In this document: in pieces, positions 1 through 32,054 of the stretch | Layout: each line of letters begins with the position of its first letter | How positions within the stretch are numbered: the stretch's first letter is position 1 | Origin: an uncultured Candidatus Peribacteria bacterium | GTDB taxonomy: Bacteria; Patescibacteriota; Gracilibacteria; UBA4473 | Assembly: GCA_964567875.1 (NCBI GenBank) | Contig: CAZMOH010000001.1 | Span: 1 to 32,054, forward strand | Direction: 5' to 3' | DNA length: 32,054 nucleotides | Translations under genes and position numbers: made by a program | Notes under the pieces: generated by a model | Seen by the model: the letters and a program-made list of their open reading frames with translations, nothing else | Told to the model about the DNA's origin: nothing | Database searches by the model: none

Positions 1-31
1 AAATGTATTACTAAAAATCCCGCGAAAATTT

Positions 32-160
32 TTATTTTTCGGCTGCTTCAATCGGGTTCTCAATTAAACTAACAACTGTCATTGGACCAACGCCACCAGG
101 AACTGGCGAGATTTTTGCAACAATGTTTTTTGTTGACTTAAAATCAGTATATCTTACTAG
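32..160 (-). pseudogene. folD: C-terminal remnant of folD (methylene-THF dehydrogenase/cyclohydrolase)
   Basis: The minus-strand frame reads LVRYTDFKSTKNIVAKISPVPGGVGPMTVVSLIENPIEAAEK* with the stop at 32-34. PVPGGVGPMT is the conserved FolD C-terminal motif. In-frame TAG-TAA lies at 161-166, there is no start codon, and ychF begins at 272, so the N-terminal ~240 codons are absent. Confidence 0.55.
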
Positions 161-271
161 TTACTATTTTTTTTCGCGAGATTTTTATCATTGCTAATAA
201 TTTGGTTTTACATAAACTAGTGTCGAAAAAATTTCGCGGAATTTTTCTATATAAAACTTCAAAATTATAAA

Positions 272-1372
272 ATGAACTTAAAAATAGGGATTGTCGGTTT
301 ACCAAATGTCGGAAAATCAACACTTTTCAACGCTTTAACTGGTGCCAAAAATGCGGCAGCAGAGAATTTTCCATTTTGTACAATTGACCCTAATGTTGGA
401 ATTGTGAATGTGCCAGATAAACGACTCGAAAATCTCGCGAAAATTGTTAATCCAGAAAAAATACAATATTCCGTAGTAGAATTTGTAGATATTGCCGGAT
501 TGGTTGCCGGGGCTAGTCAAGGAGAAGGTTTAGGGAATAAATTTTTAGCACATATTCGTGAGTGTAGTGCAATTGCGCATGTTTTGCGGGATTTTGAGGA
601 TCCTGATGTGCATCATGTTTCCGCTAAAGTTAATCCTGGTGAGGATTTTGAAGTTATCTTAACAGAGCTTATTTTAGCCGACTTAGAATCAGTTCAAAAA
701 CAAATAGAAAGAGTAACTAAAAAATCACGGAGTGGTGATAAAGAAGCTAAAAAAGATTTAGAATTTCTAGAAAAAATTCGCGGAATTTTAGAAAAAGGGG
801 AACTAGCTAGCTCGCTACAAAAAGAACTAGGCGAAGATTACGCGGAGCTTAAAAAGTTTCATTTATTAACAACTAAACCTTTTTTAATCGTAGCCAATAC
901 TTCTGAAGAAAATTTCATTAATTTTAACGAAGAAAAATTCCGCGAAAAATTAGGCAACAAATTTTCAAAAGTACCGATTGTGCCAATTTGTGCTAAAACG
1001 GAAGCTGAACTGGCCGAACTAGACCCAGCCGAACGATTAGAGTTTTTAAAAGAACTGGGAACTGATAAGTCAGGGTTAGAATTACTAACTCAAAAAAGTT
1101 TTGAATTATTAGGTTTACAAAGTTATTTCACAGCGGGCGTAAAAGAAGTGCGGGCTTGGACAATCTATAAAGGAGACACCGCTCCGCAAGCAGCGGGAGC
1201 AATTCATACTGATTTTGAAAAAGGGTTTATTAAAGCTGACACAATTGCCTATGAAGACTTTATCAAATATGGTGGAGAAGCTGGAGCCAAGGAAGCGGGG
1301 AAAATGCGAATGGAAGGAAAAGATTATATCGTTCAAGACGGTGATGTGATGCACTTTAAATTTAATGTGTAA
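272..1372 (+). CDS. ychF: Ribosome-binding ATPase YchF (OLA1 family GTPase)
   Basis: The N-terminus is MNLKIGIVGLPNVGKSTLFNALT (P-loop). Length is 366 aa, and the C-terminal TGS-like end is ...DGDVMHFKFNV. Confidence 0.95.
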   Translation: MNLKIGIVGLPNVGKSTLFNALTGAKNAAAENFPFCTIDPNVGIVNVPDKRLENLAKIVNPEKIQYSVVEFVDIAGLVAGASQGEGLGNKFLAHIRECSAIAHVLRDFEDPDVHHVSAKVNPGEDFEVILTELILADLESVQKQIERVTKKSRSGDKEAKKDLEFLEKIRGILEKGELASSLQKELGEDYAELKKFHLLTTKPFLIVANTSEENFINFNEEKFREKLGNKFSKVPIVPICAKTEAELAELDPAERLEFLKELGTDKSGLELLTQKSFELLGLQSYFTAGVKEVRAWTIYKGDTAPQAAGAIHTDFEKGFIKADTIAYEDFIKYGGEAGAKEAGKMRMEGKDYIVQDGDVMHFKFNV

Positions 1373-1398
1373 GTTTTAAGCTAAAACTTCGCGGGATT

Positions 1399-2382
1399 TT
1401 AATCTTTTTTCCAGCTATAAAAATAAAGACCTATAATTATTACAGTTAATAACAATAGTGCCTGAATCTTTTTCCAGCCAGTTAACAAAATAGAAATCCC
1501 CGCGAAATTTATTGAAATTATCATAAACAAAAAAACAGCTTTTTTTTCACCAATTTTTTGCGAAACCAAGTGGTGTAGATGTTTTCCATCTCCTTTAAAT
1601 GGTGATTTTTTATCAATAAAAATTCGTCTAATTGTTACAAACCCTAAATCAAGTAAAGGAAAACCTAGAATTAAAAGAGTAGTGGCAATTTTTGTTCCAG
1701 CCATAATAGATAGAATAGCTAATAAAAATCCAATAACTTGTGAGCCAGTATCTCCCAGCAAAATTTTTCCGCGAAAAAAAGTTAGCCAACTTCCTAGCAT
1801 TATTCCTGCGAGTGAAAAAGTTAAGCTTTGAGCTAGGGATAAATCATTTTCCCAAATAACTTCAGGACGAATTAATCCAAAAATACCCAAAGCCAAAAAT
1901 CCAATTCCTGCTACTCCAACACATAATCCTTTCAAGCCATCAAACCAATTCATGGCATTTTGGATAGCTATAATCCAAAAAATAGTTAGAGGAATTGCCA
2001 AATTTCGCGGGATTTCTAGGCTACTATTCCCAAACGGATTGCCAATATAATCAATCTTATCAATAAAAATTGCAAAGATCAAAGCTATTAAGAACTGAGT
2101 TAGAAGTCGCGGCCAAACAGGGAGTTTTTTTCGATCGTCCCAAAAAGAAATTCCTGCGAGAATTATTACTAATCCAAATAAAAGCCATAATTTTTGCCAG
2201 ATTAGTAAGGATAAAATTATTATTATAAGCGTTAATCCTCCGGGGTAAGGGATTTTTTCGCGAGATTTTCCATAGCGTTCAGGAAAATCTAAAAGTCCTA
2301 TTTGAGGAAAAATTTTTACAGAAAATTTTATCAGCAAGGCTGAAATTATTCCGAAAATTAAAAACAATTGAAGATAAAACAT
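1399..2382 (-). CDS. Glycosyltransferase family 4 polyprenyl-phosphate sugar-1-phosphate transferase (WecA/MraY-like)
   Basis: Polytopic membrane protein of 327 aa. It carries NAMNWFDGLKGL (NxxNxxDGxDGL-type), LGDTGSQ and KHLHHLV motifs typical of the WecA/MraY family. Confidence 0.85.
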   Translation of the reverse strand: MFYLQLFLIFGIISALLIKFSVKIFPQIGLLDFPERYGKSREKIPYPGGLTLIIIILSLLIWQKLWLLFGLVIILAGISFWDDRKKLPVWPRLLTQFLIALIFAIFIDKIDYIGNPFGNSSLEIPRNLAIPLTIFWIIAIQNAMNWFDGLKGLCVGVAGIGFLALGIFGLIRPEVIWENDLSLAQSLTFSLAGIMLGSWLTFFRGKILLGDTGSQVIGFLLAILSIMAGTKIATTLLILGFPLLDLGFVTIRRIFIDKKSPFKGDGKHLHHLVSQKIGEKKAVFLFMIISINFAGISILLTGWKKIQALLLLTVIIIGLYFYSWKKD

Positions 2383-2424
2383 CTTTTTTCATAAAAAATA
2401 ATATCATAAACATCTTTTTTATTA

Positions 2425-2442
2425 AAAATTTCGCGGGATTTT
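2425..2442 (-). repeat. Exact 18-mer motif copy (AAAATTTCGCGGGATTTT on the + strand)
   Basis: Lies in the divergent spacer between the GT4 gene and rplP. Confidence 0.95.
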
Positions 2443-2503
2443 ATTCAATATGACATTTATTCGGAATACTTTTTGTTGTATTTTAAAAACTTGCAAAAAA
2501 ATC

Positions 2504-2531
2504 TTGACAGAAATTCTTTCTAAAATAGAAT
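2504..2531 (+). promoter_or_regulatory. Sigma70-like promoter of the rplP operon
   Basis: TTGACA (2504-2509), a 16-nt spacer, then TAGAAT (2526-2531), 25 nt upstream of the rplP ATG. Confidence 0.45.
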
Positions 2532-2556
2532 CGCCCAGCTTTTTTGACGAAAAATT

Positions 2557-2973
2557 ATGCTTCAACCAAAGAAAACGAAACACAGAAAGCAGTTTAGATT
2601 GCGTTCGCAATCAAAAGGGATTTCTACCCGAGGGGCGACTATTGCCTTTGGGAAAATTGGAATTAAGACGGTTCAAGCTGGAGAAATTACGGCGCGACAA
2701 ATAGAAGCAGCTCGTCGAGTTATTTCAAGATCTTCTAAGCGTGGAGGAAAAGTTTGGATTAGAATTTTTCCTGATAAGATTTTGACTTCCAAAGGGGCAG
2801 AAGTTCCAATGGGATCAGGAAAAGGGTCGCCTGATAAATGGGTTTGCCAAGTTAAACCAGGACGAATTTTGTTTGAAATGGCTGGGGCAGATATGGCAAC
2901 TATGAAAGAAGCATTACGGTTGGCAATTTATAAATTACCGGTGAAATGCAAAATTATTACTACTGAAATTTAA
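2557..2973 (+). CDS. rplP: 50S ribosomal protein L16
   Basis: MLQPKKTKHRKQFR...WIRIFPDK...GKGSPDKWVCQVKPGRILFE matches the canonical L16 pattern. Confidence 0.97.
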   Translation: MLQPKKTKHRKQFRLRSQSKGISTRGATIAFGKIGIKTVQAGEITARQIEAARRVISRSSKRGGKVWIRIFPDKILTSKGAEVPMGSGKGSPDKWVCQVKPGRILFEMAGADMATMKEALRLAIYKLPVKCKIITTEI

Positions 2974-2974
2974 G

Positions 2975-3181
2975 ATGAAAGTTCAAGAATTACGTCAAAT
3001 GACAGAAAAAAAACTTAATCAAAAATTAAGGGAGATGCGTCGTGAATTAAATAGTGCTAAATTTCGCGTAAAAACTGGGCAAAATCAAAACACAGCTCAG
3101 ATCAAGAAATTAAGAAAAACAATTGCTAGGATTTTGACAATTCTTCAGGAAATGAAGGATAAATTAACTAAAACTGCATAA
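2975..3181 (+). CDS. rpmC: 50S ribosomal protein L29
   Basis: 68 aa beginning MKVQELRQMTEKKLNQKLREMRRELNSAKFR. It sits in the conserved position between L16 and S17. Confidence 0.9.
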   Translation: MKVQELRQMTEKKLNQKLREMRRELNSAKFRVKTGQNQNTAQIKKLRKTIARILTILQEMKDKLTKTA

Positions 3182-3183
3182 TA

Positions 3184-3417
3184 ATGATTACAAAAAAAGG
3201 AACGGTTATTAAGGTTATTGATGATAAAACTGCGAAAGTAGAGGTACACAGTTATCGTCAACATAAGATTTATAAAAAACGGTACAGAATTACAAAAAAT
3301 TATTTAATAGATACTCCAAATCGTTTAAATGAAGGAGATCAGGTTGAAATTGAACAATGTCGTCCTGTTTCTAAACGAAAACATTGGAGATTAGCAGTAA
3401 AACCAGCGAAAAAATGA
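3184..3417 (+). CDS. rpsQ: 30S ribosomal protein S17
   Basis: 77 aa with [16 protein letters not shown]...[14 protein letters not shown]...[20 protein letters not shown]. It ends in TGA, overlapping the rplN ATG as ATGA. Confidence 0.93.
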
Positions 3418-3782
3418 TTCAACATATGTCTTGGTTACAGGTAGCTGATAATACTGGTGCAAAGAAAGTTATGTGCATCAAGGTATTAGGAGGATCCAAA
3501 CGACGATATGCTCGCGTGGGAGATGTTATTGTTTGTACAGTAAAAGAGGCTGCACCTAAAGGTGTTGTTAAGAAAAAGTCTGTGCAAAAAGCAGTTGTTG
3601 TCAGAACAACTAAAGATATTAAACGACCGGATGGTTCTATTCTCCGTTTTGATGAAAATGCAGTTATTATTATTAACAATGAAGGACAACCAAAAGGAAC
3701 TCGTGTTTTTGGGCCGGTTGCCCGTGAACTTCGAGCCAAAGGTTATCAGAAAATTATATCACTAGCTCCTGAAGTATTATAA
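3414..3782 (+). CDS. rplN: 50S ribosomal protein L14
   Basis: [18 protein letters not shown]... is the canonical L14 N-terminus. The tracked ORF start at 3384 overlaps S17, and ATG 3414 (ATGA coupling) gives 122 aa. Confidence 0.95.
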
Positions 3783-3783
3783 A

Positions 3784-4128
3784 ATGAAATTTAGAATTAA
3801 TGACGATGTCGTAATAATCGCGGGAAAAGATCGCGGAAAAACTGGGAAAATTACAAAAGTTTTGCCTAAAAAAGGAAAAGTGATTGTAGAAGGAGTTAAT
3901 AAAGCTATTAAGCATGTTAAAGGTAGAAACGGAGAAGCAGGAGAACGAGTAGAGTTTTTCGCTCCAATTGATGTTTCTAATGTAGCGATTGCTGATCCCA
4001 AAGATGGAAAACCTTCTAAGATTGGGTATCGAGTTGAAGGTAAGACAAAAGTTAGGTTTGCGCGAAAATCTGGAACTGTTTTACCAACAGCTTCCAAAAA
4101 AACTGCTAAAAAAGTTGTTAAAAAATAA
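3784..4128 (+). CDS. rplX: 50S ribosomal protein L24
   Basis: Contains the KOW motif (DDVVIIAGKDRGKTGKITKV) and sits in the conserved position after L14. Confidence 0.93.
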   Translation: MKFRINDDVVIIAGKDRGKTGKITKVLPKKGKVIVEGVNKAIKHVKGRNGEAGERVEFFAPIDVSNVAIADPKDGKPSKIGYRVEGKTKVRFARKSGTVLPTASKKTAKKVVKK

Positions 4129-4134
4129 TTAAAA

Positions 4135-4701
4135 ATGAAATCCGAATTATACGAAAAATATCAGAAAGAAATTCGCGGGAAACTGCAAAAGGACTTGGGT
4201 ATTAAAAATCCAATGGAGGTTCCAAAGATTGAAAAAATTGTTATCAATGCTGGAATTGGGTCTTATTTACAGAAATTGGGGTCAAAAGATACTTCATATG
4301 TTGAAGAATGTTTGTCAAATATTGCTGGACAAAAAGCATTGGTAAATAAGGCTAAACTTTCTATCTCTAATTTTAAATTGCGAGAGGGAATGCCGGTGGG
4401 AGTTTCTGTTACTTTGCGAAAAGAACAAGCTTATAATTTTCTTTATAAATTAATTAATCTTGTTTACCCACGGGTACGAGATTTTCGCGGAGTTGGTGGA
4501 AATCCCTTTGATAAAAATGGAAATTGTTCAGTTGGATTTAAAGACCATACAGTTTTTATGGAAGTGGAAAAACCAGAAAATTCAAATAAAATTTTTGGAT
4601 TACAGGTTGTAATAGTTACTTCCACGAAAAATAAAGAACATGCGAAAGCTCTTTTAACGGAATTTGGATTTCCTTTTAAGAAAAAATTAACTAATAAATA
4701 A
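4135..4701 (+). CDS. rplE: 50S ribosomal protein L5
   Basis: 188 aa with an L5-type pattern (PKIEKIVINAGIG... NFKLREGMPVGVSVTLR) and conserved gene order. Confidence 0.95.
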   Translation: MKSELYEKYQKEIRGKLQKDLGIKNPMEVPKIEKIVINAGIGSYLQKLGSKDTSYVEECLSNIAGQKALVNKAKLSISNFKLREGMPVGVSVTLRKEQAYNFLYKLINLVYPRVRDFRGVGGNPFDKNGNCSVGFKDHTVFMEVEKPENSNKIFGLQVVIVTSTKNKEHAKALLTEFGFPFKKKLTNK

Positions 4702-4704
4702 AAA

Positions 4705-4929
4705 ATGGCTCGAAAAGCAATTGTCGTCAAATCACGAAAATTTATGGAACGATATCTTCTCGCGAAAAAAGAAGGTCGTAAAATAAAAAAATCAACTCAA
4801 GCTTATAATCGCTGTAGTTTATGCGGTCGTCCGCACGGTTATATGCGTGACTTCGGAATTTGTCGAGTTTGCTTTCGTGAATTAGCTGAAAAAGCTCAAA
4901 TTCCTGGTGTAAAAAAATCTTCTTGGTAA
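4705..4929 (+). CDS. rpsN: 30S ribosomal protein S14 (zinc-binding type Z-like, 74 aa)
   Basis: Contains the zinc ribbon [25 protein letters not shown] (CxxC...CxxC), ends ...KKSSW, and lies between L5 and S8. Confidence 0.9.
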
Positions 4930-4941
4930 AAACTATAAAAA

Positions 4942-5322
4942 ATGATTGATCCTATTGCTGATTTCTTGACTCGTATTCGAAACGCTCAAATGGCTAAACA
5001 TACTGAGCTAGTCGTTCCTTATTCAAAAACAAAGCAAGCTATTGCTGAGGTAATGAGAAAAAATAAATTTTTAACTAGCGTTGAAAAAAGGAAAGACGAG
5101 AAAGGGAAGTTTGATGTTTTAGTTGTGGGATTACCAGCAAAAAAATTAAATCTAAAACGAGTTTCTAAATGTGGACAAAGAATCTACACTTCAGCAGAAA
5201 ACATTCGTAAAGTGACTAATGGTTATGGTATCGCTATTATTTCTACTTCCAAAGGGATGATGACTGGGTACGAAGCTCGTGCTTTAAACATTGGTGGAGA
5301 ATATATTTGTGAAGTTTCTTAA
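4942..5322 (+). CDS. rpsH: 30S ribosomal protein S8
   Basis: Begins MIDPIADFLTRIRNAQMAKH and ends ...GGEYICEVS, the canonical S8 pattern. Confidence 0.95.
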   Translation: MIDPIADFLTRIRNAQMAKHTELVVPYSKTKQAIAEVMRKNKFLTSVEKRKDEKGKFDVLVVGLPAKKLNLKRVSKCGQRIYTSAENIRKVTNGYGIAIISTSKGMMTGYEARALNIGGEYICEVS

Positions 5323-5414
5323 AAAAACCGCGAAATTTTAGTTTAAAAAATAAAAAATATAATAAACAGTAATTTATTTTTTGATTTTAATTAAAGTTTT
5401 CTTAAAAATATTTT

Positions 5415-5726
5415 TTATCCAATCTTTTTGTCATGTGCCTTTTTTATCTGTTTTTTCAATATATTAACAGCTAAATCGGCACATTTTCGGATATTATCAG
5501 TACTAACTTCTGCATGGAAATTACCTAATCCAGGGAATTCCATATTGATAGATAATTCAAAACGATTTCCCGAAGAATGTTTATTTTTTGTAAGTTTTAT
5601 ATTAACCATAACAGATTCATCATTAGAAATTCCCGCGAATTTTTTTAGGGGTAAGAATCTTTTTTCAAAATATGCTTTATCTTCATCAAAAAAAGTAACA
5701 TTGTCTGTTTGAAATTGGAAAATCAT
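5415..5726 (-). CDS. hpf: Ribosome hibernation factor / RaiA-HPF (S30EA) family, short form
   Basis: 103 aa. The pattern NV.F...DKAYFEKRF..LKKF....V.V..K......G..FE.SI....G.FHAEV....I....DLAV..L..QIKK matches the S30EA fold signature. Confidence 0.65.
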   Translation of the reverse strand: MIFQFQTDNVTFFDEDKAYFEKRFLPLKKFAGISNDESVMVNIKLTKNKHSSGNRFELSINMEFPGLGNFHAEVSTDNIRKCADLAVNILKKQIKKAHDKKIG

Positions 5727-5840
5727 TTTTTAAAATGGTTAAAAATTATTACTCTAATGATAAGTCTGATTATAAATATTTTCAACTAGAAATTTTCTTT
5801 TAAATTGTTTTTTTATATTTTTTAAGTAATTTAGTAGCAT

Positions 5841-6242
5841 ATGAAGAAGTTTAAACTAATTGAATTTCCATTATTTTCTGACAAAAAAGGAACGCTTATT
5901 CCGTTTGAATTTTCAGATATTCCTTTTCCAGTTAAGCGTGTTTATCTAGTTACAGGAAAAAAAGAAGTCCCTCGCGGACAACATGCTCATATTATTGAGG
6001 ATGAACTTTTTGTAGCAGTTTCAGGTTCAATTTTAATTAAAATAAATGATGGAATTAAAGATTATGAATTTTTATTAGATAAACCCAATAGAGGACTTTT
6101 GGTGAAAAAAAATTGTTGGCATGAGCTTCATAACTTCACAAAAGATACTATAGTAATGGCTTTTTCCTCCACAGAATATCTTCCAGGTTCTAAGAATTAT
6201 ATTACAAATAAAGAGGAATTTTTTAAAAAATATAAAAATTAA
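5841..6242 (+). CDS. WxcM/FdtA-like cupin (sugar 3,4-ketoisomerase family)
   Basis: 133 aa with KLIEFPLFSDKKGTLIPFEF...VKRVYLVTG...PRGQHAH...ELFVAVSGS, as in the FdtA/WxcM C-terminal domain. Confidence 0.7.
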   Translation: MKKFKLIEFPLFSDKKGTLIPFEFSDIPFPVKRVYLVTGKKEVPRGQHAHIIEDELFVAVSGSILIKINDGIKDYEFLLDKPNRGLLVKKNCWHELHNFTKDTIVMAFSSTEYLPGSKNYITNKEEFFKKYKN

Positions 6243-6258
6243 AATCCCGCGAAATTTT
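6241..6258 (+). repeat. Exact 18-mer motif copy (AAAATCCCGCGAAATTTT on the + strand)
   Basis: Overlaps the TAA stop (6240-6242) of the FdtA-like gene and lies 3' of tRNA-His. Confidence 0.95.
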
Positions 6259-6271
6259 TTTAACTATAAAA

Positions 6272-6347
6272 TGGGGCGAACGGTGGGGATCGAACCCACG
6301 GCCAGCTGGACCACAACCAGCTGCTCTACCACTGAGCTACGTTCGCC
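6272..6347 (-). tRNA. tRNA-His (anticodon GTG)
   Basis: The reverse complement folds as a cloverleaf: G-1 + GCGAACG / TA / GCTC-AGTGGTA-GAGC / A / GCTGG-TTGTGGT-CCAGC / TGGCC / GTGGG-TTCGATC-CCCAC / CGTTCGC / C / CCA. The extra G-1 paired with C73 is the His identity element, and CCA is encoded. Confidence 0.9.
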
Positions 6348-6363
6348 GTGATAGGCGGAGCAG

Positions 6364-6391
6364 ATTATAAATTCTTTTGCTTTTTTCGCAA
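6364..6391 (-). promoter_or_regulatory. Sigma70-like promoter of tRNA-His
   Basis: On the minus strand: TTGCGA (6386-6391), a 16-nt spacer, then TATAAT (6364-6369), 16 nt upstream of the tRNA 5' end. Confidence 0.5.
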
Positions 6392-6454
6392 ATCTTTTCT
6401 GAAAATGACGAAATTTATTTTCGTTTTGAGTATTTTTTGTGTACAATAAAACTG

Positions 6455-7711
6455 ATGTTAAGTTTTTTTTTCAATTTTCTATTTCTAATAACACAAAAAA
6501 TAGAGCTCACTCAAAATCCTGTTTTGAATGAGGCAGAGTTCCATAACAGTGCCCCTTTAAGAAAAATTAAAATCCCGCGAAATTTTAAAAAAAAGATAAC
6601 TTTTTCTTCATCAAAACAAATCTGTCAGTCAAGATTTTTTACTAAATCTGATCAAAAAACATCACAAATAGATAACTTAGACTTTCCTTTAAATAAATAT
6701 TTTCGCCAAACTCTATCTACACCAACTCAAGTCAAAGGAATTTATTTAACTGGATATACTTTTTCTAATAAAAAGAAACGGACAGATTTAATAAATCTTA
6801 TAAAAAATACAGAATTAAACACGATTGTTATTGATTTTCAAGATTCAGATGGAGGGCTTATGTTTCCTGTTCAAGATCCAGAATTACAAAAAATTCCTCT
6901 TTCTACAGTTTATTTATCACGAAAGAAATTCCGCGAAATTTTAAATAAAATACACAAAGAGGGGATTTATACGATTGTTAGGATTACAACTTTTCAAGAT
7001 TCTGGAGCAGTAAAAGCTTTTCCTGATTTAGTTTTAAAAAACAAAAGAGGTGATGATTGGAAAAATTATAAGAATCTTTCTTGGTTAGATATGACAAATA
7101 AAAAATCTTGGGAAATTCCCGCGAAAAAAGCCTTAGAAGCAGTTAAAATGGGATTTGATGAAGTTCAATTTGATTATGTTCGTTTTCCCACAGATGGGAA
7201 TTTAAAATCAATTTCATATTATGAATTAGGAGATAAAAAGAAGTACGAGGTTTTAATAGATTTTTTCTCCTTTTTACAAAAACAAAAAAAGAAACTAGGG
7301 GTTCCTATTTCTGTAGATTTATTTGGTATAACTTACGCAAATTACAGTAATATTTCGCGGGATTTAATGATTGGTCAACGTTTAATTGATGCAGTTAAAT
7401 ATTTTGATTATGTATCTCCAATGCTTTATCCGTCACATTATGTTTCAGGTTATTTAGGCTATAAAAATCCCGCGAATTTTCCATATCAAGTTATTTCAAA
7501 AGCTTTATATGATGGACATAATATGATTAGGAGACACACAAAACAGCCCATTACTAAGACTAGACCATGGCTTCAATCTTTTAATTTAGGAGCAATTTAT
7601 GATTATGGGAAAATTCGTGCTGAAATTCGAGCAGTAGAAGAAAGCGGATCTTCTGGATGGATTTTGTGGAATGCTCGTAATGTCTACGGGATTGGGTTGA
7701 ATAAAAATTAA
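6455..7711 (+). CDS. Putative glycoside-hydrolase-like TIM-barrel protein (DUF4015-like), N-terminal signal/TM
   Basis: Contains VKGIYLTGYT...LNTIVIDFQDSDGG...IYTIVRITTFQD...GFDEVQFDYVRFPTDG. The start was moved to ATG 6455 (MLSFFFNFLFLI) because 6377-6454 overlaps the tRNA-His promoter. Confidence 0.7.
   Translation: MLSFFFNFLFLITQKIELTQNPVLNEAEFHNSAPLRKIKIPRNFKKKITFSSSKQICQSRFFTKSDQKTSQIDNLDFPLNKYFRQTLSTPTQVKGIYLTGYTFSNKKKRTDLINLIKNTELNTIVIDFQDSDGGLMFPVQDPELQKIPLSTVYLSRKKFREILNKIHKEGIYTIVRITTFQDSGAVKAFPDLVLKNKRGDDWKNYKNLSWLDMTNKKSWEIPAKKALEAVKMGFDEVQFDYVRFPTDGNLKSISYYELGDKKKYEVLIDFFSFLQKQKKKLGVPISVDLFGITYANYSNISRDLMIGQRLIDAVKYFDYVSPMLYPSHYVSGYLGYKNPANFPYQVISKALYDGHNMIRRHTKQPITKTRPWLQSFNLGAIYDYGKIRAEIRAVEESGSSGWILWNARNVYGIGLNKN
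6569..6586 (+). repeat. Exact 18-mer motif copy
   Basis: Inside the DUF4015-like CDS, where it encodes KIPRNF. Confidence 0.95.
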
Positions 7712-7727
7712 AATTTCGCGGGATTTT
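7710..7727 (-). repeat. Exact 18-mer motif copy
   Basis: Fused to the TAA stop at 7709-7711. Confidence 0.95.
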
Positions 7728-7781
7728 TGCTAGATTTTTTATCCTAAAAAGACAAAATACCAGTGATATTTTTTTTAAAAA

Positions 7782-9281
7782 ATGAAAAATGTACTAATTT
7801 CGGTTTCAGATAAAACAGGTGTAACAAAATTTGCAAAAAACCTCGAAGAACTTGGTTATAACATTCTCTCAACAGGTGGAACTTTTCGTGTTTTAAAAGA
7901 AGCGGGAATCAAAAACCTACAAGAAGTTGCAGATTTTACAAAATTTCCAGAAGGATTAGAAGGACGAATTAAAACACTTACTCCGCAAATTTTCGCGGGA
8001 ATTCTTTATCTACGAGGAAACGAAACTCACGAGAAGTTTATGCGTGAAAATAATTTAGAGGATATTGATATGGTGGTAGTTAATTTGTATCCATTTAAAA
8101 AGAATTATTTAGATAACTCCAAAGATTTCCGCGAAAAGGTAGAACAAATTGATATTGGAGGACCTTCAATGATTCGGGCAGCAGCGAAGAATTTTGAATT
8201 TTGTGCGCCAGTTGTTGATCCAGATGATTATGCCAAAATTATTTCCGAACTTAAAAATGAAGGGGATATTACTTTAAAAACACGAAAAATTTTAGCGGCC
8301 AAAGTTTTTGAAATGACCGCACATTATGATTTATTAATCGCGAAATTTTGGGTGGAAAACGCTGAAAAAAGACCGCTTCGTTATGGGGAAAATCCTCACC
8401 AATCAGCAGTTATTTTAGAAGACCCCTTTGTCGAAGGAGTAAACTTAGTTAAAGCGAAAGTTCTAAACGGGAAACCACTTTCTTATAACAATTTTGGTGA
8501 CTCAACTGGAGCTCTGGAATTAGCAATTAGTTTTGAACAACCTTTTGCTTGCATCATAAAACACGCTTCACCATGTTGTGCGGCAATTGGAGAAACCATT
8601 GATGAAGCTTTTTCGCGGGCTTATGAAATGGGAGATTCTTTATCCGCTTTTGGGGGAATTATTGCCTTAAATCGTAAGGTAAATAAAGCGACTGCTGAGA
8701 AAATTATCTCATTTTTCAACGAAGTGGTAATGGCGCCAGGATATGATGATGAAGCTCTAGAAATTTTGAAAACCAAGAAAAATTTGCGAGTTTTAGAAGT
8801 GCCAAATATGGACAAAGTAGAACCAGATTTTGTTTATAAACGAGTTCGGGGAGGAACTTTAATGCAAGAAATAGATTTGAAACAAATTTCCCGCGAAAAT
8901 TTACAAACAGTTACCAAGGAAGCTCCTTCAGAAAAGGAAATTATAGACTTACTGACAGCTTGGAAAATTGTAAAAATGGTTAAATCAAATGCAATAGCCA
9001 TTGTTAAAGACGGTGCACTTATTGGGGCTAACGGTGGGCAAACTTCGCGAGTTGACGCGATGAAAAATGCGATTGCTCAAGCTGGTGAAAAAGCAATCGG
9101 GGCAGTTTTAGCTTCAGATGCTTTTTTCCCTTTTCCAGACGCGGTGGAAGCAGCGGGAGAAGCTAAAATTTCAGCCATTATTCAGCCAGGTGGTTCTCGG
9201 AATGACGATATTGTTTTTGCTAAAGCTGATGAATTAGGAATTAAAATGGTTTTAACCGGGACACGAAGTTTTCTGCATTAA
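7782..9281 (+). CDS. purH: Bifunctional AICAR transformylase / IMP cyclohydrolase
   Basis: 499 aa, from MKNVLISVSDKTGV...LSTGGT to the ...RSFLH end, the canonical PurH pattern. Confidence 0.95.
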   Translation: MKNVLISVSDKTGVTKFAKNLEELGYNILSTGGTFRVLKEAGIKNLQEVADFTKFPEGLEGRIKTLTPQIFAGILYLRGNETHEKFMRENNLEDIDMVVVNLYPFKKNYLDNSKDFREKVEQIDIGGPSMIRAAAKNFEFCAPVVDPDDYAKIISELKNEGDITLKTRKILAAKVFEMTAHYDLLIAKFWVENAEKRPLRYGENPHQSAVILEDPFVEGVNLVKAKVLNGKPLSYNNFGDSTGALELAISFEQPFACIIKHASPCCAAIGETIDEAFSRAYEMGDSLSAFGGIIALNRKVNKATAEKIISFFNEVVMAPGYDDEALEILKTKKNLRVLEVPNMDKVEPDFVYKRVRGGTLMQEIDLKQISRENLQTVTKEAPSEKEIIDLLTAWKIVKMVKSNAIAIVKDGALIGANGGQTSRVDAMKNAIAQAGEKAIGAVLASDAFFPFPDAVEAAGEAKISAIIQPGGSRNDDIVFAKADELGIKMVLTGTRSFLH

Positions 9282-9305
9282 AAAATTCCCGCGAAATTTT
9301 AAAAA

Positions 9306-9737
9306 ATGAAACAAGATAAAATAGAGACTACTTTTCTGAAAACTTTTCGTGGATTTAAAAAAATAATTCCGATGATTTTGATTATTTTTCTAATAATCAG
9401 TTTTATCAAAGTTTTAATTCCTACCAGTTTTTATCAAAAAATTTTCACAGGTAATTTTTTCGCGGATTTATTTATCGGAAGTACTTTGGGGAGTGTTTTA
9501 GCTGGGAATCCAATTACTGGATATATTTTGGGAAACGAATTTTTAAAAAACGGAGTTGATTTAGTGGCAGTTACTTCTTTTTTGGTTTGTTGGACAACTG
9601 TTGGATTAATTCAGTATCCTGTAGAAAGCATTAGTTTGGGTAAAAATTTCGCGAAATTTCGTAATATTTCAGCTTTCTTTATTTCAATGCTAGTTGCTAT
9701 TACAACGGTTTTTATTTTTGATCTTATTATCAAATGA
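9306..9737 (+). CDS. Small polytopic membrane protein (possible permease subunit)
   Basis: 143 aa with about 4 hydrophobic helices. It is coupled to the next gene by an ATGA overlap. Confidence 0.5.
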   Translation: MKQDKIETTFLKTFRGFKKIIPMILIIFLIISFIKVLIPTSFYQKIFTGNFFADLFIGSTLGSVLAGNPITGYILGNEFLKNGVDLVAVTSFLVCWTTVGLIQYPVESISLGKNFAKFRNISAFFISMLVAITTVFIFDLIIK

Positions 9738-10243
9738 AAAAGATTTTTAAAAACAAAATCGCAATTATATTTTTCATTTGTTTTGTAATTTTGGCTGCAG
9801 TTTGGTGGCAAAATCCCGCGAAATTTTGGCAAATTGGACAAGTTTTCAAAAACTTAATTCTACAGTTAATTCCAGTTTTAGGATTAGTATTTTTAATAAT
9901 GTTTCTAATTAATTATTTTTTTGATAAAAATTTATTGGAAAAAAATTTATTAAAACAGAGTCCTTTAAAAAAATGGGTAGTTTCGATTCTCGCAGGAATT
10001 CTATCTGTTGGACCGGTTTATGTTTGGTATCCATTAATGCAGGATTTACAAGAAAAAAATGTTGAGAACCGTTATATTGCTTGTTTCCTTTATAATCGTG
10101 GCATAAAACTTCACTGGGTAACGATTCTGATTTTTTATTTTGGATTAATTTATGTTTTAATTTTGTTTATAGTGATGACTTTGTTTTCTATTCCACAGGG
10201 GATAATTACTGAGAAATTAATTAATAAATTTTCTTCAAAATGA
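9734..10243 (+). CDS. Small polytopic membrane protein (possible permease subunit)
   Basis: 169 aa and hydrophobic, with ATGA overlaps on both sides. Confidence 0.5.
   Translation: MKKIFKNKIAIIFFICFVILAAVWWQNPAKFWQIGQVFKNLILQLIPVLGLVFLIMFLINYFFDKNLLEKNLLKQSPLKKWVVSILAGILSVGPVYVWYPLMQDLQEKNVENRYIACFLYNRGIKLHWVTILIFYFGLIYVLILFIVMTLFSIPQGIITEKLINKFSSK
9810..9827 (+). repeat. Exact 18-mer motif copy
   Basis: Inside a membrane-protein CDS, where it encodes NPAKF. Confidence 0.95.
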
Positions 10244-11211
10244 ATATCTTTTATCCCTTCGAATATCTCGCGAAATTTATAACTTTTTCTATTTTTTCTC
10301 TTGAAAAAGGAACACATTTAGCGGAAGCTGTAAATTTTTTCTTTTACGATTCTCTGAAAATTTTGTTTTTAATTTTGATTATTACTCATTTAATGAGTTT
10401 GTTGCGGTATTATTTACCAATTGAAAAAATTCGTGGGTTTTTAACTAGTCGGAAATTTTACGGATTAGATTATTTTCTTGCCACAATTTTTGGGGCAATT
10501 ACGCCTTTTTGTTCTTGTTCTTCAATTCCACTTTTTATAGGATTCATCGAAGCCCGTATTCCATTGGGAGTTACTTTTGCTTTTTTGATAACTTCACCTC
10601 TAATTAATGAAGTAGCAATTGCTTTGTTTATTGGAATGTTTGGATTAAAAATCACCCTAGCCTATATTTTCGCGGGAATTTTTATTGGAATGCTGGGGGG
10701 ATTTATTATCGGACAATTAAATTTAGAAAAATATGTCGCCGATTTTGTCTGGAAAGCACATATTAAAAACCATGAAACAAAATCCCGCGAAATTTTGTTT
10801 GCTCAAGTTTGGCAAGAAATTTCCGCTGAAGCTTTTGGAATTATGCGAAAAATTACTGGTTATGTTTTAGTTGGAGTGGCTTTAGGTGGACTTATTCATG
10901 GTTTTGTTCCGCAGGGATTTTTTGAAAAATATCTACAAAAAGCTAGTTGGTGGGGAGTTCCCTTAGCCGTAATTTTAGCTATTCCTTTGTATTCTAACGC
11001 AAGTGGTGTAATTCCAATTATTCAATCACTAGTTACAAAAGGAGTTCCTTTGGGGACAGCTTTAGCTCTGATGATGGGGATTGTCGGACTTTCTTTGCCG
11101 GAAGCTTTTATTCTCAAAAAAGTTCTTAAATGGCAACTTCTTGCGATATTTTTCAGTATCGTAGCGGTTGGAATTATTCTAATTGGTTATATTTTTAATG
11201 CTTTTCTCTAA
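10240..11211 (+). CDS. Predicted permease (ArsP/YraQ-like, PF03773-type)
   Basis: 323 aa, polytopic, with the FCSCSSIPLF motif characteristic of this permease family. Confidence 0.7.
   Translation: MNIFYPFEYLAKFITFSIFSLEKGTHLAEAVNFFFYDSLKILFLILIITHLMSLLRYYLPIEKIRGFLTSRKFYGLDYFLATIFGAITPFCSCSSIPLFIGFIEARIPLGVTFAFLITSPLINEVAIALFIGMFGLKITLAYIFAGIFIGMLGGFIIGQLNLEKYVADFVWKAHIKNHETKSREILFAQVWQEISAEAFGIMRKITGYVLVGVALGGLIHGFVPQGFFEKYLQKASWWGVPLAVILAIPLYSNASGVIPIIQSLVTKGVPLGTALALMMGIVGLSLPEAFILKKVLKWQLLAIFFSIVAVGIILIGYIFNAFL
10779..10796 (+). repeat. Exact 18-mer motif copy
   Basis: Inside the permease CDS, where it encodes KSREI. Confidence 0.95.
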
Positions 11212-11227
11212 AATTTCGCGGGATTTT
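11210..11227 (-). repeat. Exact 18-mer motif copy
   Basis: Fills the 14-bp convergent spacer. It overlaps the permease TAA (11209-11211) and the mscS stop (11226-11228). Confidence 0.95.
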
Positions 11228-12047
11228 ATTTTTTCAAATGTACATCCATCTGCGGATAAGGAATAGAAATTTGAGCTTTATCAAATTCTTGTTTTACTTT
11301 TTCAATAAAATCAAACTTGATATCCCAATAATCATCAGTATTGCACCACGGTCGAACGAAAAAATTAACAGAACTATCAGCTAGTTCTCCTACCACTACT
11401 AAAGGTTTAGGATCTTTTAAAATCCGTTTGTCTTCTTTAATAATTTTTTCTAAAATCCCGCGAACTTTTACCAAATCATCGTCGTAACTTACCCCAAATA
11501 CCATATCAATTCGTCTAGTTTTTTTGGCAGTGTAGTTTGTAATTTCTTTATTAGATAAATCTCCGTTAGGAATAATTATTGTTTTATTATCAATTGTTAC
11601 CAAAGTTGTATTGAAAATAGTTATTTTTTCTACAGTTCCGGCGTGAGAACTGGTTGCAATATAATCTCCAATTTTAAATGGTTCAAAAAGTAAAATTAAA
11701 ACTCCACCAGCGAAATTAGCCAAACTCCCTTGTAAAGAAAGTCCAATAGCTAAACCAGCTGCTCCCAAAAGAGCGATAAATGAAGTCATTGGTACACCTA
11801 AAATTCCCGCGAAAATAATAAAAACGAGAACTTTTAAAGAAATTGAAATCAAGCTTCCTAAAAAAGTCCGAACTTCTAAACTTATTTTTTGTTTAACCAT
11901 TATTTTGTGCAATCCTTTGATTAAAATTCTAACTACTTTAAATCCAATCCATAGCACTAAAAAAGCAAGAATTATTCGCGGAATATAACTTATAGCGCCT
12001 TCGATGAATAATTCCTTATATTTTGCGAAATCTAAATCAATTTTCAT
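11226..12047 (-). CDS. mscS: Small-conductance mechanosensitive channel (MscS family)
   Basis: 273 aa with GAAGLAIGLSLQGSLANFAGGVLILLFEPFKIGDYI, the pore-helix/beta-domain signature. Confidence 0.9.
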   Translation of the reverse strand: MKIDLDFAKYKELFIEGAISYIPRIILAFLVLWIGFKVVRILIKGLHKIMVKQKISLEVRTFLGSLISISLKVLVFIIFAGILGVPMTSFIALLGAAGLAIGLSLQGSLANFAGGVLILLFEPFKIGDYIATSSHAGTVEKITIFNTTLVTIDNKTIIIPNGDLSNKEITNYTAKKTRRIDMVFGVSYDDDLVKVRGILEKIIKEDKRILKDPKPLVVVGELADSSVNFFVRPWCNTDDYWDIKFDFIEKVKQEFDKAQISIPYPQMDVHLKK

Positions 12048-12162
12048 TTTATTTTTGTAAAATTTCGCGGGAATTATAAATGATTAATTATTAAAAGTGA
12101 AAATTTTAAAGCTAGAACAAATTCTTGTTGACTTTTTTAGTAAATTGCATTAACCATTAAAT

Positions 12163-12669
12163 ATGAGTGAGTTTAATGATAAAGTTTTCTCAAAAAATAC
12201 GCTAAAAATAAATTCAATTCTAGAAGAATCTAAAAATTTAAATGAAATTGTCTGGAGGTTTAGGCATCGAATTGATATGATTCTGATATCAATAGAAGAG
12301 CTTTTAATATTTTTTTTAAGTGAAAAAATATCTGATTTATTTATGAATGATGAACACTTATTAAAAAACACTGTTATTGCTACAACAATGATTTTTTCAG
12401 CAATGATTTTTTTTATTAAAGGTGAAAATTATAAATCTTTAAAATATAATTATTTGCATTTTGTGAGAAAAATAAGAGATAAAGATGATAAAGAAATTAT
12501 TGATAAATTAATAAAACAATTTAGAAAATCAGAAAAATTTGAAGGATATTGTGCAGAACAAGGAATTTATTTAGCAATTAGAGATATTTATGGAAAAAAT
12601 TCTCCAGAAATGAAAAAATTTAAAAAATTACGAAAGAAATATTCTAGAAATATAATTCCCAATTTCTAA
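12163..12669 (+). CDS. Hypothetical protein (very AT-rich, lacks the window-wide motif)
   Basis: 168-aa ORF, Lys/Ile/Asn-rich with one hydrophobic segment. No recognisable family. Confidence 0.45.
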   Translation: MSEFNDKVFSKNTLKINSILEESKNLNEIVWRFRHRIDMILISIEELLIFFLSEKISDLFMNDEHLLKNTVIATTMIFSAMIFFIKGENYKSLKYNYLHFVRKIRDKDDKEIIDKLIKQFRKSEKFEGYCAEQGIYLAIRDIYGKNSPEMKKFKKLRKKYSRNIIPNF

Positions 12670-12703
12670 AATTTCGCGGGATTTAATTCTTCATTAAAAA
12701 AAA

Positions 12704-12732
12704 TTTGCCTTATTTTTTGATTTTCATAAAAT
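12704..12732 (+). promoter_or_regulatory. Candidate promoter of tRNA-Val
   Basis: TTTGCC (12704-12709), a 17-nt spacer, then TAAAAT (12727-12732), 14 nt upstream of the tRNA. Confidence 0.35.
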
Positions 12733-12746
12733 TTCTCAGCAGTTGA

Positions 12747-12823
12747 GGGTGATTAGCTCAGTTGGCTAGAGCATCTCGTTTACACCGAGGAGGTCACAGG
12801 TTCGAGTCCTGTATCACCCACCA
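12747..12823 (+). tRNA. tRNA-Val (anticodon TAC)
   Basis: Cloverleaf: GGGTGAT/TA/GCTC-AGTTGGCTA-GAGC/A/TCTCG-TTTACAC-CGAGG/AGGTC/ACAGG-TTCGAGT-CCTGT/ATCACCC/A/CCA. Confidence 0.9.
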
Positions 12824-12837
12824 GATAAAAAACAAGT

Positions 12838-12861
12838 AGCAGGACGAGAGCCTGTTTTTTT
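12838..12861 (+). terminator. Weak hairpin plus T7 run after tRNA-Val
   Basis: agCAGG-acgagag-CCTGtt followed by TTTTTTT (12855-12861). Confidence 0.4.
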
Positions 12862-12924
12862 CTTATAAAAAAATCCCGCGAAAATTTGACTTTTCAAAAA
12901 AAATAAAGAAAATTCAAGCGTCTA

Positions 12925-12957
12925 GATGGTTAACTTGAGAAGTTAATCGTCTTTTTT
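12925..12957 (+). terminator. Terminator/attenuator-like hairpin in the nusA leader
   Basis: GATGGTTAACTT-gag-AAGTTAATCGTC forms a 12-bp stem with G-U pairs and a perfect 7-bp core. It is followed by TTTTTT (12952-12957). Confidence 0.5.
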
Positions 12958-12961
12958 CCGC

Positions 12962-12979
12962 AAAATTTCGCGGGATTTT
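12962..12979 (-). repeat. Exact 18-mer motif copy
   Basis: Ends 15 nt upstream of the nusA ATG. Confidence 0.95.
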
Positions 12980-12994
12980 CTTCAAGAAAATTTC

Positions 12995-14293
12995 ATGCAA
13001 AGTCAATTACAAGCCGCTATCAACCAAATCTGTGCCGAAAAAAATATCGACAAAGATGTAGTTATTAATGCCATTGAAGAAGGAATTGCTTTGGCTTATC
13101 GAAAAGATTTTGGTCACAAGGATCAAAAAATAAAAGTTATTTTAGGTGATGATATAAGTGAATTGAAAATTTTTGAAGAACGAGAAGTGGTAAAAAAAGT
13201 GGAGAATTTTGAAACAGAAATCTCTTTAAAAGATGCACAAAAAATAAATCCAGTAATAGAAATTGGACAAAAAATTTATATTCCTTTGAAGTTAGAAGAA
13301 AACTTCGGGAGAATTGCGGCTCAGACAGCACGACATGTTATGACTCAAAAGATTCAAGAAGCAGAGAGAGCAATGCTTTTTGAGAAATTTAAAGATCGAG
13401 AAGGAGAACTTTTGACAGCTCGAGTTCAGAAAGTTGATAGGGATTCAGCTTTGATTGAGATTGAGGGTATTACTACGATTTTGCCCAAAAGACAACAAAT
13501 TATGGGAGAAAAGTACTTTACAGGTCAAAGAATTAAAGTTCTTTTGGAATCAGTTGAACAAACTAGTCGTGGTCCACAATTAAAAATTACTAGAACAAGT
13601 AATAAATTTATTGAAGCACTTTTTGAAGCAGAAATTCCAGAAATTCGCGAAGGATTAGTTTATATAGCGAAAATGGCTCGTGAACATGGTGTTCGTTGTA
13701 AAATTGCAGTTGCTTCTGACGATAATTCTATTGATCCAGTTGGGGCATTTGTTGGGCAAAGAGGTAGTCGTATTAATGCTGTTATGGAAGAAGTTGGAGA
13801 TGAAAGGTTAGATATAATTCAATATTACGAAGATCCAAAGAAGCTACTTAAAGCGGCTCTTTCTCCCGCGAAAATTGCAAAGGTTGAATTTTACAAAGGG
13901 GATAGAGGAGAGGAGCGTGTAAAAATATTTGTTCGAGAAGAAGAACGAGCAATTTCTATTGGAAGGAAAGGACAAAATGTTAGATTAGCAGGACAACTTA
14001 TTGGAATGCAAATTGATGTTATAACTTTTGATGGACCAGATGAAGAAGACGAATCTCTAAAAGCAGAAGTAGTTTCTAAGCAAAAGAAAGCTAAAAAAGA
14101 GGTTTCTGAGAAACTTACAATTGATAACTTGGAAGGAGTTGATAAGGAAGTTATTGCAACCTTAACTGATATTGGATTATCCCAAATTAAACAGTTCGAA
14201 GGATTACAAGCTGAAGAGCTTTCTGAAATTGGAATTTCTTTGGCTGATGCAAAATCAGTTATTAAAGCTGTTAAGAAGTTTTTAAATAGTTAG
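12995..14293 (+). CDS. nusA: Transcription termination/antitermination factor NusA
   Basis: 432 aa with an NusA N-terminal domain, S1, two KH domains (GQRGSRINAV..., IGRKGQNVRLA) and a C-terminal HhH-like tail. Confidence 0.95.
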   Translation: MQSQLQAAINQICAEKNIDKDVVINAIEEGIALAYRKDFGHKDQKIKVILGDDISELKIFEEREVVKKVENFETEISLKDAQKINPVIEIGQKIYIPLKLEENFGRIAAQTARHVMTQKIQEAERAMLFEKFKDREGELLTARVQKVDRDSALIEIEGITTILPKRQQIMGEKYFTGQRIKVLLESVEQTSRGPQLKITRTSNKFIEALFEAEIPEIREGLVYIAKMAREHGVRCKIAVASDDNSIDPVGAFVGQRGSRINAVMEEVGDERLDIIQYYEDPKKLLKAALSPAKIAKVEFYKGDRGEERVKIFVREEERAISIGRKGQNVRLAGQLIGMQIDVITFDGPDEEDESLKAEVVSKQKKAKKEVSEKLTIDNLEGVDKEVIATLTDIGLSQIKQFEGLQAEELSEIGISLADAKSVIKAVKKFLNS

Positions 14294-14298
14294 TTAAG

Positions 14299-14316
14299 AA
14301 AATTTCGCGGGATTTT
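14299..14316 (-). repeat. Exact 18-mer motif copy
   Basis: Lies 5 nt after the nusA stop. Confidence 0.95.
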
Positions 14317-14360
14317 CTTCAAATTACAAATTATTTTAAATAAATCGTTTTATTTAAATA

Positions 14361-14369
14361 TGTTATAAT
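14361..14369 (+). promoter_or_regulatory. Extended -10 element upstream of ruvC
   Basis: TGtTATAAT sits only 9 nt before the ruvC ATG, implying a near-leaderless transcript. Confidence 0.4.
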
Positions 14370-14378
14370 TTTTTTGTT

Positions 14379-14855
14379 ATGAAAATTTTAGGAATAGATC
14401 CCGGATATGGATTATGTGGATTTGCTGTTTTAGAGAAATCCCGCGAAATTTCGGAATTTAATCTGCTTACTTTTGGTGTTATTTCAACCCCCCCCGAAAA
14501 GAATTTTGCAGAAAGATTATTAGAGATTGCTAATGATTTTCAAAATCTTTTAAATAAATATAGGCCCCAAATTGTTTCAATTGAAGATTTATTTTTTGCC
14601 AAAAATGTAACAACTGGTTTACAGGTAGCACAAGTTCGCGGAATTTTAATTTATCTAGCCCAAAAATTCGGTTGTCAAATATTAGAACCAAAACCAGTAG
14701 AGGTAAAATCCTCTTTTACAGGAAACGGAAGAGCAACTAAATTAGAAATGAAGAAAATGGCGAAATTAATGTTTCACCTAGAAAATAATCCTCAAATTGA
14801 TGATGCAGCTGATGCAATTGCCATTGCTTTATGGGCAATTAGGCAGAAATATTAA
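14379..14855 (+). CDS. ruvC: Holliday junction resolvase RuvC
   Basis: Begins MKILGIDPGYGLCGFAVLE and contains ...DAADAIAIAL, carrying the catalytic acidic residues of RuvC. Confidence 0.93.
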   Translation: MKILGIDPGYGLCGFAVLEKSREISEFNLLTFGVISTPPEKNFAERLLEIANDFQNLLNKYRPQIVSIEDLFFAKNVTTGLQVAQVRGILIYLAQKFGCQILEPKPVEVKSSFTGNGRATKLEMKKMAKLMFHLENNPQIDDAADAIAIALWAIRQKY

Positions 14856-14870
14856 ATTTCGCAGGATTTT

Positions 14871-15938
14871 TTATTGAACTCCGTTTGCTTTCAAAATTGA
14901 CTTTAAATCCTCTTCGCTTTTAGCATACTCAAAAGCTACTTCTTTAGTTATAATTTTATTAATAACTAAGCCAGCTAAAGATTGTTCTAATTGCACCATT
15001 TGTCCTGAATCGTCAGTTTGAAGAGCTGTTGGAATCTGAAAAATCTTATTTGTTCGAATATAGTTGGCAATCGCATAGTTATTAACTAAAACTTCATAAG
15101 CCAAAGTCCGACCACCAGCAATTGTTGGCACCAAAGTTTGCGAAATAATGATTGATAGTGTGCTAGCAAGTTGTGAGCGAACTTGTCCCTGCTGTTCTGA
15201 AGGGAAAATATCAATAATTCGCGAAATTGTTTCCGGACCACTATTTGTATGTAAAGTTGAAAAAACCAAATGTCCAGTTTCAGCCATTGTTAAAGCCGCA
15301 GAGATTGTTTCATAATCACGCATTTCTCCAACTAACAAAATATCGGGATCTTCTCGTAAGGCAGCTTTAATCCCTGCTGTAAAATCTACAACATCTCGAC
15401 CAATTTCTCTCTGTTGAATCATAGAATTATTAGATGGGAGTAAAAATTCCACTGGATCTTCAATTGTGATAATATGATCCGCCCTTGTTCGTGAAATTTC
15501 TTGTAAAACTGAGGCTAAAGTTGTTGTTTTTCCCTGCCCAGTTGGCCCAACAATTAAAACAAATCCTTTGCGTTTTGTAGTTAGATTTTTAATAACAAAA
15601 TCAGGAAATCCTAAAGTATGAATATCAGGAATTTTCGCGGGAATTATTCGTAGAGAAACACTTAATCCTTTTTCTTGAAAAAAAGCATTTCCACGCATTC
15701 TTACGCCTTGTGGTCCTTGTACTGCAAAATCAACCTGTCTTCCAATTTGCAAAGTCTTTTTTTGTTTATCATTTAGAATAGGTAATAAAAACTGTTGAAT
15801 AAGTTTTGCATCAACAATTCTTTCTCCTTGTTTAACCATTTTCCCAGCGACACGAAAATGAATTTGTAATCCTGGTGATAAATGAATATCGGAAGCATTT
15901 TGCTGAATAGCGGCTAAAACTAGTTTTTCTGAATCCAT
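14871..15938 (-). CDS. pilT: Type IV pilus retraction ATPase PilT
   Basis: 355 aa with ASDIHL..., Walker A GPTGQGKTTT, and Asp/His boxes (DPDILLVGEMRD, GHLVFSTLHT). Confidence 0.9.
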   Translation of the reverse strand: MDSEKLVLAAIQQNASDIHLSPGLQIHFRVAGKMVKQGERIVDAKLIQQFLLPILNDKQKKTLQIGRQVDFAVQGPQGVRMRGNAFFQEKGLSVSLRIIPAKIPDIHTLGFPDFVIKNLTTKRKGFVLIVGPTGQGKTTTLASVLQEISRTRADHIITIEDPVEFLLPSNNSMIQQREIGRDVVDFTAGIKAALREDPDILLVGEMRDYETISAALTMAETGHLVFSTLHTNSGPETISRIIDIFPSEQQGQVRSQLASTLSIIISQTLVPTIAGGRTLAYEVLVNNYAIANYIRTNKIFQIPTALQTDDSGQMVQLEQSLAGLVINKIITKEVAFEYAKSEEDLKSILKANGVQ

Positions 15939-15985
15939 ATTTTTTTATTTGTTTTTTTAAAGTATAAGGATTTTTTAAAATTCTC

Positions 15986-16003
15986 AAAATCCCGCGAAAT
16001 TTT
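15986..16003 (+). repeat. Exact 18-mer motif copy
   Basis: Overlaps the TAA stop (16002-16004, minus strand) of the M23-SLH gene and lies upstream of pilT. Confidence 0.95.
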
Positions 16004-18200
16004 AATGAATTTGTGATAATTTATAAAGAATTCTAGCGGCTTCAATGCGAGAAATTACTTTATTTGGGTGGACAAGTCCTTGTGCATCTGGGGAAATTAG
16101 CCCATTACTTCTAGCAAAAGAAAAGTATGGTTCATACCAGGAATCAGCTGTCACATCTCTATAAGGTGAGAATTTGGTATCTAAGGGAACAATCCCTTTA
16201 GCTAATAATGACATTTTTAAAAATTCAGCTTTAGTAATTCCGTTAGCTGGTTTAAAGTATTTTCCACTATAACCAGCAACTAATCCTTTGTCATAAGCAG
16301 TTGAAACATATTTTGCAAACCAATCCTGACGATTTACATCTTGAAATATTTTTTTCGCGGGATTTAATTTAATTTTATTAGCTGTTAAAATTGCTTTTAC
16401 AGCTTCCGCTCGATTTAGAAACTTGCTAGGTCGAAATTCTCCTTGTGCATTAGCCGTAATAATTTTGTTTTTATCAACAAATTCTGCGAAAATTCGCTCT
16501 TTCCCAATAGATGAAATATCTACAAATGATTTGGCTAGAAGCGTTGGAGATTTTATTTTTTTCTTAGCACTTTCCGCAACAATCTTAAATGGTTTTTTGG
16601 AGTTAGTTGTTAAGGTGATTTCTACGCCTTTATTTTTAAATAAAGATTTCTTGATAGTATTTGGCACAATTTTTACAAAATCTCGTGAAGTTGTGCGTAA
16701 AGTAACTCCCGAATCAGTCAATGCCGAATCTTTCGCAAATAAAATGATTTTTTTAGGTTTTCCAGGAACAAAAGTTCTATCTAGTTCAAACCAAAAATCA
16801 TCTGTTCCGTATTTTTGAAAATTTTCGCGGGATTTTTTACCGGGAACTATTTTCGGATTTGGTTTAGAAACGGATATATTTTTTGTTACAGTTGAAGCTG
16901 TTTTTGAAACTTTTTTAGCACTAGAATGTAAAGTAGTTGATTTATAATTTGGTCGACGAGAAGCAATTCTTATATGATTGTTTTGGAGTGGAATATTTTC
17001 CTTAAACCGAAATTTGCGACGCGAATTTTTTCGACGAACAATGCGACGAGCATGATTTACGGGATTATAAGATTTTTTTTGAGTAAAAGTTTTTTTTGAT
17101 GAATTAGAACTATGAGAAGCCCGCGAAATTTCTTGTTCAGATTGTCCGGCTGTTGCCACTAAACGCGGTTTTGTTGTTGGCACATAGCCAATTGTTCTAG
17201 CAATTAAATTCATAGGGTGAACAGTATATTTTTTCGCGAGATTTTGATTTAATCCGTGTTTTACTGCTTCAAAAAATGAAGATAATCCATGATTAACAAC
17301 TTCTTTCCAGGTAAATGGCCAATACGGATGAAAAGGAGCATTAGCTGTATCAATTTGAAAATGTAAATGAGGCGCAGTAGCCATTCCTGACATTCCAGAA
17401 AGACCAATAACTTGTCCTTTTTGAACTTGGTCTCCTTCTTTTACTTTAATTTGAGAAAGATGGGCATAAGCAGAATAAAGAGTTGTTTTTTTCGCGGGAT
17501 TTTTAGGATCAGGAACATCTTTGTGCATAACTACAATATGTTTCCCAAAACCAGTTGATTGGCTTTTAGCTTTAATAACAACTCCTCGGGAAATGGCATG
17601 AACTGGTGTTCCGATTGGAACTTTTATGTCTAGTCCAGTATGAGACCCAGTTCCTTCAGTTCCGTCTAATTTGTAATCTCCCAAAACAGGAACCGGATAA
17701 GTTAAATAAGCATTTCGTTCTCGTTCATTATTTGCTTGCCAAACTTTTCCTTTCTGGAAATCTACGACACTATATCTCGGTAAAGGAATAAATTTATTCG
17801 CTGGAATTTGAGAATAAGTTGCTTTTCTTTCCGCTGTTGTCAAAGCTGTCCATTTAGGAACTTTGGTAATCGGATAAACAGCTCCATCAAAAGGATCGGT
17901 ATTATATTTCATCTGAATCATTGAAGTTTGAAAAAACCGTAAATAATTCTGAATCCCTCCGTTAAAAATCAAAAAAGTTGCGATAATAATCAAAAGCAAA
18001 ATTGCTAGTGGATTTTCGCGAAAAAATCTTTCCCGCGAAAAATAATCACGAGGACTTATTTGTTTTTTCACAAAATTTACAGCCTCTGAACTCAATAGTT
18101 CATTTTGATATTTTGATTTATGAAAATATTTGTCGTAGAAATAAGCCAGTGATACGGCCGAGACAATTCCTGAAACGATAGCGATAATTTTTTTCTTCAT
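16002..18200 (-). CDS. Membrane-anchored M23 (LytM) peptidase with three C-terminal SLH domains
   Basis: An N-terminal TM segment is followed by HTGLDI ... PHLHFQI (M23 zinc motifs) and a basic low-complexity linker. Three SLH-like repeats follow (FVDISS..., FQDVNRQDWFAKYVSTAYDKGLVAGY..., YRDVTADSWYEPYFSFARSNGLIS...). Confidence 0.85.
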   Translation of the reverse strand: MKKKIIAIVSGIVSAVSLAYFYDKYFHKSKYQNELLSSEAVNFVKKQISPRDYFSRERFFRENPLAILLLIIIATFLIFNGGIQNYLRFFQTSMIQMKYNTDPFDGAVYPITKVPKWTALTTAERKATYSQIPANKFIPLPRYSVVDFQKGKVWQANNERERNAYLTYPVPVLGDYKLDGTEGTGSHTGLDIKVPIGTPVHAISRGVVIKAKSQSTGFGKHIVVMHKDVPDPKNPAKKTTLYSAYAHLSQIKVKEGDQVQKGQVIGLSGMSGMATAPHLHFQIDTANAPFHPYWPFTWKEVVNHGLSSFFEAVKHGLNQNLAKKYTVHPMNLIARTIGYVPTTKPRLVATAGQSEQEISRASHSSNSSKKTFTQKKSYNPVNHARRIVRRKNSRRKFRFKENIPLQNNHIRIASRRPNYKSTTLHSSAKKVSKTASTVTKNISVSKPNPKIVPGKKSRENFQKYGTDDFWFELDRTFVPGKPKKIILFAKDSALTDSGVTLRTTSRDFVKIVPNTIKKSLFKNKGVEITLTTNSKKPFKIVAESAKKKIKSPTLLAKSFVDISSIGKERIFAEFVDKNKIITANAQGEFRPSKFLNRAEAVKAILTANKIKLNPAKKIFQDVNRQDWFAKYVSTAYDKGLVAGYSGKYFKPANGITKAEFLKMSLLAKGIVPLDTKFSPYRDVTADSWYEPYFSFARSNGLISPDAQGLVHPNKVISRIEAARILYKLSQIH

Positions 18201-18222
18201 CTTTTTTGATAAAAATCAGGAC

Positions 18223-18251
18223 ATTATACCAGAATTTAAGCCTTTTTACAA
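18223..18251 (-). promoter_or_regulatory. Promoter of the M23-SLH / pilT transcription unit
   Basis: On the minus strand: TTGTAA (18246-18251), a 17-nt spacer, then TGgTATAAT (-10 hexamer at 18223-18228), 22 nt upstream of the ATG. An exact motif copy (18254-18271) lies immediately upstream of the -35. Confidence 0.5.
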
Positions 18252-18253
18252 CT

Positions 18254-18271
18254 AAAATCCCGCGAAATTTT
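18254..18271 (+). repeat. Exact 18-mer motif copy
   Basis: Lies in the divergent spacer between the M23-SLH gene and trmB. Confidence 0.95.
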
Positions 18272-18311
18272 ATCCTTGCCTTTTCATTAAATTTTGCCAA
18301 AATCTAGTCTG

Positions 18312-18914
18312 ATGACACCTCGTCGAGTCCGTAAACATGTGAATCCTTTGTCCATTCTGAAAAAACATAATTTCGCGGGATTTGGAAACGATAAATCAAT
18401 TATTGTTGATGTTGGAGCTTGTTTAGGAGAATTTGCCAAAGAAATGATTGAAAAATTTCCCGCGAAAAATTTCATTCTCTTTGAAATTCGTGTTCCACTG
18501 GCCAATAAGCTTCGAGAAAAATTTAAAAATTTTAAAAATGTTGTAATTTTTGATGGTGATGCGGGGCTAAATTTTCGCAGGATTTTAGAACCATGTTTAA
18601 AGAAAGGAGCCAAAATTGAGGAAATCTTTGTAAATTTTCCTGATCCGTGGTTCAAAGAAAGACATAAGAAAAGACGGTTTATAAACGAAAAATTTTTAAA
18701 AAGTTGTGAAAGTTGGTTACCAGCGGAAACAAAATTTATATTTCAGACTGATCAGGAATTTTTATTTCGCGAAACTTTGGAAGTGGTTGAAAATTCCCCG
18801 TTTTCTAAAATAGAATTTTTTGAAAACTCTGCTCACGGGATTCCAACTCACTGGGAAAAACAAAAACTATTAGAAGGAGATAAAATTTGGCGGATGAAAT
18901 TTTGGAAAAAATAA
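18312..18914 (+). CDS. trmB: tRNA (guanine46-N7)-methyltransferase TrmB
   Basis: Contains VDVGACLGEF, LFEIR and FPDPWFKERHKKRR. The ATG at 18312 is preferred over the tracked TTG at 18294. Confidence 0.9.
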   Translation: MTPRRVRKHVNPLSILKKHNFAGFGNDKSIIVDVGACLGEFAKEMIEKFPAKNFILFEIRVPLANKLREKFKNFKNVVIFDGDAGLNFRRILEPCLKKGAKIEEIFVNFPDPWFKERHKKRRFINEKFLKSCESWLPAETKFIFQTDQEFLFRETLEVVENSPFSKIEFFENSAHGIPTHWEKQKLLEGDKIWRMKFWKK

Positions 18915-18930
18915 AATTTCGCGGGATTTT
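18913..18930 (-). repeat. Exact 18-mer motif copy
   Basis: Fused to the trmB TAA stop (18912-18914). Confidence 0.95.
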
Positions 18931-18994
18931 ACAATAGTTTTTATTTTCTATCATCTCAAAAGTTATCTTAAAAAAAAACCGCGAAATTTCTCCT

Positions 18995-19023
18995 TTGGAC
19001 GAGAATTTTTTTTTCATTATAAT
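18995..19023 (+). promoter_or_regulatory. Candidate promoter of mutS
   Basis: TTGGAC (18995-19000), a 17-nt spacer, then TATAAT (19018-19023), 23 nt upstream of the ATG. Confidence 0.45.
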
Positions 19024-19046
19024 TTCTCCGAAAACCCTACGAAATT

Positions 19047-21614
19047 ATGAGTACCCCCATTCAGCGACAATATTTGGAATTAAAAAAGAAAGTTCCAGAA
19101 GCAATTTTATTTTTCCGATTGGGAGATTTTTACGAGATGTTTTTTGAGGATGCTAAATTAGCTTCACGACTTTTGGGAATTACTTTAACCGCTCGCCACA
19201 AAGGCACAGAAAACGAAATGCCTATGTGTGGTGTACCGTATCACTCAGCAGACAAGTATCTAGAAAAACTAATTGAAAATGGTTATAAAGTCGCTATTGC
19301 CGAACAAGTTCCACTAGCAGATGGTAAATTTTCGCGGGAAATTTCCCGTGTCGTAACTCCCGGAGCCAGTGTCGAAAAAAACCTAAATCCCGATGAGAAT
19401 TCATATCTAGTCGCCATAGATTTTGACTCAAAAAAAGAAAACTACGGTTTATCCGTAGCTGACTTATCAACAGGTGATTTTCGGACAGCCAGTTTCGGCA
19501 ACCTTTTTGATTTTCTAGATGAAATTTGGAAACTAAATCCTCGCGAAATTCTAATTCCCACCGAGATTTTTGATAACGAAAAATTTTGTGAAAAACTTCC
19601 TAATGTTCTCAAAACTCCGCGGAAATTCCCGCGAAAAAATTCAGACAAAATTCTAAAAAACCATTTTGGAGTTAGTGATTTACAAGTTTTTGGGATTGAA
19701 AAACTAGAAATTTTAATCCGAGTTTCAGCGGAAATTTTAAATTATCTACAAGAAACACAACGCAGTAAGCTCCCTCATTTTCAAAAACTAGTAAAATATT
19801 CTACCCGCGAAATAATGCCGTTAGATACGCAGACAATGCGACATTTGGAAATTTTTGAGCCAATTTTTGCGGGCGAAAAACACTCAACTTTGTGGTCGGT
19901 TTTTGAAAAATCAAGAACAGCTATGGGAAGCCGTCTTTTACGAAGCTGGCTAGCGAACCCGCTTTTGGACCGCGATAAAATTTTATCCCGCCTGCAAGCA
20001 GTGGAGGAATTAGTAGAAAACACAAAATTTCGCGGGATTTTGGACGAAACCTTAAAAAAAGTCTGTGATTTACAACGAGTAATTGCTCGTTTAGCTATTA
20101 ATCGCGGTAACGCTCGTGATTTAGTTTTTCTTCGCAATACTCTGGAAGTTTTTCCTGTTTTAACAGAAATTTGTCAGTCAGCAAATTCCGCGAAATTTTC
20201 TGAAAAAGCTCAGATTTTTCCCCAATTTTCCGATATTTTTACCAAACTTACCTCTGCTCTAAATGATGATCCACCTTTGGAAATTACTGCGGGCGGAATT
20301 TTTCGTGACGGATATTCCGCGAAATTAGACGAATTACGAAATTTGCAAAAAAATGCTAAAAACTGGCTAGAGGATTTTCTTGAAAAAAAGAAAAAAGAAT
20401 CTGGAATTGAAAAAGTGCGGATTAAGTTTTCCAAAACTTTTGGTTTCTGTCTGGAAGTTTCCAAAGCGGCTGCGCAAAACGTGCCAGCTACTTGGCAACG
20501 CCGACAAACTCTAGTTAATGCCGAAAGATTTACCACGCCCGAATTAGCCGAATACGAAACCAAAGTTCTTTCCGCTGAAAGTGAAGCTTATGACTTGGAA
20601 CACAAAATGTTTCAGGATTTGCGGGCAGAAGTGATGAATTTCGCTGGGAAATTACAAGTGGCTTCGGAAGCAATTGCCGAAATTGATACTATTTTAACTT
20701 TAACCAAAACCGCTTTGCGGTGGCGCTGGACTAAACCTGAAATCTTAAAAAATTCGCGGGATTTACAAATTAAAAACGGACGACATCCTGTGGTAGAAAA
20801 AATTTCTACGGAAAGATTTATTGCTAATGATTTATATTTAAGTGAAAAATCCCGCGAATTTTTTTGGCTGATAACTGGGCCAAATATGTCAGGAAAATCC
20901 ACTTTTCTTCGTCAAAACGCTCTCATTATTTTGCTCGCGCAAATGGGAAGCTTTGTTCCGGCAGAAAAATGTGAAATGGGAATTGTTGACCGAATTTTTA
21001 CCCGAGTGGGAGCGAGTGACAATTTGGCAGCGGGGAAGTCCACTTTTTTTGTAGAAATGGCGGAAATGTCCCATATTTTAAATTCGGCGACTGCCAAAAG
21101 TTTTATTATTTTAGACGAAATTGGTCGCGGAACTTCCACTTTTGACGGAATATCTTTAGCTTGGGCGATTACGGAATTCTTACACGATAAAATTGGCGCA
21201 AAAACAATTTTTGCGACCCATTATCACGAACTGATTGATTGTGTTGAAAATCTAGATTTCGCGGGGAATTACCATGTTTCCGTAGCACAAAACGAAGAGG
21301 AAATCATCTTCCTCCGCCGAATAAAAAAAGGTGGTATTTCTGACTCCTTTGGAATAGAAGTGGCGGCCTCGGTTGGATTTCCCAAGGAAGTCATTGCAAA
21401 ATCCCGCGAAATTTTGGAAAAACTGGAAACAGAAAGTTTAGACAAAAACATTCAACCAAATCTCTTTTCTGCTCCAAGAATCCGTGAGAAAATCGTGGAG
21501 ATGAAGTTAGAATCAGAAGTAGAAAAACTTTTAGCAGAAATCAATCCGGACGATTTATCACCACGCGAAGCGCTGGAAAAAGTTTATGAGTTGAAGAAAA
21601 AACTTAAAAAATAA
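19047..21614 (+). CDS. mutS: DNA mismatch repair protein MutS
   Basis: 855 aa, beginning TPIQRQYLELKKK...FFRLGDFYEMFFEDA, with Walker A ITGPNMSGKSTFLRQ and the THYHEL motif. Confidence 0.97.
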   Translation: MSTPIQRQYLELKKKVPEAILFFRLGDFYEMFFEDAKLASRLLGITLTARHKGTENEMPMCGVPYHSADKYLEKLIENGYKVAIAEQVPLADGKFSREISRVVTPGASVEKNLNPDENSYLVAIDFDSKKENYGLSVADLSTGDFRTASFGNLFDFLDEIWKLNPREILIPTEIFDNEKFCEKLPNVLKTPRKFPRKNSDKILKNHFGVSDLQVFGIEKLEILIRVSAEILNYLQETQRSKLPHFQKLVKYSTREIMPLDTQTMRHLEIFEPIFAGEKHSTLWSVFEKSRTAMGSRLLRSWLANPLLDRDKILSRLQAVEELVENTKFRGILDETLKKVCDLQRVIARLAINRGNARDLVFLRNTLEVFPVLTEICQSANSAKFSEKAQIFPQFSDIFTKLTSALNDDPPLEITAGGIFRDGYSAKLDELRNLQKNAKNWLEDFLEKKKKESGIEKVRIKFSKTFGFCLEVSKAAAQNVPATWQRRQTLVNAERFTTPELAEYETKVLSAESEAYDLEHKMFQDLRAEVMNFAGKLQVASEAIAEIDTILTLTKTALRWRWTKPEILKNSRDLQIKNGRHPVVEKISTERFIANDLYLSEKSREFFWLITGPNMSGKSTFLRQNALIILLAQMGSFVPAEKCEMGIVDRIFTRVGASDNLAAGKSTFFVEMAEMSHILNSATAKSFIILDEIGRGTSTFDGISLAWAITEFLHDKIGAKTIFATHYHELIDCVENLDFAGNYHVSVAQNEEEIIFLRRIKKGGISDSFGIEVAASVGFPKEVIAKSREILEKLETESLDKNIQPNLFSAPRIREKIVEMKLESEVEKLLAEINPDDLSPREALEKVYELKKKLKK
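20024..20041 (-). repeat. Exact 18-mer motif copy
   Basis: Inside mutS, where it encodes KFRGIL. Confidence 0.95.
21398..21415 (+). repeat. Exact 18-mer motif copy
   Basis: Inside mutS, where it encodes KSREIL. Confidence 0.95.
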
Positions 21615-21631
21615 AAATTTCGCGGGATTTT
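21614..21631 (-). repeat. Exact 18-mer motif copy
   Basis: Fused to the mutS TAA stop (21612-21614). Confidence 0.95.
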
Positions 21632-21752
21632 AATGAAAATCTAAAACTATAATCTACTAAACCAATTTTTAATAAATCTTTGAAAAAATTTGGACAATCT
21701 AACAAACATTTGATAAAAACCCTTTGGAATAAAAATTCCTTCCCCCAATAAA

Positions 21753-21929
21753 ATGATCGAAGAGTTTATAATATACTGTCCAGATTGTCGCGGAAAGTTT
21801 GAAGTTCCAGCAGAAGATTTTGCAGAAGAAGAAATTTTGGAATGTGATTTGTGTGGTGCGGAAATTATGGTTGTGGAAGTTGACCCAATTAAATTAAAGC
21901 TATTAGAACCAGGAGAGGATTTTTTATAA
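21753..21929 (+). CDS. LysW-like zinc-ribbon small protein (58 aa, below the ORF-track cutoff)
   Basis: My own translation is MIEEFIIYCPDCRGKFEVPAEDFAEEEILECDLCGAEIMVVEVDPIKLKLLEPGEDFL*. It has CxxC...CxxC and an acidic C-terminus, resembling LysW/ArgW carrier proteins. It lies under the spurious antisense ORF 21647..21988. Confidence 0.6.
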   Translation: MIEEFIIYCPDCRGKFEVPAEDFAEEEILECDLCGAEIMVVEVDPIKLKLLEPGEDFL

Positions 21930-21953
21930 ACCTTATTTTTTAAAATTTTTAAA

Positions 21954-22583
21954 ATGCAAAAAATCGCAGAAATTCTCGTTAAAAACAAAGTTGTTAAAAC
22001 TAATTTTGAAAATCCTTTTGTGTGGGCAAGCGGTATTCATTCACCAATTTATTGTGATTGTCGAGAATTGATCGGCTTGCCAGAAGCCAGAAAAGAAATA
22101 AATAAAGCTTTTATTGATTTAATTTCCCGCGAAAATTTACCAGTTGATATTGTTTCAGGAACAGCAACAGCTGGAATTCCTTGGGCAGCCTTTATTGCTC
22201 AAGATTTAGACAAACCGATGCTTTATGTTCGTCCTAAGCCAAAAGATCACGGAGTAGGAAAACAGGTGGAAGGTCGTGGAGAGAAAGGGAAAAATGTTCT
22301 CATAATAGAAGATGCTTTCTCAACTGGAGGGTCTTCTATTAAATCAGCAGAGGCTCTGCGAAATGAACTTGAAGCAACTGTTGAAAACATTTTGGCAATT
22401 TTTAGTTGGGACACTCCACAACTAAAAATTAATTCAGAAAAGGGAGAAGTAAAAATGTGGCCATTGACAAATTTTGCGGAAATTGTTGAAGCTTTAGAAA
22501 AATTTGGACAAATTAGTGATAAAGAAAGCGAAGAATTAATGCGTTTTCATTCTAGCCCTGCGGATTGGTGGAGTAAAAATTAA
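21954..22583 (+). CDS. pyrE: Orotate phosphoribosyltransferase
   Basis: 209 aa with FVWASGIHSPIYCDCR and the PRPP loop VLIIEDAFSTGGS. Confidence 0.93.
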   Translation: MQKIAEILVKNKVVKTNFENPFVWASGIHSPIYCDCRELIGLPEARKEINKAFIDLISRENLPVDIVSGTATAGIPWAAFIAQDLDKPMLYVRPKPKDHGVGKQVEGRGEKGKNVLIIEDAFSTGGSSIKSAEALRNELEATVENILAIFSWDTPQLKINSEKGEVKMWPLTNFAEIVEALEKFGQISDKESEELMRFHSSPADWWSKN

Positions 22584-23482
22584 AATAATTTTAGAATAAA
22601 ATTCTCTAAATCTTGTGCATAATTTAGAGTGATAATTCCTATTAAAAGTAAAATAATCCAGGTCCATTGCCGTTTGGTCATTTTTTCGTGAAAAGCATAA
22701 TGTGCTACTAAAATTGATACCAAAACAGATCCGTTCATCATTACATTAGCAATTCCAAAATCACCAATAGTAATGGCATACATAAATCCACCTGTCCCTA
22801 AAAGTGTTAAGGAACAAATTCCCGCGATTTTTAGAAACTCTTTTCGGGAAATTTTATATAATTTTTTCCCGTCATAAAGTGGACGAAATAAGACAACTAT
22901 TATTGCGAAAATCCCAATTAAAGCTTCCCAAAAATATCCAGCTACATATGGAGACAATTCGCGGGAAACATAAGAAACATAATAAAAACTAATTCCTACC
23001 ACAATTTGAGATAAAAAGGTAAGCCATAATCCTTTCCAGATATTGTTATCTAAATGTTTAAAATCATTTTTTTCGCGGGAAAGGGAATATCCAGCAAATA
23101 AGACCAAAGTAATTAAAATAGTTTGCATTAAACTAATTTGTTCTTTAAAAAGCAAAACTCCCAAAACAATTGTCCAAATTGTTCCAATAACTCGCGAAAA
23201 AAGAGTTTTTAGTCCAACTGGCATGAATTTCATAGAATAAAAAGATAACGAAGATCCGATCACAGCTGTCATTGCTGCTAATGAAATTTCTAAAAAATAA
23301 TTAGAAATCCCGCGAATTTCTGTCCAACTGGCAAAAAATAACAACGGTAACATTGTAAAAATTAAGCTACTACTCCGATAAACGACTGTTGATAATCCGT
23401 CCATTTGTCGTGCATATTTTGCCATCAAGGTTCCTTGAATCGCATAAGCTGTAAACGAAATTATAATTGCTAGCAAAAACAT
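22580..23482 (-). CDS. EamA/DMT-family transporter
   Basis: 300 aa with about 10 TM helices and a duplicated EamA-like architecture. Its 3' end overlaps the pyrE stop by 4 nt (convergent genes). Confidence 0.8.
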   Translation of the reverse strand: MFLLAIIISFTAYAIQGTLMAKYARQMDGLSTVVYRSSSLIFTMLPLLFFASWTEIRGISNYFLEISLAAMTAVIGSSLSFYSMKFMPVGLKTLFSRVIGTIWTIVLGVLLFKEQISLMQTILITLVLFAGYSLSREKNDFKHLDNNIWKGLWLTFLSQIVVGISFYYVSYVSRELSPYVAGYFWEALIGIFAIIVVLFRPLYDGKKLYKISRKEFLKIAGICSLTLLGTGGFMYAITIGDFGIANVMMNGSVLVSILVAHYAFHEKMTKRQWTWIILLLIGIITLNYAQDLENFILKLF

Positions 23483-23535
23483 CGTGCAAATCTTAAATGT
23501 TTGATTACGAATAACAAGAAAATCCCGCGATTTTT

Positions 23536-24003
23536 TTATCTCAGAGCATACAGCGCCACACCGGCCGCGATAGAAACATTAAGTGAAGTTTTTTGTCCGT
23601 ACATAGGAATTTCTAAATGTGTTTCGCATTTATCTAAAACATTTTCTGAAACTCCAGTTACTTCATTGCCTAAAATTAAAGCAATTTTTTCAACTGTTGA
23701 AAAATCTTCCGCAAAAATTTCGCGGGATTTTGGACTTTGTTCTAAAGCTATGATTTGAAATCCTTCTTCTTTTAAGTTTTCAATTAGTTCTGCAATATTT
23801 TCTATTTTTTCCCATTCAATAAAATCTTCCGCTCCAAGTGAAACTTTTTCAATTCTCCTATCAGGTGGACAACCTGTGTATCCGCATAAATAAACTTTTT
23901 GCCAACCAGCTCCGTCAGCTGTCCTAAAAATCGACCCAACATTATGCAAAGATCGCAAGTTTTCTAAAATAACCACGCGTTTTTTTTTCGCGGAATTTTT
24001 CAT
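23536..24003 (-). CDS. SpoU/TrmH-family RNA 2'-O-methyltransferase
   Basis: 155 aa with LRSLHNVGSIFRTADGAG, LILGNEVTGVS and EIPMYGQKTSLNVSIAAGVALY (SPOUT knot motifs). Confidence 0.85.
   Translation of the reverse strand: MKNSAKKKRVVILENLRSLHNVGSIFRTADGAGWQKVYLCGYTGCPPDRRIEKVSLGAEDFIEWEKIENIAELIENLKEEGFQIIALEQSPKSREIFAEDFSTVEKIALILGNEVTGVSENVLDKCETHLEIPMYGQKTSLNVSIAAGVALYALR
23714..23731 (-). repeat. Exact 18-mer motif copy
   Basis: Inside the SpoU/TrmH CDS. Confidence 0.95.
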
Positions 24004-24013
24004 TTAATCTAAG

Positions 24014-24415
24014 CTAAGCTGCTTCTTTTTTCTCGGTTTCAAAAGTTGCAGCTTTTTTTAACTTAGCCGCTTCTTCTTGTTCCGCTAACTCTTTCTTTTG
24101 TTTCGGAGTAAGTTTAATTTTTCTCACACGACCTTTTTCTTCATTAGTTGTGTGTTTAGCATTTTGACCAGCTAATTTAGCTTTTTCGGCTACTTTTTGA
24201 TGTTCCATCTTAAAACCAGCTTTTTCCGCGAGTTTTTTTAATGTTTTAATTGCTTTGGCTGATAAACGCATTCTTTCTACTCGTCCTGTTTCAGGGTTCC
24301 ACATTTTTTTCCAAAATAAATTCGGACGAAATGTTCGTTTAGTTGCCTTCAAAGAAAAGGGACGATTTTGTCCACTAGTTGTTTTTTTGCCGGTTTTTTG
24401 ACAGACTCGAGCCAT
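24014..24415 (-). CDS. rpmB: 50S ribosomal protein L28 with a long Lys/Glu/Ala-rich C-terminal extension
   Basis: MARVCQKTGKKTTSGQNRPFSLKATKRTFRPNL...RMRLSAKAIKTLKK is the L28 core. About 65 extra charged residues follow. Confidence 0.85.
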   Translation of the reverse strand: MARVCQKTGKKTTSGQNRPFSLKATKRTFRPNLFWKKMWNPETGRVERMRLSAKAIKTLKKLAEKAGFKMEHQKVAEKAKLAGQNAKHTTNEEKGRVRKIKLTPKQKKELAEQEEAAKLKKAATFETEKKEAA

Positions 24416-24440
24416 TTGAAAATAAGTTTAAATCGGCGCG

Positions 24441-24468
24441 ATATTATGAAATTTTTGTTTTTGGTCAA
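24441..24468 (-). promoter_or_regulatory. Candidate promoter of rpmB
   Basis: On the minus strand: TTGACC (24463-24468), a 16-nt spacer, then TAATAT (24441-24446), 25 nt upstream of the ATG. Confidence 0.5.
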
Positions 24469-24498
24469 GTTTTTCTTGTGAAAGCTCTAAGTATAAGG

Positions 24499-24516
24499 AA
24501 AATTTCGCGGGATTTT
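24499..24516 (-). repeat. Exact 18-mer motif copy
   Basis: Lies between the divergent rpmB and pth promoters. Confidence 0.95.
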
Positions 24517-24525
24517 TTCTTTATT

Positions 24526-24554
24526 TTTGCAGACTTTTTGTAATAAACTACAAT
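24526..24554 (+). promoter_or_regulatory. Candidate promoter of pth (implies leaderless mRNA)
   Basis: TTTGCA (24526-24531), a 17-nt spacer, then TACAAT (24549-24554). The -10 overlaps ATG 24553, and ATG 24562 (MKLIVGLGN) lies 7 nt downstream of it. Confidence 0.4.
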
Positions 24555-25104
24555 GACTTTGATGAAATTAATAGTTGGGTTAGGTAATTTTGGTCAAAAA
24601 TATAAAAAAACTCGTCATAATTTAGGATTTATGGCAATCGAAAATCTCGCGAAAAAAATGGCGCAAAATGATTTTAAATATGAGAAAAAATTTTTCGGGC
24701 GACTAACAACAGGGGAAATAAATGGAGAAAAAACAATTTTTCTCAAACCAGAAACCTACATGAATTTATCAGGAAAATCAGTTTTAGCGGTTGCCCAATT
24801 TTACAAAATTCCCGCGAAAAAAATTGTAGTCTTTTCTGATGATTTAGATTTACCGTTTGGTAAGTTTCGGTGGCGTGAGAAAGGTGGACACGGAGGTCAT
24901 AATGGCTTGCGAAATATTATTTCCGTTTTGGGGACATCAAATTTTCCGCGTCTAAAATTTGGAATATCAAATGAATCTCGCCAAAAAATGCCAGCAGAAA
25001 ATTTTGTTTTAACAAAATTTTCACCGGCAGAACAAAAAGAAATACCCCAAATACTTGAAAAAGGATTATCGGAGTTTTTAATCAGACTAGCAGATGGCAA
25101 TTGA
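24553..25104 (+). CDS. pth: Peptidyl-tRNA hydrolase
   Basis: Contains LIVGLGNFGQKYKKTRHNLGF...YMNLSGKSV...GGHNGLR. The true start is possibly ATG 24562. Confidence 0.93.
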   Translation: MTLMKLIVGLGNFGQKYKKTRHNLGFMAIENLAKKMAQNDFKYEKKFFGRLTTGEINGEKTIFLKPETYMNLSGKSVLAVAQFYKIPAKKIVVFSDDLDLPFGKFRWREKGGHGGHNGLRNIISVLGTSNFPRLKFGISNESRQKMPAENFVLTKFSPAEQKEIPQILEKGLSEFLIRLADGN

Positions 25105-25651
25105 AAATTTTCGTGGGATTTTAGGGACATGGGTCTATTCTAATGAAACAAATCCCGTTTTTCCATTGGGAAAAGTTGTTGATATTGTAATTGACCCTTT
25201 AATAGCAAAGGGAGTTGCTTTATGGATAAAAACAATTGATGGATTAAGGTTGGTTGATATTCGTGATATTCAAACCTGGAGAAAAAATATTTATATTCCG
25301 AGTCAAAAGGAAATTCTAAAACCAACAGAATTCCCGCGAATTTTACCAATATTAGAAAGAGAAGTGCCAATTATTGGGGCGGATGTTTTTGTTCAGGAAA
25401 TTAAAAATTTTCGAAAAATTGGAAAAGTTATTAACTTTGCTTTTATAAAAACAGAGATTTTAATTACGGATATAGAAGTAAATACTGGTTGGTGGATTTT
25501 TGGAAAAAAAATAAAAATAACACGCAAAAGAATTTTAAAAATAGATAAAACTGGAATTTTTGTTACTAATAATTTAATTCAAGACACAAAAGTAGTTAGT
25601 AAAAAAACAGAAGATGGAATAACTTTTTCATCGACTCCTAGTCCAAATTAA
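25094..25651 (+). CDS. Hypothetical protein (possibly PRC-barrel-like N-terminal region)
   Basis: 185-aa ORF overlapping the pth end by 11 nt. The LGKVVDIVIDP...GVALWI pattern only loosely suggests a PRC barrel. Confidence 0.45.
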   Translation: MAIENFRGILGTWVYSNETNPVFPLGKVVDIVIDPLIAKGVALWIKTIDGLRLVDIRDIQTWRKNIYIPSQKEILKPTEFPRILPILEREVPIIGADVFVQEIKNFRKIGKVINFAFIKTEILITDIEVNTGWWIFGKKIKITRKRILKIDKTGIFVTNNLIQDTKVVSKKTEDGITFSSTPSPN

Positions 25652-25667
25652 AATTTCGCGGGATTTT
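25650..25667 (-). repeat. Exact 18-mer motif copy
   Basis: Fills the convergent spacer, fused to the TAA at 25649-25651 and touching the GGCT-like stop. Confidence 0.95.
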
Positions 25668-26002
25668 TATTCATTTTCAACATAAACCCACCCGCTTGTT
25701 CCTGATTTAAAAACCTCTTTCACTCTTTTATAAGCTGAGACTTCGTATTTATCGGCTTGAGCCAGTTCTTCTTTAGTAATTTTAAACAAAACCCCAGTTA
25801 TTTCATCATTTTTATTTCCAGTGAAAACTAGCATTGGATGAATATTTTTACCACTAGATTTAATAACTTCGGGATCATTTATTTCTACTTCTTCCAGTTT
25901 ATATCCCTGTAGGATATCTTTTTTACCTTCTAGATATCTTCCAAAAGTATCCATTTGCACTTGTGGTAGTTGTAAAGTTCCGTAAGAAAAAAGTTTTTCC
26001 AT
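25667..26002 (-). CDS. Gamma-glutamylcyclotransferase / AIG2-like family protein
   Basis: 111 aa. The N-terminal LFSYGTLQ motif and the size are typical of the GGACT/AIG2 fold. Confidence 0.75.
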   Translation of the reverse strand: MEKLFSYGTLQLPQVQMDTFGRYLEGKKDILQGYKLEEVEINDPEVIKSSGKNIHPMLVFTGNKNDEITGVLFKITKEELAQADKYEVSAYKRVKEVFKSGTSGWVYVENE

Positions 26003-26060
26003 CTTTTAAAAAGTTCAGGATAAGTATATCAAAAAAAACTAAAAACAAAATCCCGCGAAG

Positions 26061-27113
26061 TTATCTTAATTTTTTTGCTAGCCGATAAATTTTATACCAA
26101 AATCTATCAAAAACGATTTCTACTCCGGGGCGATAAGTTTTACGATACCCACCAAATTTCCACTTAAATTCGGAAATTCCAGAATAAGCATGATTTGGTT
26201 CATTTTCTGGAGCAATTCCCAGAAAGTCATAAGTTCGACAGCCCCGTTTTTTCGCGAAATTTATCATAAACCATTGCAAACCATACGGCGCCATTAAATT
26301 TCGATATTCACGATTAGAAGTTGATGCGCCAAAATAATAAATTGCTTTATCCCCACAAAAAGTAGAAATCGCTGTGGCAATTCTCTCGCCCTCAAATTCC
26401 GCGAAAAAAAGTACTGCATATTTATTCAAATTTTTTACAAAAGACTTGTAATAACTTTTTTGATGTCCACTAAATCCATCACGACTTGTTGTTTCGGTTG
26501 ATAAATTATAAAAATCATCTAAATCTTGATCGGTTATTTTTTCTGGTAAAATTTCGCGGAATTTTACGCCTTTTTTAGTTGATAATTTTATATTATATCG
26601 GCCTTTACGCTTCATTTCAGCTAAAAGTTCTTCATTGTTTTTCGTTAGATCTAGCTCCAAAGTATCAGTTGGTTGATAATTTTGAGTTGCTTTTTGTACA
26701 GAAAATCCCGCGAAAATATCCGGATCTTGTTTTTCCAAATAAGGATCAAGTCGCCAAAACAATCCTTTTTCACGATTTTCTAAAATTTCGCGGGATTTTT
26801 TTAACAAAAACTTAACAGCTTCTTCTTGTTTATCAGCAAAAACTGGGCCACGGGCTGAGTACCACCAAAATTTATTTAAAAATCCAGTTTGCATTTTAAC
26901 AGCCAAAATAGTTGCCAAAATTTCCCGCGAATTTTTATCGCGCACACCAAATCCCAAAACGGGCCCGCGTCCCGGAATTTGTTCTTGTAATTTTTTGAAA
27001 TCAGAAATCTGGTGAATTGAGCCACGTTTATTATTTATCACAAAGCTATCCCAATTTTCTTTTTCTGTTTCAGAAAACTCAAAGAATTCAAAATTTCGCG
27101 GGATTTTAAGCAT
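26061..27113 (-). CDS. FemAB-family peptidoglycan aminoacyltransferase (FemX-like)
   Basis: 350 aa with WDSFV...HQISDF, MKRKGRYNIKLSTKKGVKF, YYFGASTSNREYRNLMAPYGLQW and YDFLGI...EFKWKFGG. Confidence 0.85.
   Translation of the reverse strand: MLKIPRNFEFFEFSETEKENWDSFVINNKRGSIHQISDFKKLQEQIPGRGPVLGFGVRDKNSREILATILAVKMQTGFLNKFWWYSARGPVFADKQEEAVKFLLKKSREILENREKGLFWRLDPYLEKQDPDIFAGFSVQKATQNYQPTDTLELDLTKNNEELLAEMKRKGRYNIKLSTKKGVKFREILPEKITDQDLDDFYNLSTETTSRDGFSGHQKSYYKSFVKNLNKYAVLFFAEFEGERIATAISTFCGDKAIYYFGASTSNREYRNLMAPYGLQWFMINFAKKRGCRTYDFLGIAPENEPNHAYSGISEFKWKFGGYRKTYRPGVEIVFDRFWYKIYRLAKKLR
26782..26799 (-). repeat. Exact 18-mer motif copy
   Basis: Inside the FemAB-family CDS. Confidence 0.95.
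27090..27107 (-). repeat. Exact 18-mer motif copy
   Basis: Forms codons 3-8 of the FemAB-family gene (MLKIPRNF...). Confidence 0.95.
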
Positions 27114-27122
27114 CTTCTTCTT

Positions 27123-28631
27123 TTATAATTCGAGTGGAGTATAAATTATTTTTATAGAAGAGGAAGCTTTTTTACCATCTGGTCCATAAGCGACAACTTC
27201 GTAAACATTTTCTCCTTTTTTCATATTCCCGTATTTAGCATTAGCAATATAAACAAACTCGGTATCACCTGGTTTAAATTTGCGTAACTGAAATCCATTC
27301 ACTTCTACGCGGTTTGTTTTGGGATCAACTATACCTGAAATCATCACTACTTCACTAGAAGTTTGATAAGCATCCTCACCATTACGGCGAATTGGTTTTA
27401 AAATATCAGGAGCTTTGAATTCATCTAGTTTCCGTTCATCAATACTACGGAAATTTCGCGAAATATCTTCTACTTTGGGTTTAGCAAAACCGTCATAAAA
27501 GACTACTACTTCAGCCGGTTTAGATTCTTTGCCATCGCGACGAACTGCTTTAACTGTGTATTTATTCTCACCAGGGACAAGCGTTCCAAACTTTTTACTA
27601 GCAACATAACTCCACTTGCGATCGCCTGGTTCAAATTTTGTTAGTGTATAGCCGTTTACGACAACTTGAAAAATGTTTTCTGGTACAGTTCCCGAAATAA
27701 TTACCAAATCTTCACTGGCTGGAATATGTTCTTCATTTTGCGGTGATAATATAACTGGTGGTTCTATTTCTGGGTCAACTAGCTCGTTTTCACTAGTGCT
27801 TTTAATTTTTTCCGCAGATTTTTCAATCTCCCCGCGAATTTTCGCGGTTTCTTGTGGATCAAATTGTTCTAAATTCTTTAAATTCCATTCAGACTGAATA
27901 AATTCTTTATCATTAGGTTCTAAAACAATATCTCCATTAACGGCTTTTTCGTAAGTCTCATCATTAACTACTAATTTTTGTCCTGCTCCTATAACTACAT
28001 TTTTTACTCCTTCTCCACCAAATTCATGGACATCAACATCAACTTTCCCGCGAATTAAGCGAATAATATCTTCCGTTTCACTAGTTTTAACATCAAAAAT
28101 TGTTCCGTGAACATAAGTTGTGGAATTTTTCGCGGAAACTACAAAAGAGGATTTATCGTCAGCAAAATCATCTCCGACAACTTTGGTCCAGATTTCTCCT
28201 TTTTTCAAAGAAATTTCAATATTTTTTTGGCCGTCTTCCTTTGATATAAGTTTTGTAAACTCTAATTCTGTTTCTGGCTTAACAAAAATAGCGTTTCCTA
28301 AAATTCTAATTTCCACGATTCCATTCCCGCTTGTTTTAAGTTTATCTCCCTGTAACAAAGTCTGTCCAGAGTCGGCTCGTGTCCATAACTCTTTTTCGGT
28401 ATTGCCCAAAGCAAATTCAGCTGTCCCGTCTTTTATTTCCAAAACAGCTTCTGCTGATTGTGAAAGATCGTTTCCCGCGAAAAAATGCACAACTTTTATT
28501 CCAAGCCAACCAATAACAAGAATTGTTAACAAGAAAAGGAAAAGGGGTTTATAATTTTTTCCGCTTCGGCGCCGAGAATTTCGACGATAAGAATAAGATT
28601 GCGGACGATACCGGCTTCTATCTAATGACAT
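27123..28631 (-). CDS. Membrane-anchored envelope protein with a FecR-like domain and two tandem ~70-aa beta-rich repeats
   Basis: A basic N-terminus plus TM segment is followed by a FecR-like segment (ADSGQTLLQGDKLKTSGNGIVEIRILGNAIFVKPETELEF). Two repeats follow (VIISGTVPENIFQVVVNGYTLTKFEPGDRKWSYVA... and VMISGIVDPKTNRVEVNGFQLRKFKPGDTEFVYIA...). The ATG at 28631 is preferred over the tracked TTG at 28676. Confidence 0.6.
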   Translation of the reverse strand: MSLDRSRYRPQSYSYRRNSRRRSGKNYKPLFLFLLTILVIGWLGIKVVHFFAGNDLSQSAEAVLEIKDGTAEFALGNTEKELWTRADSGQTLLQGDKLKTSGNGIVEIRILGNAIFVKPETELEFTKLISKEDGQKNIEISLKKGEIWTKVVGDDFADDKSSFVVSAKNSTTYVHGTIFDVKTSETEDIIRLIRGKVDVDVHEFGGEGVKNVVIGAGQKLVVNDETYEKAVNGDIVLEPNDKEFIQSEWNLKNLEQFDPQETAKIRGEIEKSAEKIKSTSENELVDPEIEPPVILSPQNEEHIPASEDLVIISGTVPENIFQVVVNGYTLTKFEPGDRKWSYVASKKFGTLVPGENKYTVKAVRRDGKESKPAEVVVFYDGFAKPKVEDISRNFRSIDERKLDEFKAPDILKPIRRNGEDAYQTSSEVVMISGIVDPKTNRVEVNGFQLRKFKPGDTEFVYIANAKYGNMKKGENVYEVVAYGPDGKKASSSIKIIYTPLEL

Positions 28632-28698
28632 CGTCTCGATTTTGCTAAAAAACAATAATTTGTCAATTTTTTGCAAATTTCGCGGGATTTTTTTGTTT

Positions 28699-28715
28699 CC
28701 CAGATTCAGTCTGGG
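28699..28715. other. Perfect 6-bp hairpin CCCAGA-ttcag-TCTGGG in a divergent spacer
   Basis: Seen directly in the sequence. No adjacent T-run on either strand. Confidence 0.3.
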
Positions 28716-28787
28716 GGTATTCGTTATTTTTTTGCGAGAAAATTCGCGAAATTTCGTCTTCGGCAGAGTGGAATTTGGTTAAGACTA

Positions 28788-28813
28788 GGAGCGCTCGCTG
28801 ACGCTCGCGCTCC
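28788..28813. other. GC-rich hairpin GGAGCGC-(12 nt)-GCGCTCC
   Basis: An all-GC-rich 26-nt element with a 7-bp stem, set in otherwise AT-rich DNA. No T-run follows on either strand. Confidence 0.3.
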
Positions 28814-28917
28814 GTTGAATAGTTTTGGGATTAGGGAAAGAGGAATATTAAAAGATAGAAAATCCCGCGAAAAAAAGTTTGACAAGACCACTTTACTTAA
28901 ATAAAGTGCAAACATAA

Positions 28918-29232
28918 ATGAAAAATAATTTTCCCGCAAACAATTTAATCAAAGCATTTCTTGTGCCAAAAACGGAGAAAGAAATGGCTAATTTTTTGCG
29001 AGATTTGTTAACTTTAGATGAAATTTCTGATTTTTCACGGAGACTACAAGTGGCAGAAATGCTAAGTAAGGGAATTTCTTATAAAAAAATCGAGGAAAAA
29101 ACCAGAATGAGTTCAACGACAATTGCCAGAATTGCGAAATTTTTTCGCGGGAATTTTGGCGGATATCGCTTAGTTTTAGATAAAAAACATCATAACTCAC
29201 ATCTGGTCGTGCCGGCAGATTCTAAACTGTGA
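28918..29232 (+). CDS. TrpR-like YerC/YecD-family DNA-binding protein
   Basis: 104 aa with LLTLDEISDFSRRLQVAEMLSKGISYKKIEEKTRMSSTTIARI (HTH), typical of the YerC/YecD family. Confidence 0.8.
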   Translation: MKNNFPANNLIKAFLVPKTEKEMANFLRDLLTLDEISDFSRRLQVAEMLSKGISYKKIEEKTRMSSTTIARIAKFFRGNFGGYRLVLDKKHHNSHLVVPADSKL

Positions 29233-29261
29233 TTTTTTAAATAAGTTTTAAGTATAGATCT

Positions 29262-29283
29262 AACCGGCGCGACCGGTTTTTTT
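29262..29283 (+). terminator. Rho-independent terminator after the TrpR-like gene
   Basis: AACCGG-cgcga-CCGGTT followed by a T-run through 29283. Confidence 0.6.
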
Positions 29284-29351
29284 GTATTACTAAACTTATT
29301 TTTAAGATGAATAAATTCTTCCAAAACGCCATTTATCATTAACGGTTTTAC

Positions 29352-29369
29352 TAAAATCCCGCGAAATTT
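29352..29369 (+). repeat. Exact 18-mer motif copy
   Basis: Lies in the spacer upstream of the AstE/AspA-family gene. Confidence 0.95.
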
Positions 29370-29408
29370 TGCGGTGAATCTTAATTTATTTCTTAAAACT
29401 TTTTAAAA

Positions 29409-30374
29409 ATGAAAAACCCTTTATTTGATGACGGTAAAAACCCTAAACAACGACAACAACTTTATAATGCAGAATTATCTCAACCAACCTATGGTGAAAA
29501 AATGTGTGAATTTTTTAAAATTTCGCGGGATTTAAAATTTCCAGAAATATTTGATGAAAATAAGTGGCTTAAAGAAGTCGATAGCGGAAAAAACGGACCA
29601 ATAATTGCTATATCTGGGGCAATTCACGGAAACGAAAAAATAGGAATTGAAATAATTCGCGAAATTCAAAACATCAAATTAGAAGTTGGAAAACTTATTC
29701 TTATTGGTGGAAATCCTCGTGCTTATAAGAAAAATAAACGTTTTATTGATTATAATTTAAATCGCTCCTTTGGAGATCCCCCACTTGCTCCCGATAAAAG
29801 TTATGAAAAAATTCGTGCCGAACTAATCGGCAATATTCTGAAAACCTGTGATTTATTAATTGATATTCACCAATCTAATTCTGATAACACTTTTTGTGTT
29901 TGCGAGCCAAATAGTAATTCTCTGGCAACAAGTTTAAAGGAAAAATATGTTATAAATAGTATGGACGAAGGTTGTACCGATAAATATATGGATAGTTTGG
30001 GAAAACAAGCTGTTTGTATTGAGTTAGGGAAAATAGGTGATACAAAATCCCGCGAAAAAAATTTACAACAAGGATTAAAACAAGTGAAATTTATTTTAGC
30101 AAAAAATGGATTAATTAATGGAAATTACAAACCTGCTGGAAATGAAAAATCAGAAATTTTAAAAGTTTTTAAAGTTTATAAAGTTCAAAAAAAATTTACT
30201 TTAGATAAGAATATTCAAGCTTTTCAGATTTTGAAAACTGGAGAAATGATTGGAAATGACGGAAAAACTAAAATAATTTGTCCTCCAGAATGGAATAATT
30301 GTCGGATTTTATTCCCTAGAAGCCAAGAAACTATAGGACAAGAAGCTTTTTCTATAGCTAGAATTGAAAATTAG
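29409..30374 (+). CDS. Succinylglutamate desuccinylase/aspartoacylase (AstE/AspA, M14-like) family protein
   Basis: 321 aa with IAISGAIHGNEKIG (HxxE zinc site), YNLNRSF and LIDIHQS. Confidence 0.8.
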   Translation: MKNPLFDDGKNPKQRQQLYNAELSQPTYGEKMCEFFKISRDLKFPEIFDENKWLKEVDSGKNGPIIAISGAIHGNEKIGIEIIREIQNIKLEVGKLILIGGNPRAYKKNKRFIDYNLNRSFGDPPLAPDKSYEKIRAELIGNILKTCDLLIDIHQSNSDNTFCVCEPNSNSLATSLKEKYVINSMDEGCTDKYMDSLGKQAVCIELGKIGDTKSREKNLQQGLKQVKFILAKNGLINGNYKPAGNEKSEILKVFKVYKVQKKFTLDKNIQAFQILKTGEMIGNDGKTKIICPPEWNNCRILFPRSQETIGQEAFSIARIEN

Positions 30375-30444
30375 AAAAATTCCGCGAAATTTTGCTAATC
30401 TTGTAAACAAATTTATAATTCCCGCGAAAATTTAATTTTTAAAA

Positions 30445-32054
30445 ATGTTGAGAACTCATACCTGTGGCGAACTGACAGCCAAAAATATTGGTGAAGAAGT
30501 TGTTTTAACTGGTTGGATGCATCGTCGCCGAGATTTAGGAGGACTGATTTTCTTTGATTTACGAGACAGATATGGATTAACCCAAATTATCGTTGATCCA
30601 AAAATGACCGAAGCGCACGGTGTGGCAGAAAAAATTCGAGCGGAGTTTGTGCTAAAAATTCGCGGAAAAGTGCAGGCGAGAGCGGAAGGACAAGCGAATA
30701 AAGAGATGGACACTGGAGAAATTGAAATTTTCGCGGAATCTTTGGAAATTATTAACGAAGCCCAAACTCCTCCGTTTGAAATTTCCTCGGAAACAGAAGT
30801 TAAAAATGAAGATTTGCGGTTGCAATATCGTTATCTAGATTTACGACGCGAAAAAATGCAAAAAAATCTTCTTTTGCGAAACAATATGACTAACACCATT
30901 CGCAATTATTTTCATCGCGAAAACTTTATTGATGTGGAAACACCAATTATGGTTAAAGGAACTCCCGAAGGATCCCGCGAATATTTAGTTCCTTCTCGTT
31001 TGCACCCGGGGAAATTTTATGTTTTACCGCAATCTCCACAACAATTAAAACAACTTTTGATGGTTGGTGGACTGGATAAATATTTTCAGATTGCGCGTTG
31101 TTTTCGTGATGAAGATTTACGCGGAGATCGTCAGCCGGAATTTACACAATTTGAGATTGAGGCAAGTTTTGTCGAACAGGACGATGTGATTGACTATATT
31201 GAACGCTGTTTTGTGGATTTAAATGAGAATCACGCCAAAGATAAGGAGTGGAAAAAGTTTTTAGTTGATGGAAAATTTCGTCGGCTAACCTGGCTTGAGG
31301 CGATGACTAAATATGGAAGTGATAAGCCAGATCTGCGATTTGGATTAGAGTTAACTGATATTACAGAAATTTCGCGGGATTCTGGATTTGGAGTTTTTGA
31401 TAATTCAGAACGGGTTTTTGCCTTAGTGGTAAAAAAGGAACTTGGAGAATTCTCGCGAAAAAAAATAGATGAATTAGAAAAAGTAGCTAAACAAAACGGA
31501 GCACGCGGACTAGCTTGGTGGCGGGTTGGTGAAGAAACTGGAGCGGTTGGAAAAAACACAACTGCTAAATTCCGCGAAATTTTAACCGACAAAGTTGGCG
31601 CTAATTCTGGTGATATAATTTTCTTTGGAGCGGGAGATTTTATTTCTGCGACAGAGCCACTGGGAGCTGTTCGTTCGCAACTCGGAGCTGATTTAGGATT
31701 AAAAAATTCGCGGGATTTTGCTTATTGTTGGGTAGTTGATTTTCCACTTTTTGAAAAAAAAGATGACGGCACAATTGCTTCAGCTCATCATCCTTTTACG
31801 GCCGTCCATCCTGATGATGAAAGAATGTTGAAAACTGAACCAATGAAATGTCGGGCTTTAGCTTACGATATAGTTTTAAATGGAGTGGAATTAGGTGGTG
31901 GATCAATCAGAATCCATAATCCAAAACTACAAAAAGAAATTTTTGAAATTCTAGGAATGACCGAAGAAGAAATCTCGCGAAAATTTGGTCATCTCCTTAA
32001 AGCTTTTGAATACGGCTGTCCGCCCCACGGCGGTTGTGCGATGGGATTAGATCG
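30445..32054 (+). CDS. aspS: Aspartyl-tRNA synthetase (5' part; runs off the window end)
   Basis: My own translation is MLRTHTCGELTAKNIGEEVVLTGWMHRRRDLGGLIFFDLRDRYGLTQIIVDP... It contains class II motifs (FYVLPQSPQQ, ...RCFRDEDLRGDRQPEFTQFE, ...GGGSIRIHN). It is absent from the ORF track because there is no stop in the window. Confidence 0.93.
   Translation, partial: MLRTHTCGELTAKNIGEEVVLTGWMHRRRDLGGLIFFDLRDRYGLTQIIVDPKMTEAHGVAEKIRAEFVLKIRGKVQARAEGQANKEMDTGEIEIFAESLEIINEAQTPPFEISSETEVKNEDLRLQYRYLDLRREKMQKNLLLRNNMTNTIRNYFHRENFIDVETPIMVKGTPEGSREYLVPSRLHPGKFYVLPQSPQQLKQLLMVGGLDKYFQIARCFRDEDLRGDRQPEFTQFEIEASFVEQDDVIDYIERCFVDLNENHAKDKEWKKFLVDGKFRRLTWLEAMTKYGSDKPDLRFGLELTDITEISRDSGFGVFDNSERVFALVVKKELGEFSRKKIDELEKVAKQNGARGLAWWRVGEETGAVGKNTTAKFREILTDKVGANSGDIIFFGAGDFISATEPLGAVRSQLGADLGLKNSRDFAYCWVVDFPLFEKKDDGTIASAHHPFTAVHPDDERMLKTEPMKCRALAYDIVLNGVELGGGSIRIHNPKLQKEIFEILGMTEEEISRKFGHLLKAFEYGCPPHGGCAMGLD

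Follow-up and report, generated by a model that had tools for sequence, protein, structure and literature searches.

We analysed a 32,054-nt stretch of DNA (here called the window; G+C content, 33.5%) that carries, among others, the ychF, nusA, trmB, mutS, and aspS genes, a tRNA-Val gene, and genes for ArsP, MscS, RuvC, FemAB, and PilT (TIGR01420, 399 bits), the last as stated in an earlier note on this DNA. Genes and spacers alike are occupied by an 18-bp asymmetric word, 5'-AAAATCCCGCGAAATTTT-3', which saturates this small Peribacteria/Gracilibacteria-type genome (Table 1). A recount agreed with the hand counts of the earlier note (21 exact 18-mers and 75 to 80 copies of the 8-mer core): the exact 18-mer occurs 21 times (8 on the plus and 13 on the minus strand), the core CCCGCGAA/TTCGCGGG 77 times (40 + 37), and the 10-mer TCCCGCGAAA 56 times. 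The claimed enrichment over background also held, with 0.16, 0.64, 1.1, and 7.8 cores expected under Markov models of order 0, 1, 2, and 3, respectively, and 79 18-mers with at most three mismatches compared to 0.52 ± 0.81 in dinucleotide-preserving shuffles. No other 8-mer of the window is as over-represented as CCCGCGAA (z = 24.7), and 116 of the 160 CGCG sites retain at least three of the four flanking core bases. Contrary to what had been proposed, the resulting density (2.4 per kb for the core and 0.66 per kb for the exact 18-mer) is not unprecedented for a core word, since it is matched by HIP1, at 2.73 per kb (PMC5861425), and by kingDUS, which in Kingella oralis takes up about 2.5% of the genome (PMC3630211); HIP1 and this dialect reach about 2.5 per kb.

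Table 1. Copies of the word in the window. L075 and L018 are loci of JALVIB; L091 is a strain contig.
Copy	Position	Strand	Context
All	1..32054	.	~116 oriented copies (CGCG + ≥3/4 core flanks); genes and spacers
One mismatch	14..31	+	
One mismatch	228..245	-	TTCC variant, 5' of ychF
One mismatch	1383..1400	-	26-nt convergent YchF/GT4 spacer
Exact	2425..2442	-	GT4/L16 spacer
Exact	6241..6258	+	Joined to FdtA-like stop codon (TAAAATCCCGCG...)
Exact	6569..6586	+	In DUF4015 ORF; encodes KIPRNF
Exact	7710..7727	-	Joined to DUF4015 stop codon
One mismatch	9283..9300	+	24-nt PurH/ArsP-N spacer
Exact	9810..9827	+	In ORF 9734-10243
Exact	10779..10796	+	In ArsP permease gene; encodes TKSREIL
Exact	11210..11227	-	Whole 14-nt convergent ArsP/MscS spacer, part of both stop codons
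One mismatch	11452..11469	+	In MscS gene
One mismatch	12668..12685	-	Joined to stop codon of ORF 12163-12669
One mismatch	12870..12887	+	3' of tRNA-Val
Exact	12962..12979	-	5' of nusA
Exact	14299..14316	-	5 nt past nusA stop codon
Decayed (AAAATCCTGCGAAATTTA)	14853..14870	-	Fills 15-nt convergent RuvC/PilT spacer
Exact	15986..16003	+	Joined to M23/SLH stop codon; 18/18 in L075
One mismatch	16819..16836	-	In M23/SLH gene; sole motif difference from L091
Exact	18254..18271	+	Divergent M23/TrmB spacer; kept in L075
Exact	18913..18930	-	Joined to trmB stop codon; 18/18 in L075
Exact	20024..20041	-	In mutS (TKFRGIL); variable protein position, no indel vs homologues
One mismatch	20846..20863	+	In mutS
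Exact	21398..21415	+	In mutS (AKSREIL); homologues already A/S-R/K-E-I/V-L
Exact	21614..21631	-	Joined to mutS stop codon
Exact	23714..23731	-	In SpoU methylase gene; 18/18 in L075
Exact	24499..24516	-	Divergent L28/Pth spacer
Exact	25650..25667	-	Fills 15-nt convergent spacer, ORF 25094-25651/GGACT gene
One mismatch	26548..26565	-	In FemAB gene; opposite orientation at L018 orthologous site
Exact	26782..26799	-	In FemAB gene (KKSREIL); 18/18 in L018
Exact	27090..27107	-	Close to FemAB gene 5' end (KIPRNF)
One mismatch	28674..28691	-	FecR-like gene start; kept in L018
Exact	29353..29370	+	TrpR-like/AstE spacer
One mismatch	29517..29534	-	In AstE-like gene
One mismatch	30376..30393	+	2 nt past AstE-like stop codon
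One mismatch	31702..31719	-	In aspS, ORF running past window end

All of the information content lies in the 18 positions, with sharp edges. Within the AAAT..CGCG..ATTT frame, 452 sites read CC..AA/TT..GG, compared to 2 for TTCGCGAA and none for CCCGCGGG, and this strict asymmetry implies a specific reader, beyond merely bendable DNA. The symmetric variants of the 18-mer are AAAATTTCGCGAAATTTT and AAAATCCCGCGGGATTTT. As had been claimed, the word is nonpalindromic and its two orientations are balanced (62 versus 54 oriented copies in the window). Within genes, every one of the six possible frames is used. Orientation showed neither heterogeneity between contigs nor a relation to GC skew, and a Chi- or KOPS-like polarity function was rejected on these grounds. 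No RNA fold was found for the word (MFE = 0; mean z of -0.13 over 18 gene ends). Since six frames and both orientations are used and an RNA fold is absent, the word is a DNA-level signal rather than an RNA or peptide one. Kinship with DUS and USS, as proposed, and also with HIP1 stands for a DNA-level, asymmetric, orientation-neutral recognition word, but an uptake function is not established by it.

The word is enriched at gene ends. Among the 24 spacers that measure 14 nt or more, 23 hold a copy with at most two mismatches, and convergent spacers of 14 to 15 nt consist of the word alone. Relative to the stop codon, the word start peaks sharply at +1/+2, and it begins at stop codon base 2 or 3, in either orientation, for 64 of the 349 genes. 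Together with the scarcity of canonical terminators, these features could be explained by an expression signal at gene boundaries, i.e., a protein-dependent terminator or insulator or a translation termination context, with intragenic copies being tolerated noise. We consider this explanation unlikely, however, since the orientation of gene-end copies is random with respect to the upstream gene (74 versus 64), RNA structure is absent, and canonical hairpin terminators are present at sites that require them, downstream of tRNA-Val and of the TrpR-like gene. Fusion to the stop codon is also expected from deletion pressure around any retained A-rich element. Furthermore, 8 exact and dozens of near-exact copies lie within genes, in both orientations.

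Half of the good copies are inside conserved genes, without length change compared to homologues. For instance, MutS has the length of its motif-free homologues, with no 6-codon insertions, and stretches of self-similarity in the window are at most about 20 to 48 bp long. Given the unchanged length of MutS and the lack of a longer repeat unit, the word arose via substitution, not insertion. The same observations, along with the lack of a hairpin, largely refute a REP/REPIN/MITE-like element (miniature and mobile or selfish) or one that inserts in frame, whether spread by gene conversion or by transposition, and neither a RAYT nor an IS200-like gene was encountered. Such an element is very improbable despite the high copy number and the inverted neighbours at 90 to 330 bp (see below), which resemble terminal inverted repeats.

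A comparison of orthologous sites, as suggested in the earlier note, showed conservation: between species with an overall identity of about 77%, 17 or 18 of the 18 positions agree in at least 7 of the 10 copies that lie in alignable DNA, and the strain contig L091 (99.4% identical) differs at a single copy. The word also saturates two other MAGs and many metagenome contigs, which rules out confinement to the window. At the species level, it saturates at least three related species and is absent from relatives with 62 to 64% identical MutS, supporting its specificity to one clade. At one orthologous site (26548 versus L018), the two orientations are opposite, implying that the site was re-made and not simply inherited. 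This flip, the palindromic CGCG core, and the co-occurrence of HIP-type words with orphan methyltransferases (PMC4390886) would suit a by-product or target of modification or repair (HIP1/VSP-like), in which the word is continually restored by a methyltransferase acting at CGCG together with biased short-patch repair, or by some other process of biased conversion. This account is slightly less probable than a boundary signal: about 440 kb of DNA yielded neither an m5C methyltransferase (PCQ motif) nor Vsr (CFWH motif), the sole methyltransferase found is part of a DpnII-type GATC restriction-modification system, and CGCG outside the word occurs at about the expected frequency. Moreover, an 18-bp asymmetric specificity with A/T arms far exceeds known methyltransferase or repair sites, and biased repair leaves the helical phasing between copies unexplained.

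Copies shun each other below about 60 to 90 bp, gaps of less than 60 bp being depleted about 3-fold. Among neighbours 90 to 330 bp apart, inverted pairs are 2 to 4 times commoner than direct ones (same-orientation fraction of about 0.28 at 60 to 300 bp), and 75% of the pairs within single ORFs are inverted (p = 1e-16). Centre-to-centre distances follow a helical period of 10.35 to 10.4 bp (R of 0.25 to 0.36), with p = 1e-11 for distances of 100 to 200 bp and p = 1e-9, 6e-5, and 2.5e-4 for genome loci, metagenome loci, and the window alone, respectively; most of these statistics draw on two related MAGs plus short metagenome contigs, not on a closed genome, with genome tiles selected for at least one exact copy each. 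Pairs across gene boundaries (p = 2e-11) are phased as strongly as same-ORF pairs, on either gene strand. Phasing is one-sided: direct pairs and +- pairs, in which the AAATTTT arms face each other, are phased, and back-to-back -+ pairs are not (R of about 0.07). A neighbour within about 300 bp sits 10.4n - 2 bp away, and this whole-turn rule is restricted to pairs in which at least one copy has the other on its AAATTTT side. Background A/T tracts display the usual weak 11.1-bp signal only, with nothing at 10.4 bp. Given the spacing by whole helical turns, joint reading of several copies by a protein, on folded DNA, is probable, and the spatial rules as a whole point to cooperative, polar reading on one DNA face.

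One possible, though less favoured, reading is a DNA uptake or self-recognition tag, whereby a surface receptor (a minor type IV pilin or other competence protein) would bind the word, own-species DNA would be preferentially imported and recombined, and uptake bias with recombination would push the word to saturation. Polarity and phasing could then reflect directional, nonrotating threading, or several copies being bound in a multivalent manner. The word has the hallmarks of DUS and USS: it is hyper-abundant, present in both orientations and in all frames, generated by substitution, conserved, and enriched where coding constraint is absent. Its clade specificity, its sparseness in the ribosomal-protein operon, the presence of PilT in the window, and type IV pilins in JALVIB are also consistent with uptake. 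In addition, the proven USS combines a core with helically phased T-tracts (PMC3458573), an architecture resembling that of the present word, and HIP1 was recently reported to enhance transformation, to which the only experimentally shown functions of hyper-abundant words (DUS and USS and, of late, HIP1) all relate. However, the inventory of competence genes raised in the earlier note gave no ComEC, ComEA, or DprA in about 0.4 to 0.6 Mb of sampled clade DNA, under partial genome coverage and crude searches. Inverted-pair terminator hairpins built from close copies are absent, unlike in DUS and USS, where they comprise about half of the copies. A single-tag model also predicts neither the phasing between copies, its one-sidedness, the 60- to 90-bp exclusion zone, nor the inverted pairing at 90 to 330 bp.

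As the reader of the word, we tentatively favour an abundant architectural protein over an uptake tag. The nucleoid or boundary protein listed as an alternative in the earlier note fits phasing, one-sidedness, exclusion, and inverted pairing better than single-tag uptake, but no reader protein was identified, and crude searches of the sampled DNA gave no ParB- or HU/IHF-like signatures. The word would be an asymmetric, sequence-specific protein recognition site, whose copy number point substitutions raised to several thousand per genome within a single shallow Peribacteria/Gracilibacteria clade and which selection, or some similar directional force, retains, with one copy marking nearly every gene boundary. 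An abundant DNA-bending or -bridging protein may bind each word in a fixed polarity and contact or wrap DNA, or contact a partner protein, on one side and along one helix face; through such contacts, the word array would act as a sequence-encoded scaffold that folds and partitions a very small, gene-dense chromosome. While the word itself, its statistics, origin, conservation, and spatial rules are observed, we infer the protein reader, its cooperative and polar reading, and its architectural purpose alike, and between chromosome packing and DNA uptake our cautious preference for its role is architecture. We know of no nucleoid protein whose site is asymmetric, 18 bp long, and this dense. Ordinary selection is hard to sustain on thousands of individually weak sites, which weighs against architecture, and molecular drive (uptake bias with recombination) explains rapid clade-specific accumulation, including thousands of copies in a shallow clade, more easily. 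The orientation rule could be partly a side effect, with close direct repeats being selected against because of deletions between them and very close inverted repeats because of hairpins. A weak 10.4-bp signal is also present in the flanking WW dinucleotides, more strongly on the AAATTTT side.

The hand counts of exact 18-mers and 8-mer cores in the earlier note proved right when 18-mers, cores, and mismatch copies were recounted against expectation. The window (32,054 bp; G+C content, 33.5%) contains 160 CGCG sites, 21 exact copies of AAAATCCCGCGAAATTTT (8 in + and 13 in - orientation), 56 exact 10-mers, and 77 exact 8-mer cores (CCCGCGAA/TTCGCGGG), for which 0.16, 0.64, 1.1, and 7.8 copies are expected under Markov models of orders 0, 1, 2, and 3, respectively, the word itself inflating the higher-order expectations. 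The core density, 2.4 per kb, lies ~71-fold above the second-order expectation, and CCCGCGAA is the top over-represented 8-mer of the window (z = 24.7). Matches with at most 3 mismatches number 79, compared to 0.52 ± 0.81 expected from dinucleotide-preserving shuffles of the window, and the word takes up ~4-5% of all bases, coding sequence included. According to a position matrix of 116 oriented sites, information is held in 18 positions only (~22 bits in total), with sharp edges and flat flanks. The layout is a quasi-palindrome, AAAAT..CGCG..ATTTT, with strict asymmetry at the two positions flanking CGCG to the left and to the right; among sites in the AAAT..CGCG..ATTT frame, counted over pooled dense DNA, 452 are of the CC..AA/TT..GG type, 2 are TTCGCGAA, and none is CCCGCGGG. 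That the word is a by-product of methylation or repair at CGCG is quite unlikely, given that CGCG outside the word occurs near its expected frequency, that no m5C methyltransferase or Vsr signature was detected in ~440 kb from these incomplete genomes, and that the only methyltransferase found belongs to a DpnII/GATC system. In this cluster (locus L056 of the related genome JALVIB01), a DPPY methyltransferase adjoins the DpnII endonuclease; it is therefore presumably GATC specific and unrelated to the word.

The window is gene-dense bacterial DNA using the standard code and carries ychF, a GT4/MraY-like gene, the ribosomal protein genes L16 to S8, HPF, an FdtA-like gene, DUF4015, purH, ArsP permeases, mscS, nusA, ruvC, pilT, an M23/SLH protein, trmB, mutS, pyrE, EamA, SpoU, L28, pth, FemAB, FecR-like, YerC/TrpR-like, and AstE-like proteins, and aspS, which runs past the window end, together with tRNA-His and tRNA-Val. 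The word is found in genes as often as outside. Intergenic DNA makes up ~8% of the window, yet about 50% of the copies matching with at most 2 mismatches fall there, a roughly ten-fold enrichment by hand sum; among true intergenic spacers 14 nt or longer, 23 of 24 carry such a copy, HPF|FdtA being the exception. Convergent spacers of 14 to 15 nt are made up of the word alone, the TAA on both strands coming from its A- and T-arms. When start positions of the word were tallied for 349 genes called crudely in the window and in related loci, a sharp peak emerged at base 2 or 3 of the stop codon, with 64 genes. A gene-boundary expression signal is nonetheless an unlikely reading of these positions. 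An RNA hairpin or intrinsic terminator was rejected, as the word does not fold on either strand (MFE 0), folding at 18 gene-end contexts is not better than in shuffles (mean z, -0.13), copies at gene ends favor neither orientation relative to the gene (74 versus 64), and canonical terminators lie elsewhere. These occur at two sites of the window, and ordinary intrinsic termination therefore coexists with the word in the same genome. Copies within genes use all six frame/orientation classes and encode unrelated peptides (KSREIL, NPAKF, IFAGI, IRGIL, ISRD, and KIPRNF, among others); a peptide motif was rejected because the peptides differ in all six frames. The largest gap between copies in the window lies in the ribosomal-protein operon. 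Regarding annotation, the ArsP tandem may reflect either a partial duplication or the splitting of one gene, and the 113-amino-acid (aa) minus-strand ORF is probably spurious.

Coordinates of features in the window and in other contigs
Sequence	Position	Strand	Feature
Window	2557-5726		Ribosomal-protein operon (L16, L29, S17, L14, L24, L5, S14, S8), the motif-poorest stretch; ends after S8, next gene a hibernation factor on the opposite strand; no L6, L18, S5, or secY downstream
Window	9306-11211		Tandem of a 143-aa ArsP-like N-terminal fragment, a 169-aa unknown ORF, and a full 323-aa ArsP permease; stops and starts overlap
Window			Convergent spacer ArsP|MscS, word alone
Window			Convergent spacer RuvC|PilT, decayed copy of the word
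Window	12838-12863		Canonical G+C-rich hairpin and T-run terminator after tRNA-Val
Window	21647-21988	-	113-aa ORF
Window	~21750-21930	+	58-aa LysW-type zinc-ribbon gene in strain contig L091 (99.4% identical)
Window	25652-25666		Convergent spacer, word alone
Window	26548-26565		FemAB site; word in opposite orientations in the window and JALVIB locus L018 (AAAATTTCGCGGAATTTT versus AAAATCCCGCGAAATTTT)
Window	28918-29232		YerC/YecD-family TrpR-like HTH protein; adjoining 241-nt spacer with three motif-like copies
Window	29261-29285		Canonical G+C-rich hairpin and T-run terminator after the YerC/TrpR-like gene
L056 (JALVIB010000044.1)	5219-7711		DUF5655/NucS-like ORF, DpnA/CcrM-like N6 methyltransferase, DpnII endonuclease
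L042 (Tenacibaculum sp. MAG chromosome OZ251501.1, 3,904,001-3,912,000)	493-5110		Phage-like integrative island in a Bacteroidota chromosome: Bro-N/Ant-like protein, 703-aa unknown protein, large serine integrase, then DDE transposase; 6 word copies (at most 2 mismatches) in ~5 kb

The copies arose by substitution. The mutS gene carries ~13 of them, yet its length equals that of motif-free homologues, and the MutS alignment displays substitutions at each copy and no 6-codon insertion. Some of these copies use pre-adapted peptides (PREIL, A/S-R-E-I-L) and others alter variable positions. The proteome is visibly reshaped to fit the word, for instance, at MutS positions 193-198 and 326-332. A mobile element is accordingly very improbable: in-frame insertion was rejected on the basis of MutS, and self-comparison revealed no repeat longer than ~20-48 bp, which excludes transposition. 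REP, REPIN, or MITE elements do not match either, since the word is not a discrete inserted unit, not confined to extragenic DNA, and not hairpin forming. Comparison of orthologous positions, raised in the earlier note, found the word retained at most good sites, with one flip. In the interspecies alignment, a small sample of ~9 kb at ~77.6% identity, most good copies are identical at 17 or 18 of 18 positions, and the orthologous FemAB site was kept while the polarity of the word was flipped. A directional force, whether selection or drive, is acting on the DNA sequence itself.

Enrichment is not restricted to the window; a restriction of this kind would have undone the enrichment claim of the earlier note. 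In a scan of one genome per species, the exact 18-mer occurred many times in two metagenome-assembled genomes, i.e., JALVIB01 ("Ca. Gracilibacteria" A1_metabat1_scaf2bin.029) and CAZYIR01 ("Ca. Peribacteria" binchicken_co219_8); other genomes gave mostly single chance matches, plus a few short or isolated contigs. The window represents a third species, with 75-83% nucleotide identity to both. The 8-mer core reaches 2.40 per kb in the window, 2.48 in JALVIB (365 kb), and 1.76 in CAZYIR, the density of the related tiles being slightly biased by their selection for at least one exact copy. The 18-bp consensus is identical in all three, TTCC being commoner in CAZYIR. The word is also present in many short metagenome contigs; among IMG/VR phage contigs a single chance match was found, in a contig of 54% G+C. 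An exact protein lookup of the window's MutS returned no record. Through homologues we reached strain contig L091, at 99.4% nucleotide identity to the window; its 70 differences make it too close for a test of gain or loss. Neither a copy nor a comparable word occurs in relatives at 62-64% MutS identity, among them a 962-kb contig. Dense in three species and absent from these relatives, the word is therefore genome-wide yet limited to a shallow clade. Two apparent dialects were rejected. In the 962-kb contig (L090, ERZ21878363 ctg6932c), AAAAGATCCGAAAA belongs to a coding tandem repeat within one gene (...CCTGCAAAAGATCCGAAAAAAGAAAATGC..., 7 copies) that looked like an abundant word in k-mer counts. 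Contig JABHDD010000024.1 of GCA_018673235.1 (L088; MutS 64% identical, 43.6% G+C) is CpG rich but without an extended word. It has 178 CGCG in 16.5 kb, several-fold over composition expectation, and AAATCCCG, with 11 copies, is one of its most frequent G+C-containing 8-mers by raw count; the CGCG excess may represent a precursor state or mere CpG richness.

The copies also obey spatial rules relative to one another. Gaps below 60 bp are depleted ~3-fold, inverted pairs included. Adjacent copies in JALVIB share the same orientation in only 457 of 1143 cases (40%; p = 1e-11), and this effect is limited to ~60-330 bp, where inverted neighbors exceed direct ones 2- to 4-fold; pairs with facing AAATTTT arms ('+-') and back-to-back pairs ('-+') are equally frequent, and orientation is random beyond ~450 bp. 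The preference holds within single ORFs (202 inverted versus 68 direct; p = 1e-16) as well as across gene boundaries, and part of it may stem from counterselection of deletions between direct repeats that lie close together. Center-to-center distances are periodic at 10.35-10.4 bp, with peaks visible at 40, 50, 61, 71, 81, 92, 102, 113, and 123 bp and on (R = 0.24-0.35; p = 9e-9 at 20-100 bp, 1e-11 at 100-200 bp, and 2e-3 at 200-300 bp), with no phasing beyond ~400 bp and no 3-bp component in the spacings. The period was chosen from a scan of 126 periods, the p values survive correction, and the phasing was replicated on independent data (genome loci, p = 1e-9; metagenome loci, p = 6e-5); it is also detected in the window alone (n = 35; R = 0.49; p = 2.5e-4). 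Selection of the JALVIB and CAZYIR tiles does not bias orientation or phasing. With crude ORF calls in the related loci, phasing is equally strong for pairs in the same ORF (p = 1.5e-10), for pairs without a shared ORF (p = 2e-11), and on either gene strand, which rules out a by-product of protein alpha-helix periodicity. A-tract periodicity was likewise ruled out, since background A4/T4 tracts have no 10.4-bp signal and peak only weakly, at 11.1 bp (R = 0.026). Phasing is present in direct and '+-' pairs (R = 0.25-0.36; p ~1e-8) and absent from '-+' pairs (R ~0.02-0.08), at a constant offset, d = 10.4n - 2. The simplest reading is that each copy acts one-sidedly, toward its AAATTTT arm. With motif-like sites masked, flanking WW dinucleotides also carry a small 10.4-bp signal, twice as strong on the AAATTTT side. 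These four rules bear the physical mark of a polar agent that engages several copies jointly on one face of folded DNA.

An uptake tag and a protein-binding scaffold are both compatible with the abundance and frame independence of the word, with its conservation, and with its having arisen by substitution. The helical phasing, one-sidedness, exclusion zone, and pairing rule led us to rank an architectural protein above an uptake tag. Our first, still tentative choice of reader is thus a cooperative bending or bridging protein, which would engage several word copies on one helix face. Regular-expression searches of the sampled DNA returned no ParB, HU, or IHF signature, a screen that is uninformative. 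A Chi/KOPS-like polar word, which the earlier note would have favored had strong genome-wide strand polarity been found, was rejected, as orientation heterogeneity (chi-square, 49.5 on 68 df; p = 0.96) and correlation with GC skew (rho, -0.07) reveal no polarity. A classical uptake tag is possible but somewhat doubtful. It stays alive because molecular drive is the best account of thousands of copies arising in a shallow clade and because a multivalent or directional uptake machine could also yield phasing. The word is hyper-abundant in both orientations without replichore polarity, originates by substitution in all frames, is rarer in highly constrained genes (the gap at the ribosomal-protein operon), and forms a lineage-specific dialect common to the window, JALVIB01, and CAZYIR01. 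The clade has type IV pilus genes, namely, PilT in the window and type IV pilins in JALVIB. Against an uptake tag, close inverted pairs with terminator hairpins were not found, inverted pairs below 60 bp being depleted and gene-end contexts folding no better than shuffles. ComEC, ComEA, and DprA were not detected in these partial genome samples by crude screens and Pfam checks. Membrane-protein candidates for ComEC turned out to be pyrophosphatase, P-type ATPase, MraY, PAP2, PrsW, EamA, BacA, and Na/Ca exchanger, and the window's phosphoribosyltransferase, considered as ComF, is PyrE.

Like DUS and USS, the word is short, asymmetric, and hyper-abundant in both orientations, tolerates all frames via substitution, is enriched outside coding constraint, and is common to close relatives, with more distant ones lacking it or having a replacement. 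USS combine a 9-bp core with helically phased T-tracts (PMC3458573); the word resembles them in pairing a G+C core with A/T tracts in helical phase. DUS dialects take up 1-2.5% of the genome and require the pilin ComP (PMC3630211); the core density of the word is at the level of the densest dialect, kingDUS (~2.5% of its genome). Unlike DUS and USS (9-12 bp), the word has strong specificity over 18 bp and belongs to a candidate phyla radiation lineage. Terminators account for about half of the DUS and USS copies, whereas gene-end copies of the word are single and fused to stop codons, without inverted-pair hairpins. Its copies are, moreover, polar-phased to one another and prefer inverted neighbors at 90-330 bp, properties for which our searches turned up no DUS or USS report.

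A parallel in density is HIP1 of cyanobacteria, whose function, nucleoid structure or transformation, is under dispute after 30 years. Recent preprints have tied it to transformation. HIP1 (GCGATCGC) occurs at 0.2-2.73 per kb, 16- to 317-fold enriched under a second-order Markov model, and its conservation at orthologous sites speaks for selection; a role in nucleoid structure was proposed (PMC5861425). The word is comparable in density and enrichment, is spread over genes and spacers, is conserved at orthologous sites, and apparently has no RNA, peptide, or expression role. However, HIP1 is an 8-bp perfect palindrome with two orphan methyltransferases, whereas the word is 18 bp long, strictly asymmetric, and without a cognate methyltransferase in the ~440 kb sampled from incomplete genomes; periodicity was reported at 10-90 kb for HIP1 and follows the 10.4-bp helical repeat over at most 300 bp for the word. 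A second likeness, confined to the core, is to the Noc-binding site of Bacillus (NBS, ATTTCCCGGGAAAT), from whose center the core TTTCGCGGGA is one base off. Both the word and the chromosome-organizing NBS and parS sites have A/T arms around a G+C center. NBS and parS are 16-bp perfect palindromes bound by symmetric dimers, tens per genome, whereas the word is asymmetric with thousands of copies; no ParB-like GERR motif was found in the sampled DNA, and the resemblance may be chance. REP, BIME, and REPIN elements are also very numerous and short and lie at gene ends, and REP pairs are inverted and bound by the architectural proteins IHF and gyrase. Unlike these extragenic, hairpin-forming palindromes with their RAYT transposases, the word does not fold, is not inserted as a unit, and does not avoid genes. 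Phased A-tracts are thought to help nucleoid compaction; the word differs from such clusters, the background A-tract signal of word-bearing genomes being weak and at 11.1 bp.

To our knowledge, hyper-abundant genomic words are rare, with function proven for DUS and USS only. Neither uptake sequences nor this word turned up in our searches of the literature on the candidate phyla radiation, and a search for the word's sequence gave only irrelevant matches to primers and to the pET/T7 promoter region. It appears to be the first hyper-abundant genomic word in this radiation. It is also unusually information rich, being 18 bp long, asymmetric, and subject to measurable spatial rules, which limit possible mechanisms far more than abundance alone and make predictions checkable in vitro without culture. 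An uptake tag would be direct evidence that organisms believed to subsist on nucleic acids from outside import DNA in a specific manner; with an architectural role, chromosome folding would be encoded at ~4-5% of all bases, including coding sequence. More speculatively, and with some doubt, the word could anchor a sequence-encoded chromatin, a polar protein binding thousands of these asymmetric 18-bp sites, or it could also be a tag by which an epibiotic or predatory cell of the candidate phyla radiation tells its own DNA from imported host DNA. Such a polar architectural protein would engage the DNA on one side and one helical face, and the folding pattern of an ultra-small chromosome would thereby be written into genes and spacers alike. 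Either version, if true, would amount to a genome-wide cis-code of a novel kind, not described before in the candidate phyla radiation. The word could further serve as a marker for binning contigs of the clade and tracing DNA exchange, e.g., the Tenacibaculum integrative element. Two contigs of 1.5 and 2.4 kb (L024 and L084) from the "Saprospiraceae" genome JALVEG01 have the word density of the Peribacteria-like clade and are probably mis-binned, because JALVEG01 and JALVIB01 come from the same study series. The Bro-N protein of the Tenacibaculum island shares 49.5% identity with an ORF of JALVIB locus L018; the island could be an inter-phylum transfer, perhaps with Tenacibaculum as a host candidate for an epibiont, or an assembly chimera.

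Follow-up and report, generated by a model that had tools for sequence, protein, structure and literature searches.

The 10-base word TTTCGCGGGA is a clade-specific, hyper-abundant word that is read at the DNA level, whatever the strand, the frame, or the coding status of the site. Pressure on this word fixes amino acid changes; most fall where the protein is tolerant, but now and then one hits an otherwise invariant residue, as in PurH, where Gly72 has become Ala. We base these conclusions on a 32,054-nucleotide stretch (hereafter the window) of contig CAZMOH010000001.1 and on its comparison with related sequences.

A hyper-abundant word in a narrow clade

The window contains 56 exact copies of TTTCGCGGGA (30 on the plus and 26 on the minus strand), about one per 550 bases. 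When up to one mismatch is allowed, there are 103 copies, versus 2.61 ± 1.57 expected from 100 dinucleotide-preserving shuffles of the window, among which the highest count was 7. The word is the core of a wider 18-mer, AAAW-TTTCGCGGGA-TTTT; 18 bp carry information at these sites, the AT-rich flanks being informative as well. Core positions are graded, from an invariant TTCGCG to soft positions 1, 8, and 9. One-mismatch variants are nearly all transitions at two G positions or T>A changes at position 1, and the CpG positions scarcely ever vary among the window copies. Motif-like contexts account for 115 of the 160 CGCG tetramers in the window. The core is also strictly asymmetric, since its palindromic versions TCCCGCGGGA and TTTCGCGAAA occur zero and five times in the window, respectively, versus 56 times for the word itself.

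The word was found only in a narrow clade (the window, L001, L028/L035, and P0001-P0003); about 30 other Gracilibacteria, the nearest outgroups among them, lack it. Its density is 2.0 per kb across a further 149 kb of metagenome sequence, made up of 73 motif-rich contigs that were each picked for holding an exact 18-mer.

The host is an uncultured, ultra-small Candidatus Gracilibacteria member of the CPR that uses the standard genetic code, as indicated by an intact ribosomal-protein operon, ATGA start/stop overlaps, and the lack of an in-frame TGA in 33 of the 38 open reading frames (ORFs) obtained when TGA was treated as a sense codon. Pfam searches identified genuine genes for PurH, MutS (all five domains), FemAB, NusA, RuvC, a PilT-family ATPase, and AspS, among others. 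The gene for the PilT/PilU-family type IVa pilus retraction ATPase (14871..15938, −; T2SSE; TIGR01420 at 399 bits, cut-off 319) encodes the motor of pilus-dependent DNA uptake and is taken here as context only. According to Pfam, the 32-kb window has no DNA methyltransferase or Vsr gene, the methyltransferases present being the RNA-acting TrmB and SpoU; no RecBCD/AddAB gene was seen within it either. Almost all of the window has positive GC skew, an indication that it lies on a single replichore.

Copies between and within genes

Intergenic sites hold 21 of the 56 exact copies (37%), at a density of 7.4 per kb versus 1.2 per kb in genes, about a sixfold enrichment, and nearly all gaps longer than 14 nt between genes have a copy. 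Two convergent gaps of 14 nt (11214..11223, +, arranged TAA-AA-motif-TT-TTA and kept in L001) and 15 nt (25654..25663, +) consist of the 18-mer alone, which shares its AA and TT with both stop codons. Other copies closely follow genes, namely 2 nt past the TAA stop of the FdtA-like gene (6245..6254, −), a TAA stop upstream of PurH (7714..7723, +; kept in L001), a further TAA stop (copy at 12672..12681, +), and that of TrmB (18917..18926, +); 2 nt past the stop of the minus-strand M23/SLH gene (15990..15999, −); 3 nt past the MutS stop (21618..21627, +); 9 nt past the NusA stop (14303..14312, +); and in the 24-nt gap after PurH (9287..9296, −). Divergent promoter gaps likewise hold copies (2429..2438, +; 12063..12072, +, missing in L001; 18258..18267, −; 24503..24512, +; 28678..28687, +; and 28863..28872, −). 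The others lie after tRNA-Val (12874..12883, −), upstream of NusA (12966..12975, +; two mismatches in L194), upstream of AspS (30420..30429, −), and at intergenic positions 18..27 (−) and 29357..29366 (−).

Across the clade contigs, a copy lies no more than 30 nt from 80 of 203 gene ends (39%); in 37 cases it sits exactly 2 nt past the stop, and orientation relative to the gene shows no preference (40 same, 40 opposite). Copies shun each other at distances below 80 bp (2 gaps versus 23 expected). Neighbouring copies alternate in orientation, same-orientation pairs being depleted up to about 500 bp. Any mechanism has to account for two quantitative features, this alternation and the trimming of gaps to precisely one copy.

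A hairpin and an intrinsic terminator were both rejected as descriptions of the single copies: the 20-mer folds at −1 kcal/mol (z = −1.0), no better than shuffles, and terminator-like sites number 20 versus 13.1 ± 4.2 expected. Only the rare head-to-head pairs (AAAAATCCCGCGAAA-TTTCGCGGGATTTTT) found in sister contigs have a terminator-like form, with hairpins of −19 to −21 kcal/mol between A and T tracts. The related Gracilibacteria L003, L024, and L025 have lineage-specific paired palindromes that form hairpins of −21 to −32 kcal/mol.

The remaining 35 exact copies (62%) are intragenic and use all six frames, with 2, 5, and 6 copies in sense frames 0, 1, and 2 and 10, 4, and 8 in the corresponding antisense frames. 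The copies outside PurH and MutS distribute as follows. Sense frame 0 gives FRGN in the YerC/TrpR-like gene (29143..29152, +). Sense frame 1 gives ISRD in the DUF4015 gene (7353..7362, +), the AstE-like gene (29521..29530, +), and AspS (31370..31379, +) and FSRE in the M23/SLH gene (18031..18040, −). In sense frame 2, the word reads IFAG in the ArsP-type permease (10668..10677, +; kept in L001), MscS (11805..11814, −; kept in L001), and FemAB (26706..26715, −), NFAG in TrmB (18371..18380, +), and FFAG in the FecR-like gene (28473..28482, −). Antisense frame 0 yields SREI in the ArsP-type permease (10783..10792, −; kept in L001), RuvC (14439..14448, −), the SpoU methylase gene (23718..23727, +), and FemAB (26786..26795, +); SREN in the M23/SLH gene (16823..16832, +; destroyed by one SNP in the conspecific L195) and the phosphoribosyltransferase gene (22125..22134, −); and SREK in the EamA transporter gene (23071..23080, +) and the AstE-like gene (30048..30057, −). 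Antisense frame 1 yields IPRN in the GT4 glycosyltransferase (2003..2012, +), the DUF4015 gene (6573..6582, −), and codons 3-6 of FemAB (27094..27103, +). Finally, antisense frame 2 encodes IPAK in the DUF4015 gene (7117..7126, −), the PilT-family ATPase gene (15633..15642, +), and Pth (24810..24819, −); NPAK in a hypothetical gene (9814..9823, −; kept in L035) and twice in the M23/SLH gene (16353..16362, + and 17490..17499, +); SPAK in NusA (13864..13873, −; kept in L194); and FPAK in TrmB (18458..18467, −).

The peptides fall into two sets, IPRN, NPAK, and SRE[IKN] for one orientation and ISRD/FSRE, [IN]FAG, and FRGI for the opposite one, with frame choice skewed to SRE[KI], NPAK, and [IN]FAG. 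Allowing one mismatch gives 9/11/11 sense and 20/7/18 antisense copies in the window, and another 174 kb of same-clade contigs gives 16/23/44 and 55/13/47. The original prediction that the word is translated in every frame inside genuine genes is borne out by these counts, and all the peptides it listed for MutS (11) and FemAB (5) are present, with a copy of the motif, exact or near, encoding each of them. Because six frames give six different peptides, a peptide repeat is ruled out. The use of both strands, the 37% of copies between genes, the origin by substitution, and the derived residues also place the constraint on the nucleotide word, as had been proposed, rather than on the peptide.

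Comparison with motif-free orthologues shows that the PurH copies arose by in-place point substitutions, without indels or any change of length. Once present, copies tend to stay: exact copies at orthologous positions in genomes that are 70-83% identical were retained in 10 of 13 cases, versus 12.7% of control 10-mers (p = 2e-7). The within-species comparison, with 70 differences in 12 kb, has no power to detect selection.

Amino acid changes in PurH and MutS

The PurH coding sequence (7782..9281, +; 499 aa; E = 3e-109 to PDB PurH 4ehi) carries four motif-like copies. The focal one (7991..8000, +; 18-mer at 7987-8004) encodes IFAG in sense frame 2; as originally read, positions 7989-8006 are ATT TTC GCG GGA ATT CTT, or IFAGIL, within RIKTLTPQIFAGIL. 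This copy is kept in L001, has one mismatch in L028, and is absent from 27 full-length motif-free Gracilibacteria orthologues, all of which read KTLTP[QE][VI]FGG[ILV]L. The original prediction gave the family segment as KTLHPKIHGGIL and proposed that HGG had been rewritten as FAG. This segment is right for PurH outside this class, where PDB chains read KTLHPKIHGGIL, KTLHPRVHAGLL, and KTLHPAVHAGIL, but not for the Gracilibacteria orthologues. Since the 27 motif-free orthologues have KTLTP and FGG, both the Phe and the Thr predate the motif, the Thr also lying outside the motif-encoded codons. What stands is the change from Gly to Ala: Gly72 is found in 27 of 27 motif-free orthologues and Ala only in the motif-bearing clade (the window, L001, and L028). 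FAG does not occur in the motif-free orthologues, as they carry FGG. Ala at this position is normal in other lineages, which read HAG.

Three further PurH copies also come with derived residues, mostly at poorly conserved positions. Two have one mismatch and encode F-R-E-K where motif-free orthologues have F-E-[DE/Q]-K (8127..8136, −) and F-S-R-A where they have F-[ED]-[KR]-A (8611..8620, +); the third is an exact copy that encodes SREN in antisense frame 0 within a variable segment (8889..8898, −). Overall, residues unseen in the 27 motif-free orthologues occupy 4 of 16 motif codons versus 20 of 483 codons elsewhere (p = 0.005).

MutS has ten copies with derived residues, again mostly at poorly conserved positions. 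Its exact copies encode FSRE in sense frame 1 (19330..19339, +; kept in L120), FPRK in antisense frame 1 (19627..19636, −), FRGI in sense frame 0 (20028..20037, +), and SREI in antisense frame 0 (21402..21411, −). In the first of these, Phe is unique, the corresponding residue being Ile in 87% of 86 homologues. Motif codons in MutS carry an off-majority residue at 75% versus 30% of positions (p = 2e-8) and lie in weakly conserved columns (0.41 versus 0.69; p = 9e-10). The 2.8-kb ribosomal-protein operon has zero exact copies. Together, the derived residues at PurH and MutS motif codons agree with the earlier claim that pressure on the DNA word alters protein sequence. The PurH substitution is a natural example of nucleotide-level pressure prevailing over an otherwise invariant residue of a core enzyme.

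Candidate functions of the word

We consider it a real, though not quite even, prospect that TTTCGCGGGA is a self-DNA tag of the functional kind represented by the uptake signal sequence (USS), the DNA uptake sequence (DUS), and, going by recent work, the Highly Iterated Palindrome HIP1. Such a tag would probably serve type IV pilus-dependent natural transformation. According to this model, a machinery comprising the type IV pilus and ComEC would prefer word-bearing DNA during uptake, during subsequent recombination, or both, so that mutations creating or improving a copy would be over-transmitted through recombination among conspecifics, while purifying selection on proteins would restrict where copies survive. 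The outcome would be intergenic saturation, the use of tolerable frames, and few copies in conserved columns or in the ribosomal-protein operon. A survey of CPR genomes reports ComEC in 86% of them and type IV pili as a widespread feature (PMC6744442). Natural transformation is boosted by methylated HIP1, by factors that reach 100 or more (bioRxiv 10.1101/2024.09.10.611283). None of the IMG/VR viral contigs is rich in the word, a result that is uninformative for or against a self-tag. Points against the tag model are that the roughly sixfold intergenic enrichment and the gene-end copies would also fit a site for a gene-boundary or nucleoid protein, and that a simple uptake-drive model does not predict alternating orientation. 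We know of no such alternation among USS or DUS neighbours, and the intergenic and gene-end enrichment is believed to be stronger here than that reported for either.

The USS of Haemophilus influenzae, with its core AAGTGCGGT and AT-rich flanks, is likewise short and non-palindromic with informative flanks. Both words occur at about one or more copies per kb, equally on the two strands, and ORFs hold roughly two-thirds of them (65% for USS [PMC2817400], 62% here). Every frame is used, though not evenly; genes and residues of low conservation are favoured, the encoded tri- and tetrapeptides are inflated, and core positions are graded (USS features from PMC2817400 and PMC3458573). The word, known here from sequence alone, fits USS in all the sequence-level features compared. 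It differs in its unrelated sequence, in its Gracilibacteria/CPR host, in being about twice as dense, and in its sixfold intergenic enrichment, its abutting of stop codons, and the alternating orientation of neighbours. The DUS of Neisseriaceae (GCCGTCTGAA and its dialects, with the ComP receptor) is also unrelated in sequence, yet it is a hyper-abundant, clade-specific 10-12-mer that is strong at gene ends. DUS, like USS, forms inverted pairs that give terminator-like hairpins, seen for our word in sister contigs, whereas the window copies are single and not hairpins. It depends on type IV pili, and a PilT-family ATPase is encoded in the window; its intragenic share in Neisseria meningitidis is reported as 34.5% (PMC2817400), versus 62% here. 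We rejected membership in the Pasteurellaceae USS or Neisseriaceae DUS families themselves, given that the core is TTTCGCGGGA rather than AAGTGCGGT/ACAAGCGGT or the GCCGTCTGAA dialects and that the host belongs to Gracilibacteria.

Cyanobacterial HIP1 (GCGATCGC) and the alternate HIPs share with the word a hyper-abundance (15- to 300-fold for HIPs), an origin of new copies through substitution, site conservation above background both inside ORFs and between them (here 10/13 versus 12.7%), and the lack of a peptide or RNA role; HIP1 is now linked to natural transformation (PMC5861425; PMC4390886; bioRxiv 10.1101/2024.09.10.611283 and 10.64898/2026.06.24.733823). HIP1 is, however, a perfect palindrome recognised by orphan methyltransferases, and the word is longer, with 18 bp of information. 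Being asymmetric rather than a perfectly palindromic GC-rich octamer (TCCCGCGGGA 0 and TTTCGCGAAA 5, versus 56), the word was rejected as an HIP1 or alternate HIP.

An alternative that we regard as unlikely, though well worth weighing, is that an abundant, sequence-specific DNA-binding protein recognises the word, such as a factor that organises the nucleoid, marks gene boundaries, or acts as a roadblock, each copy being kept by ordinary selection rather than transmission bias. The intergenic density, the copies in nearly all gaps longer than 14 nt, the two convergent gaps made only of the 18-mer, and the 80 of 203 gene ends with a copy nearby (37 at exactly 2 nt past the stop) are all consistent with such a site. 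So are the retention of copies at orthologous sites, the palindromic flanks, and the exclusion below 80 bp, which could be steric. Since canonical intrinsic terminators show no enrichment, a different end signal might be required, and HIP1 has been argued to serve nucleoid structure (PMC5861425). Yet a gene-boundary signal should be selected against inside genes, whereas 62% of copies are intragenic, in all frames, and at an amino acid cost that includes an invariant Gly. The even orientation at gene ends and the copies in divergent promoter gaps do not favour this alternative either, the strict asymmetry of the core speaks against a simple homodimer site, and no candidate protein was identified. 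Insertion is contradicted by our analysis: a small mobile element of the REP/MITE type, or a repeat at the level of the protein, could explain the high copy number and the many copies at gene ends, but orthologous alignments show substitutions only, copies lie in frame with conserved proteins, the 20-mer does not fold, and six frames give six peptides. REP/BIME and intergenic palindromic repeats, like the hairpins of L003, L024, and L025, also abound at gene ends; the word differs from them in not being a hairpin, in being mostly intragenic, and in arising by substitution.

Improbable, in our judgment, is that the word has no function and simply results from biased repair tied to a DNA methyltransferase, a VSP-like correction of near-cognates once proposed for HIP1 (PMC4390886). 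The in-place origin of the PurH copies, the CGCG in the core with its large share of all CGCG tetramers, and the variant spectrum, in which CpG is nearly fixed as if corrected, suit such a process. However, information extends over 18 bp, which to our knowledge exceeds the sites recognised by known methyltransferases or Vsr enzymes. Mutation alone predicts neither the exclusion below 80 bp nor alternating orientation nor one-copy gaps, and the only methyltransferases seen in the window act on RNA. Moreover, retention of 10/13 copies at 70-83% identity is the type of evidence that Xu et al. read as selection, not repair. We find still less probable an orientation-dependent, Chi-type recombination signal read from a DNA end by a RecBCD/AddAB-like enzyme, each orientation being needed. 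Like Chi and KOPS, the word is short, asymmetric, G-rich, and lineage-specific, and its orientation apparently matters to spacing, same-orientation and opposite-orientation copies being spaced separately; for HIP1, too, a role like that of Chi has been suggested, and RuvC and MutS are encoded in the window. Nevertheless, the known Chi and KOPS motifs show strong co-orientation with replication, while the word shows no strand bias (30+/26−) on what appears to be one replichore, for which reason a polar motif of this kind was rejected; the window also lacks a visible RecBCD/AddAB gene.

Returning to the self-DNA tag, we tentatively raise a more specific version, which we hold as rather doubtful: that this is the first uptake-sequence system of the CPR, a lineage-own 18-bp self-tag read in an orientation-specific manner by the type IV pilus and ComEC. 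Our literature search found no published report of such a word or tag in Gracilibacteria or the CPR. Pili and ComEC of CPR/Patescibacteria are viewed mainly as a means of nucleotide scavenging. Were the specific version true, ultra-small and probably host-dependent cells would favour DNA of their own kind over indiscriminate scavenging, at about 2,000 sites per genome (extrapolating 1.75 per kb to a genome of roughly 1.2 Mb), conserved enzyme cores included. The palindromic gene-end hairpin words of sister lineages would then be related tags, and tag identity would be a fast-evolving barrier to gene flow.

Saccharibacteria have lately been made genetically tractable through natural competence. 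A self-tag in Gracilibacteria, if true, could offer a practical handle, as donor DNA with an added 18-mer might make this lineage transformable. It would also bring an independent, asymmetric case to the debate over whether USS, DUS, and HIP1 are driven or selected, and it would mean selective exchange of DNA among conspecifics in organisms with reduced genomes.

A clade-specific DNA word in all six reading frames

The 10-mer TTTCGCGGGA has 56 exact copies in the 32,054 bases of the window, 30 on the plus strand and 26 on the minus strand. When one mismatch is allowed, the number rises to 103, against 2.61 +/- 1.57 in shuffled sequences (maximum, 7), and the 8-mer sub-words occur 74 to 80 times each, where an order-2 model expects about 1 to 3. 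Information is carried by 18 bp, AAAW-TTTCGCGGGA-TTTT, and by nothing outside them; a T at position -5, considered as a component of the motif, was rejected because that position holds no information. The one-mismatch spectrum is sharply nonrandom: positions 2 to 7 (TTCGCG) are nearly invariant, and the variants are mainly T>A at position 1 (n = 12) and G>A at positions 8 (n = 9) and 9 (n = 14). The window has 160 CGCG tetramers, of which 115 stand in motif-like contexts, and symmetric versions of the word are nearly absent from it (TCCCGCGGGA, n = 0; TTTCGCGAAA, n = 5). A few copies (4 to 5 of 56) are preceded by CCGCAAA, as at 7982-7999 and 12956-12975, forming a small CCGC/GCGG stem that was caught by our terminator scan.

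The analysis covers 32 kb of the genome together with fragments of relatives, with ORF-based gene calls. PurH-based retrieval assigned the window to Candidatus Gracilibacteria (CPR); the closest loci by PurH identity are L001 (92%) and L028/L035 (92 to 93%), followed by L002 (80%). Since the relatives are labelled Gracilibacteria, genes were re-called with TGA as Gly (genetic code 25). That code was rejected: several TGAs appeared only in spurious ORFs, and 33 of the 38 ORFs called with TGA as sense have no in-frame TGA. ATGA start/stop overlaps are present (e.g., 9734-9737 and 10240-10243), and the operon L16-L29-S17-L14-L24-L5-S14-S8 (2557-5322) is intact only if TGA is a stop (code 11). In the window TGA is a stop, as in the standard code, although public records list its lineage under Gracilibacteria or Peribacteria; in this the lineage differs from the BD1-5/SR1 Gracilibacteria, which use code 25. 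Stop codons in the clade contigs are TAA (155), TAG (31), and TGA (17). Pfam and NCBIfam identified genuine genes, among them those for YchF, PurH, NusA, RuvC, a PilT/PilU-family ATPase, TrmB, Pth, FemAB, and AspS, and the MutS of the window has five domains.

Genes contain 35 of the 56 exact copies, distributed over sense frames as 2/5/6 and over antisense frames as 10/4/8, counts that rise to 9/11/11 and 20/7/18 when the window is searched with one mismatch. In 174 kb beyond the window, 139 of 337 copies are intergenic or at contig edges, and the frame counts are 16/23/44 and 55/13/47. A metagenome scan for the 18-mer yielded 73 contigs rich in the motif (149 kb in total, at 2.0 copies/kb), three of them 99 to 100% identical to the window; as each was picked for an exact 18-mer, density and flank consensus are inflated, while frame and orientation statistics are not. 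Frame use is uneven, favoring the peptides SRE[KI], NPAK, and [IN]FAG. Every frame is occupied, both in the window and in the other contigs, as the original prediction had proposed, and the MutS and FemAB peptides that it listed were all found, each encoded by a motif-like copy. This tabulation rules out a protein-level repeat. The sequence is a clade-specific DNA word, indifferent to frame and strand.

Amino acid changes beneath the copies

The focal copy of TTTCGCGGGA lies on the plus strand of PurH at 7991-8000, where the codons at 7989-8006 (plus strand) read ATT TTC GCG GGA ATT CTT, or IFAGIL within RIKTLTPQIFAGIL. The host protein, of 499 residues, matches solved PurH structures from end to end (E = 3e-109). 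It had been proposed that the word rewrote a family segment here from HGG to FAG. The family segment was given correctly, since PurH chains in the PDB from outside the class read KTLHPKIHGGIL, KTLHPRVHAGLL, or KTLHPAVHAGIL; the rewriting, on the other hand, holds only in its second half. All 27 full-length, motif-free Gracilibacteria orthologues read KTLTP[QE][VI]FGG[ILV]L at this segment, so that Phe and Thr (the latter outside the motif-encoded codons) are ancestral to the class and the His-to-Phe step falls away. The Gly-to-Ala step stands: Gly72 is invariant in the 27 orthologues and becomes Ala only in the three motif-bearing genomes. Ala at position 72 is tolerated elsewhere in PurH, where HAG occurs. 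In all retrieved Gracilibacteria PurH sequences (window 7965-8006; L001-L033), both His of the conserved KTLHP.[IV]H[GA]G are replaced, giving KTLTP[QE][VI]FGG, a class-wide loss that is independent of the motif.

The orthologue alignment shows an in-register change from TTT GGN GGN to TTC GCG GGA, with no indel, by three to four substitutions (TTT to TTC and GGN to GCG, joined in some cases by GGG to GGA). A one-step origin from the near-motif TTTGGCGGGA of locus L004 was ruled out, as that near-motif is shifted by one base. Three further motif-like copies in PurH are kept in L001 and missing in L002, L004, and L010; the residues derived there are FRE in place of FE[DE], FSR in place of F[ED][KR], and SREN in a stretch that is otherwise variable. 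Residues absent from all motif-free orthologues occupy 4 of 16 motif codons versus 20 of 483 others (Fisher p=0.005), and the window PurH departs from the majority residue at 56% of motif positions versus 25% elsewhere.

MutS, aligned with 86 homologues of 52 to 64% identity, shows the preference for poorly conserved positions that the original prediction had put up for checking. Column conservation at the 40 codons beneath ten motif-like copies averages 0.41 versus 0.69 (p=9e-10). These codons deviate from the majority at 75% of positions versus 30% (p=2e-8), and unique residues fall at 4 of the 40 versus 12 of 815 others (p=0.005). The pattern is the one described by Findlay and Redfield for USS and DUS, the uptake sequences of Pasteurellaceae and Neisseriaceae (PMC2817400). 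Those copies that were compared with motif-free orthologues were made in place by substitution, and the pressure behind the word is able to fix amino acid changes.

Gene ends, spacing, and orientation

The noncoding 8.9% of the window holds 21 exact copies, a density of 7.4/kb versus 1.2/kb (binomial p=5e-9). Nearly every gap longer than 14 nt contains one copy, irrespective of gene arrangement (tandem, convergent, or divergent). The 10-mer begins 2 nt past the stop codon in eight gaps; this spike reflects an overlap, in which the flank takes its first two A's from the TAA. Two convergent gaps of 14 to 15 nt (11212-11225 and 25652-25666) consist of the 18-mer only, bracketed by two stops; its outer AA and TT double as parts of the two TAA codons. 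Similar minimal gaps with one-mismatch copies lie at 14856-14870 and 1373-1398. Across the clade contigs, 80 of 203 gene ends have a copy within 30 nt, 37 of them at exactly 2 nt. An orientation-specific gene-end signal was rejected, with 40 copies in the same orientation and 40 in the opposite one. So was an RNA hairpin or intrinsic terminator: single copies fold at -1 kcal/mol (z=-1.0), and terminator-like sites are not enriched (20 versus 13.1 +/- 4.2 expected). A few head-to-head pairs in sister contigs (AAAAATCCCGCGAAA-TTTCGCGGGATTTTT) fold into perfect hairpins (-19 to -21 kcal/mol), with A and T tracts alongside, and resemble bidirectional terminators (L102, 10-29; L110, 159-178; L137, 247-269; L180, 904-923; L194, 2461-2481); the window has none.

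Exact copies show no gap below 80 bp, where 7.2 are expected; counting near copies as well gives 2 such gaps where 23 are expected. Only 16 of 55 neighbors in the window share an orientation (p=0.003), and the other contigs have 96 same-orientation versus 168 opposite-orientation neighbors (p=1e-5). In the pair correlation, same-orientation pairs reach only 0.2 to 0.7 of the expected number up to about 500 bp, whereas opposite-orientation pairs fall short of it only below 100 bp and exceed it 1.2- to 1.7-fold at 100 to 500 bp. Gene strand does not explain this alternation, since it is found inside single genes such as MutS; it may reflect either an orientation-specific reading of the word or the purging of close 18-mer direct repeats as deletion-prone. 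These spacing and orientation patterns are new observations.

Clade distribution and candidate function

The word is limited to a narrow clade comprising L001, L028/L035, and the contigs with the MutS homologues P0001-P0003 (83 to 99% identity). About 30 other Gracilibacteria loci lack it, as does the nearest MutS outgroup (L196, 64% identity). A 16-mer scan of IMG/VR viral contigs found 36 isolated matches and no phage rich in the motif. Of 13 exact window copies, 10 recur unchanged at the orthologous site in genomes 70 to 83% identical, whereas only 12.7% of control 10-mers are retained in the same alignments (p=2e-7). There is some turnover. Against the conspecific contig L195 (99.4% identical; ENA ERZ27262647), motif columns show 2 differences in 390 versus 68 in 11,721, numbers too small to have power to detect selection. 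Between the two, one exact copy is broken at 16827 by G>A at a CpG (TTTCACGGGA), and the site at 18767 goes from two mismatches to one. The ribosomal-protein operon has no exact copy versus about 3 expected, a trend only, and is the longest exact-copy-free stretch of the window (a 3.8-kb gap); a two-mismatch variant (5323-5345) lies immediately 3' of the S8 stop, at the operon end. The word saturates noncoding DNA and stays at orthologous sites.

Other Gracilibacteria carry lineage-specific palindromic words: AACCCGGGTT, CATCCCGGGATG, and GAGACCGGTCTC, and in L020 and L019 AGTTCGAACT and AGTCCGGACT. We had taken the first three for the same phenomenon, clade-wide and akin to the cyanobacterial palindrome HIP1. 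This was withdrawn because they occur mostly as close pairs, 10 to 35 bp apart, with strong gene-end hairpins (-21 to -32 kcal/mol), a different architecture. Such pairs lie in L003 (9767-9796, 11509-11551, 13616-13641, 17272-17314, 18628-18658, and 21152-21184), L024 (1516-1550, 1603-1646, and 8619-8662), and L025 (579-611, 885-917, and 1226-1258). Each resembles a terminator or REP-like hairpin made by repeating a single word, unlike the lone copies of the window; one in L003 stands directly 3' of PurH and is followed by TTTTT. The hexamer AAATTT is strongly overrepresented in L009 (84 versus 6.5 expected in 17.4 kb), where CGATCG, TCGCGA, and CGCGCG are abundant as well, and in L021 (30 versus 3.9 in 21.5 kb), in both with no wider consensus.

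Among known systems, the word differs from the USS and DUS families by sequence and host, from HIP1 by its asymmetric core, from REP in that single copies do not fold, and from Chi in having no strand bias. USS and DUS pairs form hairpins, as do the head-to-head pairs of sister contigs, and the density in the window is roughly twice that of the Haemophilus influenzae USS. On all sequence-level criteria, the word fits one functional class, the "uptake-sequence-like genomic word." Besides its density, it is set apart by an asymmetric core between palindromic flanks, by gaps reduced to a single copy, and by neighbors that alternate in orientation. The literature searched contains no report tying Gracilibacteria or CPR to an uptake-sequence, highly-iterated-palindrome, or over-represented-palindrome motif, and for the word itself the matches listed were only primers or constructs.

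By analogy with USS, DUS, and HIP1, we tentatively favor, at somewhat less than even odds, a self-DNA tag. Its main rival, which we consider doubtful, is that an abundant chromosomal protein uses the word as its site and marks gene boundaries or organizes the nucleoid. Saturation of intergenic DNA and the gaps of minimal length agree with this, but the costly intragenic copies speak against it. We consider a by-product of methylation-linked repair improbable. GC skew is positive over nearly all of the window and strand counts are nonetheless balanced, which excludes a polar motif of the Chi/KOPS type and makes a Chi-like signal more improbable still. Least credible of all is a mobile element or a peptide repeat, the latter contradicted by the six-frame use.

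The favored reading, a self-DNA tag, touches on natural transformation. Indirect support for the machinery comes from a PilT/PilU-family pilus ATPase encoded in the window and from published work, according to which 86% of CPR genomes carry ComEC and type IV pili are common across CPR (PMC6744442). In recent work HIP1, long unexplained, raises transformation up to >100-fold when methylated (bioRxiv 10.1101/2024.09.10.611283) and correlates with DNA-uptake genes (10.64898/2026.06.24.733823). In these bacteria, tagged DNA would be preferentially taken up and/or recombined during natural transformation, so that the word would spread through the genome, and purifying selection on proteins would limit that spread.

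Follow-up and report, generated by a model that had tools for sequence, protein, structure and literature searches.

The window analysed here is a stretch of 32,054 nucleotides from an uncultured bacterium of the CPR (Patescibacteria), which is kin to the Peregrinibacteria and Gracilibacteria and uses the standard genetic code. Throughout the window, in genes as well as in spacers, an 18-bp word, AAAATTTCGCGGGATTTT, recurs about once every 450 bases. The window is continuous at the ends of contig L242 (12500/12501 and 24610/24611), because open reading frames span both points. Another contig, L243, begins at window position 1 and stops at 5405, a coincidence that hinted at a possible concatenation of contigs.

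The 9-mer core of the word, TTCGCGGGA, is present in 71 exact copies in the 32-kb window, against 0.22 expected, which corresponds to 2.2 cores per kb. When up to three mismatches are allowed, a 16-mer gives 106 matches in the window (2.0 expected) and the full 18-mer gives 74 copies for about 40 genes, amounting to about 4% of the DNA. The 2,452 nt of spacer hold 28 of these 74 copies (11.4 per kb), whereas 46 are found in about 29.6 kb of genes (1.55 per kb). Conservation extends over the 18 nucleotides only, the flanks being random. The word is quasi-palindromic (AAAAT..CGCG..ATTTT): its A/T tracts are separated by about one turn of the helix, and its core is asymmetric. Variants that differ from it at one position mostly take two forms, TTCGCGGAA (18 copies) and TTCGCGAGA (9 copies). 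Like Chi and KOPS, it is an over-represented oligomer read on DNA. However, Chi and KOPS are strongly biased to one strand in each replichore, whereas the word has 36 cores on the plus strand and 35 on the minus strand, though the cumulative GC skew of the window mostly rises. In the literature searched, no paper joins uptake sequences with CPR names, and the word itself occurs only in unrelated primers. For this bacterial group, the word is unreported.

At gene ends, the initial annotation had described TAA stop codons fused to copies of the word, and every copy that it listed is indeed there. The TAA codons at 7709 (DUF4015), 11209 (ArsP permease), 12667 (hyp168), 18912 (trmB) and 25649 (hyp185) are directly followed by AATTTCGCGGG; three of the corresponding copies are 7710..7727 (+, perfect), 12668..12685 (+, one mismatch) and 18913..18930 (+, perfect), and the other two fill convergent spacers (see below). 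At the mutS stop (21612), the sequence reads TAA-A-AATTTCGCGGGATTTT, with one extra A, and the perfect copy 21614..21631 (+) overlaps the last base of the TAA. On the minus strand, the M23-SLH stop (16002-16004) is fused to the perfect copy 15986..16003 (-), and the stop of a folD remnant (34-32) is abutted by the variant AAATTTTCGCGGGATTTT, with one mismatch, at 14..31 (-). Copies with two mismatches are fused to the stops of the SpoU methylase gene (23519..23536, -) and of the FemAB gene (26047..26064, -), and a near-palindromic variant abuts that of the AstE-like gene (30376..30393, -). The opposite orientation is also observed. It had been pointed out for the fdtA end at 6240, and is borne out by the perfect copy 6241..6258 (-), fused to that stop and sitting 13 nt downstream of the minus-strand tRNA-His (6272-6346). 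It also applies to a copy with one mismatch abutting the purH stop (9283..9300, -), which has a counterpart, identical in position and orientation, in the sister contig L128, and to a copy with two mismatches overlapping the rpsH stop (5322..5339, -).

Single copies filling convergent spacers, also described initially, are found at 1383..1400 (+, one mismatch, ychF/GT4, the T-end overlapping the GT4 stop), at 11210..11227 (+, perfect, ArsP/mscS, fused to both stops, with a like arrangement in L128), at 14853..14870 (+, degenerate with two mismatches, ruvC/pilT) and at 25650..25667 (+, perfect, hyp185/GGACT). The word starts with AAAA and ends with TTTT and can therefore overlap a TAA stop on either strand, which accounts for both the stop-fused copies and the convergent spacers occupied by one copy. 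Divergent spacers contain no 3' end at all, and five out of six carry a copy. Copies in divergent spacers include 2425..2442 (+, perfect) between GT4 and rplP, 12059..12076 (+, two mismatches) between mscS and hyp168, 18254..18271 (-, perfect) between M23-SLH and trmB, 24499..24516 (+, perfect) between L28 and pth, and 28674..28691 (+, one mismatch) at the 5' edge of a FecR-like ORF. Other spacer copies comprise a near-palindromic variant, AAAATTTCGCGGAATTTT, between the folD remnant and ychF (228..245, +), a copy with one mismatch between tRNA-Val and nusA (12870..12887, -), a perfect copy upstream of nusA (12962..12979, +), another 5 nt past the nusA stop (14299..14316, +), and degenerate copies with three mismatches in the trmB/mutS spacer (18973..18990, -) and just upstream of aspS (30416..30433, -). 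Finally, a perfect copy between the TrpR-like and AstE-like genes (29353..29370, -) is 120 nt past the stop, beyond a hairpin terminator at 29262-29278. The view that nearly all spacers carry a copy holds: on a map of protein genes, and with up to four mismatches, all those of at least 14 bp do so except 5727-5840. When tRNAs and a small Zn-ribbon gene are added to the map, two more short spacers (25-30 bp) are without a copy.

Stop fusion exceeds chance placement. Fourteen of 26 intergenic copies are fused to a stop, where 5.3 +/- 1.2 are expected from uniform placement inside the actual spacers, a 2.7-fold excess that 0 of 20,000 simulations reached. Composition explains little of this fusion, because in outgroups free of the motif stop-adjacent DNA is only 0.9 mismatch nearer to the word than other spacer DNA. 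The proposed rule that the sense strand reads TAA-AATTTCG is not general, since about 215 kb of pooled related contigs give 29 copies in the same orientation as the gene and 23 in the opposite one (P = 0.49). As for the idea of the initial annotation that the word signals gene or transcript boundaries, as a terminator, 3' processing site or roadblock, the excess of stop fusion speaks for it, but it accounts for a minority of the copies only. About two-thirds of them are inside genes in both orientations, divergent spacers are occupied as well, stops show no preferred orientation, the copy after nusA is flipped at the orthologous site of a sister species (L206), and the word forms no stable RNA hairpin.

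The same data bear on a more specific reading, in which the word would act in factor-dependent termination or signal 3' ends or processing, and genic copies would be masked by translation, so that only the post-stop copy acts. Besides the stop fusion, the copies after the mutS, purH and ArsP stops are kept in sister species; for mutS, a copy right after the stop is also present in L081, L082 and L241 and absent from the outgroups L084 and L086. Classical hairpin terminators are scarce, as first noted, the clear ones being that at 29262-29278 and two hairpins after tRNA-Val (12838-12856 and 12924-12952). In addition, 18 of 398 pooled copies (12 intergenic and 6 genic) have CGC at positions -8 to -6, and 12 of these 18 have the full CCGC, giving a GC stem followed by a T-tail; upstream of nusA, the CCGC preceding the copy pairs with the GCGG of the motif in a small hairpin of this kind (12956-12975). 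Moreover, known uptake sequences double as terminators (bioRxiv 10.1101/2025.10.24.684340). However, the word as RNA has a folding energy of 0 to -1 kcal/mol, which is no improvement on shuffled sequences, and both the mixed orientation at stops and the nusA flip fit an RNA-level signal poorly. The copies in divergent spacers and about 21 same-sense cores inside genes also count against this reading, which further gives no reason for the word being pushed into coding sequence at an amino-acid cost. The resemblance to intrinsic (Rho-independent) terminators is limited to the position just past stop codons and to the T-run on the 3' side of the word, whereas a stable GC stem is lacking and genic copies and both orientations occur. 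Altogether, we consider a role as terminator unlikely.

Intragenic copies represent 62% of the total. They are distributed over both strands and all six frame/orientation classes, and the peptides that they encode differ (KSREIL, NPAK, SRD/E, FAGI, RGI, IPRN). Perfect copies are present in the DUF4015 gene (6569..6586, -), in hyp169 (9810..9827, -), in the ArsP permease gene (10779..10796, -), in the SpoU methylase gene (23714..23731, +) and twice in the FemAB gene (26782..26799, +, and, near the 5' end, 27090..27107, +). Copies avoid ribosomal and other constrained genes. Indeed, ychF is devoid of cores and the ribosomal protein genes contain a single one over about 3.1 kb, whereas many other genes reach 2-3.8 per kb. 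Genic copies are also further from the consensus than spacer copies.

The mutS gene, which holds six cores, gives access to the origin of the copies. In a codon alignment, copies occupy aligned positions with no adjoining indel, with the exception of one located in an indel-variable loop, and they derive from synonymous or conservative substitutions, some being lineage-specific gains. The perfect copy 20024..20041 (+), encoding K-F-R-G-I-L, is matched at the same codons by a copy with one mismatch in the sister species and, with no indel, by unrelated sequence in the outgroups. For the perfect copy 21398..21415 (-), encoding K-S-R-E-I-L, the outgroups keep the peptide K-A/S-R/H-E-I-L through other codons (3 and 6 mismatches). 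A third copy, 20748..20765 (+), belongs to the window lineage only and resulted from substitutions rather than from an insertion. Within the motif columns of mutS, conservation is lower at codon positions 1 and 2, and higher at position 3, than in other columns. Judging from these alignments, point substitution creates the copies in place. A small mobile repeat akin to REP or MITE elements, inserting at gene ends, would explain the many identical copies and their enrichment in spacers. Such an element is contradicted by a conserved extent of 18 nt with neither flanking repeat nor target duplication, by the two-thirds or so of the copies that lie in frame inside genes, and by orthologous alignments that display substitutions instead of insertions; we regard it as very improbable.

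Once formed, copies tend to persist. Of 12 intragenic cores, 9 are unchanged at the orthologous positions of sister species, whereas the figure for other 9-mers is 15% (P = 6e-6), and in spacers the copy is the sole block conserved between sister species. Between strains, one of 85 differences falls inside a copy where about 3.4 would be expected, numbers too small for statistical power. The word is actively maintained genome-wide. The fallback offered by the initial annotation, namely that A/T-rich gene ends are where the word is tolerated best, comes near to our own conclusion, but it needs two additions, this active maintenance and the insufficiency of stop-adjacent composition alone to produce the fusion.

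Could biased mutation do the same? The word might be a by-product of biased DNA repair or of a methylation system, such as a methyltransferase that targets the CGCG/CCCGCG core combined with a very-short-patch-type repair restoring the motif, with no role in uptake or binding. The core is CpG-rich, the one-off variants are dominated by the two forms given above, and HIP1 has been tied to orphan methyltransferases (PMC4390886). But such repair works on sites of 4-6 bp, and 18 specified positions that include the A/T flanks are beyond its reach; no methyltransferase or Vsr-like gene is found in the window; and the conservation of whole copies between species exceeds what mutational bias predicts, an argument already made for HIP1 (PMC5861425). 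We therefore hold this origin to be quite unlikely, slightly more so than that of a terminator.

The word is restricted to a narrow clade. Relatives at 75-99% MutS identity and 79 metagenome contigs (GC 0.27-0.45) carry about 2 cores per kb, and 182 kb of related contigs about 1.85 per kb. In six relatives at 56-64% MutS identity, the word is absent and no other hyper-abundant word takes its place; the sampling covers these two ranges of identity. Two apparent dialects were rejected. The CGCGGGA of L084 (16 copies) is not enriched against a second-order Markov background, and the top words of L086 come from a tandem repeat within one gene. A search for dialects in L245-L248 also found none. 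No enrichment was seen in viral contigs, where 34 loci with the 16-mer have one or two cores each, in line with chance, a result that is neutral as regards uptake.

These observations are best explained by a word specific to the clade, recognised on double-stranded DNA and maintained throughout the genome at very high density. To our knowledge, sequence-specific DNA uptake is confined to two proteobacterial families. In the Neisseriaceae, the DNA uptake sequence (DUS) has the core GCCGTCTGAA and, in the Pasteurellaceae, the uptake signal sequence (USS) has the core AAGTGCGGT; the receptor is the minor pilin ComP, and ComN is a predicted one. Like DUS and USS, the word is short and has A/T sequence around a GC-rich core, it reaches about 1 copy per kb or more, equally on both strands and within as well as between genes, it gathers at permissive sites and gene 3' ends, its one-off variants are over-represented too, and it is common to close relatives only. 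Hosts are also comparable, with type IV pilus parts in the organism and com genes in the phylum. Nevertheless, the word is unrelated in sequence, longer (18 fully specified nucleotides) and 2-3 times denser, it is fused to stops as single copies and not as inverted hairpin pairs, it has no dialects in the sampled outgroups, and its host belongs to the CPR and not to the proteobacteria.

From this comparison, we favor a USS/DUS-like uptake or self-recognition word that would accumulate at permissive sites, a reading to which we give a little less than an even chance. DNA bearing the word would be preferred by a receptor at the cell surface, which probably belongs to the type IV pilus and com machinery. 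Fragments of the same species would then be taken up and recombined more often, and point mutations creating or improving copies would be over-transmitted. Under such a drive, the maintaining force that we infer together with the uptake bias and its receptor, the word would build up where it does least harm, which in this compact genome means poorly conserved protein stretches and the few bases between a stop and the next promoter. In the window, the only possible component of DNA uptake is pilT, encoding the type IV pilus retraction ATPase (14871..15938, -; TIGR01420, 399 bits for a cutoff of 319), a gene tied to the motif by circumstantial evidence. Three pilin-like ORFs are present on the motif-rich contigs L111, L155 and L178, and the window and the short related contigs do not span a receptor gene, comEC or dprA. 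A ComF candidate, the phosphoribosyltransferase gene after mutS, turned out to be orotate phosphoribosyltransferase PyrE according to NCBIfam. More generally, conservation of com genes and type IV pili extends across the CPR, and Saccharibacteria undergo natural transformation via ComEC (PMC10633639). Known uptake sequences are found within and between genes, cluster in permissive regions and are located at terminators for about half of them (bioRxiv 10.1101/2025.10.24.684340).

Several points weigh against an uptake role, beginning with the confinement of known sequence-specific uptake to two proteobacterial families. The share of the DNA occupied, like the core density, is above the maximum of about 2% reported for known uptake sequences. 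Intergenic uptake sequences usually form inverted pairs making terminator hairpins, whereas copies here are single, just one pair in opposite orientation lying within 60 nt in the window. No related dialect was found in the six outgroups. Conservation at orthologous sites fits equally well a direct selection for another DNA-level function, as argued for HIP1 (PMC5861425), and the near saturation of the spacers might point to a local function.

A second reading is possible, though less probable. The word may form an array of binding sites for an abundant clade-specific DNA-binding protein organising the nucleoid, as proposed for HIP1. HIP1, GCGATCGC, is the highly iterated palindrome of cyanobacteria. 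As with HIP1, the function of which was long unknown, the word is hyper-abundant in coding as well as non-coding DNA, reaching one copy or more per gene, it is conserved at orthologous sites above background, and it has no peptide or RNA role. But HIP1 is a perfect 8-bp palindrome, the target of orphan methyltransferases and phylum-wide, whereas the word has 18 bp, an asymmetric core, a narrow clade and a strong enrichment in spacers and at stop codons. With more than one copy per gene and orthologous positions conserved, the argument for selection on HIP1 can be made here too (PMC5861425). The quasi-palindromic shape with its helical spacing of A/T tracts, the indifference to orientation and the presence of exactly one copy in nearly each spacer, one being enough to fill a convergent spacer, suit such an array, in which bound intergenic copies may insulate transcription units as roadblocks in either orientation. 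Perfect copies are also spaced somewhat more evenly than expected at random (CV 0.63 vs 0.94, P = 0.02), a weak effect. On the other hand, degenerate copies are randomly spaced, no candidate protein was found, the asymmetric core is ill-suited to a symmetric dimer, and the 46 intragenic copies would place roadblocks inside essential genes such as mutS. The bias toward permissive sites and the greater degeneracy of genic copies further suggest that copies are tolerated rather than required locally.

Returning to the uptake reading, we propose more tentatively that a narrow CPR clade independently evolved a signal of DNA-uptake specificity, an 18-bp "self" mark making up about 4% of the genome and working with the type IV pilus and com machinery. 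The saturating, stop-fused placement in spacers may mean that the word is also a gene-boundary element acting in either orientation. Natural competence in the CPR was shown only recently, in Saccharibacteria alone (PMC10633639), and HIP1 has been linked to transformation efficiency (preprint, bioRxiv 10.1101/2024.09.10.611283). If the word is an uptake or self tag, sequence-specific transformation would have evolved within the CPR, outside the two proteobacterial families that define it, and this would be the first report of uptake specificity outside the Neisseriaceae and Pasteurellaceae. A cell that is likely host-dependent could then tell the DNA of its own species from the surrounding host DNA. 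The word would also offer a genetic handle, its addition to donor DNA being a direct route to try transforming this uncultured clade, and, as a marker, it sharply identifies contigs of the clade during binning and reveals DNA passed to or from other organisms. Even without a role in uptake, an asymmetric word on the scale of HIP1 that overlaps stop codons and fills nearly all the spacers of a streamlined genome bears on how drive or selection at the DNA level shapes protein sequences and gene ends.

The flagged site at the end of mutS (21612-21631) reads TAAAAATTTCGCGGGATTTT, with the TAA stop codon at 21612-21614, and carries a copy of the 18-mer AAAATTTCGCGGGATTTT, hereafter the word. Alignment of all copies gives the 18-nt consensus AAAA(T/a)TTCGCGGGA(T/a)TTT. 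Outside it no conservation was found, either in the window copies or in 398 copies of a pooled set of about 215 kb composed of the window, 79 motif-rich metagenome contigs (among the matches listed) and contigs of relatives. In the whole window, there are 71 instances of the 9-mer core TTCGCGGGA for 0.22 expected, and a 16-mer searched with up to three mismatches has 106 matches for 2.0 expected. After masking of the word, the sole over-represented sequences left are its own degenerate remnants. The top 9-mer in 70 control loci of other bacteria is made up of A and T only and does not exceed about 1 per kb. The commonest degenerate core is TTCGCGGAA (18 copies), followed by TTCGCGAGA (9 copies); TTCGCGGAA is the core of a recurrent one-off variant, AATTTCGCGGAATTTT, near-palindromic and fitting both strands (window positions 230, 6927, 9645, 20184, 26550, 30378, and 31568). 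We class the word as a hyper-abundant genomic word of the type of the uptake enhancing sequences of Neisseriaceae and Pasteurellaceae (DUS/USS) or of the cyanobacterial highly iterated palindrome HIP1, from which its sequence and length, its density and placement, and the lineage of its host set it apart. Full-text literature searches turned up no uptake sequence reported for CPR bacteria, and the word itself was met only as an unrelated primer.

The stop-fused copies listed in the initial annotation, as well as the four copies said to fill convergent spacers, were all recovered in place. The view that spacers generally carry a copy holds, in the protein-gene map, for all those of at least 14 bp, with the sole exception of 5727-5840. 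Under a null model of uniform placement in the real spacers, 5.3 ± 1.2 stop-fused copies are expected; 14 of 26 were observed, a number reached in none of 20,000 simulations. In motif-free outgroups, stop-adjacent DNA differs from the word by just 0.9 mismatch of 18 less than the remaining spacer DNA does. Short spacers and A-rich gene ends therefore fail to explain stop fusion, and the observation is real. TAA accounts for 27 of the 34 stops in the window (79%) vs. 17 of 36 (47%) in the motif-free outgroups L084 and L086, where mutS itself ends with TGA; in the motif clade, it ends with TAA and the word. The word may have influenced the choice of stop codon.

The idea that such copies mark transcript or gene boundaries is partly supported, but the word is not specific to boundaries. 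Of 74 window copies with at most three mismatches, 46 are genic and 28 lie in 2,452 nt of spacer. The genic cores are spread over all six combinations of orientation and frame, with different encoded peptides, and five of the six divergent spacers, where 3' ends are absent, contain a copy. Moreover, the rule that the sense strand of the gene reads TAA followed by the word did not survive in the pooled set, in which single-stop fusions have the copy in the orientation of the gene in 29 cases and opposite in 23 (P = 0.49), the stop being TAA in 47 of these 52. After the nusA stop, the copy has the plus form in the window and is reverse-complemented in the sister contig L206. A factor-dependent terminator, masked inside genes by translation, is an improbable explanation, against which both these orientation data and the copies in divergent spacers speak. 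As RNA, the word is no more stable than shuffled sequences, folding with 0 to -1 kcal/mol. CGC is found just upstream of 18 of the 398 pooled copies (12 intergenic, 6 genic), extended in 12 of these 18 to a full CCGC that gives a small GC stem followed by a T-tail, for example at 12956-12975; the few copies with such an upstream stem might act as terminators. The hairpins previously assigned to the nusA leader (12838-12856 and 12924-12952) are present, but they follow tRNA-Val(TAC) (12747-12823, plus strand), whose terminators they appear to be; the second is kept in L206. An opposite-orientation copy, 6241-6258, is located 13 nt downstream of tRNA-His(GTG) (6272-6346, minus strand). Neither tRNA figured in the initial annotation.

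To trace the origin of the copies, the mutS gene of the window was aligned by codon with that of a near-identical strain, with its orthologs in two sister species (85 and 83% identity), and with those of two outgroups (64 and 62%). Copies appear at aligned positions without adjacent indels, except for one in an indel-variable loop; lineage-specific gains occur in both directions. Where the protein already had K-[SA]-R-E-I-L, codon choice in the motif clade yields the word; a variable region of MutS shows a change in the protein itself (NTKFRGILD vs. NTEIAEKLR). Third codon positions are more conserved inside the motif columns (0.72) than elsewhere in mutS (0.54), and the reverse holds for first (0.75 vs. 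0.86) and second positions (0.81 vs. 0.94). A mobile mini-repeat is hardly credible, as this substitution-only origin contradicts it. In a comparison of five gene pairs, 9 of the 12 cores recur unchanged in the sister species, vs. 15% of other 9-mers (P = 6e-6), and in the orthologous spacers following mutS, purH, and ArsP/mscS, no block other than the copy is conserved. Constrained genes (ribosomal proteins, ychF, nusA, pilT) hold few copies, and spacer copies are nearer the consensus than genic ones. Taken together, the substitution pattern, the orthologous conservation, the scarcity in constrained genes, and the purer spacer copies show a force on the DNA sequence itself, under which copies settle at the least costly sites. 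Biased repair or methylation is a very unlikely explanation, since it leaves 18 specified positions unexplained. Another possibility, rather doubtful, is an array of sites for an abundant DNA-binding protein, organizing the nucleoid in a HIP1-like manner and possibly acting as a roadblock between genes. It accounts equally well for conservation, orientation independence, and one copy per spacer (PMC5861425), but is a poorer fit to the 46 intragenic copies and to the bias toward permissive sites.

Relatives with 75-99% MutS identity have about 2-4 cores per kb. A metagenome search with the exact 18-mer returned at least 120 loci, of which at least 79, among the matches listed, are rich in the word, with 337 cores over 182 kb. 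Their GC content ranges from 0.27 to 0.45; therefore, the word is common to several species. Neither the word nor any other hyper-abundant word was found in six relatives with 56-64% MutS identity (about 130 kb in total), and no viral contig was enriched for it. Two contigs from different samples, L193 (13960-14769) and L136 (5700-6271), belong to a bacterium that looks unlike a CPR organism, with a FadL-like outer-membrane protein, HMG-CoA reductase, and type III pantothenate kinase. The first 13.9 kb of L193 have zero copies; its last 800 bp have five, beside a gene for a PD-(D/E)XK transposase and interspersed with 26-bp palindromes TAGAGACGCGATTTATCGCGTCTCTA; two of the five form a perfect inverted pair, AAATTCCCGCGAAATT-AA-AATTTCGCGGGAATTT. 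These copies could reflect DNA exchange with the motif clade, a word-carrying mobile element, or a host-related locus.

The nearest organism-named MutS proteins (55-59% identity) are from Candidatus Gracilibacteria, Candidatus Peregrinibacteria, and an unclassified dolphin-mouth bacterium, and the ORFs are intact with TGA as a stop; the host is therefore a CPR (Patescibacteria) bacterium with the standard genetic code. The window has a GC content of about 33%. Its genes, named by Pfam and NCBIfam, are ychF, a GT4 glycosyltransferase gene, an isolated rplP-rpsH block, hpf, fdtA, a DUF4015 gene, purH, ArsP permease genes, mscS, nusA, ruvC, pilT, an M23-SLH peptidase gene, trmB, mutS, a LysW-like Zn-ribbon gene, pyrE, and genes for EamA, SpoU, L28, pth, GGACT, FemAB, FecR-like, YerC/TrpR-like, and AstE-like proteins, and aspS. 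At the window edge, the folD remnant (32-166, minus strand, stop 34-32) is a gene fragment or pseudogene: its C-terminal 42 or so codons are open (...VPGGVGPMTVVSLIENPIEAAEK*), with stop codons upstream. The block rplP-rpmC-rpsQ-rplN-rplX-rplE-rpsN-rpsH (2383-5414) is preceded not by rpsC but by the divergent GT4 gene and a strong promoter-like site, TTGACA-16-TAGAAT (2504-2531), and is followed by a convergent hpf in place of rplF. The independent contig L243, with 11 mismatches, begins exactly at position 1 of the window and stops at 5405, within the rpsH/hpf spacer; the 5405/5406 join could be an assembly or scaffolding junction. At 9306-11211 (plus strand), the gene for a full-length ArsP permease is preceded by those for a short ArsP-like fragment (143 aa, covering the family's N-terminal half) and a hypothetical protein of 169 aa, and stop and start codons overlap; fragment and permease may represent a split or duplicated permease. 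Ribosomal protein L28 (24014-24415, minus strand) has 133 aa, of which only residues 3-61 match the family domain, leaving a C-terminal extension of about 70 residues. The Zn-ribbon gene (58 aa, 21753-21929, plus strand) lies downstream of mutS, as it does in seven relatives with 56-64% MutS identity (L084-L086, L245-L248), directly adjoining mutS in five of these seven, and in the sister species contig L241. The pairing looks like a conserved small-gene partnership.

We tentatively favor, as plausible though short of probable, a DNA-uptake enhancing role for the word, as its properties agree with those of DUS/USS. Known uptake sequences are 9-10 nt long, are present hundreds to thousands of times in a genome, of which they take up as much as about 2%, and occur inside and between genes; they pile up in permissive regions, about half at terminators, and are recognized by a minor pilin (bioRxiv 10.1101/2025.10.24.684340). 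Mutation and uptake bias have been argued to suffice for their accumulation (PMC1939737). CPR-wide conservation of com genes and type IV pili has been reported, together with natural transformation via ComEC in Saccharibacteria (PMC10633639). PilT is encoded in the window, and pilin-like proteins are encoded on related contigs. In L241, mutS is followed by the Zn-ribbon gene, pyrE, a gene for a 267-aa pilin-like protein (4341-5144), and recR; this protein, with a prepilin N-methylation motif and a Laminin_G_3 domain, is a candidate DNA receptor. Unlike DUS/USS, copies of the word are single, inverted pairs not being the rule, its density is 2-3 times the known maximum, and no dialects were found in the six sampled relatives with 56-64% MutS identity. 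Because the word opens with AAAA and closes with TTTT, its ends can overlap a TAA stop on either strand. In a compact genome, the bases directly 3' of a stop are the freest; if the word does enhance uptake, stop fusion would be a by-product of uptake-driven accumulation.
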